Below are positions 1-64,000 of a stretch of 64,000 bases of DNA, piece by piece. The notes beneath the pieces were generated by a model, which saw only the letters and a list, made by a program, of their open reading frames with translations, made no database searches and had not been told where the DNA came from. How positions within the stretch are numbered: position 1 is the stretch's first letter; each line of letters begins with the position of its first letter. The DNA is taken from contig CALWKE010000002.1 of assembly GCA_944381185.1 (NCBI GenBank), positions 302,882 through 366,881 on the forward strand, read 5' to 3'. The DNA comes from an uncultured Clostridia bacterium. GTDB taxonomy: Bacteria; Bacillota; Clostridia; Christensenellales; UBA1242. The translations under genes were made by a program, and so were the position numbers.

Positions 1-3000
1 GAATGGATTATTAAAGATATCAGCATTGCCATATGAAACAAATTCAAGATAATACATTGTCATATCAATGCCATCTTTGTTTACGCCATCATAATAGCCA
101 GTAACAAAATAACTTGCATCAAGCACATCTTGGTCAATTGTAAAGATAATATTATCTTTTGTTATGTCTTGAACAGCACCTGCAGTTGAAAGGAATGAAA
201 CTTGCTCTGCTTCTAGTCTAAACACAACATGCGACTTAAAGAATGACTCGATTGTCATTTCATGGTAAATACCTGCAATAGTTATTGTTATAACACCAGT
301 TTTAACATCATAAACATATGAAATATATGCATCATTATGAGTCAAATAATAATCATCAGTTGATTGCTCATCAATGAAAGTGTAATTATAGGTGTATTTG
401 CCATTTTTAACATAATCTGTCACAATTTCATCAAGTGAAATTCTATAAGTTTCACCTTGATAAGAAATTAAAATATAGTCAACAACATAGCCATCATCAG
501 GTGTTATGGTAAACACATTTGTTGCAGTTGGCAAAATATTATTGATTGTTGATGTGATTGCACCAAAGTTATTGCCAGCTGTGTAAACATCAGAATCATC
601 AGTAAGTTCAGCACTTGTTACTATTGAATTTCTTATATCTGTAAAATTAGCAACAACTTGTTTTGATTCATTTTCTGCAGTTGCATCACTAAACAAGATA
701 TAACAATATTTAACTTCGGTATGAAGCCCACCATTTGAGCAAAGATAAAGCACGAAATCGCCCATCTTAAATGCATTGTTAACATCATATGTCACACCAT
801 CAACAACAAATGTGTTATATGCTCTTTGAGAGTAATAACTTTCAGCATTTGTTGAAGTTATCTTTGCCATATCATATCTATCAGTAACATCATTATATCC
901 AATATTAAAGTTATAGGTATTATTACCTATTTTTAATGATGAAAGATAAGATGAAATTTCAATTATTCCATTATCAGTTGAAAGTGGGTCAAATTTTGGA
1001 TAGAACACAACAATGTTTGTGTTTCCATAATAAGATTTTGATGTTTGATTCTTTGCTGTAACATTAAAGTTTGCATTAGAACTTGTTGCACCTTCACCTG
1101 CAACAGGCACATAACTAAACCCTTGAGGGTTTCTGTTAGAACTTCCATTTTGACTGAAGTTTAAGAAAGTATATGTTGTTGTTGCAAAAGTAAATCTTAA
1201 TGTGCTTATTTCATCAGCATAAGCCGTTGCGTCATCTACATATTCTTCTGTGTCATCAGCAAAGCAATTTGTGATTGTTATAACATAAGTAATCGTTCCA
1301 TCAGCATTTTTTATGTTATAAATGCTGTGTTGATTTGAAACAATAACATCTCCACCATAAAGTGTTCGCTCTGTGTTAAAGATTGAAGCACCAACAGCAT
1401 TAACAAGTTCATAACTTGACAAATAATATCCTAGTTTGGTTGTTATTTCAATAACCAAAGTTTTATTTTGAACAGAATGAATTTCATTCTTACCTTTAAC
1501 TTCAGTGTTTGGAATGTAAATATCAGTGTTATAAACTGAATTTGTTATAATATCAACACGACTCACAATATCGCCAATTGAACTAACACCATTATAGTTC
1601 AAATTACCAATGTATCCAGTTAATGAATCGTTAAGATAATCAAACTTACCATTAGAAGATTCTGTTATTGTTGTTGCTTTATCACTTGCAATAACATCAA
1701 CATTATACTTGTTTATAGTCTTTCTATAAACAGCATAAATATAAAGATTTCCATCAATTTGACTATCTGCATATGGCTGATAATTTGTTGAACCGCCAAC
1801 AAATTTACCAAATTCATACCCTTCTTCATAGATGTCAATAAATACTTTTTGGTCACCATTTAAGTAGTAATAACCAGTAATGTCACTATTTTCATCATAA
1901 TCGGCATAAATTTGAGAATTAAATGGAGTTGTTGAAACATACCAACCAGCAAGTGAATAGTCTGTTGGAAGTGCATCACGATAAAGTTGTGTTAACACAA
2001 TGGTATTATCATATTTAATTTTATTTAGAACATCATCATAGTTCTTATTTAACTCATGATAAAGTGCAGTGTTGTTTGCATTATCGTTTTCTTGTGTTGT
2101 TGCATAATAATAGAAATAGTCATAAATTTCTTTTCTATAATATGCATAGAAGTAATAGTCAGTTTGGTCAAAAATATCCCAATATCTAACAATTTCATTG
2201 CTACCTGTTGTTTTGCTGTAAAGTTCATAAATATAGTTTGTATCAGTTGCAAACTCATGAAGAACATAATCAGTTGGAGCAGTTGAAATAAGTTGCGTTT
2301 CATCAAAACTTGTTAACCCAGTATAGATGTCGTAGTTATCACTGCTATAGAATTTGTTTCCGTTATTATATATTGGAGTATTATAGATTGTTGATGAAGA
2401 TGCAGAATCTCTAGAGAATATCCAATAATAGAAGTCATATCCATAAGGAACATTTTCAGTTCCAGCAACAGCATTCAAATTAAATGTATCATAAGGAAGA
2501 ACAAGAGCTTTATTGAAAGTAACTGTTACAGTGGTGTACTCCTTATAGTTTGTATTAACATTATAGTATTCATCATAAAAACTTGTTGAATCATCAACTC
2601 TGCTTGTTCCATGATAAGCAGAATCATAATCATAATCTGAATAGTAGAAATGAACTTCATAGGTTCTTGGCGTATAGAACGCATAAGCATAAAGATGACG
2701 GTTATCGTCAACATTTGTTTGTGGATTGTCTTCATATCTGAAATAGAATTTATTGTCAGGTGTCCAAAGTTGCAAGTATTGCCCATTGCCAATTTCAGAA
2801 TCTGAAGCATATAAGTGTCTATTAGGATTAAATTCAAAATAATGATTAAGATATTCACTTGTAAGTTCGGTTATAGTTTCTTCTGATAATGGTGAATATG
2901 AAATAAACCACCCATTAAATATATATCCATCAAGTGAAACTGATTTAACTGTGAATAAGTCATTAAAATTAAATCCAGTTATGGTTTCAGTTGAACCATT

Positions 3001-6000
3001 TGTTGAAATATAATAGTCAACATTATTAGCAAATTCTGTTCCATCAGCATACTTATCATCGTTCAAATAAACTGAATTGTTTTCTGTCCAATAATAAGTA
3101 ATATCAAATGAATTTACTTCATAGAACATGTAAAGATATAGGTCATTGCTATAATCTTCAAAATAAGTTCTGTAATAGAAATATTTTTCAATTCCATCAC
3201 CAACAACCTTATCCCTATCAATTATCCAATATTGACTATAATAAGACTCTTCTTCTGGAGTTTCAAGCAAACTTGGGTCATTCAAAATATACTCATTTGT
3301 GATTGAAGTGATTGTTGAATCACTAGAAAGAAGTGTTTTTGATGTAAAGAACCCTCTAAATGTATAGCCTAACAAGTTATCGAATGTAATTTCTTCTCTG
3401 ATAACTTTGTTGTTATCATTGTTATAATACCAAACAACAACCGAGTATGTGTAATCGTCTTTATTATCACGAATTAAAACCACATCGTTATAGGCAACAG
3501 TTATATTAATTTCGTTAAAGTAGTTAGCAACAGAGTTTGCACTGCCAACTTTATTATCTTTTGAATTATAGAAATGTAAATTATATTCATTTGCAGTGTA
3601 GTATGCATAAGCATAAACATCTGTAGTGTATCTAAACAAGAATGATTCACCATTTTGAACCCAATTTTGTTCATAAAGTGACGAATTTGCGTCTTCATCA
3701 GATAAAATTTCACCATAGGTTGTTTTGTTGTTTTGATAAGAATTTAAATATTCAACGGTTTCACCAACCCAATTAAATTTAATAGATTGAAGAGGTGTTG
3801 TTGATATATACCAACCCTGCCATGTATAACCCGCAAAAACTTCCCTGTTATCAGCTGCAAGTGAATATGTGGTGTAAAGTTCATTAAAACTTACCTTTTC
3901 AATTACAGGAAGAGCGATAGATTCATAATGGTCGGTGTTGTTAATATGGTCAAACTTATTAGTATTTGCATTGTAATATGTAATTGTGTATTCATTTGCA
4001 GTGTAATATGCATAAGCGTAAACATCGCTAGTATATCTAAAGTAGAATTCTTCAGCATTTTTAGCCCAATTTTGTGCATACGTTTCATCGCCAAAAGAAA
4101 CATCATTCATCAAATAAACTGCTTGAGTGAAAGAGTTAATTAATGTTTCATTATTATTTGTTGAAGCAAGTGGTGATGTAACTGCATACCAACCATTAAA
4201 AGTGTAACCAACAAGTGAAGAATCTTTAACTTTTAATAATTCGTTAAAATCAATACTTACAACTTGTGTTTGCATGAAATATGCTGTGTAAATGGCATGT
4301 TCATACCTATTTGAACCAACAACTTCAACCAAGTTGTCACTAGGTTCATAATAGTAAACATTATAAGTGTTTGCTTCAAAAAGTGCATAAGCAAATACAT
4401 CATTTGTATATCTCCAAATGAATGTGTTTGATGGTGTCCAAACCTGTTTGTAATTATCATTATTAATAGCCGAATCCGAATTAATTGTTTGATTGTTTGA
4501 TGATGTGTTAATTTGATAACTATTTAAATAGATATCAGTATAAGCTGAAATATTTCCAACTGTTTGAATTTCATCAAAAACATACCAACCAAGGAATGTA
4601 TAGCCAATCAAACTTGTTTCATAGGTTGTATAATTTTCGTTAAATATTGAAGATGAAAATGCTTCATCAACTAAAACTTGAGAATAATTTGCCAAATTAT
4701 TAGCAGTTCCAACAGCATTATCATTTGGAATGTAATAATTAATTGAATATGAATTTGCTTCATAAACAGCATAAACATAGATATCGCTTGTATATCTGAA
4801 ATAGAATGTGCTTCCATTTGTCCAATTTTGTTGATAACTTGAGCCATTAGCCTCATCTGAAGAAATTGTAAAATGGTCGTCTAAATCATAGTTATTTGTC
4901 CAATAACTATTTCTATATTCATTTGTTGGCGAAGTAAATTTAACACTTGATGCAAGTGGAGATGTTGAAACATAGAAGCCAGTAAAGGTGTAACCAACAA
5001 GACCAAATTTATACGAATTAAAGTCAATAAGCATTTCATTAGAAATAGTTACTTTACCATTAAATGTAAATGGAATACCAGCGCTATCTCCCCTTATGCT
5101 ATATTCACCAGCATTGTTTGCACTTCCAACAAGGTTGTTGTCAGCATCATAATAGAACACATTATATTCATTTGGAACATAGAATGCGTAGGCATAAACA
5201 TCAGAAGTGTATCTCCAAGTAAATGTTTCACCTGAAGCCCAATTTTGCAAATAATTTTCACCGAAGCCACTATCTGAATAAATTCCAGCAACAAGTGAAC
5301 CTGTTTGAGAAGTTGTGTTATTAACTTGCAAACTTTCTAAATATGCTGAAGTTATTTCTGAAATTGAACCACTAAATGGAGTTGTTGAAACAAACCAACC
5401 TTTAAAGGTGTAGCCAGAAATTAAATCAGGTTCAACTTCCCAAATTGTATAGTCATTATTAAATACAGCAGTATTTGAATAAATTAAATCAAAATAGTTT
5501 GTATTGTAAATATCATTAACTCTGTTATTTAAAGGCTCATAATAAGACACTGTGTATGAAGTTTGCTCATAAATTGCATACACATAAATATCAGAATCAT
5601 ATCTATATAAAAAGCTTCCATCAACCGTGAAGTATTGTTCAATTTCATTTGAAGCATAAAGCCCGCTTGAAACTGCAATATCATCGTAAGCAAAATTTGT
5701 TATGTTTGTTATATCACTTTCTGTTAATAATTTGTTGGCAGAAAGCATTGAAGTTGTAACATAATAACCAACAATTTGATAGCCTAAAAGTGAAAAACCT
5801 TCGTCATCGTTGTTTCTAATAACATATTGACTATTGAAAATAACATTTTCACTAAAACTATTAAAATATAAATTGGTATTGTTTGTTGTTCCAATTAAGT
5901 TGTTGTTTGCTGTGTAATAGTTAACAGTATATTCATTTGGCTTATAAGATGCATAACAGTATATGTTATATGTATAGTGCCACTTTCCGTTATAGTCTAT

Positions 6001-9000
6001 GTTAGATTCAACATAATTGCCGTTTTCATCTTGTGTGTAAATTACCCATTTATCAAACGAATAACCTTTTGGAATAACTAGGTCAATAACGCTTTCGCCA
6101 AGTTTGTAGTTTGTGAGTTCAAATGTAACAACATCAAAAGAGTTATATCCACTATCAGTTCTATAATCCTCATCATCAGGTGTAACTGCAGCAGAATAGT
6201 TAGGCATAGCATTAACAAATTGATTGAAGAAATCGTTAACATTATCCCTGTCATAGTTAAATTCTTTATCAGTTATTTGATAATAATAAACAAAATAATC
6301 TGTCCAATCATACCAAGCATAAGCATGATAACTGTAATATCCATCATCACCCTTTTCAAGGTCAGGGTCAAACCAATCACATTCTTGGGTAATATTAACA
6401 ACATCACCCGCTCTAACAGAAATATTATCTTCTGTTATATTAAATACTGATGTAAATGAATCAAGACCGCTAGATGAAATATACCAACCTTCAATATGCA
6501 TACCTTCTGTGAAGAAGTTGATTGTTTTATTTTCGTCAGTTGTATCTGGATAAACAATAAACTCATATTTTGAACCAAACAAAATCATTTCAGATACAAC
6601 ATGATATTGATAATTTATATTAGTTAATTTATTGATATTAGCAAAGTTTGGTGCAATATAATAATAAATTTTATAGATTGCAAGTTCATAAATGCCATAG
6701 GCATAATAAACTATATCATTAGATTCTTCTTGATAAACATCAAGGAAAATTTCACTTCCTGCTTCCCAGTTAATGTGGTCAACAGTAAATTTATCGGTGT
6801 TGTCAGGAAGCGTGTTAGAGGTTGAAACATACCAACCAAGAAGAGTTGTTCCATAGAACACATTTTCATCTCTTGCAGTGAAATATTCATTGAATGTAAC
6901 AACTTCGTCAATATAATAACCATAAGTATCAATAATATTCAATGCTTCAGCATAACCAAGAGCATCAGAAACCTGCATACCTAATCGGTTAGCAAGGGTA
7001 ACAACACTTTCATCAGGTGTCAAAATACCATTGTCATTATAACCTGGAACAAAATATCTAACTCTATACTTGCAAGGTTCATAATAAGCAAAGGCATAAA
7101 CATCACCATCAAATGAATAATGTTCAATAGTTCCAATAAGTTTATCAGTTGAAACAAGTTTGCCTGAAATGCTGTCATATGAATTAATGCTTATTGCGTT
7201 TTGTTCTTCGCCGGTGAGTTCATGATTTGAAGAATCGCTTGGCAAATAGAAATACCAACCAGCAAATTCATATCCATGTGGAACTGTTTTTTCTGAACCT
7301 GAACTTACAAGGTTAATAAGGTCGAATGAAGAGTTAAAGTCAACGGTAACCTTTCCCTCATAAACTGTTTCATAAATTTGATATTTGCTTGTATTGTTAA
7401 CATATCCAAGTGAATTTTGGAAAGTTGTGTAATATTGAACTGTGTAAGCATTTGCTTCATAATGAGCATAGAAATAGTAAGTATCATTATCAAAAAGTTC
7501 CCAAATAAATGGCTCTGTGTTAACTTGATGAGAAGTTATTTCACCTGCATAAGTTGCAGTAGAATAATACCAACCTACCTGTGTGTAGCCCGGAATTTCA
7601 AAGGTATTTGAAGTTAAAGTGCTTCCAGTAACAATTGTTTTTGATGTTGCAAAAGCATATTTGTTTGCATAGTTAACTTTATCAATGTCAGAAGAAACCA
7701 TATCTGAATCAGTTTGTGACGAATAATAATTAACTGTGTATGTATTAAGCTCATAAACTGCATACACATACATATCTTGTGGATATTGCCAAACAAATGA
7801 CTGACCAAGGTCATAATTTTTAACAAAAGCAGTTGTTGAAGTGTTAGAATCAGGAGAAACTGTTGTCACATACCAACCAACAAGGCTTGTTCCTGCTGGG
7901 CAAATACTGCTTGAGTCAACATTATCAGGGAATCCCGATGGAATTGTGTAAGTAGAGTCAAATTCAATCAAATCTCTTTGACCCGTTGATGTGTTATAAA
8001 TTCTGTTTCCGTTAACCGTTGGTTTGTTTATGTTGTGATAATCGTAATCGGTGATATATGAGAAATATAAGTAATAACTTATTGGTTGGAAAATTGCAGT
8101 AAATGTAACTGTTCCCTCTTCTGAATTTAAATTATTAAATGTTGTTGCAAAAACACCTTCGGTTGTTGCACCAGTAACAGTTGCACCACCAATAATGTGG
8201 TCGCAATTGGTTGACATTCCTGAAATTGTCCAGCCAGCAAATGTATAACCTATTCTTGATGGGTTAGAAACTGAAAACTCTGTTCCAAAAGTTGCAGTTG
8301 TTGGGTGATTTGTTCCATGAGTTCCACCATTTAACACATATGTAATAGAATAAACTCTTCCAACCCAATTTGCAGTAAATGTAACCGTTCCACTAGTTGA
8401 GTGCAAATTTTTAAATGAAGTTGCAAATGTTTTTGAAACTGAAGTTGCAGTGGTTGTTGATGAACCAATAGTATGAGTAACAGTATCCATACCGGTTATA
8501 TCCCAACCAGTAAAATCATAACCAATTCTTGTAGGATTATTGATTGTTATTGTTTGGTCATAAGCAGCAGAAGTTGGATGGTTTGTTCCATAACTTCCAC
8601 CGTTAAGGTTATAATTAATTGTGTAAACATTAGCAGACCAAGTTGCAGCAAAATTTACCGTTCCTGAAGTCGAACGCAAATTTTTAAAGGTTGTTTCTTT
8701 TATTCCTGAAAGAGATGTAGCAGTGCTTGTGTAACTGCCGTAATAATGGTCAACAGAATCAAGATTTGTGATATTCCAACCAGCAAAAGTGTATCCAACT
8801 CTTGTTGGATTATTAACAGTAAATGTCACTTCAAAAGTAGCAGAAGTTGGATGATTTGTTCCATAACTTCCACCATTAAGTGTGTATGAAATTGAATAAG
8901 TATTCTGTTTCCAAACTGCATAAAGTGTGGCAGTTCCACCATCAATTGATATGAAGTTAGGTTTTGAATATGTTCCACCTGAAGAATAAATTGTTCCCGT

Positions 9001-12000
9001 TCCACTTGAGTTTGTTGCCCAACCAGTAAATGTCCAACCAACCAAACTGAAGCCATTTGTTGAAAGTTTTACGCTTGCATCATAGGTCGCTGAACTATTT
9101 GGTGTTGAACCTGTAACATCATAAGTTGCATTGCTTGGGGTGTTACCTGCATAAACAATTGTGTAAGTATTCTGACGCCAAACTGCATAAAGTGTGTATG
9201 TTCCACCATCTGTTGATGTGAAGTTTGGTTTTGAATATGTTCCACCTGAAGAATAAATTGTTCCCGTTCCACTTGAGTTTGTTGCCCAACCTCTAAATGT
9301 CCAACCAACCAAACTGAAGCCATTTGTTGAAAGTGTAACACTTGCATCATAGGTCGCTGAACTATTTGGTGTTGAACCTGTAACATTTGATGAAGCAGCA
9401 CTTGGTTTGTTGCTATTATAAATAATAGTATAGGTATTTTGACGCCAAACTGCATAAAGATTTATTGATGTACTATTTGAATAAGTGTTTGATGGAAGGA
9501 ATGTGTATGAAGTGCTAGCATTATAGGTAACTGTTGTTGTTCCAGAACTTGTTCCCCAGCCTACAAATGTCCAACCTCTTAATTTAAATCCGCATGAAGA
9601 TGTTTTTGCTGATGCAGATGAAGCATAAATACTTGAAGAAGACGAAACACCTCTATATTGATATCCAAAATGTGTAGGGTCAGTTGAACCTGTAACTGCT
9701 GTCGAAGCCGATGATGGCATGTTTGAATTATATAAAAGTGTTCCTTCTCTTCTAAATTTTGCATACCTTGAAACAGAACCATTATTTGATGATGATAAGT
9801 TTTTAAGTGAATCACCTTGTGAAGCAGTTATTGAACTATTTGTGCTTGAAGAAGACGAATACCAACCATAAAATTCCCAACCATAATAATTGGTTGCAGG
9901 TGTAACTCTACTTCCCGAACAAAGCGAACTATAGGTTGGATAGGTATATGAAACATCATAAGTATATTGCCTTGTTACAGATGTAACACTTGTTCCACTG
10001 CCATAGGCAAAATAAAATGTTACGCTATATTTATTTGCTGCCCAAACAGCATAAAGCGTGTAACTTCCACCATTTGTTGATGTGAAGTTTGGTTTTGTTA
10101 AGGTTTGACCTGAAGAATAAACTGCACTGCCAGTAGATGATCTTGCCCAACCTTGAAATCTCCAACCTGTTAAGCTGAAACCATTTGAACGAAGTGTTAC
10201 ATTAGAATCGTAGTAAGCAGTTGTGCTTGAAGTTGATCCCGTAACACTATTTGAAGCCGAACTTGGCTTGTTGCTATTATAATAAATCGTGTATGAATTT
10301 TGGTCCCAAACAGCATAAAGACTAATAGAATTGCTAGTGTTATATGACCACGAAAAAGTTGCATTTTCAGAATATGTTGCAGTTGTTGTTCCCGAACTTG
10401 TTCCCCAACCTTCAAAATGCCAGCCTGTTAACTTAAAACCACAATCTCTAAGAGTAACTGAAGCTGATGAAGTGTTAGTAGTTGATGAAGAACAACCACG
10501 ATATTGTGCCCCCGGTCCCGAAGTTGAGGTTGAACCCGTAACACTATTTGAAGCCGAATTTGGCTTATTCCCATAATAATAAATAACCGGTGATCTGCTA
10601 AAAACAGCATAACGATTAACAGTTCCACCATTAGTTGAAGTTAAATTGCTAAAAGACCCACCTTGTTTATATGAAGGGTTATGTCCGCCTGATGTGTCAC
10701 TCCACCCAACAAATCCCCAACCATAATAATTGGTTGCAGGTGTAACACCTTTATTAGAACATACTGTGCTATAATATTGATAAGAATATGATTTTCCATA
10801 TGTACATGATTGGCTATAAGAGGTCACACTAGTTCCACTGCCATAAAGAAAATAATATTTAACAGTGTATGTATTTGCAGTCCATTGTGCATAACATGCT
10901 CTTGGAGAAGTAACACTACCAGTTGTGTTGCTCCAACCTGTAAAATGATACCCCGTTCTTGAAGCAGCACCCATGCCAGAGGTTGAAACTGAACCACCAT
11001 ATGAAACATTTTTTGTGTATGTTGAATATTGAGTTCCATTATAAGTTACATTGCCATAATCATTTTTAAAAACAACAGAATATTGAAATTTAGAATATCC
11101 CGATGTTTCGTACCTATCTGATTGAAAATTTAAAGAGCCAACATATTTTGCATTATTTTGAGATACTTTATAGGTTACAGAATAATAATAAGTTCCATCT
11201 ATAACACTTGAACTGCCAGAACCTTGACTGTTCACCTTAAATGTATAATCAGAAGGCGAACAAGATCCAATTGTAACTTTTCCGTTTGTAGCGGCAGACG
11301 ATCTAATTACTATATTATAATTATTGTAAAAGTTAACACCTATTGTTGCACTAGTAAGATAATAACCATTAACCATTGATACAGTAATATACCAATTATG
11401 ACCACCCGGATCAAAAATTGATGCATTTTTATTATCATAAGCATATAAATTTCCAATGTGTGTTCCACCTGTTGTGTATAAAGTTGCATTGTCACTTACA
11501 TAAGATGTTATTATATCGGTATTGTTTTTATTTAAAACACTATAAGTTTCAATGATGCTGGCATCATTTTCAAAAACAAAATTACCACTTATTCCATCAA
11601 TTCGAAGAACATAATCAGCCTTGTTGCTTCCCGATTTATAAAATTCAATAATAATTTCATCTTTTGTTTCAGAAGCAAATTCCCACCTTTCAAATTCAGG
11701 CAAAATTTTAGTTCCGTCTAAAAGCACAAGTGAATATGTGTTTTCGTCAACCAAACCAACAACCATACCCAAACCATAATTCATAAGTTGAGTAAAATTA
11801 TTGTCATATTGATAACCTTGAACACCAATAACCTTTTTTTCGCTAGCAATAATTGTGTAATATCTATCATTGGTTGTGCCTATTGCATAACCATTTTTGA
11901 TAGGTGTGATTTCATTAAATATATAATCACTGGTTTCATCAAAAATCTTATTTCCTTTTGCATCAAAAATGCCAACAATGCCAAATTCATTGTTGTGATA

Positions 12001-13428
12001 AACAAAATATTCTTCTCTGTAATCATTTGAACTCATAAGTTCAATTTGACTATATTCAAAATCTATTTTTAAAGTTTGCTCATTAACATTTTTATATTCA
12101 TAAAAACCACTATCACGAAGCAACGTTGTTCCACTAACATGCAAAACAACTTCATCACGCATAGATTCATAAGCTAAAAATAATTCATTGTCATTATTAT
12201 AATACTTACTTAAAAACGCATCTTCTAAAGTGTTGTTAACACCAATTTTTTGTTCACAAACATAATAAAAGTCAGCAGTGTTAGAATTTGCCACTGTTGT
12301 TAATTTTGCATATCCATCATTTAATTTTAAAGTTATTTCTTTTGCATTATTATTTGATAAATCAATAATGCTGTATGAATAATTAATATTTTGATTATTT
12401 TCTTTAACTGTTGTTGAAACAACTTGATCATTTGAAACATACTCAAGTGTTTCAATTAGAATTTTATTATTATTAATAAAACTCACATTATAATTCAATT
12501 GATTATTTTTAGCATTTGTTATTGGCTTAACAAGTGATTTATAACCACTTTCTGATTTGTAATATATTGAAAAATTATTTGTTGTTTTTAATGTGAAAAA
12601 GTTTTCTGAAACTGAAAGTGTTGGCAAGTTATTGATATCCATCATATTAAAGGTTATATTTTCAATTTTAGAAAAACTATCTGATGTCAATAACTCTGAA
12701 CTGTTTGGCAATGTTAAATAATAAACATCATAATATCCATCACCTGAACTAAAATCAATATCTCTCATAACCGAGAAAATTAAATAGTTGTCATAAAGTG
12801 ACATTTCAGCTGATGTAGATTCACCTAACCTATCGTGAATATACACCATCATTTCTCTGCCAGTTGTGTCAAGTGAATAAACTTCAACTGGTTCGTTTCC
12901 ACCAATATAAATCAAACTAAAATAAACATCACTGTAAGATGTATCTCTTTGCTCAATTACACTCTTAATTATCACATAATTGTCGTTATAATCTAAAACT
13001 GAATATGACACAGCATTGTCACGAACAAAACCACCATCTGAAACTGTATCTGTTAAATTAAAATATGTGTAACTACCCCCATTTTGTTTATACATATAAA
13101 AAATTTCATTATATGTTTCTTCTTCTGTATCTGGAGAAATTCCTGTTACTTCACGATAGTTAAAATAATTATCGCCATACGAAATTATATCATCAATTGA
13201 ACAAATTGATGAATATGCCGTGTTAGTTATAACTTCATACTTTGGATTATCATAACCGTTATTTATATAATTTTCAAATTTTTGCAAAGCTGTTGCTTGT
13301 TGACCAGCTGGGTTGCTTGGACTACTCTTTTTCAACCCAAAAACACAACCCAAAACAATCGCAAGCACACAAACAACTGCGACAACTGAAATAATTATTG
13401 CTTTTGCTGATTTTTTCAATTTTTTCAT
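1..13428 (-). CDS. Giant surface protein, paralog 1 (>4476 aa, 3' end outside window): N-terminal TM anchor, WG-repeat-like domain, Flg_new/InlB-B-like repeats
   Basis: ATG at 13428 with GGAG RBS; reads MKKLKKSAKAIIISVVAVVCVLAIVLGCVFGLKK... The same frame still reads as paralog-like protein at base 1 (...YYLEFVSYGNADIFNNPF). An internal stop would have produced a long ORF in the track, and none is listed. Many PTRxGYxFxGW / GYTFxGWY motifs. Confidence 0.92.
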   Translation of the reverse strand, partial: MKKLKKSAKAIIISVVAVVCVLAIVLGCVFGLKKSSPSNPAGQQATALQKFENYINNGYDNPKYEVITNTAYSSICSIDDIISYGDNYFNYREVTGISPDTEEETYNEIFYMYKQNGGSYTYFNLTDTVSDGGFVRDNAVSYSVLDYNDNYVIIKSVIEQRDTSYSDVYFSLIYIGGNEPVEVYSLDTTGREMMVYIHDRLGESTSAEMSLYDNYLIFSVMRDIDFSSGDGYYDVYYLTLPNSSELLTSDSFSKIENITFNMMDINNLPTLSVSENFFTLKTTNNFSIYYKSESGYKSLVKPITNAKNNQLNYNVSFINNNKILIETLEYVSNDQVVSTTVKENNQNINYSYSIIDLSNNNAKEITLKLNDGYAKLTTVANSNTADFYYVCEQKIGVNNTLEDAFLSKYYNNDNELFLAYESMRDEVVLHVSGTTLLRDSGFYEYKNVNEQTLKIDFEYSQIELMSSNDYREEYFVYHNNEFGIVGIFDAKGNKIFDETSDYIFNEITPIKNGYAIGTTNDRYYTIIASEKKVIGVQGYQYDNNFTQLMNYGLGMVVGLVDENTYSLVLLDGTKILPEFERWEFASETKDEIIIEFYKSGSNKADYVLRIDGISGNFVFENDASIIETYSVLNKNNTDIITSYVSDNATLYTTGGTHIGNLYAYDNKNASIFDPGGHNWYITVSMVNGYYLTSATIGVNFYNNYNIVIRSSAATNGKVTIGSCSPSDYTFKVNSQGSGSSSVIDGTYYYSVTYKVSQNNAKYVGSLNFQSDRYETSGYSKFQYSVVFKNDYGNVTYNGTQYSTYTKNVSYGGSVSTSGMGAASRTGYHFTGWSNTTGSVTSPRACYAQWTANTYTVKYYFLYGSGTSVTSYSQSCTYGKSYSYQYYSTVCSNKGVTPATNYYGWGFVGWSDTSGGHNPSYKQGGSFSNLTSTNGGTVNRYAVFSRSPVIYYYGNKPNSASNSVTGSTSTSGPGAQYRGCSSSTTNTSSASVTLRDCGFKLTGWHFEGWGTSSGTTTATYSENATFSWSYNTSNSISLYAVWDQNSYTIYYNSNKPSSASNSVTGSTSSTTAYYDSNVTLRSNGFSLTGWRFQGWARSSTGSAVYSSGQTLTKPNFTSTNGGSYTLYAVWAANKYSVTFYFAYGSGTSVTSVTRQYTYDVSYTYPTYSSLCSGSRVTPATNYYGWEFYGWYSSSSSTNSSITASQGDSLKNLSSSNNGSVSRYAKFRREGTLLYNSNMPSSASTAVTGSTDPTHFGYQYRGVSSSSSIYASSASAKTSSCGFKLRGWTFVGWGTSSGTTTVTYNASTSYTFLPSNTYSNSTSINLYAVWRQNTYTIIYNSNKPSAASSNVTGSTPNSSATYDASVTLSTNGFSLVGWTFRGWATNSSGTGTIYSSGGTYSKPNFTSTDGGTYTLYAVWRQNTYTIVYAGNTPSNATYDVTGSTPNSSATYDASVKLSTNGFSLVGWTFTGWATNSSGTGTIYSSGGTYSKPNFISIDGGTATLYAVWKQNTYSISYTLNGGSYGTNHPTSATFEVTFTVNNPTRVGYTFAGWNITNLDSVDHYYGSYTSTATSLSGIKETTFKNLRSTSGTVNFAATWSANVYTINYNLNGGSYGTNHPTSAAYDQTITINNPTRIGYDFTGWDITGMDTVTHTIGSSTTTATSVSKTFATSFKNLHSTSGTVTFTANWVGRVYSITYVLNGGTHGTNHPTTATFGTEFSVSNPSRIGYTFAGWTISGMSTNCDHIIGGATVTGATTEGVFATTFNNLNSEEGTVTFTAIFQPISYYLYFSYITDYDYHNINKPTVNGNRIYNTSTGQRDLIEFDSTYTIPSGFPDNVDSSSICPAGTSLVGWYVTTVSPDSNTSTTAFVKNYDLGQSFVWQYPQDMYVYAVYELNTYTVNYYSSQTDSDMVSSDIDKVNYANKYAFATSKTIVTGSTLTSNTFEIPGYTQVGWYYSTATYAGEITSHQVNTEPFIWELFDNDTYYFYAHYEANAYTVQYYTTFQNSLGYVNNTSKYQIYETVYEGKVTVDFNSSFDLINLVSSGSEKTVPHGYEFAGWYFYLPSDSSNHELTGEEQNAISINSYDSISGKLVSTDKLIGTIEHYSFDGDVYAFAYYEPCKYRVRYFVPGYNDNGILTPDESVVTLANRLGMQVSDALGYAEALNIIDTYGYYIDEVVTFNEYFTARDENVFYGTTLLGWYVSTSNTLPDNTDKFTVDHINWEAGSEIFLDVYQEESNDIVYYAYGIYELAIYKIYYYIAPNFANINKLTNINYQYHVVSEMILFGSKYEFIVYPDTTDENKTINFFTEGMHIEGWYISSSGLDSFTSVFNITEDNISVRAGDVVNITQECDWFDPDLEKGDDGYYSYHAYAWYDWTDYFVYYYQITDKEFNYDRDNVNDFFNQFVNAMPNYSAAVTPDDEDYRTDSGYNSFDVVTFELTNYKLGESVIDLVIPKGYSFDKWVIYTQDENGNYVESNIDYNGKWHYTYNIYCYASYKPNEYTVNYYTANNNLIGTTNNTNLYFNSFSENVIFNSQYVIRNNDDEGFSLLGYQIVGYYVTTSMLSANKLLTESDITNITNFAYDDIAVSSGLYASNEIEQYFTVDGSFLYRYDSDIYVYAIYEQTSYTVSYYEPLNNRVNDIYNTNYFDLIYSNTAVFNNDYTIWEVEPDLISGYTFKGWFVSTTPFSGSISEITSAYLESLQVNNTTSQTGSLVAGIYSDSGFGENYLQNWASGETFTWRYTSDVYAYAFYVPNEYNVFYYDADNNLVGSANNAGEYSIRGDSAGIPFTFNGKVTISNEMLIDFNSYKFGLVGYTFTGFYVSTSPLASSVKFTSPTNEYRNSYWTNNYDLDDHFTISSDEANGSSYQQNWTNGSTFYFRYTSDIYVYAVYEANSYSINYYIPNDNAVGTANNLANYSQVLVDEAFSSSIFNENYTTYETSLIGYTFLGWYVFDEIQTVGNISAYTDIYLNSYQINTSSNNQTINSDSAINNDNYKQVWTPSNTFIWRYTNDVFAYALFEANTYNVYYYEPSDNLVEVVGSNRYEHAIYTAYFMQTQVVSIDFNELLKVKDSSLVGYTFNGWYAVTSPLASTNNNETLINSFTQAVYLMNDVSFGDETYAQNWAKNAEEFYFRYTSDVYAYAYYTANEYTITYYNANTNKFDHINNTDHYESIALPVIEKVSFNELYTTYSLAADNREVFAGYTWQGWYISTTPLQSIKFNWVGETVEYLNSYQNNKTTYGEILSDEDANSSLYEQNWVQNGESFLFRYTTDVYAYAYYTANEYNLHFYNSKDNKVGSANSVANYFNEINITVAYNDVVLIRDNKDDYTYSVVVWYYNNDNNKVIREEITFDNLLGYTFRGFFTSKTLLSSDSTITSITNEYILNDPSLLETPEEESYYSQYWIIDRDKVVGDGIEKYFYYRTYFEDYSNDLYLYMFYEVNSFDITYYWTENNSVYLNDDKYADGTEFANNVDYYISTNGSTETITGFNFNDLFTVKSVSLDGYIFNGWFISYSPLSEETITELTSEYLNHYFEFNPNRHLYASDSEIGNGQYLQLWTPDNKFYFRYEDNPQTNVDDNRHLYAYAFYTPRTYEVHFYYSDYDYDSAYHGTSRVDDSTSFYDEYYNVNTNYKEYTTVTVTFNKALVLPYDTFNLNAVAGTENVPYGYDFYYWIFSRDSASSSTIYNTPIYNNGNKFYSSDNYDIYTGLTSFDETQLISTAPTDYVLHEFATDTNYIYELYSKTTGSNEIVRYWDIFDQTDYYFYAYYRKEIYDYFYYYATTQENDNANNTALYHELNKNYDDVLNKIKYDNTIVLTQLYRDALPTDYSLAGWYVSTTPFNSQIYADYDENSDITGYYYLNGDQKVFIDIYEEGYEFGKFVGGSTNYQPYADSQIDGNLYIYAVYRKTINKYNVDVIASDKATTITESSNGKFDYLNDSLTGYIGNLNYNGVSSIGDIVSRVDIITNSVYNTDIYIPNTEVKGKNEIHSVQNKTLVIEITTKLGYYLSSYELVNAVGASIFNTERTLYGGDVIVSNQHSIYNIKNADGTITYVITITNCFADDTEEYVDDATAYADEISTLRFTFATTTYTFLNFSQNGSSNRNPQGFSYVPVAGEGATSSNANFNVTAKNQTSKSYYGNTNIVVFYPKFDPLSTDNGIIEISSYLSSLKIGNNTYNFNIGYNDVTDRYDMAKITSTNAESYYSQRAYNTFVVDGVTYDVNNAFKMGDFVLYLCSNGGLHTEVKYCYILFSDATAENESKQVVANFTDIRNSIVTSAELTDDSDVYTAGNNFGAITSTINNILPTATNVFTITPDDGYVVDYILISYQGETYRISLDEIVTDYVKNGKYTYNYTFIDEQSTDDYYLTHNDAYISYVYDVKTGVITITIAGIYHEMTIESFFKSHVVFRLEAEQVSFLSTAGAVQDITKDNIIFTIDQDVLDASYFVTGYYDGVNKDGIDMTMYYLEFVSYGNADIFNNPF
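8911..9450. repeat. Near-identical intragenic tandem duplication, 267-bp (89-aa) period
   Basis: ccaaactgcataaag recurs at 8911, 9178 and 9445; the two full units share long identical runs. Confidence 0.9.
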
Positions 13429-13494
13429 ATGAAATTCTCCAATTACAAAATCTTTTGTGAATAGTTATAATTAGCGATAATAACTTACTCTGTT

Positions 13495-13523
13495 AGTATA
13501 CCAAAAACAAAGCAAATTTACAA
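13495..13523 (-). promoter_or_regulatory. SigA-type promoter of paralog 1
   Basis: TTGTAA-N17-TATACT with extended TG; the same element lies upstream of all three paralogs. Confidence 0.75.
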
Positions 13524-13877
13524 ATATTTATAGTTAAAATTAACAAAAATTTTTTAATATAAAATAGTTATGTTTATATAATTATATTTTTAAAACTAAA
13601 ATTCGACATAAATCCCCAATTTATCGGCATTTACAAAAATTAAAAATTTTGGTTGTTTATTAGCGAAAATAGCAAGCAAAATTTTGGTTAAATTTGACCA
13701 AAATCATAGTTTTTTATTAAAAATTAATACAAATAAAATCTAATTTAGTTATTTTTTTAAAACAAATTATAGTTATATTATTAAAACTTATTTTATGAAC
13801 TTTATCAGTATTATTTAAGTTATAATAACATAATTATATTTGTTATAATTTTATAATAATAGCAAAATTTAAAAAAT

Positions 13878-13911
13878 AAAAAAACAGAAAGATTTCTCTT
13901 TCTGTTTTTTT
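13878..13911 (-). terminator. Intrinsic terminator of paralog 2
   Basis: A7-CAGAAAGA-tttc-TCTTTCTG-T7 just past the stop at 13938. Confidence 0.85.
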
Positions 13912-13937
13912 GCTGTAACTTGCGATAAATTCAACAT

Positions 13938-16900
13938 TTATGCCCCAAGACCATATTCTTGCATTGTTGTTATATTATATCTAATGTTTCCATCTGAATT
14001 TATGTGTAACATGTTATCACTAACCCTTACAACGTAATCATTTGAACCTGTTTTATAATAGAACGAAAGCACAAAATATTCGCCCGTATCAACTGAAAAA
14101 TCTAACGAAACAAGTGATGTATCAATCGTTTCAGAATCTAAATTAACATACTTATTCGAATTGATCATTTTTGTTAAATAGTCTGCAATATTTTGCGAGT
14201 TATTATAAAGTTCTGTGTATTGGTCTTTGTCTAAAACAATATATTGCAAATAGTCACCATTTTCTCTGTTATAAACATGAGTTGTGTCTGCTGCCCTTTC
14301 AAAATGCCAAACGTTCATTTCAGTTGATTCAATATCAATTTGAGTTGAATCAATTTCATTGTTTTTAACTGCATCAGTTGTAAAGTCCATAACATAAGGG
14401 CTGTAGATTGGGATTGCATAAATTCGTTCACTAACAACTGTTTGCCTTGAAATTATATTGAATTGAACTTCAACAACAACTGAAAGTGAAACTGTTTGCA
14501 AGTTGTTATTTTCGTCTAAAAATTCAATATTTTCAAATGTTATAGGCACATTAACATTTATAAAGTTAATTGTTGAACCATCAGTGTCGTAAACATAAGA
14601 ATTTGCAATTAAAAGCGCACTTAAAAAGTCTTCTAGTGAATATTCTGAAACTCTTTCAGCAACCGCTCGTTTTAAGTTTTCAATATAAAGTTGGTCATAG
14701 CCATCATAAATAATATCAATATAATCAGAAAACTCGGTATATATTGCACCACTTTGTGTAACTTCACCCGATTCACTATCTGAAGCATTTGCCTTAAGGT
14801 CTGTTAAAATTGCATCTGTCATATAAATGTAACCAATAAAGCCATATTCTTCACTATTATACCAGAATCCAATGTTAGGACTTGGAAGTGAGTTGATTGT
14901 TATACCTGAAGATGTCCACGATTGAGTTCCACCAGAGCCAGCAGTAAGTGAAACATTAATTGTATAGTTATCATTAACTGGGCAGTAAACTCTGTGTTCA
15001 AAATCAACTTTAATAAGCAAATCAGCCGACGTGCAGAGAGTTTTGTTATTAAAGTTCAAATAATATGTTTGAATATAATCATCTCTAACAGGAATTGTAA
15101 CTTCACCCGGCATAGTTTCAGGGTTAACATAAGGTGAACCATATTCATCATTGGCTGTTGGATAAACAACTTCATAATATTCATTATTATAAATTATGTA
15201 ATACGCATCAAGTGTTTGAATGCTATATGTGAATGAAAGACCAGTTGAACTTCCCTCTCCATTATAAATTGTTGTGCTAGGTGCACTTGTTGAACTATCT
15301 TGCATAATTGGAAGCCAATAATAATAATCACCTTCAATCTGAACATAATACCTTGGTCTTCTAGATAATACCCAATCGGTGCTTTCAGGTGCATTGGTTG
15401 GAACAGTTTCATTATAAACAATTTCTTTAAGTTCATAATATCTGCCATTACTATCAGCATCACTAACTCTTATATAAAGTTTTGCACCAGGATAATCATA
15501 TCTATATTTTTCTTCCCGCTCAAGTTTAATTTTTGTTGAATTGCCTTTAATATTATAATAGAAGTTTTCATTATCAACTGTTGTAATTTCAACTAAAACT
15601 TTTTGATTATTTTCATCAACATAATAGAAATTTTTTGATGCTTCGTCATAACAAATATATGTCTTCGAGTCATCTACATTTTCAAAATAGAACACTTCAT
15701 AAGTTTCTTCATAGAACCAATAAGTTCGAAGCAAAGTTCGCAGTGTGTTATAATCTTGTCCGCCCGAACTTCTATCATCATTAAAATCATTAACGGTATA
15801 TTTATTTTCTAGTCCCAAACCATCAAAACCATATTGCACTGAAATATTTATTTTTGCATAATTTGAATCATCAACATATTCAATTTGCTCTTCTTTTGGA
15901 ATTAGCGTTCCATTTTCATTAACAAATGGAGAATTTTCTGTGTTTGAGTTAAGAGTATATTCTTCCGTATTTCCATTATATGCAGTGTATGAATTGGTAT
16001 CATCATCCCATGTATAGAATTGAATATTTGTTGGTCTGTTCATTGCATAATAATATCCATATAATGTTATATTTCTGTTAATATAAGTTGCTTCACTCTC
16101 TTGAACATATTCAGTAAATAAAACATTTTTATTTCTATCAAGTGAATATTCATACCAACCTTTAAACGAATAGAATGAAAGGTCTAATCTCATAGACTTT
16201 GTTGGGAATGCAACCTTGTTTCCTAAAATTGGTGAACACTGATCATAATAACTATCCGTTCCGTTGCTTGTTATTGGCGTTGTTGTTGAACCATAGTTAT
16301 AATAGCCATTAGCATAAATATATTCATAACCATTATATGCTTGACCAACTGCTTCAGGGTCATCAACTGGTCTGTTACCAACAATTGATGATGAATAATA
16401 GTTTCCATACAAGAAATATCCATAAGGAACATTATATGAAACTGAACTTGAAGTTTGAGCAACATCATTTGAAATTGTTGCAATCTTTGTGAGTCCATAA
16501 GATAAATTTGACCTTAAAACATAATTAGGGTCATCAAGATTCATTGAAGATAAAATTGCATTAAAACTTTCTTCGTTAAATGTTGTTTCATAAACATTAA
16601 TAGTTCCTTCTTTAAGTGAAAGCGTATCTCCATTATCATCAAGAATGTTATAAAAATCAACTTGGAAGGTTTGAATTGAAAATTTGCAACTTATTTCAAT
16701 GTTACTCATAACATCAGTAAAGTTGAAATAAACTCTGTTAACATCACGCCTGCCATAAGTGCTTGCATAATTATCCGTTGATGTTTCTGCATAATTTGAA
16801 AGATTGAATCCTTCATCAATACTAGATGAGTCAACAATTGATAACAAACTATTAACAATAGTATCATTAAATATAATAGTTTGTGACCCATCATCTGCTT

Positions 16901-19900
16901 GTCTAGTTATAAATCCAACAGGAGTACTTGTAGCACCATTGGTTACCCTTGAAACATTTTGAAGAACAATCTTTTTATTTTCATTATTCCAACTAAATTT
17001 AAATGTCAAAATATGTTGTGAAGTTCTGAATTTCAAGGCTGTGCCTTGCGTATACTCTTCTATTCTATAGAATGTAAACGACATTTCTGATAAAAATCTT
17101 CCGTTATAATAAGGAATAATATCAAATGCTAAATCATGATAGAAATCAAAGGTGTAATCTAATGATGAATAAGTATCGTCATCTCCAAATTCTTTTTCTG
17201 TTGAAGTTTGAGCAACACCTGTTCCATTGTCTGAATCTTGAATTGTGTAATACCCAGAAAGACCAGGGTTAGAAGTTGAATTTGCATTATCACCAGACGC
17301 ATTGTTGCCATTGCCCATAGAAATAACAAAATCATCTTTAATTTGCCAATGAGCATAAAGCGTAAATTGTCTTGTTGAAAGGCATGTTAATAAAATTCCA
17401 CTGCCATCAATAGATGTAACTTTTAATGATTCATTATATGGACTGTTAATAAATCCATTGCTGTTATAAACATTTATTCTTAAATCATTCAAAGTGTACT
17501 TATCACCCGCTGTTGTAATGTAATAGGCATTACCATCACTATCAAAACTTACAACATATCTATTGCTTGAATAATACAGAAATTCATGGTCATTACTTAA
17601 TGAATCACTTTCAACTGAATTATAGAAACGAACATAATATTTTGTTCCCTTATATTTAAAGTATAAATAGTAACTAATTTCACCCTTATCATTAGTATTT
17701 TCTTCACTAGAAATGTAACAATTAATTCCGTTTATTGTAACATATCCAAAGTTTGAACTTGCACCTGATGCATCAAACTCTTCAATGCTTGTCATATTAT
17801 CAGAATTGAAATCATGTCTTGTATCAGTTGGAGATTTATAATCTGACCTAAATAATTTCTGATAGAACGCATAATCAAACACCAAATCATCAGCCGACCA
17901 ACTATCACCTAAAGTTTGACCAACATCTGAATATCCATTTGGATTAATGTTGTCAAGTTTTCCATCGTTAGCAAAAGTTGTTTTTAAAGTGTTTCCAACA
18001 ACAAGTGAATTTGGGTCATCTGACTTTAAAAGCCACCCAAGGAAATAATATCCTGTTGAAACTGCAAATAAATCATGCAGATAATATTTTGTTCCATTAA
18101 CAGAAATATAGCCATTTTTAACCAATTCATCAAAAACAAACACAATATTTAAGTTAGCAACAATATCTTTATATGTAAGATTAGCATTTGTTAATGAATC
18201 TTTTAAATTATTAGAATTAATTGCAAGTGAATAATCAAGATAATTTCTTGAATTAAGATTTGCACTATTATAAATTGCAAGAGCAAATCTGCTGTCTTGT
18301 TCATAAAGATTTAAAAGTTCTTCTTGGTCAATGTTTAATGAAATATTAGCATAGAAAGTTTGCTTTTTCCAAAGAGCGAAAATATAAATGTAATGCGTTG
18401 CTTCTTTTTCCGCTCCACCAGAATCTTTATCTCCACCCAAAATTTCTTGGTAATCATTAAAGCTACTTCCGTTTGCTATCATACTATTATTGGTATATAA
18501 AGGAACAAGCCCTGCACCAGAAGTTGAAACATAAACACCATCAACCAAAGTATTATTCAAATTATAAAATTCATAACGTGCTGAATAAACAGTGTTACCC
18601 TTATTTAAATCATTTGGATTATAAGTTGAATTAGGAGTGCTTGCATAATCACCGTCATAGAAGAACAATGACCAACCCAAAAAATCATAACCAACCCTTG
18701 TTGGGTTTGCATTATTAAGTTGATAATTAAATGTTTGATAATTAGAAATATATCCTAAAATTTCATTGTAAACATTTTCATTATCATCATCAAAATATGC
18801 CCAAATTGTAAACTCACTATTTGATTTATTAGTAACATCAGTTGAACCAATATGGTCAAGCGACGAAACAACAGTGTTGTCACGCCAGTCAATAACAGCG
18901 GTGTATTTGTTAACTTCCCAATAAGCATAAAGCATTAAATATCTGTTGTTTTCAGAAATTCCCCTGTCGACATAAAGGTTATTATCACCATCAAAACCAT
19001 AAGATGAATAAGCAACTGAAGTATCAAAATATGATAAATAATTTTGGTTATTACCCGGTATAAACCCATATTTATCACTTCCAACCTTGCTGTTTAAGTA
19101 ATCTTCACTAACCTTAACACTAATTGTGCTAGGCAAGATATTTGAATTTGTGCTAACATTTTGTGTTCCCGTATCATATCTATAAAAGACTACAATTTTT
19201 GGAGCATTCATATTGTTATTGTTTTTATTATAATACTTAAATTCAACATCAATATTATCATTAATGTTACCACTTTGATTAAATTCGTTGAGAAGACTCT
19301 TATTCAATACAGGAAGAGTTATACCACTTTGATTTAATTTTGAACTGTAATATTTTGACCCAAACAAAACACCTTGAGAGTTAAAACTTGAATCAATATC
19401 TTCAAAAGCATTTGATTTTTTGTTAAAGTACCAACCAAGCCAAGAGTAGCCATACCTGTCAATAACATATTGCATTTGATTGTTTTGAACAAAAATTTGG
19501 TCAACACTTTCATAGTGTCCAAGATATGCACTTTTAATTTCATTTGTTGCTGTTTGAGCATTCATAGCATACCAGTTAGAACTATCAAAAGTAACATAGA
19601 AGAAATATATTTCACTATTATTGATTATTCCTAAAACTAAATTACCAATTGCAACTTGTCCTTCAAAAAAGTCTGAACCTCTATAACTAATTTGTCCTTT
19701 AGTTGAACCATTTTGAGCATCTGAATCATTAAAGTCGAATGCCAAGATGTAACTATTAGCCTTCCAAATACCATATAAATCAATAGTGTAAGTTAAAGCA
19801 CTTCCACCAACATTATCCATAAATATGGTTGCATAAGCAGCCCAGAAATTATAATTTTCAGTTTCTGTGTTACCCGTATCAGTTAAAAAGTATGTTTGAT

Positions 19901-22900
19901 TGCCTGATGATTTAATATAAAAGTCAAATGATAATTGAGTTGTAAGATTATTAAATTCTAGTAATTCCTTTCGTTTAGAATAATCAAAATATTGAGTTGC
20001 ATCAAACCAAGAACTTGTTGAATTCCAAGTGTTTGAAGTTGAATCATACCTGTTGATTCCATTATTAAAGCCATCATCAACCCTGTTGTCACCATCAAAG
20101 TTTTGAGAGCCCCAGCCAATAAATGTGTAACCGTCCATTGAAAGAGAACCAGTTAATTCAGTCATTGAATCATAAGGGAATGATTGTGGTTTTAAAGTAT
20201 TAACTTGTTCAGGTTTAGTTGAAGATTCACCATAGTTTTCATGATAAACAATATTAACATTATTGGCCATTGAATAAAAGTTAACTGAAAAACTATTTGA
20301 AAGCAAAGCTATAGCATTTTCAGCATTATAGTTTTCATTACTATTTTCAGTTGAATAAAAACTTACCAAATAATATGGATTGTTTCCGTCATAAACATAA
20401 GAAATCTTAACGTAAATTCTAGCACCACGAATTTGTATAGCAAGAGAACTTTGATCAGGATATTTTGAACTGTAATTATTTTTAATACTGGTAACATTAA
20501 TTGAAGTTATACCGTAATCTACAGTAACAATATCAATATATTGCAAATAATATCCCGGAATTTCGTAATACTTAAATTGAAGTTTATAGCCCGGCACAAC
20601 TTTTTGGTCATGATATGAAGTGTTAAGCCCTGTCTTTTCTTTATCAATATTCTGCCAATTAAGCGTAGTATCATTAATATTTATATCAATATTGGTTAAA
20701 GCTGTATTGTTAAACCAAGAGCCAACCTTATTATAATCATTATTTGTATAATCTAATTGATAATATGTTCTATCTTGGTTTCCACTTGTGTATCTCCAAG
20801 AGAAGTATAAATCATTTGTTTTATCATTGTTATAATAAACAGATTGACCTTGAGCTCCAGTCTCACTATATGAAAGTTGACCAGTTTGTTCAGTTGCATC
20901 ATAATAACTGCCTAAATTAGCATTAGAAATATAAGAATTTGTTGTAAGTGTAACTTGATTTTCTGCAATATTAAGTAACAACAAATATTTTTTAGCACTT
21001 TCAAATTCGCTCATTGTTTTAACAATACTAAAGAAGTCAACATACTTATTAGCTTTGTCCCTACTGCCTCTCATATATATGTATGTCAACAAATCATTAG
21101 ATCTAATTTCCTCATAGTTTAAATGTGCGTTTGTTGTTTTTCTTCCTTCAAGTTCCCCAATATTGCCAAAGCCTGATTTAAATGGGTTTGAATTTGAAGA
21201 TGTTGTTTCATCATAATTATAAACAAGAGGATTAGTGAAATATAATGAATAGTCACTTCCTGTTGCAAATATTTTAAAACCATTCTTCAATAAGTTTGCT
21301 TCACCAACAAAGATAACTCTGTAAACTTGATTAGAATCAATATTAGATGTTCTAACTAACAGCCCGTCAACATTAGACATATCAAAAACATCATTCCAAC
21401 CATTATTGTTAACTAAAATATGAATTCGTTCACTTATTCCTGTATTAGTATTAATTTCTAACAACTGGTTATAAGATTGATTATTAATGTCACCTGCATT
21501 AAAATCAAATTCAACATAAGACTTTGTTTTCACATCAATTTGAATATTTCCATAAATACCTGAAATCATCAAATAGAATGTTTCAATGCCATGTTCAGTG
21601 GCGTTGTCATCAACCCAATTAACAGATGAATGTTCAGCAAAATAAATGCCATATTTAAAGTCTGTTGAGTTGCCATTGCTATCCAAAATATTACGAGCAC
21701 TTAAGTAATTTAAACCTGTTCTATTATAAGTTATGTGATAACTTGCAGAACCAACGCCACCAGAGGCGTAATAATATTGATAATTTTCATTTAATGTAAA
21801 ACTATTATTATTTAGACCTAAATTAAACAATGTTGACTCATATTCACCGTCTTTATCTAAATCAAGTCTAACCACAATAGAACTAATAATATATCCATCA
21901 TTTGGTGCAAATTTGAAATAACTAGTGTCTACAGGTTGAATGTTGCCAAAAGTATTTCCTTCGGTATAGTCTCCATTTTTATTATATTGATAACTTATAG
22001 TTTTATCATTAGTATCAAACTTATCATTAGTGTTGTTTGCCCCAACCACAACATTAATTTCATTATTAAAGTTAGAGAACGTGAATTGAAAACTCAAATT
22101 ATCATCTGCTTGAACACCTGATGTTCTGTCAATATAGAAGAAATACATAACTTCATAATTACTATTGTTTCTTGCAAAATAAAGATTTATAATTCCCTTT
22201 GTGTCAATAGTAATCTCAAATTCTTGCAAAACAGTATAAGTAGTTCCCTTGTAATTGATTGAATTTAGTGTGTGCCTGTCAACTTCACCCCAGCGACTAT
22301 CCATATTGAGTGTCAATTCACCCAGCTCTGTTGACCCAGCAGTAAATGCCCTGCTTAATGACATATAATATATAACATTGTTAATTCGAACAGAACTTAA
22401 ATAAGAAATCAAATCATAATATGTTCTACCTGAAGTGCTTCCTCCAGAATACTTGTCAACAGCTGAAATATCTTTTTGATTTGGTTTAACTGCAACAATT
22501 TGAGTGTTGTTATGATTTTGACGATTTGTCGCACTCGAATTTTCACTATTGCTTGCATAATAATAAGCCAACCATTTTGGCGAATTAACAACATAGATCA
22601 CATTTGAACCAAATTCACTATCACTTACTGTATTTTTCCATTGGTCAACTGTTCCATTAGTATTAAGTTTATAATAATAATTTGAAATAAGATTTGAATT
22701 AGAAAATCTATAACGAACACCATTAATCCAAATATAATATTTGGTGTTTCCATCACCTTTTTCTGATTGAATAGGTTGAACATTAAGTGCTAAATGAGAA
22801 CCATCACCACCATTTTCAGAAGTTGAAGTAAATGTGTTGTTTCCTAAATAATAATTAGACCTTGCTCTTGCAATAACTTTAAAGCCAAAAAGCCCGACTT

Positions 22901-25900
22901 GATTAACTGTATTTTCATTATAAACATATCCCGATCCATTATTATCATTTTCATCATGAGCGTAATAACAATCTTCAACAGAAATTGAAATTGAACTAGT
23001 ACTATTATTGTATGAATATGAAAATTTATTATAAGTGCTATTAGACCCTAAATAATATTTGCCACCACTAATAGTTTTTAAAGATAGTTCACCACCTGTT
23101 GGTTTTCCGCTAGAATTTTCAACCCTATAGTAAATTCTTGTATTTCCGCCGTCATCAATGTCAATATAAATTGTTGCTGTTTTAAGCGTTCCACTTTCAA
23201 TATATCCAAAATGCTGAATTTCAATTTGTTTAAGCCTATAATCGTCAATGTTTTGAATGCTAATAGTCAAGTTAATCGTTCCCATTGACTTAACATCAAA
23301 CCTATCACCAGTTATTGTTCGATCATTTTTATTATTAAATTCTTGACCAATAACAATGCTAGCACCTTCTCCCCTCGTGCCCAAATTAACACTATCATCA
23401 TCTTTTGCAGTAACTTGATATATAACATCAACTTCACTTGTGTTTATTTGATTTTGTTTGTTTTGGTCACTTGTTGAACCACCTGTTAAGTATTCAGTTC
23501 CAACATCAACAAAATATGATTTTGGCAAATATGCCGCAACAAAAGTGATTTGTCCACCATTTTCAAGTTTATTTTCATCAATAAGTTCACCTAATGTTAC
23601 ATTAGTTTTCAAAGGATCAACAACTCTATCACCAATTTTTAAAAGCCATGCAGAAATCTGCCAAGATGATTGAAGTGTTATCAAATCATTGTGTGCATCT
23701 GAAGTTCCTTCATCATCCATTAAGATATCATACCAATTTTTGCCAAAACTTTCACCTTTTACTATTAATTTTCTAATATTACCATTAAGTCCAACAAACT
23801 CAAAATTAAATGAATAATCTCCATCTCGCTTATCAATTCCACCCACATAATAATAACTTATGTTAGATTCAGTATATCTATCAACTTTATTACCTTTAAA
23901 TGAAATGCTAAAGCCAGATGTGGTATGCAAATCTTTAATTTCAGCATTAATATAGTTATATGATGAATTTGCGTTTGGTAAATATTCATATCCATTAACT
24001 TTTGTATTACTATTTATATTAGAGCCACTATAATTTGCAAACTCAAACCGAATGTAATAATTATTTTCCGTCCACTTCGCCGTAAAATAAACCGTTGCAT
24101 TTTTATCACTATGTAAATTCATAAACCAATTTTCGCCGGCATTAGTTTCCCCTGTCGTGCTGGAGTTATCAAAATATTTTGCACTTGATGAACTCGTTCC
24201 ATATTTCTTGGTAATACCACTTTTCATACCACTAATTGACCAACCATCAAAAGTATAACCTGTTTTTGTTGGAACTTTAACGGTAAAACCAGAATCGTAT
24301 GTTGCTGAAATCGTTTCATTATCTTCACCATTGCCATAATTAATATAAATACTATATTTATTAGGCGTCCAATGAGCATAAACTCTATATGGTGCATAAC
24401 AATCATAATTTTCTTTTTTACTTCCACCATTTGCAGCAGTATACCAACCTGCAAATGAATATCCTACCTTTTCAACACCATAGTCATCATTTAAATCAAC
24501 ATATGAACCATATTTATATGTAGTGGTTTTTGTAGTTTTTGTTGTATTATTTTCATTAAAAACGCCACCATTCCCTTCAAATTTAATTGTATATGAAAAT
24601 TTACCATATCCAGAAGTATAATATGGTCCTTTGAAATTAAGACTATTCCATACATAATATGCATTATTTTCATAAATTTTATAAGTAACTTTTGTATAGT
24701 AATTCCCATTAATCACATTAGAATATGTAGGAGTTTGTATAACTTTATTTGACAAGTATTTTTTATCACTTTCTTTATAACTATCAGGGGGACGATGATA
24801 ACATTTTAGAATTGAAACCTTTCCATTTCCGCCATGCGAAGAAGAAAGATATACAGTTTTATCATTGGCAAAATTTACATCAAATAGAAAAGCTGACAGA
24901 TAATAACCATCATTTAAATAAATTTTTATCCACCAATCATGATGATCACCAACCCAGTTTCCTTCATCATATGATTCCAAATAACCAAGACTTGATCCAC
25001 TTGATGTATAAAGATCAGTTCTATCTGTATCTGCATAAGGTGTAATATTATTTTTATTTAAAATTTGATAAATTTCTGATAGATCTTCATCTGTAAAATT
25101 AAATAAACCATTAATACCTTTAATTTTTATTACATAATCAGGCTTATTGCTTCCTGATTTATAAAATTCAATAATAATTTGGTTCAATGTTTGTGATGCA
25201 AATTCCCACCTTTCAAATTCGTCTAAAATTTGAGTTCCGTCTAAAAGAGCTAAAGAATAATTATTATCATCAACCAATCCAACAACCATACCCAAACCAT
25301 AATTCATAAGTTGAGTAAAATTATTATCATATTGATAACCAACAAATTCCGATACACTTTCAGTTTTTAAATTTAAATAGTAATATCTATTATCAGTTAT
25401 TCCAATAGCATAGCCATTATAATTTGTTAAAATTTCATTAAATACATAATCACTAGTCTCATCAAAAATCTTATTGCCTTTTGCATCAAAAATTCCATAA
25501 ATGCCAAAATTATTATCATGATAAACAAAATAATTTTCACTATAATCATTATTATCATTAAGTTTTATTTGATTAGATTCAAAATCAAACTTTGACACCA
25601 TTTTATTTTGATCATTTAATTCATAAAAACCACTGCTTCTTAAAAATATTTTTCCACTTGCATGTAAAATAACTTCATTTTGTGTTGATTCATAACTAAA
25701 CAATAAACTATTTTCATCATCATAATATTTACTTAAAAACTCGTATTCTAAAGTATTATTAATGCCAATTTTTTGTTCGCAAATATAGTAAAAATTATCA
25801 GTATTACTATTTCCAAATAGATTTAACTTTGCAAAGCCATCATTCAATTTTAAAGGTGTTTCTTTAATTTCATTTTCCACAAAATCTATAACAATATAAG

Positions 25901-26942
25901 AATAATTAACAAAACTATTTTCTTCTTTAATTGATGTTGTTATAATTTTATTATCTTTAACATATTCTTTTATTTCTATTAAATATTTATTATCATTTAT
26001 TTCGTTTGCATTATAAATTAAATTATTCCCAGAATCATTTTTGGTTGATTTTTCATAAGACTTAAACCCATTTTCTGTTAAATAATAAATTACATATTTT
26101 TTATCTGTTAAAAGTGAAAAGAATGTTTCTGAAGTATCAAGAATAGATGGTTGGTCAGGTTCATTAAAATTAAAATAATTATCTTCAATTTTATTAAAAT
26201 CTTCTAATTTAATAATATTATCATTGTTTGGAAGATTCATATAATAAACATCAAAATAACTATCACCTGTTTCTAAATTAATATTTTTATATATAGACAA
26301 AATTAAATAATTATCATAAAGAGCAATTTCTAAAGAAGAGCCATTAATATATAATAAATTTTCTTTACCTGTTGTATCATAACTAAAAATTTCAACAGGT
26401 CTATTTCCACCAATATAAATTATATTATAATAAAAGTCATTATAAGTATCTTCTCTTTGAGTTAACACACTTCTTATTGCAACATAATTATTTGTGTGTG
26501 CAATAACTGAATAAGATACAGAATTATCTTGAACAAAGCCACCATTTGAAACTGTATCTGTTAAATTGTAATATGTATAACCATCCCCATTTTGTTTATA
26601 CATATAAAAAATTTCGTTATATGTTTCTTCTTCTGTATCTGGAGAAATTCCTGTTACTTCACGATAGTTAAAATAATTATCGCCATATGAAATTATATCA
26701 TCAATTGAACAAATTGATGAATATGCCGTGTTAGTTATAACTTCATACTCTGGATTATCATAACCATTATTTATATAATTTTCAAAATTTTGCAATGTTA
26801 TAGAAGAGATTGAATTTCCTGGATTTGTTGGTTGTTTTTTGTTGTTATTGTGAATGATTATGCCAACAACAACGCCGACCAAAACAGCCACAACACAAAC
26901 TGTGGCAATAATCGCTTTAACTGAATTTCTTAATCTTCTCAT
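13938..26942 (-). CDS. Giant surface protein, paralog 2 (4334 aa)
   Basis: Long ORF; ATG at 26942 with GAGGTG RBS; N-terminal hydrophobic helix, WG-like motif (YGIFDAKGNKIF), Flg_new-like GYxFxGW repeats; no LPXTG or SLH seen. Confidence 0.92.
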   Translation of the reverse strand: MRRLRNSVKAIIATVCVVAVLVGVVVGIIIHNNNKKQPTNPGNSISSITLQNFENYINNGYDNPEYEVITNTAYSSICSIDDIISYGDNYFNYREVTGISPDTEEETYNEIFYMYKQNGDGYTYYNLTDTVSNGGFVQDNSVSYSVIAHTNNYVAIRSVLTQREDTYNDFYYNIIYIGGNRPVEIFSYDTTGKENLLYINGSSLEIALYDNYLILSIYKNINLETGDSYFDVYYMNLPNNDNIIKLEDFNKIEDNYFNFNEPDQPSILDTSETFFSLLTDKKYVIYYLTENGFKSYEKSTKNDSGNNLIYNANEINDNKYLIEIKEYVKDNKIITTSIKEENSFVNYSYIVIDFVENEIKETPLKLNDGFAKLNLFGNSNTDNFYYICEQKIGINNTLEYEFLSKYYDDENSLLFSYESTQNEVILHASGKIFLRSSGFYELNDQNKMVSKFDFESNQIKLNDNNDYSENYFVYHDNNFGIYGIFDAKGNKIFDETSDYVFNEILTNYNGYAIGITDNRYYYLNLKTESVSEFVGYQYDNNFTQLMNYGLGMVVGLVDDNNYSLALLDGTQILDEFERWEFASQTLNQIIIEFYKSGSNKPDYVIKIKGINGLFNFTDEDLSEIYQILNKNNITPYADTDRTDLYTSSGSSLGYLESYDEGNWVGDHHDWWIKIYLNDGYYLSAFLFDVNFANDKTVYLSSSHGGNGKVSILKCYHRPPDSYKESDKKYLSNKVIQTPTYSNVINGNYYTKVTYKIYENNAYYVWNSLNFKGPYYTSGYGKFSYTIKFEGNGGVFNENNTTKTTKTTTYKYGSYVDLNDDYGVEKVGYSFAGWYTAANGGSKKENYDCYAPYRVYAHWTPNKYSIYINYGNGEDNETISATYDSGFTVKVPTKTGYTFDGWSISGMKSGITKKYGTSSSSAKYFDNSSTTGETNAGENWFMNLHSDKNATVYFTAKWTENNYYIRFEFANYSGSNINSNTKVNGYEYLPNANSSYNYINAEIKDLHTTSGFSISFKGNKVDRYTESNISYYYVGGIDKRDGDYSFNFEFVGLNGNIRKLIVKGESFGKNWYDILMDDEGTSDAHNDLITLQSSWQISAWLLKIGDRVVDPLKTNVTLGELIDENKLENGGQITFVAAYLPKSYFVDVGTEYLTGGSTSDQNKQNQINTSEVDVIYQVTAKDDDSVNLGTRGEGASIVIGQEFNNKNDRTITGDRFDVKSMGTINLTISIQNIDDYRLKQIEIQHFGYIESGTLKTATIYIDIDDGGNTRIYYRVENSSGKPTGGELSLKTISGGKYYLGSNSTYNKFSYSYNNSTSSISISVEDCYYAHDENDNNGSGYVYNENTVNQVGLFGFKVIARARSNYYLGNNTFTSTSENGGDGSHLALNVQPIQSEKGDGNTKYYIWINGVRYRFSNSNLISNYYYKLNTNGTVDQWKNTVSDSEFGSNVIYVVNSPKWLAYYYASNSENSSATNRQNHNNTQIVAVKPNQKDISAVDKYSGGSTSGRTYYDLISYLSSVRINNVIYYMSLSRAFTAGSTELGELTLNMDSRWGEVDRHTLNSINYKGTTYTVLQEFEITIDTKGIINLYFARNNSNYEVMYFFYIDRTSGVQADDNLSFQFTFSNFNNEINVVVGANNTNDKFDTNDKTISYQYNKNGDYTEGNTFGNIQPVDTSYFKFAPNDGYIISSIVVRLDLDKDGEYESTLFNLGLNNNSFTLNENYQYYYASGGVGSASYHITYNRTGLNYLSARNILDSNGNSTDFKYGIYFAEHSSVNWVDDNATEHGIETFYLMISGIYGNIQIDVKTKSYVEFDFNAGDINNQSYNQLLEINTNTGISERIHILVNNNGWNDVFDMSNVDGLLVRTSNIDSNQVYRVIFVGEANLLKNGFKIFATGSDYSLYFTNPLVYNYDETTSSNSNPFKSGFGNIGELEGRKTTNAHLNYEEIRSNDLLTYIYMRGSRDKANKYVDFFSIVKTMSEFESAKKYLLLLNIAENQVTLTTNSYISNANLGSYYDATEQTGQLSYSETGAQGQSVYYNNDKTNDLYFSWRYTSGNQDRTYYQLDYTNNDYNKVGSWFNNTALTNIDININDTTLNWQNIDKEKTGLNTSYHDQKVVPGYKLQFKYYEIPGYYLQYIDIVTVDYGITSINVTSIKNNYSSKYPDQSSLAIQIRGARIYVKISYVYDGNNPYYLVSFYSTENSNENYNAENAIALLSNSFSVNFYSMANNVNIVYHENYGESSTKPEQVNTLKPQSFPYDSMTELTGSLSMDGYTFIGWGSQNFDGDNRVDDGFNNGINRYDSTSNTWNSTSSWFDATQYFDYSKRKELLEFNNLTTQLSFDFYIKSSGNQTYFLTDTGNTETENYNFWAAYATIFMDNVGGSALTYTIDLYGIWKANSYILAFDFNDSDAQNGSTKGQISYRGSDFFEGQVAIGNLVLGIINNSEIYFFYVTFDSSNWYAMNAQTATNEIKSAYLGHYESVDQIFVQNNQMQYVIDRYGYSWLGWYFNKKSNAFEDIDSSFNSQGVLFGSKYYSSKLNQSGITLPVLNKSLLNEFNQSGNINDNIDVEFKYYNKNNNNMNAPKIVVFYRYDTGTQNVSTNSNILPSTISVKVSEDYLNSKVGSDKYGFIPGNNQNYLSYFDTSVAYSSYGFDGDNNLYVDRGISENNRYLMLYAYWEVNKYTAVIDWRDNTVVSSLDHIGSTDVTNKSNSEFTIWAYFDDDNENVYNEILGYISNYQTFNYQLNNANPTRVGYDFLGWSLFFYDGDYASTPNSTYNPNDLNKGNTVYSARYEFYNLNNTLVDGVYVSTSGAGLVPLYTNNSMIANGSSFNDYQEILGGDKDSGGAEKEATHYIYIFALWKKQTFYANISLNIDQEELLNLYEQDSRFALAIYNSANLNSRNYLDYSLAINSNNLKDSLTNANLTYKDIVANLNIVFVFDELVKNGYISVNGTKYYLHDLFAVSTGYYFLGWLLKSDDPNSLVVGNTLKTTFANDGKLDNINPNGYSDVGQTLGDSWSADDLVFDYAFYQKLFRSDYKSPTDTRHDFNSDNMTSIEEFDASGASSNFGYVTINGINCYISSEENTNDKGEISYYLYFKYKGTKYYVRFYNSVESDSLSNDHEFLYYSSNRYVVSFDSDGNAYYITTAGDKYTLNDLRINVYNSNGFINSPYNESLKVTSIDGSGILLTCLSTRQFTLYAHWQIKDDFVISMGNGNNASGDNANSTSNPGLSGYYTIQDSDNGTGVAQTSTEKEFGDDDTYSSLDYTFDFYHDLAFDIIPYYNGRFLSEMSFTFYRIEEYTQGTALKFRTSQHILTFKFSWNNENKKIVLQNVSRVTNGATSTPVGFITRQADDGSQTIIFNDTIVNSLLSIVDSSSIDEGFNLSNYAETSTDNYASTYGRRDVNRVYFNFTDVMSNIEISCKFSIQTFQVDFYNILDDNGDTLSLKEGTINVYETTFNEESFNAILSSMNLDDPNYVLRSNLSYGLTKIATISNDVAQTSSSVSYNVPYGYFLYGNYYSSSIVGNRPVDDPEAVGQAYNGYEYIYANGYYNYGSTTTPITSNGTDSYYDQCSPILGNKVAFPTKSMRLDLSFYSFKGWYEYSLDRNKNVLFTEYVQESEATYINRNITLYGYYYAMNRPTNIQFYTWDDDTNSYTAYNGNTEEYTLNSNTENSPFVNENGTLIPKEEQIEYVDDSNYAKINISVQYGFDGLGLENKYTVNDFNDDRSSGGQDYNTLRTLLRTYWFYEETYEVFYFENVDDSKTYICYDEASKNFYYVDENNQKVLVEITTVDNENFYYNIKGNSTKIKLEREEKYRYDYPGAKLYIRVSDADSNGRYYELKEIVYNETVPTNAPESTDWVLSRRPRYYVQIEGDYYYWLPIMQDSSTSAPSTTIYNGEGSSTGLSFTYSIQTLDAYYIIYNNEYYEVVYPTANDEYGSPYVNPETMPGEVTIPVRDDYIQTYYLNFNNKTLCTSADLLIKVDFEHRVYCPVNDNYTINVSLTAGSGGTQSWTSSGITINSLPSPNIGFWYNSEEYGFIGYIYMTDAILTDLKANASDSESGEVTQSGAIYTEFSDYIDIIYDGYDQLYIENLKRAVAERVSEYSLEDFLSALLIANSYVYDTDGSTINFINVNVPITFENIEFLDENNNLQTVSLSVVVEVQFNIISRQTVVSERIYAIPIYSPYVMDFTTDAVKNNEIDSTQIDIESTEMNVWHFERAADTTHVYNRENGDYLQYIVLDKDQYTELYNNSQNIADYLTKMINSNKYVNLDSETIDTSLVSLDFSVDTGEYFVLSFYYKTGSNDYVVRVSDNMLHINSDGNIRYNITTMQEYGLGA

Positions 26943-27005
26943 ACAACACCTCAAATTTTAACATTCGTATTTTATTTATATTTATATAAATAACATCTCA
27001 TAATT

Positions 27006-27034
27006 AGTATATCAAAAGCCCTATATTTTTACAA
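27006..27034 (-). promoter_or_regulatory. SigA-type promoter of paralog 2
   Basis: TTGTAA-N17-TATACT with extended TG. Confidence 0.75.
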
Positions 27035-27088
27035 ATAATTTCCCCCAGTTTTACATAATTATTTATAAAATCACTTTTTATTTTACCC

Positions 27089-27373
27089 TGTCGTCCTGAG
27101 TGCAGCGTTAGCGTAATCGAAGGACCCCCTAACCGTAGACGACCCCCTTGTGTCATTCCGAGCGTAGCCGAGGAATCTCCCTATTTTCCCCGTGTCGTCC
27201 TGAGTGCAGCGTTAGCGTAATCGAAGGACCCCCTAACCGAAGATGTTCAACCCATACAAAGCAAACAAAAACCTAACTCAATATTAAGTGTCGCAGCTCT
27301 AAATGATGAGACCCGTTCGACTCCACTTGTGTTCCGCTCAGGGCGACATGCTCCTTTCTCCTGTCGTCTGAAC
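27089..27373. repeat. REP-like palindromic repeat cluster (left)
   Basis: GC-rich units TGTCRTYCYGAG..CGARGRAYC at 27089, 27151 and 27193; inverted unit 27308-27348; truncated unit at 27362. Confidence 0.85.
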
Positions 27374-27514
27374 AAAAATAACACATTTTTAAACTTATTA
27401 ACAATTAAACAATACTAAAAACATAACAAAAACACGGACTTAACACCGAATTTGACAGCCCGCAAAAAGTTATTAACAAAGTTATTAACAATTTTGTTAG
27501 TTATTTTAACAAAA

Positions 27515-28603
27515 CTACAAAAACAAAAATATCACAAAATTAATAACACCAACTATTGGATATACAATCGTCACAAAAAATTTGAAATCAACAAACCCAA
27601 AAACAAACGGAAGAACAATCGCTAAAGCAGAAGCCCAAAAATTCTTTTTAACAAAAGGCTTAATTTCTTTTTTAACTCCAAACAAACAACCCATAAGTGA
27701 AGATATCAATGCAAGCACAAGTCCAATAACATAAATAAAATATAAAGCACCACCCTTATGTGAAAAGTATTCCAAAAAAGGCATCGAATAATTTGAATAT
27801 CTCATGTTAGCAATCAAAAATAATGAAAATAAAATTAAAACAAAACTCAAAGCAGCAGCAAAAATACCTGAAATTATGTTAATTTGTTTTTTAGAAAACT
27901 TAACATTAAATTCTGCAAGAATTGGCTGAACTTGAATTATATTCATAAAAACATAATTACTTGCAAAAAAAATTGAACCAACCAGCCCAAGAGTTGAAAA
28001 ATCACTTAAATCAAAAATGTAATTTAAGTCGATTTTGCTATCACCAAAACATAAATTTATGCTAAAATTTGCAATAATAAAAATTAAAAAAATCAAAACA
28101 AAATAATCTAACTTATCAAGCCCCTTAATGCCAATCAAAAGCACAACAAACACCAAAGTTAAACATAAAATTATTGGAATAAAATAGTTATCAAAAAATA
28201 ATTTTTTCGCAAGCACTTGAAGCCCTGAAAACATTGCGGCAGAAACCGCAAAACAATTCAAAAACAGCAAAAATCTTTTTATATTAAATTTATTTAAAAA
28301 TGTATTATTTGATATATTTTTATCAAAATTTTGCATTTTTAGCATATTTTGATAATTATTATTTTGAATAAAAATCTTTTTTGTTAAAATAAAAATTAAA
28401 GCAAAAAATATAATACACCCAAGTGGCAAAAACATTTTAAATCTAACAAAAAATTCATAAATTTCAGAACCAGAAATAAACCCAACACCTAAAATTGAAC
28501 ATGAAAACAAAAGCACAATTTTAAGCATAAATTTAGTTGTTATTTTATAACTATTATTAGTTATGTTATTATCACTATTAACTTGCTTGATTTTTGCATT
28601 CAT
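27515..28603 (-). CDS. Polytopic membrane protein, YkvI-like (362 aa)
   Basis: About 10 hydrophobic segments; ILGVGFISGSEIYEFF resembles the YkvI IGAGFASGxEIxxFF motif; C-terminal VYPIVG. Confidence 0.7.
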   Translation of the reverse strand: MNAKIKQVNSDNNITNNSYKITTKFMLKIVLLFSCSILGVGFISGSEIYEFFVRFKMFLPLGCIIFFALIFILTKKIFIQNNNYQNMLKMQNFDKNISNNTFLNKFNIKRFLLFLNCFAVSAAMFSGLQVLAKKLFFDNYFIPIILCLTLVFVVLLIGIKGLDKLDYFVLIFLIFIIANFSINLCFGDSKIDLNYIFDLSDFSTLGLVGSIFFASNYVFMNIIQVQPILAEFNVKFSKKQINIISGIFAAALSFVLILFSLFLIANMRYSNYSMPFLEYFSHKGGALYFIYVIGLVLALISSLMGCLFGVKKEIKPFVKKNFWASALAIVLPFVFGFVDFKFFVTIVYPIVGVINFVIFLFL

Positions 28604-28662
28604 TTATAAAAGTTTATGATAACGTCAACCAAAAAATAACCATATGTGAAATTGAATAATTA

Positions 28663-28992
28663 AGACCCGTTCGACTCCACTTGCGTTCCGCTCAGGGCGA
28701 CATGCTCTTTTTCCCCCGTGTCGTCCTGAGTGCAGCGTCAGCAAAATCGAAAGACCTCCCTCAATCGTAGACGAACCCCTATGTCGTCTTGAGCGTAGCC
28801 GAAAGACCCCCTTATTTTCCCCTGTCGTCCTGAGCGATAGTCGAAGGACCCCCTGACCGAAGATGTGCAACCAATACACAACAAACAAAAACATAACCGT
28901 CTGCACACGCTGGTGTGCTGTCGTCCTGAGTGCAGCGTTAGCGAAATCGAAGGACCCCATAACCGAAGATGTGCAACCCATACACAGCAAAC
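28663..28992. repeat. REP-like palindromic repeat cluster (right)
   Basis: Inverted unit 28663-28702; forward units at 28719, 28782, 28823 and 28919; tail ACCGAAGATGTGCAACC shared with the left cluster. Confidence 0.85.
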
Positions 28993-29065
28993 ATCAAATC
29001 TCACAAAACACCAATAACAAAAAAAACTTTCAAAAACAATTCTCATTCCTTAAATTTAATCACGA

Positions 29066-29095
29066 AAAAAAGCATATCAAATGATATGCTTTTTT
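29066..29095 (-). terminator. Intrinsic terminator of paralog 3
   Basis: AAAAAAGCATATC-aaat-GATATGCTTTTTT immediately after the stop at 29099. Confidence 0.85.
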
Positions 29096-29098
29096 ATT

Positions 29099-32000
29099 TT
29101 ACATTCCTACGATTTTATTTGCATATTCAGACCAATTAGTATTTTGTTTATATTGTTGAACTAAATTATTTGGCACATATATATATGTTAAATTATCACA
29201 ACCGGTTAATATATCAGGATCAATATCAACCATTGTAGTTGAATTTAATGTTAACGATGTTAAATTAGAACAACCCCAAAATACTCCACTACCTAAAGAT
29301 TTTACACCTTGTGGTAGATTTATTGATGTTAAATTAGAACAACCCTGAAAAGCTCCATTACCTATACTTGAAATATTAGATGGAATAGTTATTGACCTTA
29401 AATTTCCACTTAAACTAAATGCAGAATAATCAATTTTAACAACTGAATTAGGAATGGTATAGGTAGTATTAGTTTTTGAACCAGGATATTGAACCAATGT
29501 CTTCATATCATATGTAAATAAAACCCCATCAACTGAAACATAATGTTTATTATTACTATCAACAGATATACTAGTGATTTGTCCGCTGACATAAGTAAAG
29601 GCACCAGTACCAATATTTTCAATAGTAGACGGAATTTCAATTGTTCGAACTGAACTGCCAGATATAGAAAAACCATCAATTTCTAATACTGGATATGTTT
29701 TATTATCAGAAGTATTTACATATGAACTCGGTATTACTACATTTGTAGCAGATCCTGAATAATCTATTAAAGTGTTGTTTTTAAAGGTAAATCCATTAAC
29801 TGTTATTTCAACATCAGTTTCATCAATACCATCTCTTTCCCACACAGCATATAAAGTTATAATATTAGATGTATAATAATTTCTCCAAGTGTAAGTTGAA
29901 TTTGCTGAATAATTCACAGACCCTGTTGATGATGTTGACCAACCTTGGAATTTATAACCACTCAAATTAAAACCACTATTTTTAATAGTCACAGATGCCG
30001 AACTAACATAATTGCTTGAAGTTTGAGAACATCCTCTCCATTGCGTTGTGCTAGACGCAGTTGTTGAACCAATTACTGATGAACTTGCATCTGATGGCCT
30101 GTTTGAATTATAAGTAATTTGAACAGTTCTACTAAACACTGGATATCTATAAACAATTCCATTATTTGTTGAAGTTAAATTTCTATAAGAATTGCCTGAA
30201 TAAATGTTTGGTTCTGCATAACTGCCTGAAGTTGATGTCCAACCTTGGAAACTCCAACCATCTGAAATTGCAGAAACTCCACCACGCTCATCAATATACC
30301 AATCATATTCTTCATAAGTATAATATTCACCATAAGTTGCATCAACATCATAATATGTTACCGATGTTCCTGTTCCATAAGGTAAATAGAATCTAACAGT
30401 ATAAGTGTTAGCCGTCCAATCGGCTGTGAATGTGACGGTTTGACCATTATTTGAACCCAAGTTTTTGAAATATAAATAACTAGGATTTGTTGGTCCTGCT
30501 GTTGTGTCAGTAATAATATCTGCACTGCTATCACTTGGAGTATTTGAGCAATAATGACCAACCCCTTGCGTCATTCCACTGATAACCCAGCCATTAAAGG
30601 TGTAACCTGTTCGTGTTGGACTTGAAACTTGGAACCATGAATTGAATGTTGCACTTGTTGGATGATATGTTCCATAAGAGCCACCACCAAGTGAATATGA
30701 AATTTTATAAGTATTAATGCTCCACTTTGCAGTAAAGGTAACCGTCCCCGCATTTGAATTAAGATATCTGAACCACGTGTAAGAACTATTTGTTGAGTAA
30801 GAAGTTCCCGTGCTGGTTACATATGACGATGTGCTCGTTCCAAAGTAATGTGTGGTGCCACTTGTCATGCCACTAATTGTCCAGCCACTAAAACTATAAC
30901 CCGTTTTTGTTGGAATTGACACATTAAACCAATTATCATAAACAACGGTTGTTGGATGCGATGACCCATGTGTTCCGCCATCAAGTGAATATGAAATCTT
31001 ATATTCAGCCCTTTGCCAAACTGCCTCAAAGTTAACAGTTTCAGCAAAATCACCACGCAAATTTTTAAAATATGTTGCAGAAGTTGAAAGGGTTGTTGCA
31101 GATGTTGTTTGATATGAAGATTGTGAAGTTCCATAAAGGTGAAGTTCATTATCCATGCCAGTTATTAACCAACCATCAAAATTAAACCCTGACCTTGTTG
31201 GCAATGGAATGTTCACCCATTCATCATAAGTTACCCACAGAACTTCGTAGCCCAATGAACTTAAATCAAAATCATCACTTTCAAATGTTATGTAATAACC
31301 ATTTGACCCTTCACCATAATAAACCGCATAAGCATAATAAACAGGATTTTCTGAATCATAGGCACTTGTGTTACTGAAAATCCAAAAAATATCCGACCCA
31401 ACAGTTGCTTCATAATAAGTTCCATCAAAAGTGTAAGTTGTGATTGAGTCTTCAGTTAATGTTCCAAAATCATAATGGTTTGGTGTTATAAGCCAACCAT
31501 TAATTCCAGAAGACAAAATGTTGAGCAAATGATAATTTGAATTATAAGTTGTTGTGTCTGTGCTATAAGTTGAATAGTTTGACAGGTCGTTTCTCCAGTC
31601 TTCACCACTTGCAACCATATATTGAATTGTTATATCAACAAAGGTATAAGCGGCATAAATATGGATATCTCGTGGAGCATAACCGTTTTCAGAACTATAA
31701 GTTTCTTCTTGACCAGCATTTATGCTTTTGCCTGAAATTGGCGATGCAACAGTGTTATCACCATTCCACGAAACAAGATTTGTTGTTGAAGAATATGTTG
31801 AACCAGTGTTGTTAACAACCCAGAACAAAAGTTTAACGCCTTGTGGAAGTTCAATTTCATTTGAATTTAAAGCATTAACTGATGAAACATAAGCCTTAAA
31901 ATTGAAATCATATCTAACTCGTTGTGTTTTTGTTGCTGTCATATTGCCAGCAGTGTTAATTGTGTCAATAGAATCATCAACAATATCATAACTTGCTGGC

Positions 32001-35000
32001 AAGAAATGATATGTTATATTGTAATAATTAGCAGACCAATTTGCTGTCAAAACCAAAGCACCACCTTCAATGCCAAGATTTCTAAACCTAGTAGCATTAA
32101 CAATTCGGTCATAGTTAACATTCACTTCATCAGTATATCTTCCGTTAGTTGATGTGAATGCAACCCAAGATGAACCATAGTAAAAATAGTGCGTACATTC
32201 ATCATTAAGTCCACTAAATGACCAACCTGTAAAGGTGTAACCAGCACGCGTTGGATTAGAAATTGTTACATCAGCATTATACTCTGCAGTTGTTGGATGA
32301 TATTGACCAAACTCGCCACCATTTAAATTATAACCTATATTATATGTATATGCCCGCCAATTAATTGTTAAAGTGACAGTCGCACCATTTTGTGAATGCA
32401 AATTTTGAAAATATAGTTGATTTGTTCCAACATTGAATGTTGATGCCCTTGTCGTTGAATATGATGAGTTTGATGTTCCGTAATAATGAGTGCAATCAGT
32501 TGATGCGTCTGAAACAATCCAACCATCATAATAGTATCCAACTGGCACAGATGATGGTGCACTTATATTAAACCAAGAATCAAACTTCGCACTTCCCGGT
32601 TTTGATGTTCCAAGAGTTCCATCACCTTCTTCGTACTCAATATAATATATGTTAACCGACCATCCAGCCGAAAAATAAACTGTTCCATATCCTGAATGTA
32701 AATTATAATAATAGGTTCTTGAAGTTGATGAATTTGTGTATGACGATGATGTGCTGGTTGCATATGACGATGTGCTTGTTCCAAACCTGTGAGTTAAACC
32801 ACTTGTCATGTTTGTAATTGTCCAACCTGTGAAAGTGTAACCCGTTCGTGTTGGGTTTGAAACTTGGAACCAACTGTCATAATATACTGTTGTTGGGCTG
32901 TTTGCCCCCAAACTTGCACCACTCGCATTAAGTGAGTAAGAAATATAGTATGGTTTTGAATCCCAATTTGCAGTAAATGTTATCTCCTGCCCGTCTGTGG
33001 TTCCTAAATTTTTAAAATACTTGTAACTTGCCGATGCTGTTGTATATGAAGTACCCGTAGAAGTTCGATAAGAAGAAGTTGTTGTTCCAAAATAATGAGT
33101 AACACCACTTGTCATTCCCGAAATTGTCCAACCACTAAATGTGTAACCCGTTCGGGTTGGGTTTGGCACTTGAAACCATTCATCATAAGTTGCAGATAAA
33201 GGTTTTGATGATAAACTTCCCCCACCCAGTTCATATTCAATATCATATTCATTTGCAGTCCATGTCGCTGAAAAAGTAGTTTGATCATAGTTATAAATAG
33301 AACCATACATATTTCTAAAGTAAATATCATTAGGACCAGTTTTAAATGAATTTGATGTTGTTGAATTATATGAACTAGTTGATGTTCCATAATTTTTTGT
33401 TATGGTATGCCCACCTGAAATTGTTGTAGAAAAACTCCAACCATTAAAAGTATATCCAACCTTTGTTGGTATCAAAATATTAAACCAACTATCAAAAGTT
33501 GCAATATAAATGTTTTCAACTAATTTTCTTGCCACTGTTGATACTGATAAATTACTATAAGATGGTAAATATCCTGAATTATAAGAAATTGATGAACCTG
33601 TATCTACCCAACCTGTTGTTGAATTATAATAATATGTTGTTCCATTTGAAATAAAAGTTCCACCATATGTATTAACCGTTGTATCATCTGTATAATAATA
33701 CACACCACTAGCAGATGTTGATACTAATATAAAGCCAGATTTTCCATTAAAGCTAAGGTATATAGCACCATACGCCGGTGTTGAATTTGTTTTATAAAAA
33801 TAAGTACCTGAAATATGACCTATACTTTGGTTAGCAGTCGTAAGAGTTGGTGAAAATTTTTCCAAATTTGTTGATGTAAATATTCCATCATTCAAATCAA
33901 ATTCAACATAGTATTTAATTGGTTCCCAAATTGCATAAAGTGTTAAGTTTCCACCCGTTGTGTAGGTGTATGACGAAGATGCTGAATAACTTGTTCCATT
34001 TCCATTTGATCTAGTATTCCATTTAACAAATGTGTAACCTGTATTTGAAAAAGTTGAAGAACTCTTTGTTGTGAATGACGACTTATAGGTTACTGATTGA
34101 GTGCTAGTTCCATTCGTTCCGTCATTCCCATTCCTGTCATATGTGATTGTATAAGATTTTGGTGTAAACTTTGAATAGAAAGTAGTTCTAAAATAATTAT
34201 TTTTCACTAACGAAATTGAACCGCTACTTCCACCATAAGTTAATGTGTTTATATGAGTTGAAGATGAAAAATCACTATAAGATCTCGAATCATCAGTATC
34301 ATAATACCAAGCTGAAAAATTAGCGTTACTTACTGTTGGGGTGTAATCAGCATAATATAATGTAATACCACTAGCCATTGGAAATGAGCCAGATTTATAA
34401 GTTGTTGACTGATATCGTGGATAGTTTGTTGTATCAGGGTCATAATCACTTGAATCATATCTAAAGTAATAATAATGATATTTTGTTGAATAACTCATTG
34501 AAATATGATCTTTGTTTTCAGGCAAATGTGCATCATAGTAAATCAAATTCCAAAATGATAGAACACATCTATATTGAAGGTTTCCATCAGACATATAAGA
34601 TGCTGTGAATCCTTCATTTACATTATTTCCTGACCATGAAACTGAAACTGAACCATTACTATTAAAGGTTGTGCTGTATATTCTTAAAATGCAATCAATT
34701 GAACCCAAACCACCTTGTGTTTTAAAATCACATTCAAAATCTGTTATATATTTAGAATTTCGCATTGAAATAGTTAAAAGCGGATTCCACCCATTGGCAC
34801 AATCAACTCTAGCCATTTCTACACCGCCTGAAGAAAAAGTCCAATAATCATAATAATAAGGTGAAATTTCAGATGAACTTGAAGTGTCTTTTGATTTGTT
34901 ATATGTTGAAAATGTAAACGATGTTTTTTCTTCTGGTTTTGTTTGTGAAACTTTAACATCTTCAAATGTAATAAAATAAGAGTTTTCGCCTTGTGTTAAT

Positions 35001-36736
35001 TCAATTCCAGCACCAACATTCAAATTCAAAAAGTTAAATTCATCAATATTTTGAAGTAATGTGTTCCCCTTAATATCAACCAAATCAAATTTTTCACCAC
35101 TATTAACAAAATAAATGTCCGCTTTTTGTGTTAAAAGCACGGCAATATCTGAACTATCAACAAAATCTTCAATAATTGAATAGTTGCCTGTTTCAACATC
35201 AATTTTATAATAGTTTTCACCATCTGTTGCAATTGCTACCCCATTATGGTTAACAATATTCATATTATCAGTGAAAAATTCAGGACTAACAACAACCTTT
35301 CCGTCAATATTCATTAAACCCAAATATGAGTCTTTTTTGATTGAAAAAACCGAACTTGACGCTGTTCCATTTAATGAATAATTATCTTCTTCAGTAAAAT
35401 TATAAAGTGTTTTAACTTTGCCATTTTCAACCTTCAAAAGCCTTGAGTTTGTTAAAAATGTAGACGAACCTGCATAGGTTATATATTCTTTGCTATTTGA
35501 AGAATATGAAATAATTTCATTAGAATTGTTATCATAATATGCAATGTAATAATCATTTAAAAGTGAATAATTTTCCCCAACTTTTTGTTGTGCAATATAA
35601 TAACTGTTTGTTAACTTTAAAGTTGAAGTAGAAATTGTTGATGCAAGTCCATAACCACTTTTTAAATTAAACTTTTGTTCTGTTGGATTTTTTGTTGTGT
35701 AATCAAAAATTGTGTAACTATGATTTACCAAAATATCATTATCATCAGAAATTGTTGTTGAAGTTATTTCATTTTTATCAAAAACATAGGTGCTATAATC
35801 TATTAAATATTTTCCTTCCGTTAAAAAGTTAACTGAATAATCAGTTTTCACTGCCCCATTATCACTATTAATAACAGTTTCCTTTTCAAAAACAGAAAAA
35901 CCATCATCAGTTAAATAAACAAGTTTTAAACCATTTGAATCAGAATAATAAAATGAATCATCAAAAAACGCAAAATTACAATTATAATCAGCACCAAATT
36001 TAATGCCTGAAATCATATTTAATCTAGTATTATCATTTGGGTCGATTTTTTCAGTTGAAAGTTCATAAAAATAAACATTGACATCTGCTTTTGGTGAACC
36101 ATCAGAATAATCTATATTTGAATATGTTGAAAATGAAAAGTATCTATCTTTAATATTAAAACTTTCAAAAATATATAAATTTTTACCTCTTGTGTCAAAT
36201 GTATATATTTCTTTAATGTTATCAAAATCACCAAAATAAACAAGTGTATAAACATTGTTGATTGGATCTGTTAAATTTTGTTCAGAAAATTCAGAAACAA
36301 GCACAACATAATCTTCATAAACGGTATTAACTGAATATGATAATGAGTTTTCTAAAATAAACCCACCCTGTGCATCACTTTCAGTTGAAACTTGTTCTGT
36401 TAAATTTCGAGCCAAATATGTTCCATCTTCATTTTGTTTGAAAACAATAAAATTTTCATTTGAATTTGTATCTTCGTAAACAAAATAATTTTTACCAAAT
36501 TGTTTAACTTTGTCATATTCGCAAAAATTTTCATAAGGCACATTTTCAAGTATTGTTTTATCAAGATATGTGCTATTACTATTTATTTCATTTGCAAGTT
36601 GTTTTTGAGCCGTTGTAAAACCCGATGCATTATCTTTCTTTAACCCAAAAATGCAACCTAAAACAATTGCAAGCACACACACCACCGCAACCAATGAAAT
36701 CAATAAAACTTTAACTGATTTTTTCATTTTACTCAT
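29099..36736 (-). CDS. Giant surface protein, paralog 3 (2545 aa), ending in a BspA-like LRR_5 domain
   Basis: ATG at 36736 with AAGGA RBS; N-terminal TM; shared N-domain; PTRTGYTFxGW repeats; C-terminal IPNSVVKIDYSAF / AFQGCSNLTSI LRRs. Confidence 0.92.
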   Translation of the reverse strand: MSKMKKSVKVLLISLVAVVCVLAIVLGCIFGLKKDNASGFTTAQKQLANEINSNSTYLDKTILENVPYENFCEYDKVKQFGKNYFVYEDTNSNENFIVFKQNEDGTYLARNLTEQVSTESDAQGGFILENSLSYSVNTVYEDYVVLVSEFSEQNLTDPINNVYTLVYFGDFDNIKEIYTFDTRGKNLYIFESFNIKDRYFSFSTYSNIDYSDGSPKADVNVYFYELSTEKIDPNDNTRLNMISGIKFGADYNCNFAFFDDSFYYSDSNGLKLVYLTDDGFSVFEKETVINSDNGAVKTDYSVNFLTEGKYLIDYSTYVFDKNEITSTTISDDNDILVNHSYTIFDYTTKNPTEQKFNLKSGYGLASTISTSTLKLTNSYYIAQQKVGENYSLLNDYYIAYYDNNSNEIISYSSNSKEYITYAGSSTFLTNSRLLKVENGKVKTLYNFTEEDNYSLNGTASSSVFSIKKDSYLGLMNIDGKVVVSPEFFTDNMNIVNHNGVAIATDGENYYKIDVETGNYSIIEDFVDSSDIAVLLTQKADIYFVNSGEKFDLVDIKGNTLLQNIDEFNFLNLNVGAGIELTQGENSYFITFEDVKVSQTKPEEKTSFTFSTYNKSKDTSSSSEISPYYYDYWTFSSGGVEMARVDCANGWNPLLTISMRNSKYITDFECDFKTQGGLGSIDCILRIYSTTFNSNGSVSVSWSGNNVNEGFTASYMSDGNLQYRCVLSFWNLIYYDAHLPENKDHISMSYSTKYHYYYFRYDSSDYDPDTTNYPRYQSTTYKSGSFPMASGITLYYADYTPTVSNANFSAWYYDTDDSRSYSDFSSSTHINTLTYGGSSGSISLVKNNYFRTTFYSKFTPKSYTITYDRNGNDGTNGTSTQSVTYKSSFTTKSSSTFSNTGYTFVKWNTRSNGNGTSYSASSSYTYTTGGNLTLYAIWEPIKYYVEFDLNDGIFTSTNLEKFSPTLTTANQSIGHISGTYFYKTNSTPAYGAIYLSFNGKSGFILVSTSASGVYYYTDDTTVNTYGGTFISNGTTYYYNSTTGWVDTGSSISYNSGYLPSYSNLSVSTVARKLVENIYIATFDSWFNILIPTKVGYTFNGWSFSTTISGGHTITKNYGTSTSSYNSTTSNSFKTGPNDIYFRNMYGSIYNYDQTTFSATWTANEYDIEYELGGGSLSSKPLSATYDEWFQVPNPTRTGYTFSGWTISGMTSGVTHYFGTTTSSYRTSTGTSYTTASASYKYFKNLGTTDGQEITFTANWDSKPYYISYSLNASGASLGANSPTTVYYDSWFQVSNPTRTGYTFTGWTITNMTSGLTHRFGTSTSSYATSTSSSYTNSSTSRTYYYNLHSGYGTVYFSAGWSVNIYYIEYEEGDGTLGTSKPGSAKFDSWFNISAPSSVPVGYYYDGWIVSDASTDCTHYYGTSNSSYSTTRASTFNVGTNQLYFQNLHSQNGATVTLTINWRAYTYNIGYNLNGGEFGQYHPTTAEYNADVTISNPTRAGYTFTGWSFSGLNDECTHYFYYGSSWVAFTSTNGRYTDEVNVNYDRIVNATRFRNLGIEGGALVLTANWSANYYNITYHFLPASYDIVDDSIDTINTAGNMTATKTQRVRYDFNFKAYVSSVNALNSNEIELPQGVKLLFWVVNNTGSTYSSTTNLVSWNGDNTVASPISGKSINAGQEETYSSENGYAPRDIHIYAAYTFVDITIQYMVASGEDWRNDLSNYSTYSTDTTTYNSNYHLLNILSSGINGWLITPNHYDFGTLTEDSITTYTFDGTYYEATVGSDIFWIFSNTSAYDSENPVYYAYAVYYGEGSNGYYITFESDDFDLSSLGYEVLWVTYDEWVNIPLPTRSGFNFDGWLITGMDNELHLYGTSQSSYQTTSATTLSTSATYFKNLRGDFAETVNFEAVWQRAEYKISYSLDGGTHGSSHPTTVVYDNWFNVSIPTKTGYSFSGWTISGMTSGTTHYFGTSTSSYVTSTGTSYSTNSSYTWFRYLNSNAGTVTFTAKWSINTYKISYSLGGGSYGTYHPTSATFNSWFQVSSPTRTGYTFNGWVISGMTQGVGHYCSNTPSDSSADIITDTTAGPTNPSYLYFKNLGSNNGQTVTFTADWTANTYTVRFYLPYGTGTSVTYYDVDATYGEYYTYEEYDWYIDERGGVSAISDGWSFQGWTSTSGSYAEPNIYSGNSYRNLTSTNNGIVYRYPVFSRTVQITYNSNRPSDASSSVIGSTTASSTTQWRGCSQTSSNYVSSASVTIKNSGFNLSGYKFQGWSTSSTGSVNYSANSTYTWRNYYTSNIITLYAVWERDGIDETDVEITVNGFTFKNNTLIDYSGSATNVVIPSSYVNTSDNKTYPVLEIDGFSISGSSVRTIEIPSTIENIGTGAFTYVSGQITSISVDSNNKHYVSVDGVLFTYDMKTLVQYPGSKTNTTYTIPNSVVKIDYSAFSLSGNLRSITIPSNISSIGNGAFQGCSNLTSINLPQGVKSLGSGVFWGCSNLTSLTLNSTTMVDIDPDILTGCDNLTYIYVPNNLVQQYKQNTNWSEYANKIVGM

Positions 36737-36779
36737 ACTCAATTTTCCTTTGCAAAAATTACACTTCTATACAATAATT

Positions 36780-36808
36780 AGTATATCAAATAATATAGAT
36801 TTTTACAA
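36780..36808 (-). promoter_or_regulatory. SigA-type promoter of paralog 3
   Basis: TTGTAA-N17-TATACT with extended TG. Confidence 0.75.
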
Positions 36809-36819
36809 ACGAATAAAAG

Positions 36820-36842
36820 AAAAAGGTGGAAATTTTCCACCT
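36820..36842 (-). terminator. Terminator of the dnaG-rpoD-trmK-Zn ribbon operon
   Basis: AGGTGGAA/TTCCACCT stem overlapping the stop, followed by a U-tract on the minus strand. Confidence 0.7.
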
Positions 36843-37539
36843 AAATTTTATAAATATATCTGCCACAATTTTCACATTCAATAACGCCAAATTTATTTGT
36901 TTTCATCTGCCCAAGTTTAGACGCAGAAATTTCCATTCTACACCCCCCACATTTGTTGTTATTAAGTTCAACAAAAATTGGAAATAATCGACTTTCACGC
37001 TTTTGTTTATATTTTGCAAACAAGTCTTTTTCAATCTTTTTTTCAAGTTCTGAAAGTTTATTTTTTAATTCATTAATAATTGGGTCTTTTTGAGCCTTAA
37101 GTTTTGCATAAGAGGCTTTATATTTATCAAAAGTTTCCCTATCAACCTTTGACTTTCTTATGATATTTTCATACTCTTTGCTAATGTTTTGAATTTCATT
37201 ATAAATATTTGTTATTTCTTTTTCAAGAGAAGTTGAAATCGCTGAAAAATCTTTATATGCTTTTTCATAAATAGACGCTTTTTCTGGTTCTGCATTCTCC
37301 ATCTCTTTTTCAAGTTTATTTAATTTTTCAACAAAATCATTATATTTGTCATTTGCTTTTTTATATATAGTATTTATATGTTTAGCATTTTCTTCAAGCA
37401 TAATGAGCCTTGAATGTTGATTTTTCAAAACTTGCTGAATTTGTGAAGCTTTTTCACGGTCTTTTGATTTTGAAAGTTCATTTTCAGCAGAAATCAACTG
37501 ACTTTCAACATTTTGATATTCTAAAATTTTCTCTAACAT
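36841..37539 (-). CDS. Coiled-coil protein with C4 zinc ribbon (DUF164-like)
   Basis: Long heptad-like region, then CGGC...CENCGR; usual position after trmK. Confidence 0.85.
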   Translation of the reverse strand: MLEKILEYQNVESQLISAENELSKSKDREKASQIQQVLKNQHSRLIMLEENAKHINTIYKKANDKYNDFVEKLNKLEKEMENAEPEKASIYEKAYKDFSAISTSLEKEITNIYNEIQNISKEYENIIRKSKVDRETFDKYKASYAKLKAQKDPIINELKNKLSELEKKIEKDLFAKYKQKRESRLFPIFVELNNNKCGGCRMEISASKLGQMKTNKFGVIECENCGRYIYKI

Positions 37540-37566
37540 AATATCTCCTCTATCAAAAAAAATATA

Positions 37567-38271
37567 TCACACATCAATCAATTTTTCAATCATTTTATAA
37601 AGAATAAACTTTTCTTTTAAAACCTTATCTTGTCGAATTCGTTTTTTAGTTAGTGTTTTAAAAAATGCTAAACTATCATAAACTTCAATTAAATATTTAA
37701 AAAAATCTTCATCAGAAACTTTATTATCTCTTCCAAGCCAAATGTTGAATATATTTTTTCTAGTTCGTTTTTTTTCTGCAATATTTATAATTAGTATCGG
37801 ATAAAACCTATCAGCGTCACAAATAACATAATCACTAATAAGTTTAATTTTTTTATCAAAAATCCAATGACGAAGTTCAACAACATTTTGTGCTGGTTGC
37901 AAAATAAAATAATTACATTTGTTTTTTCCATTAATTTGCTTGTTTTGCTTTTCAAGCATAGAAATTATTTCAAAACCACCAATACCAGCAATAATCGTTA
38001 CATCTGCACTGTCAATAACAGACAAGCCGTCACCAACTCTTGTTTCAATTTTTTTTAAATCTTTAAGTTTAATTAAATCAATAAGTTTTTGAAGACTTTT
38101 AGAACTTATGTCAGTTGCAATAACTTTATCAACATAATCTTGACAAGAAGTTTTTTCTGCAAGATAGCCATGGTCTGTTCCAATGTCACAAATAACCAAA
38201 TTTTTATTTAATAATTCATGCACAAAGTCAACCGCTTCGGCGAGTTTGTTTATTCTTTTATATGTTTTCAT
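37567..38271 (-). CDS. trmK: tRNA (adenine22-N1)-methyltransferase
   Basis: DIGTDHGYL, GDGL and IAGIGG motifs; directly downstream of rpoD. Confidence 0.9.
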   Translation of the reverse strand: MKTYKRINKLAEAVDFVHELLNKNLVICDIGTDHGYLAEKTSCQDYVDKVIATDISSKSLQKLIDLIKLKDLKKIETRVGDGLSVIDSADVTIIAGIGGFEIISMLEKQNKQINGKNKCNYFILQPAQNVVELRHWIFDKKIKLISDYVICDADRFYPILIINIAEKKRTRKNIFNIWLGRDNKVSDEDFFKYLIEVYDSLAFFKTLTKKRIRQDKVLKEKFILYKMIEKLIDV

Positions 38272-39335
38272 TATTTTATATCAATATCAACATAATCACG
38301 AAGTTTTTTGCTTCTTGATGGATTTCTTAATTTTTTAAGAGCCTTTGCCTCAATTTGCCTGATACGCTCTCTTGTAACACTAAATTCCTTACCAACATCT
38401 TCAAGTGTTCTTGTGTGACCATCTTCAATTCCATAACGAAGCATAATAACTTTTTGTTCTCTTGGAGTAAGTGTTGATAATACCTCCATAAGTTGTTCTT
38501 TAAGCATCATGATAGACGCTGAATCAGCTGGTGAAATTGCATTTTCATCTTGAATAAATGTGCCCAGTGTTGAATCTTCTTCTTCACCAACAGGGGTGTC
38601 AAGTGAAACTGTATCTTGAGAAATTTTTTGAATTTCAATTACCTTGTCAACAGAAATCCCCATTTGCTTTGCAATTTCTTCAACAGTTGGCTCTCTTCCA
38701 AGTTCTTGAAATAAATCACGAGTAACTTTTTTTTGCTTGTTGATAGTTTCAAACATATGAACAGGAATACGAATAGTTCTTGCTTGGTCAGCAATTGCAC
38801 GAGTTATGCTTTGACGAATCCACCAAGTTGAATATGTTGAAAATTTGAAGCCTTTTGTGTAATCAAACTTTTCAACTGCTTTCATCAAACCAAAGTTACC
38901 CTCTTGAATAAGGTCAAGAAAAAGCATGCCTCTTCCAACATATTTTTTAGCGATTGAAACAACAAGCCTAAGGTTAGATTCTGAAAGTTGTCTTTTTGCA
39001 TCTTCATCACCTTCAGCCATACGTTTTGCAAGTTCAACTTCTTGTTCTTGAGTTAAAAGTGGAACTTTTCCAATATCTTTAAGATACATTTTAACAGGGT
39101 CATCAACATAAACTTGAGACATCAATTTTTCCATTTCTTCATCGTCTTCTGGAACTTCAACATCTTCGTTTATCTTTATGCCTGAATCAGTTATTTTTTT
39201 CAAAACCTCATCAATTTCTTCTGGATTAAGATTAGCAAATTTTTCGGTTACTGTTTCCATTGAAATTTCGCCTTTCTTCTTGCCAATTTCAATAATTTTC
39301 TCAACTTCAAGATCTATCTTTTCTTTTCTGTTCAT
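38271..39335 (-). CDS. rpoD: Primary sigma factor SigA/RpoD
   Basis: [43 protein letters not shown]. Confidence 0.98.
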
Positions 39336-41173
39336 AATTCATCCACCTTTTTAGATTTTAATTTTAAAGTTATATCTTTAATTCTTTCTGCAAGTTCTTT
39401 CTTTTTTAAATTGTCAACTTCCCCCGAATATTCATCTGTTAACTCTTTCAGTTTGATTTCAAGGTAGTTTTTAAATATCTTCCATAAACAATCATCATAG
39501 TATTTTTTTTCACTCTGCTCATCTTCAAAAGAACTTGCCCCATAGTTAATTATATCAACAATTGCAGATTGATTATCATCATCGTAATCATTATAGAGTT
39601 TATCAATCAAATTAACAGCAGGGTTTTCATTGACCGCATCAGTAATAAGCCTGTATATTTCCCGCCTTTTGCCTGAAAACAAATATGTGACATCTGTTTT
39701 AAAATACGCATATGGTTTTTTATGAATAAGAGAGTATAAAATATATTTTTCTGCCTTAACAACAACATTGTTTTCATCAATTTCAGTTTCTTCATCAATA
39801 CTTTGTTGTGTTTTCACTGCCGAAAACTTGCTTTCTATTTCTTTAAAAATAGGCTTGCCACTTTGTTTTTTCTCAATTTCCCTTTTAATAAAATCAATAT
39901 TTGTTGATGCAATTTCACTAACCATTGGAGTATAAAGTTCTCTTTCAACCGAACTTGAAAGTTCAGCAAGCACATCAATAGCATCATTTAAATACTTAAC
40001 TCTTCCATCAACTTGGGTTAAATCATATTTAGTTTTCAAATATTTAAGTTTAAATTCAACAAGTGGAAGTGACTCATCTAAAATCTTTTGATAGCCCTCT
40101 CTTCCATAAGTTTTGATAACATCGTCAGGGTCAAATTTATCAGGAAGTTGAACAACCATAACATCTAACCCATTTTCTTTCAAAATATCAAGCCCGCGAA
40201 GTGTAGCATTTTGCCCTGCTGAATCTCCGTCATAACAAATATAAACTTTATCAGCAAAACGTTTTATCATCTTTGCCTGACTTTGTGTTAATGCCGTTCC
40301 CATGCTTGCAACTGTCATTGTGAAACCAGCCTTATGAAGTGAAATCGTGTCCATATAACCTTCAACCACAATAACATAAGGTATTGGTCCATTTTGTCTT
40401 TGTTTCTTTAAATAATTAACAGCATAAAGTGTATTTCTTTTATTAAAAAGTTCTGTTTCAGCCGTGTTTAAATATTTTGCAAAGTTTGGGTGCGGTTCAA
40501 GAGTTCTTCCGCCAAAAGCAATAACATTTCCATATATATCAATAATCGGAAATATAACTCTTTTGGCTAGTGGATCATAAACCTTTCCATCTTTCTTTTT
40601 AATAACCCCAACAGCCATCATTTCTTCAATGGTATAGCCATTTTTCAACAAAAAATCAGGAAGTTCATTAAACCCTTCAGAATATCCCAGTCCAAATCGA
40701 TTAATAATTGGCTCTGTTAACTTTCTGTTATCAAGATATTCTCGTGCAATTTTTGCTGTTGGCTTAAATAAATTTTCATAATAATGACGAGCCGTCAATT
40801 TCATTAATGAAATAAGCCTATCTTTTCGTTTTTTTGCAACAGCAATATTTTCACCATTTTTTGAACCCTCAAAACTATCAGGAACTTCCATATTTGCCCA
40901 GCTTGCAAGAGTTTTTACTGCTTCTGGAAAGGTTTGAGATTCAATTAACATAACAAATTTAATAACATCTCCACCCACATGACAGCCATAGCAATAAAAC
41001 ATGCCATCAATATCATTTATGCAAAGTGATGGCGTTTTTTCACCATGGAATGGACATCTGCACCAATAATATCTTCCCTTTCGTTCTAAATGAACATATT
41101 TTGAAGCGACTGAAACGAGGTCATTTTTTTGTTTTAGTTCTTGTTTAAAGTCTTCAAAAGATTGCTTTTCCAA
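39332..41173 (-). CDS. dnaG: DNA primase
   Basis: [10 protein letters not shown]...CYGC zinc finger, KYLNT, VEGYMD and YDGDSAG TOPRIM motifs; TTG start with GAGGGG RBS. Confidence 0.97.
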
Positions 41174-41260
41174 TATTTTCCCCCTCGTTTTAGCCTATTA
41201 TATAATTTATTCACAATAACAATATTCGAAATTTTTTTTAAAAATCCTTTACATTATAAA

Positions 41261-41286
41261 AAAAACATACTAAATAGTATGTTTTT
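41261..41286 (-). terminator. Terminator after the LRR lipoprotein
   Basis: AAAAACATACTA/TAGTATGTTTTT inverted repeat just past the stop at 41304. Confidence 0.7.
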
Positions 41287-41303
41287 ATAAAAATTAGTTA
41301 TAT

Positions 41304-43637
41304 TTATACATTATAAATAATTTCTGATATATCTTCAATCTTTGTTATTTCAATTTTATCACTTGTATTTGCAAGTGTTAATAAATATGCATACTTTGTG
41401 CTTTCATGTTCAAACTCAATGTAATACATTCCACTTGATGAAATTGTATCAAGACTGAACTCAAAAACAAATTCACTTTCAACATATTCAAAAGTGTATT
41501 CAGTATCATTTAATGATTGATAAATTTCAATGTTTGAATTTGAACCAGCCACCGACACGCTTTCATCTGTTTTAGCAATAACTTTTATATTATTAGGCAT
41601 TACTCCGGCATTTAAAAACGCATCTGAAGCAATAGCTATTTGAGATGTAACATAAATATATTCAAGACTGCTTGAACACCCCATAAATGACCTAGGCATA
41701 ATTCGTGTAACTGTTTCTGGAATATAATAAATAGCATTTTCCAGTGTTTTTGGATAAGCCAAAAGTGAAACTTTTTCATTATTACTATTAATTTCAAAAA
41801 GAACACCACTATCATCTGTAGCAAAATTTAAATTATTTTCGTTAACAGCAAAGCTATTAATATTTGAATTTGAAAACACACCTGTTCCAAGCGATGAAAC
41901 ATTCTCTGGAATTGTAAATAACGTTATATTTCCAACACCTGAAAATGCATAATTACCTATAGTTGTCAAATTTTCACAAACTTCTAAATTTATTGAAGAT
42001 AAGTTTGAACAATAATTAAAAGCATATGCACCAATTGTTGTCAAGTTAGAATTTTCATTAAACACAACTTCTTCCAAACTACTACAATTAAAAAATACAT
42101 TGTTTGAAATAATTTCTAATGAAGCAGGAATTGTTACGCTTTCAATATCTTTTCCACTAAACACACCACTAATAATTGCAGTCACTCCATCTGGAATAAC
42201 AAGATTTCCTGAAAGTGTTGCTGGAGCCATGATTATTACATTATTTAAAATAACTATTTCAGTTTGACTATTATACCATTTGGTATCTTGAAGTGTTGAA
42301 ATATTGAATTGCATAGGGTCTATTGAATTTGAAAATGTTATATTTTCAAGGTTAATACAACCAGCAAACGCATAATCATTGACAACAGATATTGAGTTGC
42401 TCATAACAAAGGTCTTAAGAGCCGTGTAATTTGCAAAATAGTATGAAGGCAAAGATGTTACACTATCACCAATAACAATAATTGTTTCAACTGTTTCAGA
42501 TAAATTTCCATAAAATTTAGAAAAATTATCTTCAGTTGGAAGTTCATAAATAATGTTTGAAATTGAAATAGTCTTTAAATTATCACAACCTTCAAACATT
42601 AAGTTACCTAAATTTGTTATATTTTCATAAACAATAACCTCTTCAAGTGCTGTGCAATTTTCAAACACATTATCACCCAAAGTTGTTAAATTTGAATAAT
42701 TTAAAAATGAAGTGTCTTCAAGTGAAGTGCATCCACGAAAAGCGTAATTATCAATGGTTATAAAATTTGAATTTAACTCAACACTTTCAAGTTTTGTGCA
42801 ACCATCAAAAATTGATTCTGGCAAAACACTAATAATGTTTTGAACCTTTGAAAAGTCAACAAGTTCAAGATTTAAACAGTTTAAAAATGCTCTTTTACCG
42901 ACAGATTCAAGTGTTTGGGCAAAAACTGCTTGTGATATTTTTGTTCCGCTAAATGCTTCTTCTCCAATATTATTAATTATTGAAAAATCAATACTTTCAA
43001 GTTGTGAATTTTTAAATGCACCACTTTCAATATTAAGACTAGGTGTATACGTTACAATTTCTTTTATATTTGAATTTTCAAAACAATTAGCAGAAATTGA
43101 ATTGACTGAATAATTTTTGTCATCAACTCTATAAACTTGAGGAATAACAATAGTGTCAAATTCATCACTAAAGCCAACAACACTAGCCGTTAAATTTTCT
43201 TCATTAACGCTATATTCAAGTTCTCCAATTTCAAAATATCTAACAAAATCAGTTTCATTCCAAGATGCATAAATTGAAATTGTTTCGCCCTTTTTCCCTG
43301 TAACTACATTCCCTTCAACAGGTTCATCATTAGACAAGTAACACCAACTAACAAAATATTCATTTAACTCGTTTGAAATTGAAGGCAAAACATAATCTTC
43401 ACCAACATTTTTTGTTTCAGTAACATTTTCATATAGAAAGTTAAATTTTTCAGGCAAATTATAATCAACTGAAACTGAATAAGTTTCAATCTCTGGCTCA
43501 ACTGGAACAACTGGTTCCTCAGTGCCTGTATTACCGCCCGGATTATTACCCTTTCCACTGCAACTGCATGCAGAAAACACTATTGATATTGGAATAACTA
43601 AAACCAACAATAAAATTAATTTTAATTTTTTTATCAT
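41304..43637 (-). CDS. BspA-like LRR_5 lipoprotein (777 aa)
   Basis: Lipobox FSAC; many IGxxAFxxCxxL repeats. Confidence 0.88.
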   Translation of the reverse strand: MIKKLKLILLLVLVIPISIVFSACSCSGKGNNPGGNTGTEEPVVPVEPEIETYSVSVDYNLPEKFNFLYENVTETKNVGEDYVLPSISNELNEYFVSWCYLSNDEPVEGNVVTGKKGETISIYASWNETDFVRYFEIGELEYSVNEENLTASVVGFSDEFDTIVIPQVYRVDDKNYSVNSISANCFENSNIKEIVTYTPSLNIESGAFKNSQLESIDFSIINNIGEEAFSGTKISQAVFAQTLESVGKRAFLNCLNLELVDFSKVQNIISVLPESIFDGCTKLESVELNSNFITIDNYAFRGCTSLEDTSFLNYSNLTTLGDNVFENCTALEEVIVYENITNLGNLMFEGCDNLKTISISNIIYELPTEDNFSKFYGNLSETVETIIVIGDSVTSLPSYYFANYTALKTFVMSNSISVVNDYAFAGCINLENITFSNSIDPMQFNISTLQDTKWYNSQTEIVILNNVIIMAPATLSGNLVIPDGVTAIISGVFSGKDIESVTIPASLEIISNNVFFNCSSLEEVVFNENSNLTTIGAYAFNYCSNLSSINLEVCENLTTIGNYAFSGVGNITLFTIPENVSSLGTGVFSNSNINSFAVNENNLNFATDDSGVLFEINSNNEKVSLLAYPKTLENAIYYIPETVTRIMPRSFMGCSSSLEYIYVTSQIAIASDAFLNAGVMPNNIKVIAKTDESVSVAGSNSNIEIYQSLNDTEYTFEYVESEFVFEFSLDTISSSGMYYIEFEHESTKYAYLLTLANTSDKIEITKIEDISEIIYNV

Positions 43638-44578
43638 AAACCGCTCTCCTTTATTCCAAACTCGTTATTTTCTCCATTAAATTCAATACAACTATAATTG
43701 AATAAAAATTCAATATTTTGTGTTTGCACCATTTTTGATTTATCCGTAGCAATGATCAAAACAAAATTTGCGTAGCAATCATTTGCGTCAAAACTATTCA
43801 AAATATCAACAAAGTTTGGCAACACTTCATTTTGTTTATTTTCGTAGTCACAATCAACAGAATTACTATTAAAATCAAAACATGCTTTAAATGTAAATTC
43901 CCACCTAACATTTCTAAAAGATTCAACTGTAAGCATTTGTGTTAAAAGAGTATAACTATCATTAATGCTGTTAACTGGTTTTCCCGCATATGAAATAAAC
44001 GAGTTATTTTTAATGTCATAATTTGCAGTCATAACAAAAATGTTATTTTTATCATTGAATTCACTAGTTGTCTGCTCTAAACAATTAATATAATCACATT
44101 TAATTGCTTCAATAATACCTTTATTTATTTTTAAATTTATGTTATAACAAATGCTCAAATTTTGATTATCATTTTTTGTTATAAAAATATTTAAAGATTT
44201 ATTATCTCTAGCAAAAACATAGTAGTAATAATCTTGGTGATAAAAGATTTTCCCAAGTTCTAAATTATTTTCAATCAAATCAAAAAATGGTTTTGTAACA
44301 TACAAATTATTTAAAATTAAAGTTAAATTTTGAGTTATATTTTCATAATTATGATTGTTAATATTATCGAAATTTAAGTTAATTTTTTCTATCAAATTTT
44401 CAATTTCAGAACTTGAGTTTTTAATTAATTTTAATGCTTCTGTGTTGCTTATAACATAATTATTTGAAGTTATTTGTTCTCCTGTTTGAGTGGAAGGTTT
44501 TTTGTTATCACAGGCGACAAAAAAAGTGAGTGGAATTAAACAAATAACAAAAGTTAAAATTCGTTTCAAAGTTTTCAT
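43634..44578 (-). CDS. Hypothetical lipoprotein
   Basis: ATG at 44578 with GGAG RBS; lipobox FVAC; stop overlaps the next start (ATGA). Confidence 0.78.
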   Translation of the reverse strand: MKTLKRILTFVICLIPLTFFVACDNKKPSTQTGEQITSNNYVISNTEALKLIKNSSSEIENLIEKINLNFDNINNHNYENITQNLTLILNNLYVTKPFFDLIENNLELGKIFYHQDYYYYVFARDNKSLNIFITKNDNQNLSICYNINLKINKGIIEAIKCDYINCLEQTTSEFNDKNNIFVMTANYDIKNNSFISYAGKPVNSINDSYTLLTQMLTVESFRNVRWEFTFKACFDFNSNSVDCDYENKQNEVLPNFVDILNSFDANDCYANFVLIIATDKSKMVQTQNIEFLFNYSCIEFNGENNEFGIKESGL

Positions 44579-44612
44579 ATTAACTCCAAATAACTCAAAA
44601 TTATACAAAATA

Positions 44613-44642
44613 ATTATAAATTTTAAAAATATAAATTGTCAA
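44613..44642 (-). promoter_or_regulatory. Consensus SigA promoter of the lipoprotein pair
   Basis: TTGACA-N18-TATAAT. Confidence 0.75.
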
Positions 44643-44703
44643 ATAAATATACATTCATTATTAATTTATTATTTGTATAGGCTAAATTTATATGTAAAAA
44701 TGC

Positions 44704-44856
44704 AAAATAAAAAATCTATGGGTTGAGCATAGATTTTTTATTTTTTGTTATTAAACCCCACAAAAACACTGTTCAGTGGTTGAGCCTGAACAACTTTTTG
44801 TTTGTGGGTTATGATAGATTATAAAATTAATTACGGGTTGAGCGTAAAAATTTTAT
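44704..44856 (-). ncRNA. Structured ppdK 3' UTR: three hairpins with identical CUCAACC loops; the last also acts as intrinsic terminator
   Basis: GGTTGAG (+) at 44721, 44778 and 44836, each at the centre of a different inverted repeat. Confidence 0.65.
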
Positions 44857-47519
44857 TTTCTAGGATTTTTAATATTTGCTTGTGCAGCAGCAAGTCTTGC
44901 AATAGGAACTCTGAATGGTGAGCAAGAAACATAAGTGAGCCCTACATTATGGCAGAACTCAATTGTTGATGGGTCACCACCATGTTCGCCACAAATACCA
45001 AGTTTGATATTAGGACGAGTTTGCTTTCCAAGGTCAACAGCCATTTTAACAAGTTTGCCAACGCCAACTTGGTCAAGTTTAGCAAATGGGTCAAATTCAT
45101 AAATCTTCTTATCATAGTAAGCACTTAAGAATTTGCCAGCATCATCTCTTGAGAAACCAAATGTCATTTGAGTTAAGTCATTTGTTCCAAATGAGAAGAA
45201 TTCAGCTTCTTTTGCAATTTCATCAGCTGTAAGAGCAGCTCTTGGAATTTCAATCATAGTTCCAACTTCATATGGAACATCTTTCTTGGTGAGTTTATTT
45301 TCAGCAAGAACTTCTTCAGCTGTTTTAACAACAACATCTTTAACATAATTAAGTTCTTTAACTTCACCAACAAGTGGAATCATAATTTCAGCAATTGTTC
45401 CCCATTCTGGGTGTTTCTTTTTGGTGTTAATAGCAGCTTGCATAACCGCTCTTGTTTGCATTTCTGCAATTTCAGGATATGTTACAGCTAATCTACAACC
45501 TCTGTGACCCATCATTGGGTTAAATTCTTTAAGAGATTCAATAATATTTTTAACTTGTTGAACTGTTTTGCCTTGTGCTTTTGCTAAAAGTTCAATATCT
45601 TTTTCATCAGTTGGAACGAACTCATGAAGAGGTGGATCCAAGAATCTGATTGTAACATCTTTGCCTTCCATAGCTTCATAAAGACCTTCAAAGTCTGATT
45701 GTTGCATTGGAAGAAGTTTTGCAAGAGCAGCCTTCCTTTGTTCAACAGTATCAGAGCAAATCATTTCACGGATTGCAGGAATTCTGTCTTCTTTAAAGAA
45801 CATGTGCTCTGTTCTGCAAAGACCAATACCTTCTGCACCAAAATCAAAAGCTTGTTTTGCATCTTTTGGAGTATCAGCATTTGTTCTAACTTTAAGAGCC
45901 TTATATTTGTCAGCCCAAGCCATAATTCTGCCAAAATAACCAGAATTTACATCAGCTGGAACAGTCTTAATTTCTTCTGCGTAAATTTTACCAGTAGAAC
46001 CATCAAGACTCATCCAATCACCTTCATGGAATGTTACACCATTGATTGTGATAACTTTCTTTTCTTCATCAATAGCAACTTCACAAGTATTTCCGCAACC
46101 AGAAACACAGCAAGCACCCATACCACGAGCAACAACGGCAGCGTGAGATGTCATACCACCACGAACGGTCAAAATACCTTGAGCATATTGCATACCAACA
46201 ATGTCTTCTGGAGATGTTTCAAGACGAACAAGAATAACTTTCTTTTCACCTTTATTTTTAACCCAGTCAACAACATCGTCAGCTTCAAAAACAACTTTAC
46301 CTGCAGCAGCACCAGGTGATGCATTAAGACCAGCACCAATTTCTTTTGCAGCTTTAAGTGATTTAACATCAAATTGTGGGTGTAAAAGTTGGTCAAGAGA
46401 TTTTGGATCAATCATCAAAACTGCTTGTTTTTCATCAATCATACCTTCATCAACAAGGTCGCAAGCAATACGAAGTGCAGCAGTTGCAGTTCTCTTACCA
46501 TTTCTTGTTTGAAGCATATAAAGTTTACCTTCTTGAACGGTAAATTCCATATCTTGCATATCGTGGAAATGCTTTTCAAGTTTTGTTGCAGTGTCAAGAA
46601 GTTGTTGATAAACTGCTGGATTGTGTTCTTTAAGAGATGTTTCAACTTTTTCAGGAGTTCTAACACCAGCAACAACGTCTTCACCTTGTGCGTTCATAAG
46701 GTATTCACCCATAAGTCCTGGTTCACCAGTTGCAGGGTTACGAGAGAATGCAACACCAGTTCCTGATGTTTCACCCATGTTACCAAACACCATTGTTTGA
46801 ACGTTAACAGCAGTTCCCCATGAATAAGGAATGTCGTTCATTTGTCTGTAAACATTAGCTCTTGGGTTATCCCATGATCTAAATACAGCTTTAACTGCAC
46901 CCATAAGTTGTTCTTTAGCATCTTGTGGGAAGTCTTTGCCAATAGCAGCTTTATATGTTGCTTTAAAGTCAGCAACAAGTTCTTTAAGGTCGTCAACGGT
47001 AAGTTCAACATCAAGTTTAACGCCTCTCTTTGCTTTTAAAGCATCGATTTTAGACTCAAACTCTTTCTTTGAAACTTCCATAACAACGTCAGAATACATT
47101 TGAATAAATCTTCTGTAAGAGTCATAAGCAAATCTTGGATTATTTGTCTTTTTTGCAAAACCCTCAACAGAAACATCATTAAGACCAAGGTTTAAGATAG
47201 TGTCCATCATACCTGGCATTGATGCTCTTGCGCCTGAACGAACAGAAACCAAAAGTGGTTCAACTGGGTCACCAAACTTTTTACCGTTCTCTTTTTCAAG
47301 CCATGCAATGTGTTCTTCAATTTGTTTTTGAATTTCTTCATTAATTTCTCTACCGTCTTCGTAATACTGTGTGCATGCTTCGGTAGTTACTGTGAAACCA
47401 TTAGGAACAGGAAAACCAAGTCTTGCCATTTCAGCAAGGTTAGCACCCTTACCGCCTAAAAGTTCACGCATGTCTTTGTTGCCTTCAGCAAACTTATAAA
47501 CATATTTTTTTGTAGGCAT
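44853..47519 (-). CDS. ppdK: Pyruvate, phosphate dikinase
   Basis: LLGGKGANLAEM, SMPGMMDT, GGMTSHAAVVAR, GLCRTEHMF, ICGEHGG; ATG at 47519 with AAGGAG RBS. Confidence 0.98.
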   Translation of the reverse strand: MPTKKYVYKFAEGNKDMRELLGGKGANLAEMARLGFPVPNGFTVTTEACTQYYEDGREINEEIQKQIEEHIAWLEKENGKKFGDPVEPLLVSVRSGARASMPGMMDTILNLGLNDVSVEGFAKKTNNPRFAYDSYRRFIQMYSDVVMEVSKKEFESKIDALKAKRGVKLDVELTVDDLKELVADFKATYKAAIGKDFPQDAKEQLMGAVKAVFRSWDNPRANVYRQMNDIPYSWGTAVNVQTMVFGNMGETSGTGVAFSRNPATGEPGLMGEYLMNAQGEDVVAGVRTPEKVETSLKEHNPAVYQQLLDTATKLEKHFHDMQDMEFTVQEGKLYMLQTRNGKRTATAALRIACDLVDEGMIDEKQAVLMIDPKSLDQLLHPQFDVKSLKAAKEIGAGLNASPGAAAGKVVFEADDVVDWVKNKGEKKVILVRLETSPEDIVGMQYAQGILTVRGGMTSHAAVVARGMGACCVSGCGNTCEVAIDEEKKVITINGVTFHEGDWMSLDGSTGKIYAEEIKTVPADVNSGYFGRIMAWADKYKALKVRTNADTPKDAKQAFDFGAEGIGLCRTEHMFFKEDRIPAIREMICSDTVEQRKAALAKLLPMQQSDFEGLYEAMEGKDVTIRFLDPPLHEFVPTDEKDIELLAKAQGKTVQQVKNIIESLKEFNPMMGHRGCRLAVTYPEIAEMQTRAVMQAAINTKKKHPEWGTIAEIMIPLVGEVKELNYVKDVVVKTAEEVLAENKLTKKDVPYEVGTMIEIPRAALTADEIAKEAEFFSFGTNDLTQMTFGFSRDDAGKFLSAYYDKKIYEFDPFAKLDQVGVGKLVKMAVDLGKQTRPNIKLGICGEHGGDPSTIEFCHNVGLTYVSCSPFRVPIARLAAAQANIKNPRK

Positions 47520-47571
47520 AAATTTTTCTCCTTGTTTATTTTTCCAGTAGCAAATGCCACCAGCCATTAAA

Positions 47572-47600
47572 ATTATAGCAAAGCAAAATTTTTAAAGCAA
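47572..47600 (-). promoter_or_regulatory. SigA promoter of ppdK
   Basis: TTGCTT-N17-TATAAT with extended TG. Confidence 0.65.
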
Positions 47601-47665
47601 TAATTTTTTGCAAAAAATAAAATTTTGTAAGATTGTGATAGTCTTTATAAATCTCATTTATAATG

Positions 47666-47695
47666 AAAAAGCGATGTACCAAACTTTGCATCGCT
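47666..47695 (-). terminator. Probable terminator after recO
   Basis: AGCGATG/CATCGCT stem plus U-tract on the minus strand. Confidence 0.55.
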
Positions 47696-47748
47696 AAAAA
47701 AATTAATATTTAATTCTTTTGATCAAATTTTATATTAATCGTTTATTG

Positions 47749-48483
47749 TTATAAAAATTTTTTAATTGACACAATCTCTTCATCTGTTTGAAGTCTAAAA
47801 ATTTTGCAGAGCAAACTAATAACAGATACCAAATCATTTCGTGATAAAAATTTTAAATTCTTAAGATTATCAAAAGTTGCATAATTAATTTTTGTTAAAA
47901 TAGCAACTTCCCCTTTCGAAAGTTCAAGATAATCAAGTTTATTTGAACAGTTTTCACAGATAAGTCCGTTATAATCAAATGAAAACCTAAAATCATTTTT
48001 AACTTCTTTATCACAAATTGCACATCTTTCAAGTTCAATTTTAAACCCAAGCAAATTCATTGCTTCAAGCATAAATTTAATAAAAGCAATCATTGGCAAA
48101 ATATGCTCATAACAAACCAACTTAAAAGTTTTCAATAAAAGCACAAACATATCTTCATCTGGGTCATTCTCTTTAATTGTTTTTTGAATAACTTCTAAAC
48201 AAGCAAGCATAAAAATATAATTATCAAAATCTGCTGTAATATCAAAAAATTGGTCAATGCTTGTGGCATTGATAATAGTATAAAAATTATTTTTCTTGAT
48301 AACAATAAATTCAATAAGTGCAAACGGCTGGCAAGCAAAAGCAAGTTTTGCACCACTTTTTTTTACACCACGAAGCCTTGCATGAATAAGTCCAAATTCC
48401 AAAGAAAAAATAGTAACAATTTTGTCACTATCTAAATAATCTTTTGCTGATATAATAATTCCTTTAGTTTTAATTTCTTCCAT
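47749..48483 (-). CDS. recO: DNA repair protein RecO
   Basis: KGIII..DYLDSDKIVTIFS OB fold, CAIC...CENC zinc finger; era-recO synteny; likely start MEEIKT. Confidence 0.93.
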   Translation of the reverse strand: MEEIKTKGIIISAKDYLDSDKIVTIFSLEFGLIHARLRGVKKSGAKLAFACQPFALIEFIVIKKNNFYTIINATSIDQFFDITADFDNYIFMLACLEVIQKTIKENDPDEDMFVLLLKTFKLVCYEHILPMIAFIKFMLEAMNLLGFKIELERCAICDKEVKNDFRFSFDYNGLICENCSNKLDYLELSKGEVAILTKINYATFDNLKNLKFLSRNDLVSVISLLCKIFRLQTDEEIVSIKKFL

Positions 48484-48569
48484 AGTTATTTTAAAAATTT
48501 GCAATTTATTTGGTTAAACACACAAAAATTATATGATTTTTCAATCAAAATTATAATATTTTGCGTTTT

Positions 48570-48731
48570 TTACATTCCCGGTTGGTTTTCTTCTTCCACC
48601 CCTTTTTGAAGTTCTTTTTGTTTTTCTCGTGCTGAAACAATCATGCCATAATCATTAATATCACCTGTAAGTGAAAATGCTTTCCAACCCAAATTTTCTA
48701 TTTCTTTATAAACTTTTGCTTTGTCTTTCAT
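48570..48731 (-). CDS. Small YqzL-like protein (53 aa; not in ORF track)
   Basis: AAGGAG RBS; MKDKAKVYKEIENLGWKAFSLTGDINDYGMIVS...; WxxFxxTGxIxxY motif; lies between era and recO as yqzL does. Confidence 0.75.
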   Translation of the reverse strand: MKDKAKVYKEIENLGWKAFSLTGDINDYGMIVSAREKQKELQKGVEEENQPGM

Positions 48732-48794
48732 AATCTTTGCTCCTTACATTAAATATTTCCAGTTGCAAAGGTTTTTATTCATTTGAATTTGTTA

Positions 48795-49685
48795 TTAAAT
48801 GTCTTTTTTTGAAAAACCTAAATCAATCAGAGCATTAATATCATCTTTCCAATCCTTTTTAACTTTAACAAAAAGATTTAGCATAACTTTTTTTGAAACA
48901 AGTTTTTCAATATCACCTCTTGCAGATACACCAATCCTTTTAAGCATTGAACCGTTTGAACCAATAATAATTTGTTTGTGTCTTAAATTTTCAGTAATGA
49001 TATTTGCGTCAATTTTAACTAAATTATCACCTTCTTCAAAACTCGATATTTCAACAGCAATGCCGTGTGGAATTTCTTCTTGAAGATATAAAAGTGCCTT
49101 TTCACGAATAATTTCTTGACACATAAACCTAACTGATTTATCAGTATATTCATCTGTTGGATAAAAAGGCTCACTTTCAGGCAAACATTTAACAAGTTCG
49201 TTTTCTAGTTCTTCTATATTAATCTTTCTGATTGCAGATGTCGTTATAAATTTTTTAATAAACTTAAATTCATTAAGTTTAGCTAAAATTGGATACATCT
49301 TTTCAAAATTTGTAACTTCAATTTTATTAACAACAATAAACACAGGACATTTAACCGACTTGTATTTTTCAATAATTTTATAATCTTCTTGATTAATTCG
49401 AAGAGCATCAAGAACAATAACAATGGCATCAACATCGGCAGTTGCCCCATCGGTAGCAACTTTCATGTATTCCCCAAGTTTTGTTTGGGTATGTTGAACA
49501 CCCGGAGTGTCAACAAAAACAATTTGATAATCTTTTGTGTTCTTTATACCAAAAATTCTGTTTCTTGTTGTTTGTGCCTTTGGGCTGGTTATAGAAACTT
49601 TTTCACCCACAAGTTCATTAACCAAACTGCTCTTACCAACATTTGGTTTACCAATAATTGCAACAAATCCTGCTTTAAAACCCAT
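48795..49685 (-). CDS. era: GTPase Era
   Basis: GKPNVGKS, QTTR, DTPG, EIPH, KH domain. Confidence 0.97.
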   Translation of the reverse strand: MGFKAGFVAIIGKPNVGKSSLVNELVGEKVSITSPKAQTTRNRIFGIKNTKDYQIVFVDTPGVQHTQTKLGEYMKVATDGATADVDAIVIVLDALRINQEDYKIIEKYKSVKCPVFIVVNKIEVTNFEKMYPILAKLNEFKFIKKFITTSAIRKINIEELENELVKCLPESEPFYPTDEYTDKSVRFMCQEIIREKALLYLQEEIPHGIAVEISSFEEGDNLVKIDANIITENLRHKQIIIGSNGSMLKRIGVSARGDIEKLVSKKVMLNLFVKVKKDWKDDINALIDLGFSKKDI

Positions 49686-49692
49686 AACCCAC

Positions 49693-50175
49693 CTACACTT
49701 TAATTTTTTTATCTAATTCATTTTCTTTCTCTTGCATAACAGCATAGTCTTCATCTTTTATATGATCATATCCCATTAAATGAAGCATACTGTGAATTAC
49801 AAGTTTTTTACATTCGGCAAACGCTGAATTTCCAAATTCTTTTGCCTGTTCTCGCATTCTTTTTGTGCAAATAGCAATATCGCCAAAATGAATTAAATTT
49901 TTTGAGGTTAAAAGATATTTGTATTCACTATCATTAATGTTTAAAATTTCCCCAGCTTTTATTTCTTTTGATGGAAATGATAACACATCAGTAACTTTGT
50001 CAGTAGAACGAAAATCATTATTTAATTTTTTAATTTCTTTTTCAGTAACAAAAACAATAGCCACATCAAGCAAATCTGGTTGCTTCATACAAAAGATACA
50101 TTGAGATGCAACTTCTTTTGCTAATTTTTTAAGTTCTATTGACGCTCTACCAGTTACTTCAACATTACTTTTCAT
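49693..50175 (-). CDS. ybeY: rRNA maturation endoribonuclease YbeY
   Basis: TDVLSFP, HSMLHLMGYDH. Confidence 0.95.
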   Translation of the reverse strand: MKSNVEVTGRASIELKKLAKEVASQCIFCMKQPDLLDVAIVFVTEKEIKKLNNDFRSTDKVTDVLSFPSKEIKAGEILNINDSEYKYLLTSKNLIHFGDIAICTKRMREQAKEFGNSAFAECKKLVIHSMLHLMGYDHIKDEDYAVMQEKENELDKKIKV

Positions 50176-50247
50176 CTTCTACCTCTAACTTAATTATAGA
50201 TTAATTCAAAGGAAAAGTAAAATATTAAATATACAAAATTTTTATAA

Positions 50248-51339
50248 TTAAAATAACGAAACTTCGCATTCAATAAAACAATCAACTCTTGTATATGGTC
50301 CATCTTTGACAATTGAATATGAAACATTATTTTCTTTTGCACCACTAGGAACTTTACTTAACGCATCATTATACGCATTATCCAATATTTCTTTTTGAAC
50401 CTCTTCAAATGGAATAACTTCATTTCTTATTACTGTTTCGTAGTAAATTGTTTCATTACATATTATTGGCAAAATATAATTATTTGAAATATAAAAACTG
50501 CATTTTTTTGTCAAATATGTTGAAAAAGTGCATAAATTTGTATCTTTGATAATATTTTTATTAAAAATTGAATAATCTCTAGTAATAAAAAATTTTCCAG
50601 TTTTTTCAATAAATTGCCTGTTTTCATTATAAATTATGGTTGAAACAAAATAAACATTTCCCTTAACAACTCCACTTGCACCATTTTTATTTAAAATTAA
50701 AACATCTCCCTTTTTAACTATATCGCCAACTTTAACATTTGCCTCTCCAGCAAAAACATCAATATGTGTTATAATTCCATTATAGTTTGAAACTCTATCT
50801 TTTTCATCACTCTCTTCTTTTATTACTGCAGGATAAATATAAATATTTAATTTGCCACCTTGTTTTTTTACTGAACAACCCGCAACATCATCAAGTTCTA
50901 AAAGGATTAATTTTTCAATTTCCTTTGATGAAAATTTAGACTTAAACATACCAGCTTTTATTCCATTTTCTTCTAATACTTCATTAACCTTTTCAATATT
51001 AATTTGTAAATTTGATTCACATTTAACATTAACTTCAAAAACAAATAAATTAAACGCAAACATATAAGCATAAATTATTATTAATGCAACAAATCCGCCT
51101 AACATATATGGCAATTTTGAAAGTACTTGCTTAAAATTATTTCTATAAATAATTGTATAAAACTTATGTTCTTTTTTACAAACATCATTTAGTATTGACA
51201 AATCCTTTTGATTAATTGTAAATTTGATATAATTTTTTTTTGAAACTAAATTATTGATAAAGACATTTTTTGAAATTAATTTTTCAATCAATCTTGACAA
51301 ATTTAATCCCGAAATTTTAACACGAACTTCATTTTTCAT
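50248..51339 (-). CDS. yqfD: Sporulation protein YqfD (SpoIV family)
   Basis: VRVKISGLNLSRLI N-terminus, one TM, VKVGDIVKKGDVLI motif; ATG overlaps the yqfC stop. Confidence 0.8.
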   Translation of the reverse strand: MKNEVRVKISGLNLSRLIEKLISKNVFINNLVSKKNYIKFTINQKDLSILNDVCKKEHKFYTIIYRNNFKQVLSKLPYMLGGFVALIIIYAYMFAFNLFVFEVNVKCESNLQINIEKVNEVLEENGIKAGMFKSKFSSKEIEKLILLELDDVAGCSVKKQGGKLNIYIYPAVIKEESDEKDRVSNYNGIITHIDVFAGEANVKVGDIVKKGDVLILNKNGASGVVKGNVYFVSTIIYNENRQFIEKTGKFFITRDYSIFNKNIIKDTNLCTFSTYLTKKCSFYISNNYILPIICNETIYYETVIRNEVIPFEEVQKEILDNAYNDALSKVPSGAKENNVSYSIVKDGPYTRVDCFIECEVSLF

Positions 51340-51596
51340 AGTCGACACCTTTCAATTTTTATTACTTTGCCTAAAATAACAATTTCACCTTTCGACATTG
51401 TTTTTATAACGAAGTTTTCACCATCTATACAAATCTGCTCATTAAATGATTTTATTAATAATCTATTTTCATTTATATCAATAATTTTAAATTTTCCTAC
51501 TATTTGCACACCAACATCTAAAACAAATGAAATTGTAGTCTTTTCATCAATCTCACTTAAATTAAATGTTTGCATTAAATCATAAAAAAAACTCAT
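51336..51596 (-). CDS. yqfC: YabP/YqfC family sporulation protein
   Basis: 86-aa beta-rich protein (IDGENFVIKTMSKGEIVILG) coupled to yqfD. Confidence 0.72.
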   Translation of the reverse strand: MSFFYDLMQTFNLSEIDEKTTISFVLDVGVQIVGKFKIIDINENRLLIKSFNEQICIDGENFVIKTMSKGEIVILGKVIKIERCRL

Positions 51597-51636
51597 ATTA
51601 AAAAATATGAGTCATTATAATTGATTATTCTTATAG

Positions 51637-52881
51637 TTACTTTTTATTCAAATAAATATCAGCGAATTCAATTGTAGCAATTTTTATATGTTCATAAGTC
51701 AATCCACCTTGAAGATAACAGATATATGGTGGCCTTATCGGACCATCAGCTGAAAGTTCAATTGAAGAACCTTGAATAAATGAACCTGATGCCATAATAA
51801 TTTTATCATTATAACCCGGCATATCCCAAGGAAATGGCACAGCACTGCTATCAACAGGACTCAAACTTTGAATAAGTCTACAAAATTCAATTAGTTTGTC
51901 AGCATCTCCAAATTCAATACTACGAACTATATCATGTGGCATTTGGTCAAGTTTTGGAAAAGATTTAATTCCAAACTTACTTGCAACTTGTCCGAACAAA
52001 ATATTTCCTTTAAGTGCCCCAAGAACAACATGAGGGGCGGAAAAAATTCCTTGAAAAAATGGCGTATAGTTACCCGCATATGAACCCAAATCCATACCAA
52101 TTCCGGGAGCAATAAATCTTGATGAAATTTGCTCAATAACATCTTTTCTTCCAACAATATACCCGCCAGTAGGTGCAATTCCACCGCCTGCATTTTTGAT
52201 TAATGAACCAACCATAACATCAGCACCAACATCACATGGTTCTCTTGTTTCAACAAATTCACCGTAGCAATTATCAACCATAATAATTGCAGTTTTATTA
52301 ACCTTTCTAATTTCCTTTATAACTCTTTCAATTTTTTCAATTGAAAGTGACTCTCTTGTTGTATAACCTCTTGAACGTTGAATATAAATTAATTTGGGGT
52401 TAATTTTTGAAAGTCTATCTAAAATTTTTTCTAAATCAAAATCATTATCTTTAAGTTCAACATCTTCATACTTAATTTTAAAATCTTTTAATGAACCAAT
52501 ATTTTCTCCAAAGATAACATTAATAAGTGTGTCATATGGTTTTCCAGTTAAAGAAAACATAATATCATCAGGACGAAGAATACCAAAAAGTGCAACCGTC
52601 AGTGAATGTGTTCCACTTGTAAGAAGTGGGCTAACAATTCCAGTTTCTCCGCCAAATGCTCTTGCATAAATTTCAGCAAGTTTATGTTTTGCCCTATCAT
52701 CATCTCCATAACCAGTTGAATATGCAATATCACTTAATTGAATATTTGCATCACGAAAAGCATCTAACACTTTCTTTTGATTTATCAAACAAATCTCTTC
52801 AAGTTTTTTAAAAATTTCACTGCATTCTTGTTCTGCAACATTAACTAATTTTAACGCTTCATTATTTATCATTTTAACCAT
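51637..52881 (-). CDS. YnbB-like PLP enzyme (methionine gamma-lyase / aluminium resistance family)
   Basis: STGYG, SGTH, QRSRGY, VDNCYGEF, GSLIKNAGGG, GSSIELSADGP. Confidence 0.92.
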   Translation of the reverse strand: MVKMINNEALKLVNVAEQECSEIFKKLEEICLINQKKVLDAFRDANIQLSDIAYSTGYGDDDRAKHKLAEIYARAFGGETGIVSPLLTSGTHSLTVALFGILRPDDIMFSLTGKPYDTLINVIFGENIGSLKDFKIKYEDVELKDNDFDLEKILDRLSKINPKLIYIQRSRGYTTRESLSIEKIERVIKEIRKVNKTAIIMVDNCYGEFVETREPCDVGADVMVGSLIKNAGGGIAPTGGYIVGRKDVIEQISSRFIAPGIGMDLGSYAGNYTPFFQGIFSAPHVVLGALKGNILFGQVASKFGIKSFPKLDQMPHDIVRSIEFGDADKLIEFCRLIQSLSPVDSSAVPFPWDMPGYNDKIIMASGSFIQGSSIELSADGPIRPPYICYLQGGLTYEHIKIATIEFADIYLNKK

Positions 52882-52992
52882 TCCTTTTGTAAAATTTTAT
52901 TATATTTTATTAAAAATATACATTTTAACTACGAAATTATCATCTAAAATAAAAGTGTAAAAATCAATTTAATTTATTTGATTTTATACATT

Positions 52993-55026
52993 TTATACAA
53001 TTCTTTTAAACCACTTTTCAATTTCAGCTTTTGTTATTCTAACAACAACTGGCCTGCCATGTGGACAAAATAAAGTAATATTTTTCTCACTCATCTCATA
53101 CAAAAGTTTGTCAATTTCGTCTTTTGAAAGGTTGTCACCACCTTTAATTGCACTTTTGCATGCCATTTGCATAAGTGAATCTTTAACAAGTTCAGCTTCT
53201 GTTATTTTATTTTTATTAATTTTCTCCGCTAAAAACATTGAGAAGAATTTATTAAAGTCTATATCTGAAACAATTGCAGGCACAGAAGATATTTTATAAG
53301 TTCTCTCACCAAACTCTTCAATATCAAAACCAACTGAACGAATGGCATCTAAATTATCAAACACAATTTGACTATCTTCAGCATTAAGCGAAAGCACAAA
53401 AGGAATTAACATAGGTTGAACAACAATGTCTCCTTTTTCATATTCGGCTTTAAGCTTTTCATATCTAATCCTTTCATGTGCTGCATGCTGGTCAATTAAA
53501 TATAAATTATCTCCCCATTCCAAAATCAAATACGTATTAAATGCTTTTCCAATAAATTTAATTTCATTATCAGCAAATCTTGTTTGTTCAACACTTGGTT
53601 TAATATAATTAAATTTATTTTCTTCTTTTGTAAAAGCAAAATTACCCTCTTCAATAGTTTCATTATTATAACTTTGTGAGCATATATTATTTGAATTTTT
53701 ATCAGTTAAATTTTTATTTTCGATAACAGGTTTTCCATTGTCATAACCTTGAGAATCATAAGCATCTCTGTCATGCATACTCACTTTTTCATTAATTCTT
53801 TCTAAAAGTTTTGAACCAAGCCCAAAATTATCACGGACACCATCATTATCTGAAATAGAAATCATTGAATCAATAATTGTGTCATTAAGTTTTTCTTTTT
53901 GCTCATTAGTCATCTCATCAAAATTTGATGAAAAAGGATTAAGATTAACCCCTGCCTTATCAATTTTACCATTTGATGAGTTTTGTCTGCCTAAAAATGA
54001 AATATTTGCATTAATATCACTATCAATCGCTTTAACATAATCCATTTCATTTAATGCTCTTGACACTGCTTCAAACACAACAGAATAAATAAGAGATGTC
54101 TTTAAAAATTTTACGTCAAGTTTATTTGGATGAACATTAACATCAACTTCATCAGCTGGAAGTGATAAATATAACACAAAAAATGGATATTGCCTTTTCA
54201 TCAAAAAGTCTCCATAAGCGTTTGCCACCGCCGTTTGAACAGTTAAATTAATAACATATCTTCCGTTAACAATAAGTGTTTGATAGGTTCTATTTGACTT
54301 TGAATATGTTGGTTTTCCAACAAAACCGTGAACTTCAACGCCTTCTCTTTTTGCATAAACTTCCAACGTTTCATTAACAGATTCTTTGCCATAAACTGAA
54401 AACATTGCTTCTTTTTCTGTTTTGCCAATAGATGACATAACTTGTTTTCCATCAACAATATAAATAAAATTAATATCTGGGTGAGCCAAAACTGTTCTGG
54501 TAATTATATTAGTAATCTCTTGTTCTTCAGTTTTGTTTTTCTTTAAAAATTTAGCACGAGCAGGAACACAATAAAACAAATCTTTAACTGTTATTGTTGT
54601 TCCAACATTAGTTGAAACCTTTTTTATTTCTCCAAACTTTCCGCCTTCAATAGAAATTGAATTGCCAACATCATCAGTAACTGTTTTAGATGTCAAAGTA
54701 ACTTTTGAAACTGCTGCTATTGATGCCAAAGCCTCACCACGAAAACCTAGCGTTAAAATAGAGTCTAAATCGCCGGCATTTTTAATTTTGCTTGTAGCAT
54801 GAGGCAAAAATGCAGACTTCAAATCACTTTCTTCAATTCCACTGCCGTCATCTGAAACTTGAATAAATGTCGTTCCACCATTTTTTATTTCAATAGTTAT
54901 ATTTTTTGCACCTGCATCAATAGAATTTTCAACAAGTTCTTTAACAACCGAAGCTGGTCTTTCAACAACTTCACCAGCGGCAATCAGGTTATAAACTGAC
55001 GAATCTAAAATATTAATTTTTGACAT
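52993..55026 (-). CDS. mutL: Mismatch repair endonuclease MutL
   Basis: IAAGEVVERP, GFRGEAL, DQHAAHER, CPHGRP. Confidence 0.98.
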   Translation of the reverse strand: MSKINILDSSVYNLIAAGEVVERPASVVKELVENSIDAGAKNITIEIKNGGTTFIQVSDDGSGIEESDLKSAFLPHATSKIKNAGDLDSILTLGFRGEALASIAAVSKVTLTSKTVTDDVGNSISIEGGKFGEIKKVSTNVGTTITVKDLFYCVPARAKFLKKNKTEEQEITNIITRTVLAHPDINFIYIVDGKQVMSSIGKTEKEAMFSVYGKESVNETLEVYAKREGVEVHGFVGKPTYSKSNRTYQTLIVNGRYVINLTVQTAVANAYGDFLMKRQYPFFVLYLSLPADEVDVNVHPNKLDVKFLKTSLIYSVVFEAVSRALNEMDYVKAIDSDINANISFLGRQNSSNGKIDKAGVNLNPFSSNFDEMTNEQKEKLNDTIIDSMISISDNDGVRDNFGLGSKLLERINEKVSMHDRDAYDSQGYDNGKPVIENKNLTDKNSNNICSQSYNNETIEEGNFAFTKEENKFNYIKPSVEQTRFADNEIKFIGKAFNTYLILEWGDNLYLIDQHAAHERIRYEKLKAEYEKGDIVVQPMLIPFVLSLNAEDSQIVFDNLDAIRSVGFDIEEFGERTYKISSVPAIVSDIDFNKFFSMFLAEKINKNKITEAELVKDSLMQMACKSAIKGGDNLSKDEIDKLLYEMSEKNITLFCPHGRPVVVRITKAEIEKWFKRIV

Positions 55027-55046
55027 AAAGCCTCCGTAATGTCTTA

Positions 55047-57623
55047 CTATTTTTTAACTTTATCAACCAAATTTTGTAATGTTCCAAAAGCCATAAGTGG
55101 CGAAATATTATTCATATCCATTTCTTTTAACACATTAATAACTTCCGCAACATTAGCATTAGTTTCAAACTCTGGTTTAATATTTGTTTGTCGTGAAACA
55201 TTTCCTGCACTTTCTCTTTCATTCAAAATTTCTTTTGCCCGTGAAATGAGCTCATCTGGAAGTCCCGCAAGTTTAGCAACTTCAATACCAAAACTTCTGT
55301 TTGCAGAACCTCTTGCAATCTTGTGCAAAAACACAATGTTTCCGTCCCACTCTTTAACCATAACACGATAATTTTTAACACCTTCAACTCTGCCTTCCAA
55401 ATCAGTAAGTTCGTGATAGTGCGTTGAAAATAAAGTTTTTGCATGAAGATGTTTAGATAGATATTCAATTATTGCTGATGCAATACTCATGCCGTCATAA
55501 GTTGAAGTTCCCCTTCCAACTTCATCAAGAATAATCAAACTTTTATCAGTTGCATTGTTTATAATGTTTGAAACTTCACTCATCTCAACCATGAATGTAC
55601 TTTGACCAAAAGCAAGGTCATCAGATGCACCAACTCTGGTAAACACTCTGTCAATTATTGAAATTTCTGCTGATTTTGCTGGAACAAAACAGCCCATATG
55701 CGCCATTAGTGTTATTATTGCAACTTGTCTCATATAAGTGCTTTTACCAGCCATATTAGGTCCGGTAATAAGCATTGTTCTATTCTCGCCAGCATCAAGA
55801 TTTGTGTCATTCGGCGAAAATTCTTGACCTTCCATCATTGCTTCAACCACTGGGTGTCTTCCAGCCTCAATCTTGATATGATTGATATTTGAAGAAATAA
55901 TTGGTCTGCAATAATTATAATTGGCAGAAACCTCAGCAAAAGAAGAAAGCGTGTCACATAGAGCAATTGAAGATGAAATATCCGCAAGTTCACTTAAATA
56001 AGAAGAAAGATATGTTTTTATCTCCGCATAAATTTTAGCTTCAAGTTCAATAGCTTGTTCTTTGCTGTTTAAAATTTTATACTCCATTTCTTTAAGTTCT
56101 GGCGTAATATATCTTTCACTATTTGTTGTTGTTTGTTTTCTTATATAAGTGTCAGGCACAAGTGAAAGACCCGAATTTGTAACTTCAATATAATATCCAA
56201 AAACTCTGTTATAGCCCGTTTTTAAATTTTTAATACCCGTCTTCTCTTTTTGGTCTTTTTCATATTCTGCAAGCCATTGCTTTCCAAACTCACCTGCATT
56301 TCGAAGTTTATAAAGTTCTTCATTAAATGATGACAAAATATAACCACCATCTTTCAAATTTGCAGGAGCATTTGGGTCAATGGCATCATCTAAAACTTTT
56401 TTGATATCATTCAAAAGAACTATTTTTTCATTTGCATCAACCAAAAGTTTTGATTTACAAGACGACAAAATTTTCTTAATTTCAGGAAGTTTTCCAAGAG
56501 TTTCTGATAAACTTAAACATTCTTTAGGTGTTATTGTTCCAGCAGAAATCTTGCTACATTTACGTTCAATATCTGAAAATCCATCAAGGGCATCAATCAA
56601 ATTATTTCTTAAAATTAAATCATTTTTTAATTCTTCAACACTGTCAAGCCTTTCATTAATCAAAACATCATCACGAAGTGGTTGGTCAATAAATGTTTTT
56701 AAAAGTCTGCCACCCATTGATGTTTTTGTTTTATCAAGAAGCCACAAAAGTGAACCTTTCTTCTGATTTAATGAATTACTTTGAGTCAGTTCTAAATTTT
56801 TACGTGCCAAAATATCAAGATGAACAAATCTTTCATCTTGAATAATTGATAATTTTTTAATATTAGAAATCAATCTTTTTTGTGTTTCTTCAAAATATAA
56901 AAGTGCTCCACCAACTGCAAGAGTCATTTGTTTTTTATCAGATAACCCAAGAGCAGATAAATTATTAACAGCAAACTGTTTTAGAATAATGTTTTTTGCT
57001 TTAGACATTTCAAATAATTCATCTTTTGGATAAAATTGTGGAACATAACCAAGTTTTACAGCCGACAAATTAAACGATTCAGTCATAAAACTTAAATTAC
57101 ACAGAACTTCCGATGGTTTTATTCTTGCAAGAACATCATCTAAAAGTTTAAATTTTTCATTTCCAACAAGTTCAGTAGTTTCAATAAACCCTGTTGAGAT
57201 ATCACTATAACACACACCAATAGCATTTTTATCAGCATAAACAATCATTAAAAAATTGTTTCTCTTTGCATCTAAAATATCATTTTCAATGACTGTTCCG
57301 GGGGTAACTATTTGAATGACATCTCTTTTCACTAAACCCTTTGATGCTTTAGGGTCTGAAAGTTGCTCACAAATTGCAACCCTGTAGCCGTTTGAAATAA
57401 GCCTTGAAATATATGTCGTAGCTGCGTGATATGGAATTCCACACATAGGTGCTCTTTTATCAAGCCCACAATCCTTTCCAGTTAAAGTAAGTTCTAGTTC
57501 TTTTGAAACAATTTCAGCGTCTTCAAAAAACATCTCATAAAAATCACCCAGTCTATAAAAAAGAATTGTATCTGGATATTTTTCTTTCATTTCCAAGTAA
57601 TGTTTCATCATTGGCGATAACAT
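55047..57623 (-). CDS. mutS: Mismatch repair protein MutS
   Basis: GDFYEMF, TGPNMAGKSTYMRQ, DEVGRGTST. Confidence 0.98.
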   Translation of the reverse strand: MLSPMMKHYLEMKEKYPDTILFYRLGDFYEMFFEDAEIVSKELELTLTGKDCGLDKRAPMCGIPYHAATTYISRLISNGYRVAICEQLSDPKASKGLVKRDVIQIVTPGTVIENDILDAKRNNFLMIVYADKNAIGVCYSDISTGFIETTELVGNEKFKLLDDVLARIKPSEVLCNLSFMTESFNLSAVKLGYVPQFYPKDELFEMSKAKNIILKQFAVNNLSALGLSDKKQMTLAVGGALLYFEETQKRLISNIKKLSIIQDERFVHLDILARKNLELTQSNSLNQKKGSLLWLLDKTKTSMGGRLLKTFIDQPLRDDVLINERLDSVEELKNDLILRNNLIDALDGFSDIERKCSKISAGTITPKECLSLSETLGKLPEIKKILSSCKSKLLVDANEKIVLLNDIKKVLDDAIDPNAPANLKDGGYILSSFNEELYKLRNAGEFGKQWLAEYEKDQKEKTGIKNLKTGYNRVFGYYIEVTNSGLSLVPDTYIRKQTTTNSERYITPELKEMEYKILNSKEQAIELEAKIYAEIKTYLSSYLSELADISSSIALCDTLSSFAEVSANYNYCRPIISSNINHIKIEAGRHPVVEAMMEGQEFSPNDTNLDAGENRTMLITGPNMAGKSTYMRQVAIITLMAHMGCFVPAKSAEISIIDRVFTRVGASDDLAFGQSTFMVEMSEVSNIINNATDKSLIILDEVGRGTSTYDGMSIASAIIEYLSKHLHAKTLFSTHYHELTDLEGRVEGVKNYRVMVKEWDGNIVFLHKIARGSANRSFGIEVAKLAGLPDELISRAKEILNERESAGNVSRQTNIKPEFETNANVAEVINVLKEMDMNNISPLMAFGTLQNLVDKVKK

Positions 57624-57638
57624 AGTTCACCCCATTCG

Positions 57639-59120
57639 TTAGTTTTTAGATTTAAAATCATTTTGCAATTTCTTTTTATTTTTATTTTCTCTTAAAAGTT
57701 TCATTGATTTTTGGTCTTTTGGCAGAATTGAAACTTCTAACGGATTTTTAAAAGACTTTTCTTTAAAATCTTTAATCCTTTCATCATCAACAATTTCACC
57801 ATATAAAACAGACTTTCTAACTTGAACAACTTTAACATCAACAAATTCGCCAACACAATTTTTTGAGCCTTTAAATGTTATTGTTTTCCCCGAGTCAAGT
57901 GAGCCATAAAGCACACCATTTTCATTATAACTTTCAACTAAAACACTGTAAGTCTTTCCAAGCATGTTTTGACACATTCGGTTAACAATTTCATTTTTTA
58001 CTGCAAGAAGTTTTGAAAGTCTTTCCTTTTTTGTTTTTGTGTCAATTTGGTCCTTCATTTTTTCAGCAACAGTTCCCTTTCGTTTTGAATATAAAAAACC
58101 AAAAATCTGCATGTATTCAACTTTTTTTATAACATCAATTGTTTCGTTAAAATCCTCTTCTGTTTCGCCGGGAAATCCAACGATAATATCAGTAGTAAAT
58201 TCAGCATCAGGAATTTTATCTTTAATTTTATTAATTAAATTTAAATATTGTTCCTTTGTATATTTTCTGTTCATTGATGCTAATATTTTGTCGCTACCCG
58301 ATTGCACTGGAAGATGAATTCCATGACAAATATGTTTTGATTTTGAAATAACATCAATAACTTCGTCTGATAAATCTTTTGGGTGAGAAGTCATAAATCT
58401 TATTCTAAAATCACCAGCAAGTTCATCAATGTCAAGCAATAATTTAGCAAAGGTAACTTCATTTCCGTGTTCATCTAAACCTTTATATGAATTTACATTT
58501 TGCCCTAAAAGTGTAATTTGCTTATAACCTTCTGATATAAGCCCCTTAACTTCCAACAAAATATCTTCTTCCGGTCTTGAAACCTCTCTTCCTCTAACAT
58601 AAGGAACAATGCAATAGGTGCAAAAATTATTGCAACCATACATAATGTTTACCCATGCATTCACACCACTGGTTCTGCAAATATGAAGTTTATCTCGAAG
58701 AGCAATAGTTTCATCTTCAGTTATATTAACAACCTTTTTACCCGAATTTATTCGACTCTTTAAAAACTTATCAAAATCTGCAAGATTGTGCGTGCCAAAA
58801 ATAATATCCACAAAAGGATATCTTTTCATAATTTCATCAGCATACTTTTGTTGCTGACTCATGCAACCACCAATTGCAATAATCATGTCAGGTTTTGCTA
58901 ATTTAATATTTTTAAGTTCACCAATGTTACCAAAAATCTTTTGTTCAGCACTCTCACGAATTGCACAAGTATTAAAAACAACAATATCAGCACTCACAGC
59001 ATCGGTGCAAGGCTCATAACCATTATCCTCTAATATTCCCGCAAGTTTTTCAGATTCATGAACATTCATCTGACAACCATAAGTTAAAATTAAGTATTTT
59101 CTTTTGTCATTATTAATCAT
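57639..59120 (-). CDS. miaB: tRNA methylthiotransferase MiaB
   Basis: TYGCQMN, CNNFCTYC, RFMTSHP, TRAM domain. Confidence 0.95.
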   Translation of the reverse strand: MINNDKRKYLILTYGCQMNVHESEKLAGILEDNGYEPCTDAVSADIVVFNTCAIRESAEQKIFGNIGELKNIKLAKPDMIIAIGGCMSQQQKYADEIMKRYPFVDIIFGTHNLADFDKFLKSRINSGKKVVNITEDETIALRDKLHICRTSGVNAWVNIMYGCNNFCTYCIVPYVRGREVSRPEEDILLEVKGLISEGYKQITLLGQNVNSYKGLDEHGNEVTFAKLLLDIDELAGDFRIRFMTSHPKDLSDEVIDVISKSKHICHGIHLPVQSGSDKILASMNRKYTKEQYLNLINKIKDKIPDAEFTTDIIVGFPGETEEDFNETIDVIKKVEYMQIFGFLYSKRKGTVAEKMKDQIDTKTKKERLSKLLAVKNEIVNRMCQNMLGKTYSVLVESYNENGVLYGSLDSGKTITFKGSKNCVGEFVDVKVVQVRKSVLYGEIVDDERIKDFKEKSFKNPLEVSILPKDQKSMKLLRENKNKKKLQNDFKSKN

Positions 59121-59258
59121 ATTATCCCCACTATAACAAACTAATTATATATTATTTAAATAATAAATTCAACAAAAACTAAAAATAAAATTAGAAAGCA
59201 AACATTAGGTGTATAAAAAAACTAGTTGTCGAAAATAATAAAATTAAGGAAATTTTTG

Positions 59259-61451
59259 ATGAAAAAAATAAAAAAAATAATCAAAATAACATTCATAACT
59301 TCAATAATTTTATGTGTAATGGCAGTAATTTCTGGCATAATTTTTTATAATGTAACAACCTATTCTGTTAATTTAGACACCAGTAAACTTGAAGAAACGA
59401 AAAGTGTTAATAATTTGCAAATTTTTGACACAAACAAAAACTTAATTAATCTTTCAGGTGAAAATTACATTCCAATTTCAAAACTTTCAACAAAAACAAA
59501 AAATGCTTTTATTTGTGCTGAAGATAAAAGATTTTACTCTCACAGCGGAGTTGATTACATACGAATGGCAGGCGCTCTTATTTCTAACATAAAAACCCAC
59601 TCTTTTTCACAAGGAGCTTCAACAATTTCACAACAATTAGTTAAAAACACGCAACTTTCAAGCGAAAAAACTATAAAGAGAAAACTAAAGGAAATCAAAC
59701 TAACAAAACAACTTGAAAACAAATACTCAAAAGATGATATTCTTGAAATGTATTTAAATAATATATATTTTGGCAATGGTTGTTACGGAATTGAAAATGC
59801 TTCAAAACATTACTTTAATAAATCTGCCTCAAAGCTCACTCTTGCTGAAAGTGCTCTTCTTGCAGGAACAATAAATGCACCCAGCTTTTATGACATTCAA
59901 AATAATCAAACAAAAGCACTTGAAAGACGAAATTTAATACTAGATTTAATGCATAGTTATGGAAAAATTACAAGTGATGAGCATAAAAAAGCAAAAGATG
60001 AACCAATAAATTTAAATTTAACAAAACTTTCAAACACAAATTTTTTATGGGGCGAAATTATAGACGAAGCCTGCAAAATTTTAAAAACTAATGAAATGCA
60101 ATTAAAAAACAGCAAACTAAAAATATATACTTATGTTGATTTGAATTTGCAAAATCAAATATATGAAAAAATCAAACAAAACTACTCTCATTTAGAATCA
60201 AATCCACAAACTGCAACAATGGTTGTTGATAACAAAACAAATGGTATAGTTGCAATAACAGGAAGTAACCAAACATTAAAATCAAAAAAACAACCGGGAT
60301 CAATAATAAAACCAATAGTGGTTTATGCACCAGCATTTGAAAACAATGTTATTTCACCCGCCACAAAAATATTAGATGAAAAAATAAATATAAATGGCTA
60401 TAGCCCTGACAATGCGGATAAACGCTTCCATGGTTATGTTTCTGTTCGAGAAGCATTAAAAAATTCATATAATGTTCCGGCAGTTAAAATTTTGAATGAA
60501 ACGGGCATTTTAAAATCACAAGAATTTGCCAAAAAATTAGGTATAGATTTTGAAAAAGAAGATAATAATCTTGCAATAGCACTTGGTGGTTTCACAAAGG
60601 GAACAACCATACAAAACCTGTGTGATGCATACACTTCTATTGCAAATAATGGAGCGTTTTCTAAAAGTAAATACATATCAAAAATTACATTAAATAATAA
60701 TTGTATATATGAAGCAAAAAACACAAAAACAAAGGTGTTTTCAAGTAGCACGGCATATCTTATAACTTCAATTTTAAAAGACGCAACAAAGAGCGGAACA
60801 GCAAGAAGACTGAACTCATTTAACTACGATATTGCTTCAAAAACTGGAACGGTTGGAAAAGCAAATTCAACAAAAAATATTGAGGCGTATAACGCAACCT
60901 ACACTTCATCTCACACAATTATAAGTTATGTTGGTGGAACAACAATGCCCGAAAACATAAATGGAGCAACCTACCCAACAATGATGACTAAAGATATTTT
61001 AAATATTCTTTACAAAAATAACACACCAAAAAATTTTGAAACACCAAACTCTATTGTTATAAAAAATATTGATAAAAATGAATATAAAAACAATAAGGTT
61101 GTTGAAACTGATAATATTAATAATTCAATAAAAGAAATTTTTGCAAAAAACAATTTACCAAATAAAAATGAAAATTCTTTAAGCCTAAAACTTGAAGCAT
61201 TCAATTTTGAAAACAAAAAACCACTTTTATGTTTTTTTGTAAGTCCAAATTATGACTATAAATTGATAAGAATAAATAAAAATAATTATGAAATTATAAC
61301 AGAATTAAATAACTTAAAAGAATATAAAATTTATAAATTTGAAGACAAATCGGCAAAAATTAATGAAATTTACGAATATTTTGTGGAAATTTGCGAAAAA
61401 TCAACAAATAAAACTTATAAAACCAATACGATAAAATTAAAAAGTTTTTAA
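59259..61451 (+). CDS. Class A penicillin-binding protein
   Basis: EDKRFYSHSG and GASTISQQLVKN transglycosylase motifs; SIIK, SYN and KTGT transpeptidase motifs; ATG at 59259 after AAGGA. Confidence 0.92.
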   Translation: MKKIKKIIKITFITSIILCVMAVISGIIFYNVTTYSVNLDTSKLEETKSVNNLQIFDTNKNLINLSGENYIPISKLSTKTKNAFICAEDKRFYSHSGVDYIRMAGALISNIKTHSFSQGASTISQQLVKNTQLSSEKTIKRKLKEIKLTKQLENKYSKDDILEMYLNNIYFGNGCYGIENASKHYFNKSASKLTLAESALLAGTINAPSFYDIQNNQTKALERRNLILDLMHSYGKITSDEHKKAKDEPINLNLTKLSNTNFLWGEIIDEACKILKTNEMQLKNSKLKIYTYVDLNLQNQIYEKIKQNYSHLESNPQTATMVVDNKTNGIVAITGSNQTLKSKKQPGSIIKPIVVYAPAFENNVISPATKILDEKININGYSPDNADKRFHGYVSVREALKNSYNVPAVKILNETGILKSQEFAKKLGIDFEKEDNNLAIALGGFTKGTTIQNLCDAYTSIANNGAFSKSKYISKITLNNNCIYEAKNTKTKVFSSSTAYLITSILKDATKSGTARRLNSFNYDIASKTGTVGKANSTKNIEAYNATYTSSHTIISYVGGTTMPENINGATYPTMMTKDILNILYKNNTPKNFETPNSIVIKNIDKNEYKNNKVVETDNINNSIKEIFAKNNLPNKNENSLSLKLEAFNFENKKPLLCFFVSPNYDYKLIRINKNNYEIITELNNLKEYKIYKFEDKSAKINEIYEYFVEICEKSTNKTYKTNTIKLKSF

Positions 61452-62608
61452 CCAATTTCAACAACTTCAATCGATTCAAAAGCCCTATTTATAATTTCAT
61501 CAAAATCAATTTTTTCTTGTTCTTTTTTTGTTAAATAAAGATTTGGTCTAACAATCGGACTCTCTGGCAAAAATACTGTGCAACAATCTTCAAATGGTTT
61601 AATTGATGTTTCAAATGTTCCAATCTTTTTTGCAATGTCAATCGTTTCACATTTATCAAAAGCAACAAGAGGTCTTATTATTGGCGTATCTTTAACAACT
61701 TCTGAAACAACAGTCATACTTTCAATTGTTTGACTTGCAACTTGACCCAAACTTTCACCAGTAATTATCATTTTCTTTTTATATTTTTTTGCCAACCTTT
61801 CAGCAATAGTAAACATTCCCCTTCGAAGCAAAGTTATCATATATGAACTATCACATTTTGCATTAATTTGCTCTTGAAGTTCTGTCATTGACACCATAAA
61901 AATTGTCATCTTGCCAGTATATGCTGAAATAATTTTTGCAAGTTCTTCAACTTTTTCTCGTGCAAAATTTGAAGTATATGGATAACTATGAAAATGAACC
62001 GCAGCAACTTTAACCCCACGCTTTGCCATCATATAGCCTGCAACCGGACTATCAATTCCACCTGAAAGCAAAATAAGCCCCGAACCCGAAGTTCCAACAG
62101 GCATGCCACCAACACCAAAAATAACATTCTCATAAATAAAAGTTGTTTTATCCTCCCTTATATCTATAAAAAGAGTTGTTTCTGGTTTTTTGACATCAAC
62201 TTTTAAATTCTTATTTACCGCTAAAATTTTACCGCCAATTTTAGCAGATATTTGCATTGAATTAAGTTCAAGAGTTTTATCTGCTCTGTTTGTTTCAACT
62301 TTAAAAGTTCCCTTTTTATCTTTCATAAGTTCAACAGAAAGTTCTTCAATTTTATTTAAATCTGTCACAATCTTTGCCGATTTTGAAAAGGAAAAAATTC
62401 CCGGAATTTTTTCTAGTGTTTCCAAAATATCAATTTCATCACTCTCTCTATATTTTTGAACTATGTATCTTCCTGGAATTTTAACAACTTCAGCGTCAAA
62501 CTCTTTTAATTTTTCTTTAATATTTTCAACTAAAACCTTTTCAAAAAAACCTCGGTTTTTACCCTTTAAAAATATTTCTCCAAATCTAATCAAAATAACT
62601 TTTTCCAT
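61448..62608 (-). CDS. thiI: tRNA 4-thiouridine synthase ThiI
   Basis: THUMP domain, SGGIDS PP-loop, GESLGQVASQT, EDCC. Confidence 0.95.
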   Translation of the reverse strand: MEKVILIRFGEIFLKGKNRGFFEKVLVENIKEKLKEFDAEVVKIPGRYIVQKYRESDEIDILETLEKIPGIFSFSKSAKIVTDLNKIEELSVELMKDKKGTFKVETNRADKTLELNSMQISAKIGGKILAVNKNLKVDVKKPETTLFIDIREDKTTFIYENVIFGVGGMPVGTSGSGLILLSGGIDSPVAGYMMAKRGVKVAAVHFHSYPYTSNFAREKVEELAKIISAYTGKMTIFMVSMTELQEQINAKCDSSYMITLLRRGMFTIAERLAKKYKKKMIITGESLGQVASQTIESMTVVSEVVKDTPIIRPLVAFDKCETIDIAKKIGTFETSIKPFEDCCTVFLPESPIVRPNLYLTKKEQEKIDFDEIINRAFESIEVVEIG

Positions 62609-62614
62609 AAAACA

Positions 62615-63763
62615 TTACCTTTTAACATTATTTTCTAATCGTAAAACACATTCTTCAAATTTTGAAACTATATAATCAAAATCATAATCAAGATATGGTG
62701 AAAAACTAACTCTCACACTTCCAATAACATCACTTTCACCCTTCCCCATAGCCTCAAGCGTTCGGTTGCCCGCCTTTTTTGATGAACACGCAGAACCCGT
62801 TGAAATATAAATATTATATCTATCAAGCATATTTTCCAAAACTTCACCTTTAATCTTATCAAAAGTTAATGATAAAATATAAGGAGAAGCATCTTCAGAA
62901 GAATTAATTTTCAAAAATTGACTAATGTTACTAGCCATTAATTTTTTTATAAAACAATTTTTATAATCAATTACCCTGTTATAATTTTCATTTATATTAA
63001 CAAACACTTTGTCTAACACATATGAAAATGCAAGAGCACCTAAAACATTTTCAGTCGAAGACCTTATTCCATCTTCTTGACCACCACCCAAAAGATATGG
63101 ATGAATTTTTATACTATTTTTAATCCAAATACCAGCAATTCCACGAGGTGCGTAAAGTTTATGAGATGAAATTGTGTAAAGGTCAACACCTAAATCTCTA
63201 ACAGAAAACTGAATTTTACCAAATGCCTGCACACCATCACTATGAAATATAACGTTAGGATTAATCTTTTTTGCATATTCGCATAGGCATTTTATATCAT
63301 TAATTGCACCAGTTTCATTTGAAACATGTATAACTGAAATCAAAACAACATTATCATCTATTAAAGTTTTAAAATGTTCAAAATCAACTTTGCCATTTTT
63401 ATCTAAATTTACTTCTTTAACAATAACACCTTTTTGCTCTAATGCATGTGCAGCATAAAAAACACTTGGGTGTTCACCTTTAGAAATCAAAACAACTTGA
63501 CCGGGTCTTAAATTAAAACCATTAAAAACCATATTATTTGATTCAGTTGCACTTGAGGTGAATGTTAACCTGCCATTTTTTCCACCAAGTTTTTGAGTTA
63601 TATTTTCCCTTGCTAAATTCAGTTGTTTTTTTACATTAATTGATGGCATATATGAAGAACTTGGATTAAAAAACAACTCTTCATTTTTTTGCTTCATAAA
63701 GTCAAAAACATCATCAAAAACTTTTGTTGTCGCTGCGTTATCTAAATAAGAAAATTTTTCCAT
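62615..63763 (-). CDS. Cysteine desulfurase (IscS/NifZ-like)
   Basis: YLDNAATT, SSHK, STGSACSS; upstream of thiI; likely start ATG at 63763. Confidence 0.93.
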   Translation of the reverse strand: MEKFSYLDNAATTKVFDDVFDFMKQKNEELFFNPSSSYMPSINVKKQLNLARENITQKLGGKNGRLTFTSSATESNNMVFNGFNLRPGQVVLISKGEHPSVFYAAHALEQKGVIVKEVNLDKNGKVDFEHFKTLIDDNVVLISVIHVSNETGAINDIKCLCEYAKKINPNVIFHSDGVQAFGKIQFSVRDLGVDLYTISSHKLYAPRGIAGIWIKNSIKIHPYLLGGGQEDGIRSSTENVLGALAFSYVLDKVFVNINENYNRVIDYKNCFIKKLMASNISQFLKINSSEDASPYILSLTFDKIKGEVLENMLDRYNIYISTGSACSSKKAGNRTLEAMGKGESDVIGSVRVSFSPYLDYDFDYIVSKFEECVLRLENNVKR

Positions 63764-63769
63764 AAGGTA

Positions 63770-63798
63770 ATTATGAAACAACTTAAAGTTTTTGTCAA
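63770..63798 (-). promoter_or_regulatory. SigA promoter of the iscS-thiI pair
   Basis: TTGACA-N17-CATAAT, ending 6 nt before the ATG. Confidence 0.6.
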
Positions 63799-64000
63799 GA
63801 ACTAAACTTTTCAGGAACCAAATTTAACATATCTGTTAAATTATTTGAATTTAAATAAACTTCAGGAATTTTACCAACTATAAGAGTTTCACAAAGAAGA
63901 ACCTGTGAATTACTATTTAATCTTAAAGTTTTAAATGGAAGCACAATATTAATTTTTATTGAAATATCAAGATATAATTTATGATAAGTCTGATTTATTC
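63795..64000 (-). CDS. yunB: Sporulation protein YunB, 3' fragment (5' part outside window)
   Basis: Manual translation INQTYHKLYLDISIKINIVLPF...ETLIVGKIPEVY...* resembles the YunB C-terminus. Confidence 0.75.
   Translation of the reverse strand, partial: INQTYHKLYLDISIKINIVLPFKTLRLNSNSQVLLCETLIVGKIPEVYLNSNNLTDMLNLVPEKFSS

What the first reader, a model, noticed from the sequence alone, without database searches (positions are those of the whole stretch)
1..36808. Tandem family of giant N-anchored modular surface proteins with a shared base and shuffled payloads
Seen: three same-strand paralogs occupy most of the left 37 kb. Each has basic residues plus one TM helix, a ~630-aa acidic beta-rich domain with WG-like motifs, a divergent ~150-aa domain, then different repeat sets. 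Paralog 1 shares its 'GGxxGxxHPTSATF' and 'YNSNxPSxAS' modules with paralog 3, in the opposite order. It shares its distal region with paralog 2 (ISSYLSSLKI vs LISYLSSVRI; TPDDGYVV vs APNDGYII; AGIY vs SGIY). Paralog 3 ends in an LRR_5 tip. No LPXTG, SLH or cell-wall-binding motif was seen. Inference: a stalk-and-tip adhesin display system diversified by module shuffling, a large investment for an otherwise streamlined genome and possibly used for host or partner-cell attachment.
Basis: partly seen in the sequence, partly recalled or inferred. Interest (0 to 1): 0.78.

Follow-up and report, generated by a model that had tools for sequence, protein, structure and literature searches.

The report
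Giant membrane-anchored surface fibre gene trio
An uncultured, small-genome gut bacterium devotes about 4% of its DNA to three neighbouring genes for enormous cell-surface fibres that share a previously undescribed propeller-shaped base domain, a new variant of the familiar bacterial adhesin design.

Summary
Three minus-strand paralogs fill 93% of window 1-36808. Paralog 1 runs off the window and is really 11,382 aa; the others are 4,334 and 2,545 aa.

- **Shared build.** Each has one N-terminal hydrophobic helix, an acidic all-beta N-domain of about 600 aa, a poorly conserved linker, Flg_new (InlB B-repeat) modules, and a paralog-specific distal part. Paralog 3 ends in BspA-type LRR_5.
- **The N-domain.** It matches no Pfam, NCBIfam or PDB sequence. 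AlphaFold2 gives a confident beta-propeller-like array. It was found only in this genus: 15 of 21 genomes, against no credible match in 400 other genomes sampled from the order. It always sits at the N-terminus of giant proteins.
- **The locus.** dnaG-sigA-trmK, then paralog 3, a small polytopic membrane gene, paralog 2, paralog 1. This order is the same in all four species examined.
- **"Shuffled payloads" is only partly right.** Distal regions are position-specific and collinear between species. Mosaicism is confined to the N-domain and linker (gene conversion, divergent strain alleles), the proximal Flg_new array, and the LRR tip.

Best reading: N-anchored fibrillar adhesins in a genome where no sortase was found. 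This is a new variant of a known kind. No ligand is known, and adhesion and polarity are inferred.

The parts
1..13428 (-). The gene continues 20.7 kb beyond the window start, to C2:282164.
   Evidence: Intact orthologous frames of 10,354 aa and 14,181 aa exist in two other species.
13321..13419 (-). G1 N-terminal basic stretch plus single hydrophobic helix (aa 4-36), the predicted signal-anchor.
   Evidence: Hydropathy scan. Conserved K-rich/helix/KK pattern in 12 of 12 family members examined.
11509..13311 (-). G1 N-domain (aa ~40-640): acidic, propeller-like, no described family.
10909..11508 (-). G1 linker region (aa ~640-840): poorly conserved, and a divergent allele in another strain.
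8089..10908 (-). G1 proximal Flg_new array: five 'YNSN'-subtype units, then three 'HPTSATF'-subtype units (aa ~840-1780).
13495..13523 (-). Promoter-like site of G1 (TTGTAA, 17 nt spacer, TG-TATACT), conserved upstream of all three genes.
   Evidence: RNA-library contigs from two runs end at 13467 and 13476 (weak).
13878..13911 (-). Terminator-like hairpin after G2.
13938..26942 (-). G2 (paralog 2): 4,334 aa from the ATG at 26942.
25023..26825 (-). G2 N-domain (aa ~40-640). Contains a ~200-nt tract 95-99% identical to G1. Replaced by an allele more than 10% divergent in two DNA runs.
13941..14630 (-). G2 C-terminal conserved domain (aa ~4105-4334), shared with G1 aa 10683-10888 and with orthologues.
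   Evidence: The fold is unresolved.
27006..27034 (-). Promoter-like site of G2 (same motif).
27515..28603 (-). 362-aa polytopic membrane protein of a small unnamed family. It sits between paralog 3 and paralog 2 in all 4 species examined. A link to the fibres is not shown.
29066..29095 (.). Palindromic terminator-like hairpin after G3.
29099..36736 (-). G3 (paralog 3): 2,545 aa from the ATG at 36736.
34862..36619 (-). G3 N-domain (aa ~40-625). In the AF2 model, residues 1-557 have mostly pLDDT 80-95 and form about 11-12 four-stranded beta units.
29102..29830 (-). G3 C-terminal BspA-type LRR_5 tip (about the last 245 aa; Pfam best stretch at 29162-29467). Only 43-49% identical, with indels, in an otherwise 94-100% identical variant protein.
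36780..36808 (-). Promoter-like site of G3 (same motif).

Best explanation
The locus encodes three paralogous giant cell-surface fibres (2,545, 4,334 and 11,382 aa) of an uncultured, reduced-genome gut Clostridia bacterium in which no sortase was found.

Proposed working, with each step marked as shown or inferred:
1. Each gene is transcribed from its own conserved extended -10 promoter. The motif is shown; its activity is inferred.
2. The protein is exported through Sec and stays tethered by an uncleaved N-terminal signal-anchor helix (inferred from hydropathy).
3. An acidic beta-propeller-like domain of about 600 aa sits next to the membrane. It belongs to an undescribed family found only in this genus in the data searched. 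The fold is predicted; the position follows from the anchor.
4. A stalk of Flg_new repeats and long, very diverged beta-rich repeats carries a distal end away from the cell. That end is a BspA-type LRR cap in the shortest protein, and a shared but unidentified C-terminal region in the two longer ones.
5. The fibres bind host, food-particle or partner-cell ligands (inferred from domain types and analogy only).

Evolution: the trio predates the species of the genus, and the distal parts evolve vertically and collinearly. The N-domain and linker, the proximal repeat array and the LRR tip are reshaped by gene conversion between paralogs and by allele replacement between strains.
For: **Reality of the genes**
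- Long intact frames.
- Intact orthologues of 10,354 and 14,181 aa in other species.
- Contigs of two metatranscriptome libraries cover G1 and G2 at about 98-99% identity.

**Anchor**
- One hydrophobic segment, aa 4-36, and no other in any of the three.
- No sortase, SLH or Omp85 in the 94.7%-complete genome, with positive controls ringing.

**N-domain is a family of its own**
- No Pfam or NCBIfam hit and no PDB sequence hit.
- Only 27 clusters at E<=1e-3 among 1.84 billion representatives. Of these, 23 begin the match at residues 41-76. Three of the other four are fragments or partial matches.
- The longest are 1.6-4.1 kaa.
- Found in 15 of 21 genus genomes.
- Found in 0 of 194 genomes of the other 57 genera sampled from the family.
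- Found in 1 marginal 21-bit match among 400 other genomes of the order.

**Fold**
- AF2 residues 1-557 mostly pLDDT 80-95, all-beta.
- Foldseek top hits are tandem propellers at E~1e-9, but TM is only 0.15-0.2.

**Stalk and tip**
- Flg_new in all three paralogs and LRR_5 in G3.
- Of 21 relatives scanned, 15 have Flg_new and 9 have LRR_5, up to 16 stretches, always C-terminal to the N-domain.
- Flg_new is labelled a stalk domain in a figure legend of PMC9210967 and linked to gut adhesin-like proteins in PMC9723798 (passages read).

**Polarity**
- The LRR tip is the strain-variable end of G3.
- The C-termini are acidic, with no wall-binding domain.

**Evolution**
- Synteny in 4 of 4 species.
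- Collinear distal orthology.
- G1 and G2 N-domains are sisters, 100/100 support.
- A tract 95-99% nt identical lies in a 55-70% background.
- One bridging DNA contig shows the G2 N-domain replaced while its flanks are 98.5% identical.
Against: **Nothing experimental**
- No experiment shows surface location, adhesion or any ligand.
- Whether the N-terminal helix is an anchor or a cleaved signal peptide could not be tested; no signal-peptide predictor was available.

**Weak structural matches**
- I could not inspect the model to count blades or propellers.

**No known binding domain in the two longest proteins**
- Their shared C-terminal domain folded poorly (pLDDT 58) and matched nothing.

**A pattern unusual for an adhesin**
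- A membrane-proximal domain that is among the most divergent parts is not what is usually expected. Positional orthologues are 16-30% identical there, against 45% for the G1 distal part.

**Limits of the RNA evidence**
- It rests on assembled contigs of RNA libraries, which may contain DNA.
- No RNA contig covered G2's first ~1.6 kb, the small membrane gene or the 3' end of G3.
Confidence: 0.68

Rival explanations
1. Reversed polarity. The N-terminal hydrophobic segment is a cleaved Sec signal peptide. The propeller-like N-domain is then the free, ligand-binding head, and the C-terminal regions hold the fibre on the cell. This is the arrangement in serine-rich repeat proteins and the Apilactobacillus kunkeei Giant proteins.
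For: - The N-domain is hypervariable between species (16-30% identity).
- It recombines within genomes and is replaced between strains, as binding heads often are.
- A conserved small residue (G) followed by KK ends the hydrophobic stretch.
- In A. kunkeei the binding domain is N-terminal and the anchor C-terminal (PMC12863079, abstract and sections 6 and 12 read).
Against: - The hydrophobic stretch is about 23 residues, flanked by basic residues on both sides, with no AxA-type site.
- The C-termini are acidic, net -15 to -49.
- No SH3b, LysM, CWB, SLH or GW domain was found by Pfam.
- In G3 and 9 of 21 relatives the C-terminal part is LRR_5, a ligand-binding type of repeat.
- That C-terminal part is the strain-variable end of G3.
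Confidence: 0.12
2. The fibres are not primarily adhesins. They form a structural or protective coat: a brush-like envelope layer, a spacer, or a phage or immune decoy.
For: - G1 and G2 have no recognised adhesive domain.
- The distal rods are conserved and collinear between species, as expected for structural elements.
- No S-layer (SLH) genes were found, so something else may cover the cell.
Against: - Three proteins of very different length, each with its own promoter, and an LRR cap that varies between strains, fit ligand recognition better than a uniform coat.
- Flg_new-rich proteins are associated with gut attachment in the passages read of PMC9723798.
Confidence: 0.12
3. The proteins are contact-dependent or polymorphic toxin delivery proteins with C-terminal toxin domains.
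For: Giant size, filament-like repeats and unidentified C-terminal regions.
Against: - No RHS/YD, haemagglutinin, PT-HINT or toxin domain was found by Pfam in any part.
- The genes downstream of each giant are an oxidoreductase, another giant gene or the membrane protein, not small immunity-like genes.
- The C-terminal domain is conserved across species rather than polymorphic.
Confidence: 0.03
4. Assembly artefact or decaying pseudogenes.
For: This is a MAG-type assembly, and the genes are repetitive.
Against: - Uninterrupted frames of 2.5-11.4 kaa.
- The same three-gene layout in 4 species.
- Only one DNA-level tandem repeat in 36.8 kb.
- Independent DNA contigs of 12-16 kb from other runs match at 98.5%.
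Confidence: 0.01

Closest known systems
Giant1-5 surface proteins of Apilactobacillus kunkeei (PMC12863079; abstract, sections 6 and 12, and keyword passages read)
   Same: - A run of consecutive giant surface-protein genes (3,000-8,000 aa) taking about 6% of a 1.5 Mb genome. Here it is 4.0% for the trio and 6.2% with the neighbouring giant gene.
- A shared terminal domain, long imperfect repeats, and recombination shaping the positional homologues.
- No dedicated transporter nearby.
   Different: - No sequence relationship.
- The kunkeei proteins have a cleaved signal peptide, an N-terminal beta-solenoid binding domain, mostly alpha-helical rods and a C-terminal SH3b-like (DUF5776) wall-binding end.
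- Here the anchor is a predicted N-terminal helix, the N-domain is propeller-like, the rods are beta-rich Flg_new-type, and no SH3b or DUF5776 was found.
Fibrillar adhesins of Firmicutes with Flg_new stalks (Monzon et al., PMC9210967; passages read)
   Same: Great length, a repetitive stalk including Flg_new, a terminal candidate binding region, and a surface anchor.
   Different: - The anchor is a predicted N-terminal transmembrane helix instead of a C-terminal sortase motif or wall-binding domain.
- A ~600-aa uncatalogued propeller-like domain sits between anchor and stalk.
- The size, up to 11,382 aa, is far above typical.
Listeria internalin B (LRR - Ig-like inter-repeat - B-repeat - GW anchor; architecture recalled, plus abstract listing of PMC3986869)
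   Same: Combines leucine-rich repeats with the B-repeat (Flg_new) module on a surface protein.
   Different: - The order is mirrored: anchor, then B-repeats, then LRR.
- The LRR type is BspA-like LRR_5, not the internalin type.
- No GW or LPXTG anchor.
- 4 to 18 times longer.
BspA-type LRR surface proteins (Pfam PF13306; function of Tannerella BspA recalled)
   Same: G3 ends in LRR_5 at 81 bits. Relatives carry up to 16 LRR_5 stretches.
   Different: G1 and G2 have none.
Giant 10,000-30,000-aa proteins of mammalian-gut Clostridia noted by West-Roberts et al. (bioRxiv 10.1101/2023.11.21.568195; passages read)
   Same: Gut Clostridia, over 10,000 aa, with Listeria-Bacteroides repeats and leucine-rich repeats. 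A binding role was proposed there too.
   Different: - In the passages I read, that text does not describe an N-terminal anchor-plus-propeller family, a conserved three-paralog locus or their recombination pattern.
- I did not read the whole paper or its supplements.

Membership tests
Fibrillar adhesin (as characterised in PMC9210967, Introduction) | Large length | tested here: met
   2,545, 4,334 and 11,382 aa
Fibrillar adhesin (as characterised in PMC9210967, Introduction) | Rod-like region of repeated stalk domains | tested here: met
   Flg_new above the Pfam cut-off in all three. Repeat maps.
Fibrillar adhesin (as characterised in PMC9210967, Introduction) | An adhesive region | tested here: inconclusive
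   LRR_5 cap in G3 only. No known adhesive domain in G1 or G2. The shared C-terminal domain model had pLDDT 58 and no fold match.
Fibrillar adhesin (as characterised in PMC9210967, Introduction) | Cell-surface anchor | tested here: inconclusive
   A single N-terminal hydrophobic helix by hydropathy. No LPXTG, and no sortase in the genome. Cleavage versus anchoring could not be predicted with the tools available.
BspA-like LRR proteins (PF13306 LRR_5) | LRR_5 match above the gathering score | tested here: met
   G3: 81.2 bits against 27.7. G1 and G2: none.
Internalin family | N-terminal cap plus internalin-type LRR, followed by an inter-repeat region and a C-terminal LPXTG or GW anchor (architecture recalled) | tested here: not met
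   The LRR is C-terminal and of LRR_5 type. No LPXTG. No GW or SH3-type domain reported by Pfam.
A. kunkeei Giant / SRRP-type adhesins | N-terminal beta-solenoid binding domain and C-terminal SH3b-like (DUF5776) or wall-anchor domain (PMC12863079) | tested here: not met
   The N-domain model is a propeller-like all-beta array. No DUF5776 or SH3 hit.
WG_beta_rep / KWG repeat (PF14903) for the N-domain | Significant match to the repeat model | tested here: not met
   E=2.5, 8.6 bits, in G3 only, and nothing in G1 or G2. A language-model look-alike score of 0.90 is only a lead.
DUF5046 (PF16465) for the N-domain | Sequence or profile match | tested here: inconclusive
   No hmmscan hit at E<=10. 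The family is not found in the genome. hhalign of the 22-sequence N-domain profile against the one member I could fetch gave probability 0.9%. The language-model score of 0.92 is a lead only. A proper DUF5046 profile was not available.
Polymorphic toxin / CDI-type filamentous proteins | RHS/YD or haemagglutinin repeats, a C-terminal toxin, and a downstream immunity gene (recalled) | tested here: not met
   No such Pfam domains. The downstream genes are an oxidoreductase, a giant paralog and a membrane protein.

The most novel reading that the evidence does not exclude
The N-terminal propeller-like domain is a new kind of membrane-proximal 'collar'. It would lock very long fibres into the wall of a monoderm lacking sortase, and it would be swapped by recombination because it is itself exposed to phages or host IgA. 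The three fibres of graded length (about 2.5, 4.3 and 11.4 kaa) would form a layered attachment apparatus. A reduced-genome gut Clostridia bacterium would use this apparatus to live attached to a partner cell or to the mucosa, much as ultra-small episymbionts do.
Probability: 0.12. Interest if true: 0.75.

Novelty: new variant of a known kind. Interest (0 to 1): 0.45.

Why it matters
**Lifestyle clue.** Genomes of about 1-1.4 Mb in this gut Clostridia genus keep three intact giant genes, up to 14,181 codons, at one conserved locus. That argues these fibres are central to how the organisms live. It offers a handle on the lifestyle (attached? partner-dependent?) of an uncultured lineage seen here in chicken and other animal gut metagenomes.

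**A domain worth cataloguing.** The family adds an uncatalogued domain of about 600 aa that could be given a Pfam model. It is also an example of an N-terminal-helix-anchored fibrillar adhesin, a class that sortase-motif-based adhesin screens miss.

**A system for studying mosaic evolution.** Vertically inherited rods combine with recombining ends. This makes the locus tractable for studying how giant surface genes evolve, in parallel with the A. kunkeei giant genes.

Tried and rejected
- **Pattern scan.** A scan of genome contigs with the 3-paralog alignment found 314 pattern matches but no relative. The patterns came from the G1/G2-specific conserved tract. The genome search was used instead.
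- **DUF5046 / KWG lead.** DUF5046 is absent from the genome. It was found in 1 of 301 genomes sampled from the class. hhalign against that member gave probability 0.9%. The lead is not supported.
- **Shared C-terminal domain of G2/G1.** The 6-sequence alignment gave a model with mean pLDDT 58. Foldseek against PDB gave no match at E<=1e-3. The language-model search gave no usable hit. No conclusion about its fold.
- **Invertible promoter or phase switch.** No convincing inverted repeats flank the promoters.
- **Recent repeat amplification.** Only one DNA tandem repeat in 36.8 kb: 267 bp, 2.1 copies.
- **Rfam.** No RNA family in the window.
- **The small membrane protein.** No Pfam hit in 10 of its 18 family members at E<=1 beyond chance-level rows. 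My recollection that its GxGFxSGxE motif resembles YkvI-type transporters is untested.
- **Stretches without RNA contigs.** These are window 25342-30000 and the G1-G2 spacer. Contigs cannot show absence, so they are not evidence of silence. The coincidence of RNA contig ends with the predicted promoter and terminator is only a weak hint. One RNA contig has a loose end at 13890.
- **Odd joints and high depth at 27150-28990 in DNA runs.** These are explained by a dispersed intergenic repeat, not by deletion of the membrane gene.
- **Representative library.** It lists no protein longer than 4,126 aa and no representative close to G1 or G2. Its count of 27 clusters is therefore a lower bound.

Full report
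**What is there**

The left 36.8 kb of the window holds three very long minus-strand reading frames:
- 1-13428, open at the window edge.
- 13938-26954.
- 29099-36742.
- A 362-aa frame at 27515-28603 lies between the last two.

The window lies at G000:C2:302882-366881 of a 1.37 Mb, 5-contig, ~31% GC assembly.

In the genome G1 is not 4,476 aa. It is one uninterrupted frame of 11,394 codons (C2:282164-316345), 11,382 aa from its ATG. G2 is 4,334 aa and G3 is 2,545 aa from their ATGs.

The three genes total 54.8 kb, 4.0% of the assembly. With it, four giant genes take 6.2%.

**Anatomy**

Each protein begins with a basic stretch and a single strongly hydrophobic segment at aa 4-36. There is no other hydrophobic segment and no LPXTG-type C-terminal signal.

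Residues ~40-640 align across all three. In the trimmed alignment G1/G2 are 62% identical and G1/G3 25%. This region is acidic, pI 4.2-4.3.

Residues ~640-840 are poorly conserved.

Flg_new (Listeria-Bacteroides / InlB B-repeat) modules follow in all three. G3 ends in BspA-type LRR_5, 81 bits against a cut-off of 27.7.

HMMs built from the G1 copies give these orders:
- G1: five Y-type units, then three H-type units.
- G3: H-type units, with Y-type at aa ~861 (weak) and ~2204.

So the 'opposite order' is confirmed.

Beyond aa ~1800, G1 is made of further very diverged repeats:
- A repeat set at aa ~1,800-3,600.
- A ~630-aa module present twice, at ~4140-4770 and ~5680-6340.
- A long set at aa ~6,400-10,000.
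- A non-repetitive C-terminal ~1,400 aa.

Pfam sees only sub-threshold Flg_new signal there: whole-protein E 1.7e-15 in the last 3,666 aa, with no single stretch passing. It sees no enzymatic or toxin domain.

G2's distal part matches G1's distal part weakly but collinearly, at 23-28% identity with E from 5e-4 to 1e-12. This includes a shared C-terminal domain, G2 4105-4312 against G1 10683-10888.

**Transcription signals**

All three genes are preceded, at the same distance, by the same promoter-like element: TTGTAA, 17 nt, TG-n-TATACT. G2 and G3 are followed by terminator-like hairpins.

No inverted repeats suggest an invertible promoter.

Contigs of two metatranscriptome libraries from two studies cover G1's 5' part and most of G2 at ~98-99% identity. 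One contig is 8,233 nt. They stop at 13467/13476 and resume at 13896/13945, near the predicted start site and terminator. DNA contigs bridge the spacer.

This is consistent with separate transcripts, but it is weak. Contigs of RNA libraries can contain DNA, one has a loose end at 13890, and the uncovered parts prove nothing.

**The N-domain**

It has no match in any catalogue searched:
- Pfam or NCBIfam, even at E<=10. The best rows are chance-level, and WG_beta_rep scores E=2.5 in G3 only.
- The sequences of solved structures.

A profile of the three paralogs found only 27 clusters at E<=1e-3 among 1.84 billion representative proteins.
- In 23 of them the match starts at residues 41-76.
- Three of the other four are fragments or partial matches.
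- The complete ones are 1.6-4.1 kaa.
- The list holds nothing above 4,126 aa and no representative close to G1 or G2, so it is a lower bound.

I scanned 21 of the 27 against Pfam, leaving out six short fragments:
- 15 carry Flg_new.
- 9 carry LRR_5, up to 16 stretches.
- 1 carries DUF6273.
- 4, which are short or partial, carry nothing.

Whole-genome searches give a narrow range:

| Search | Result |
|---|---|
| Own genome | 3 copies |
| Sample of the family | 4 of 201 genomes, all in the window's genus; 0 of 194 genomes of 57 other genera |
| Genus, 22-sequence profile | 15 of 21 genomes, up to 3 copies each |
| Sample of the order | 1 marginal 21-bit match, with a stop inside, among 400 other genomes; only the two best candidates per genome were scored |

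So the family was not found outside the genus in the genomes searched.

AlphaFold2 on G3 aa 37-800 with a 22-sequence alignment gave a confident all-beta model for residues 1-557. Most 10-residue blocks have pLDDT 80-95, and the strands form about 11-12 groups of four. Residues 558-764 have pLDDT below 50.

I read this as a propeller-like fold class, not as membership of any family. I could not inspect coordinates to decide between one and two propellers.

A language-model look-alike search pointed to DUF5046 (0.92) and KWG-repeat clusters (0.90). This could not be confirmed.

**Organism and envelope**

Neighbouring genes are housekeeping: dnaG, sigA, trmK, ppdK, recO, era, ybeY, mutSL. There is also a YqfD sporulation protein and a class A PBP.

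DnaG is 66-81% identical to MAGs labelled Clostridia from animal and human gut, and ~40% to Christensenellaceae.

Runs holding G3 are chicken-gut and other gut metagenomes: 20 rows from 9 studies, one of them possibly the source.

No sortase, SLH or Omp85 was found in the 94.7%-complete genome, although the control genomes rang. I infer a monoderm with no sortase detected. For such a cell, a membrane helix or a lipid anchor is the obvious way to hold a surface protein.

**Evolution: testing 'shared base, shuffled payloads'**

I examined flanks in four species (G000, G193, G122, G049). In all four the order is the same:
- dnaG - sigA - trmK - Zn-ribbon gene
- a 1.6-2.5 kaa paralog (position 1)
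- a 354-362-aa polytopic membrane protein
- a 4.1-4.7 kaa paralog (position 2)
- a giant paralog (position 3): 10,354 aa in G193, cut by contig ends in the other two

The payloads are position-specific and collinear:
- G1 3004-11368 aligns to G193's giant 2257-10347 in a single 45%-identical segment.
- G2 ~1375-4313 aligns to its three positional orthologues at 30-34%.

For the large distal payloads it is met.

Variation is concentrated elsewhere.

*a. The N-domain*
- Positional orthologues are only 16-30% identical, although G1's distal part is 45%.
- G1 and G2 of this genome are 63% identical and are sisters in the tree (100/100). Positions 2 and 3 of G122 are also sisters (98/99).
- A ~200-nt tract (aa ~50-120) is 95-99% identical at the DNA level, against a 55-70% background.
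- This is concerted evolution by gene conversion.

*b. Between strains*
- One 16.5-kb DNA contig of another run matches window 11511-23873 at 98.5%, and 26834-27084.
- It has about 2.6 kb that does not align at 90% in place of G2 aa ~37-950.
- It has about 0.6 kb in place of G1 aa ~640-846.
- A second study's run shows the same collapse over the G2 N-domain.

*c. The proximal Flg_new array*
- It differs between positional orthologues in number, subtype and order.
- G1: Y x5, then H x3.
- G049 position 3: Y and H interleaved.
- G193 position 3: mainly H-type.
- G122 position 3: H only.

*d. The tip of G3*
- A database protein is 94-100% identical to G3 over aa 1-2300, with one dip to 73%.
- It is only 43-49% identical, with indels and extra LRR_5 units, over the last ~245 aa.

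So the locus is a conserved scaffold with recombining ends, rather than a base onto which payloads are shuffled.

**How it most likely works**

The chain runs: Sec export; retention by the uncleaved N-terminal helix; a membrane-proximal acidic propeller-like domain; a Flg_new and beta-repeat stalk, probably hundreds of nanometres long for G1 (my inference from domain count); and a distal binding end.

- Shown: gene structure, domain content, family range, synteny and recombination pattern.
- Inferred: topology, surface exposure and adhesion.

The LRR cap is C-terminal and strain-variable. Together with the acidic, domain-less C-termini, that favours an N-anchored polarity over the reversed, SRRP-like polarity. 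The hypervariable N-domain keeps that rival alive; I give it 0.12.

What the propeller does is open. It could be a wall-embedded collar, a spacer, or a second exposed binding face. I did not test that idea here, and this family was not found on lysins or other small proteins.

The small polytopic membrane protein is conserved in the locus. It belongs to a family of only 18 proteins with no Pfam match and no source name other than 'hypothetical'. Because the whole region is syntenic, this does not show a functional link.

**Comparison with what is known**

- **A. kunkeei Giant1-5** is the closest analogue in genome economy and evolution: five consecutive genes, 6% of a 1.5 Mb genome, recombination between positional homologues (PMC12863079). 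It is unrelated in sequence, with opposite polarity and different folds.
- **Fibrillar adhesins.** In build, the proteins fit this concept (PMC9210967), with Flg_new as stalk. The anchor is non-canonical and there is an extra base domain.
- **Giant gut-Clostridia proteins** with Listeria-Bacteroides repeats and LRRs have been mentioned in one preprint (10.1101/2023.11.21.568195; passages read).
- **Literature searches.** My three searches turned up no description of this N-domain family or locus. The library is limited, and I did not see supplements.

**Verdict**

The genes are real and well conserved, and the domain family is uncatalogued. This is a new variant of a known kind of system. It is interesting mainly for the biology of an uncultured reduced-genome gut lineage and for how giant surface genes evolve.

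Noticed in passing
window 27080-27370 and 28660-29000 (the spacers either side of the 362-aa membrane gene): GC-rich short dispersed repeats of about 40-200 nt, e.g. around '...GGTCCTTCGATTACGCTAACGCTGCACTCAGGACGACA'. They occur here in several copies and in dozens of further copies across the genome, especially C1:498-626 kb. There is no Rfam match. They explain the excess depth and odd joints seen in the metagenome contigs.
   Followed up: partly
window 27515-28603: A 362-aa polytopic membrane protein with no Pfam or NCBIfam family. It has only 17 relatives in 5.8 billion clusters, none with a source name other than 'hypothetical'. It sits between the position-1 and position-2 giant genes in all 4 species examined.
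   Followed up: partly
window 41304-43637 and 43634-44608: A separate 777-aa BspA-type LRR_5 protein (231 bits). Its start overlaps by 4 nt the end of a 324-aa ORF with no Pfam match. The pair is inserted between dnaG and ppdK.
   Followed up: no
G000:C3:98971-128932 (outside the window): A second cluster of very long same-strand ORFs (4,110, 897, 3,617 and 1,324 codons) whose N-termini look multi-pass hydrophobic. Not examined.
   Followed up: no
G205:C49:44853-46469 (another species of the genus): The N-domain there heads an open frame of 14,181 codons, longer than G1.
   Followed up: no
window 8896-9459: The only DNA-level tandem repeat in the three genes: 267 bp, 2.1 copies, 87% matches, inside G1's Y-type Flg_new units. 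It is a sign of a recent unit duplication.
   Followed up: no
window 50248-51348: A YqfD (stage IV sporulation) homologue in a 1.37 Mb genome. This suggests retained sporulation genes in a reduced Clostridia lineage.
   Followed up: no
G000:C2:241856-271819 (outside the window): The neighbouring 9,979-aa gene has a different, lipobox-like N-terminus and a hydrophobic stretch near its C-terminus (aa 9894-9912). It shares no N-domain with the trio.
   Followed up: partly
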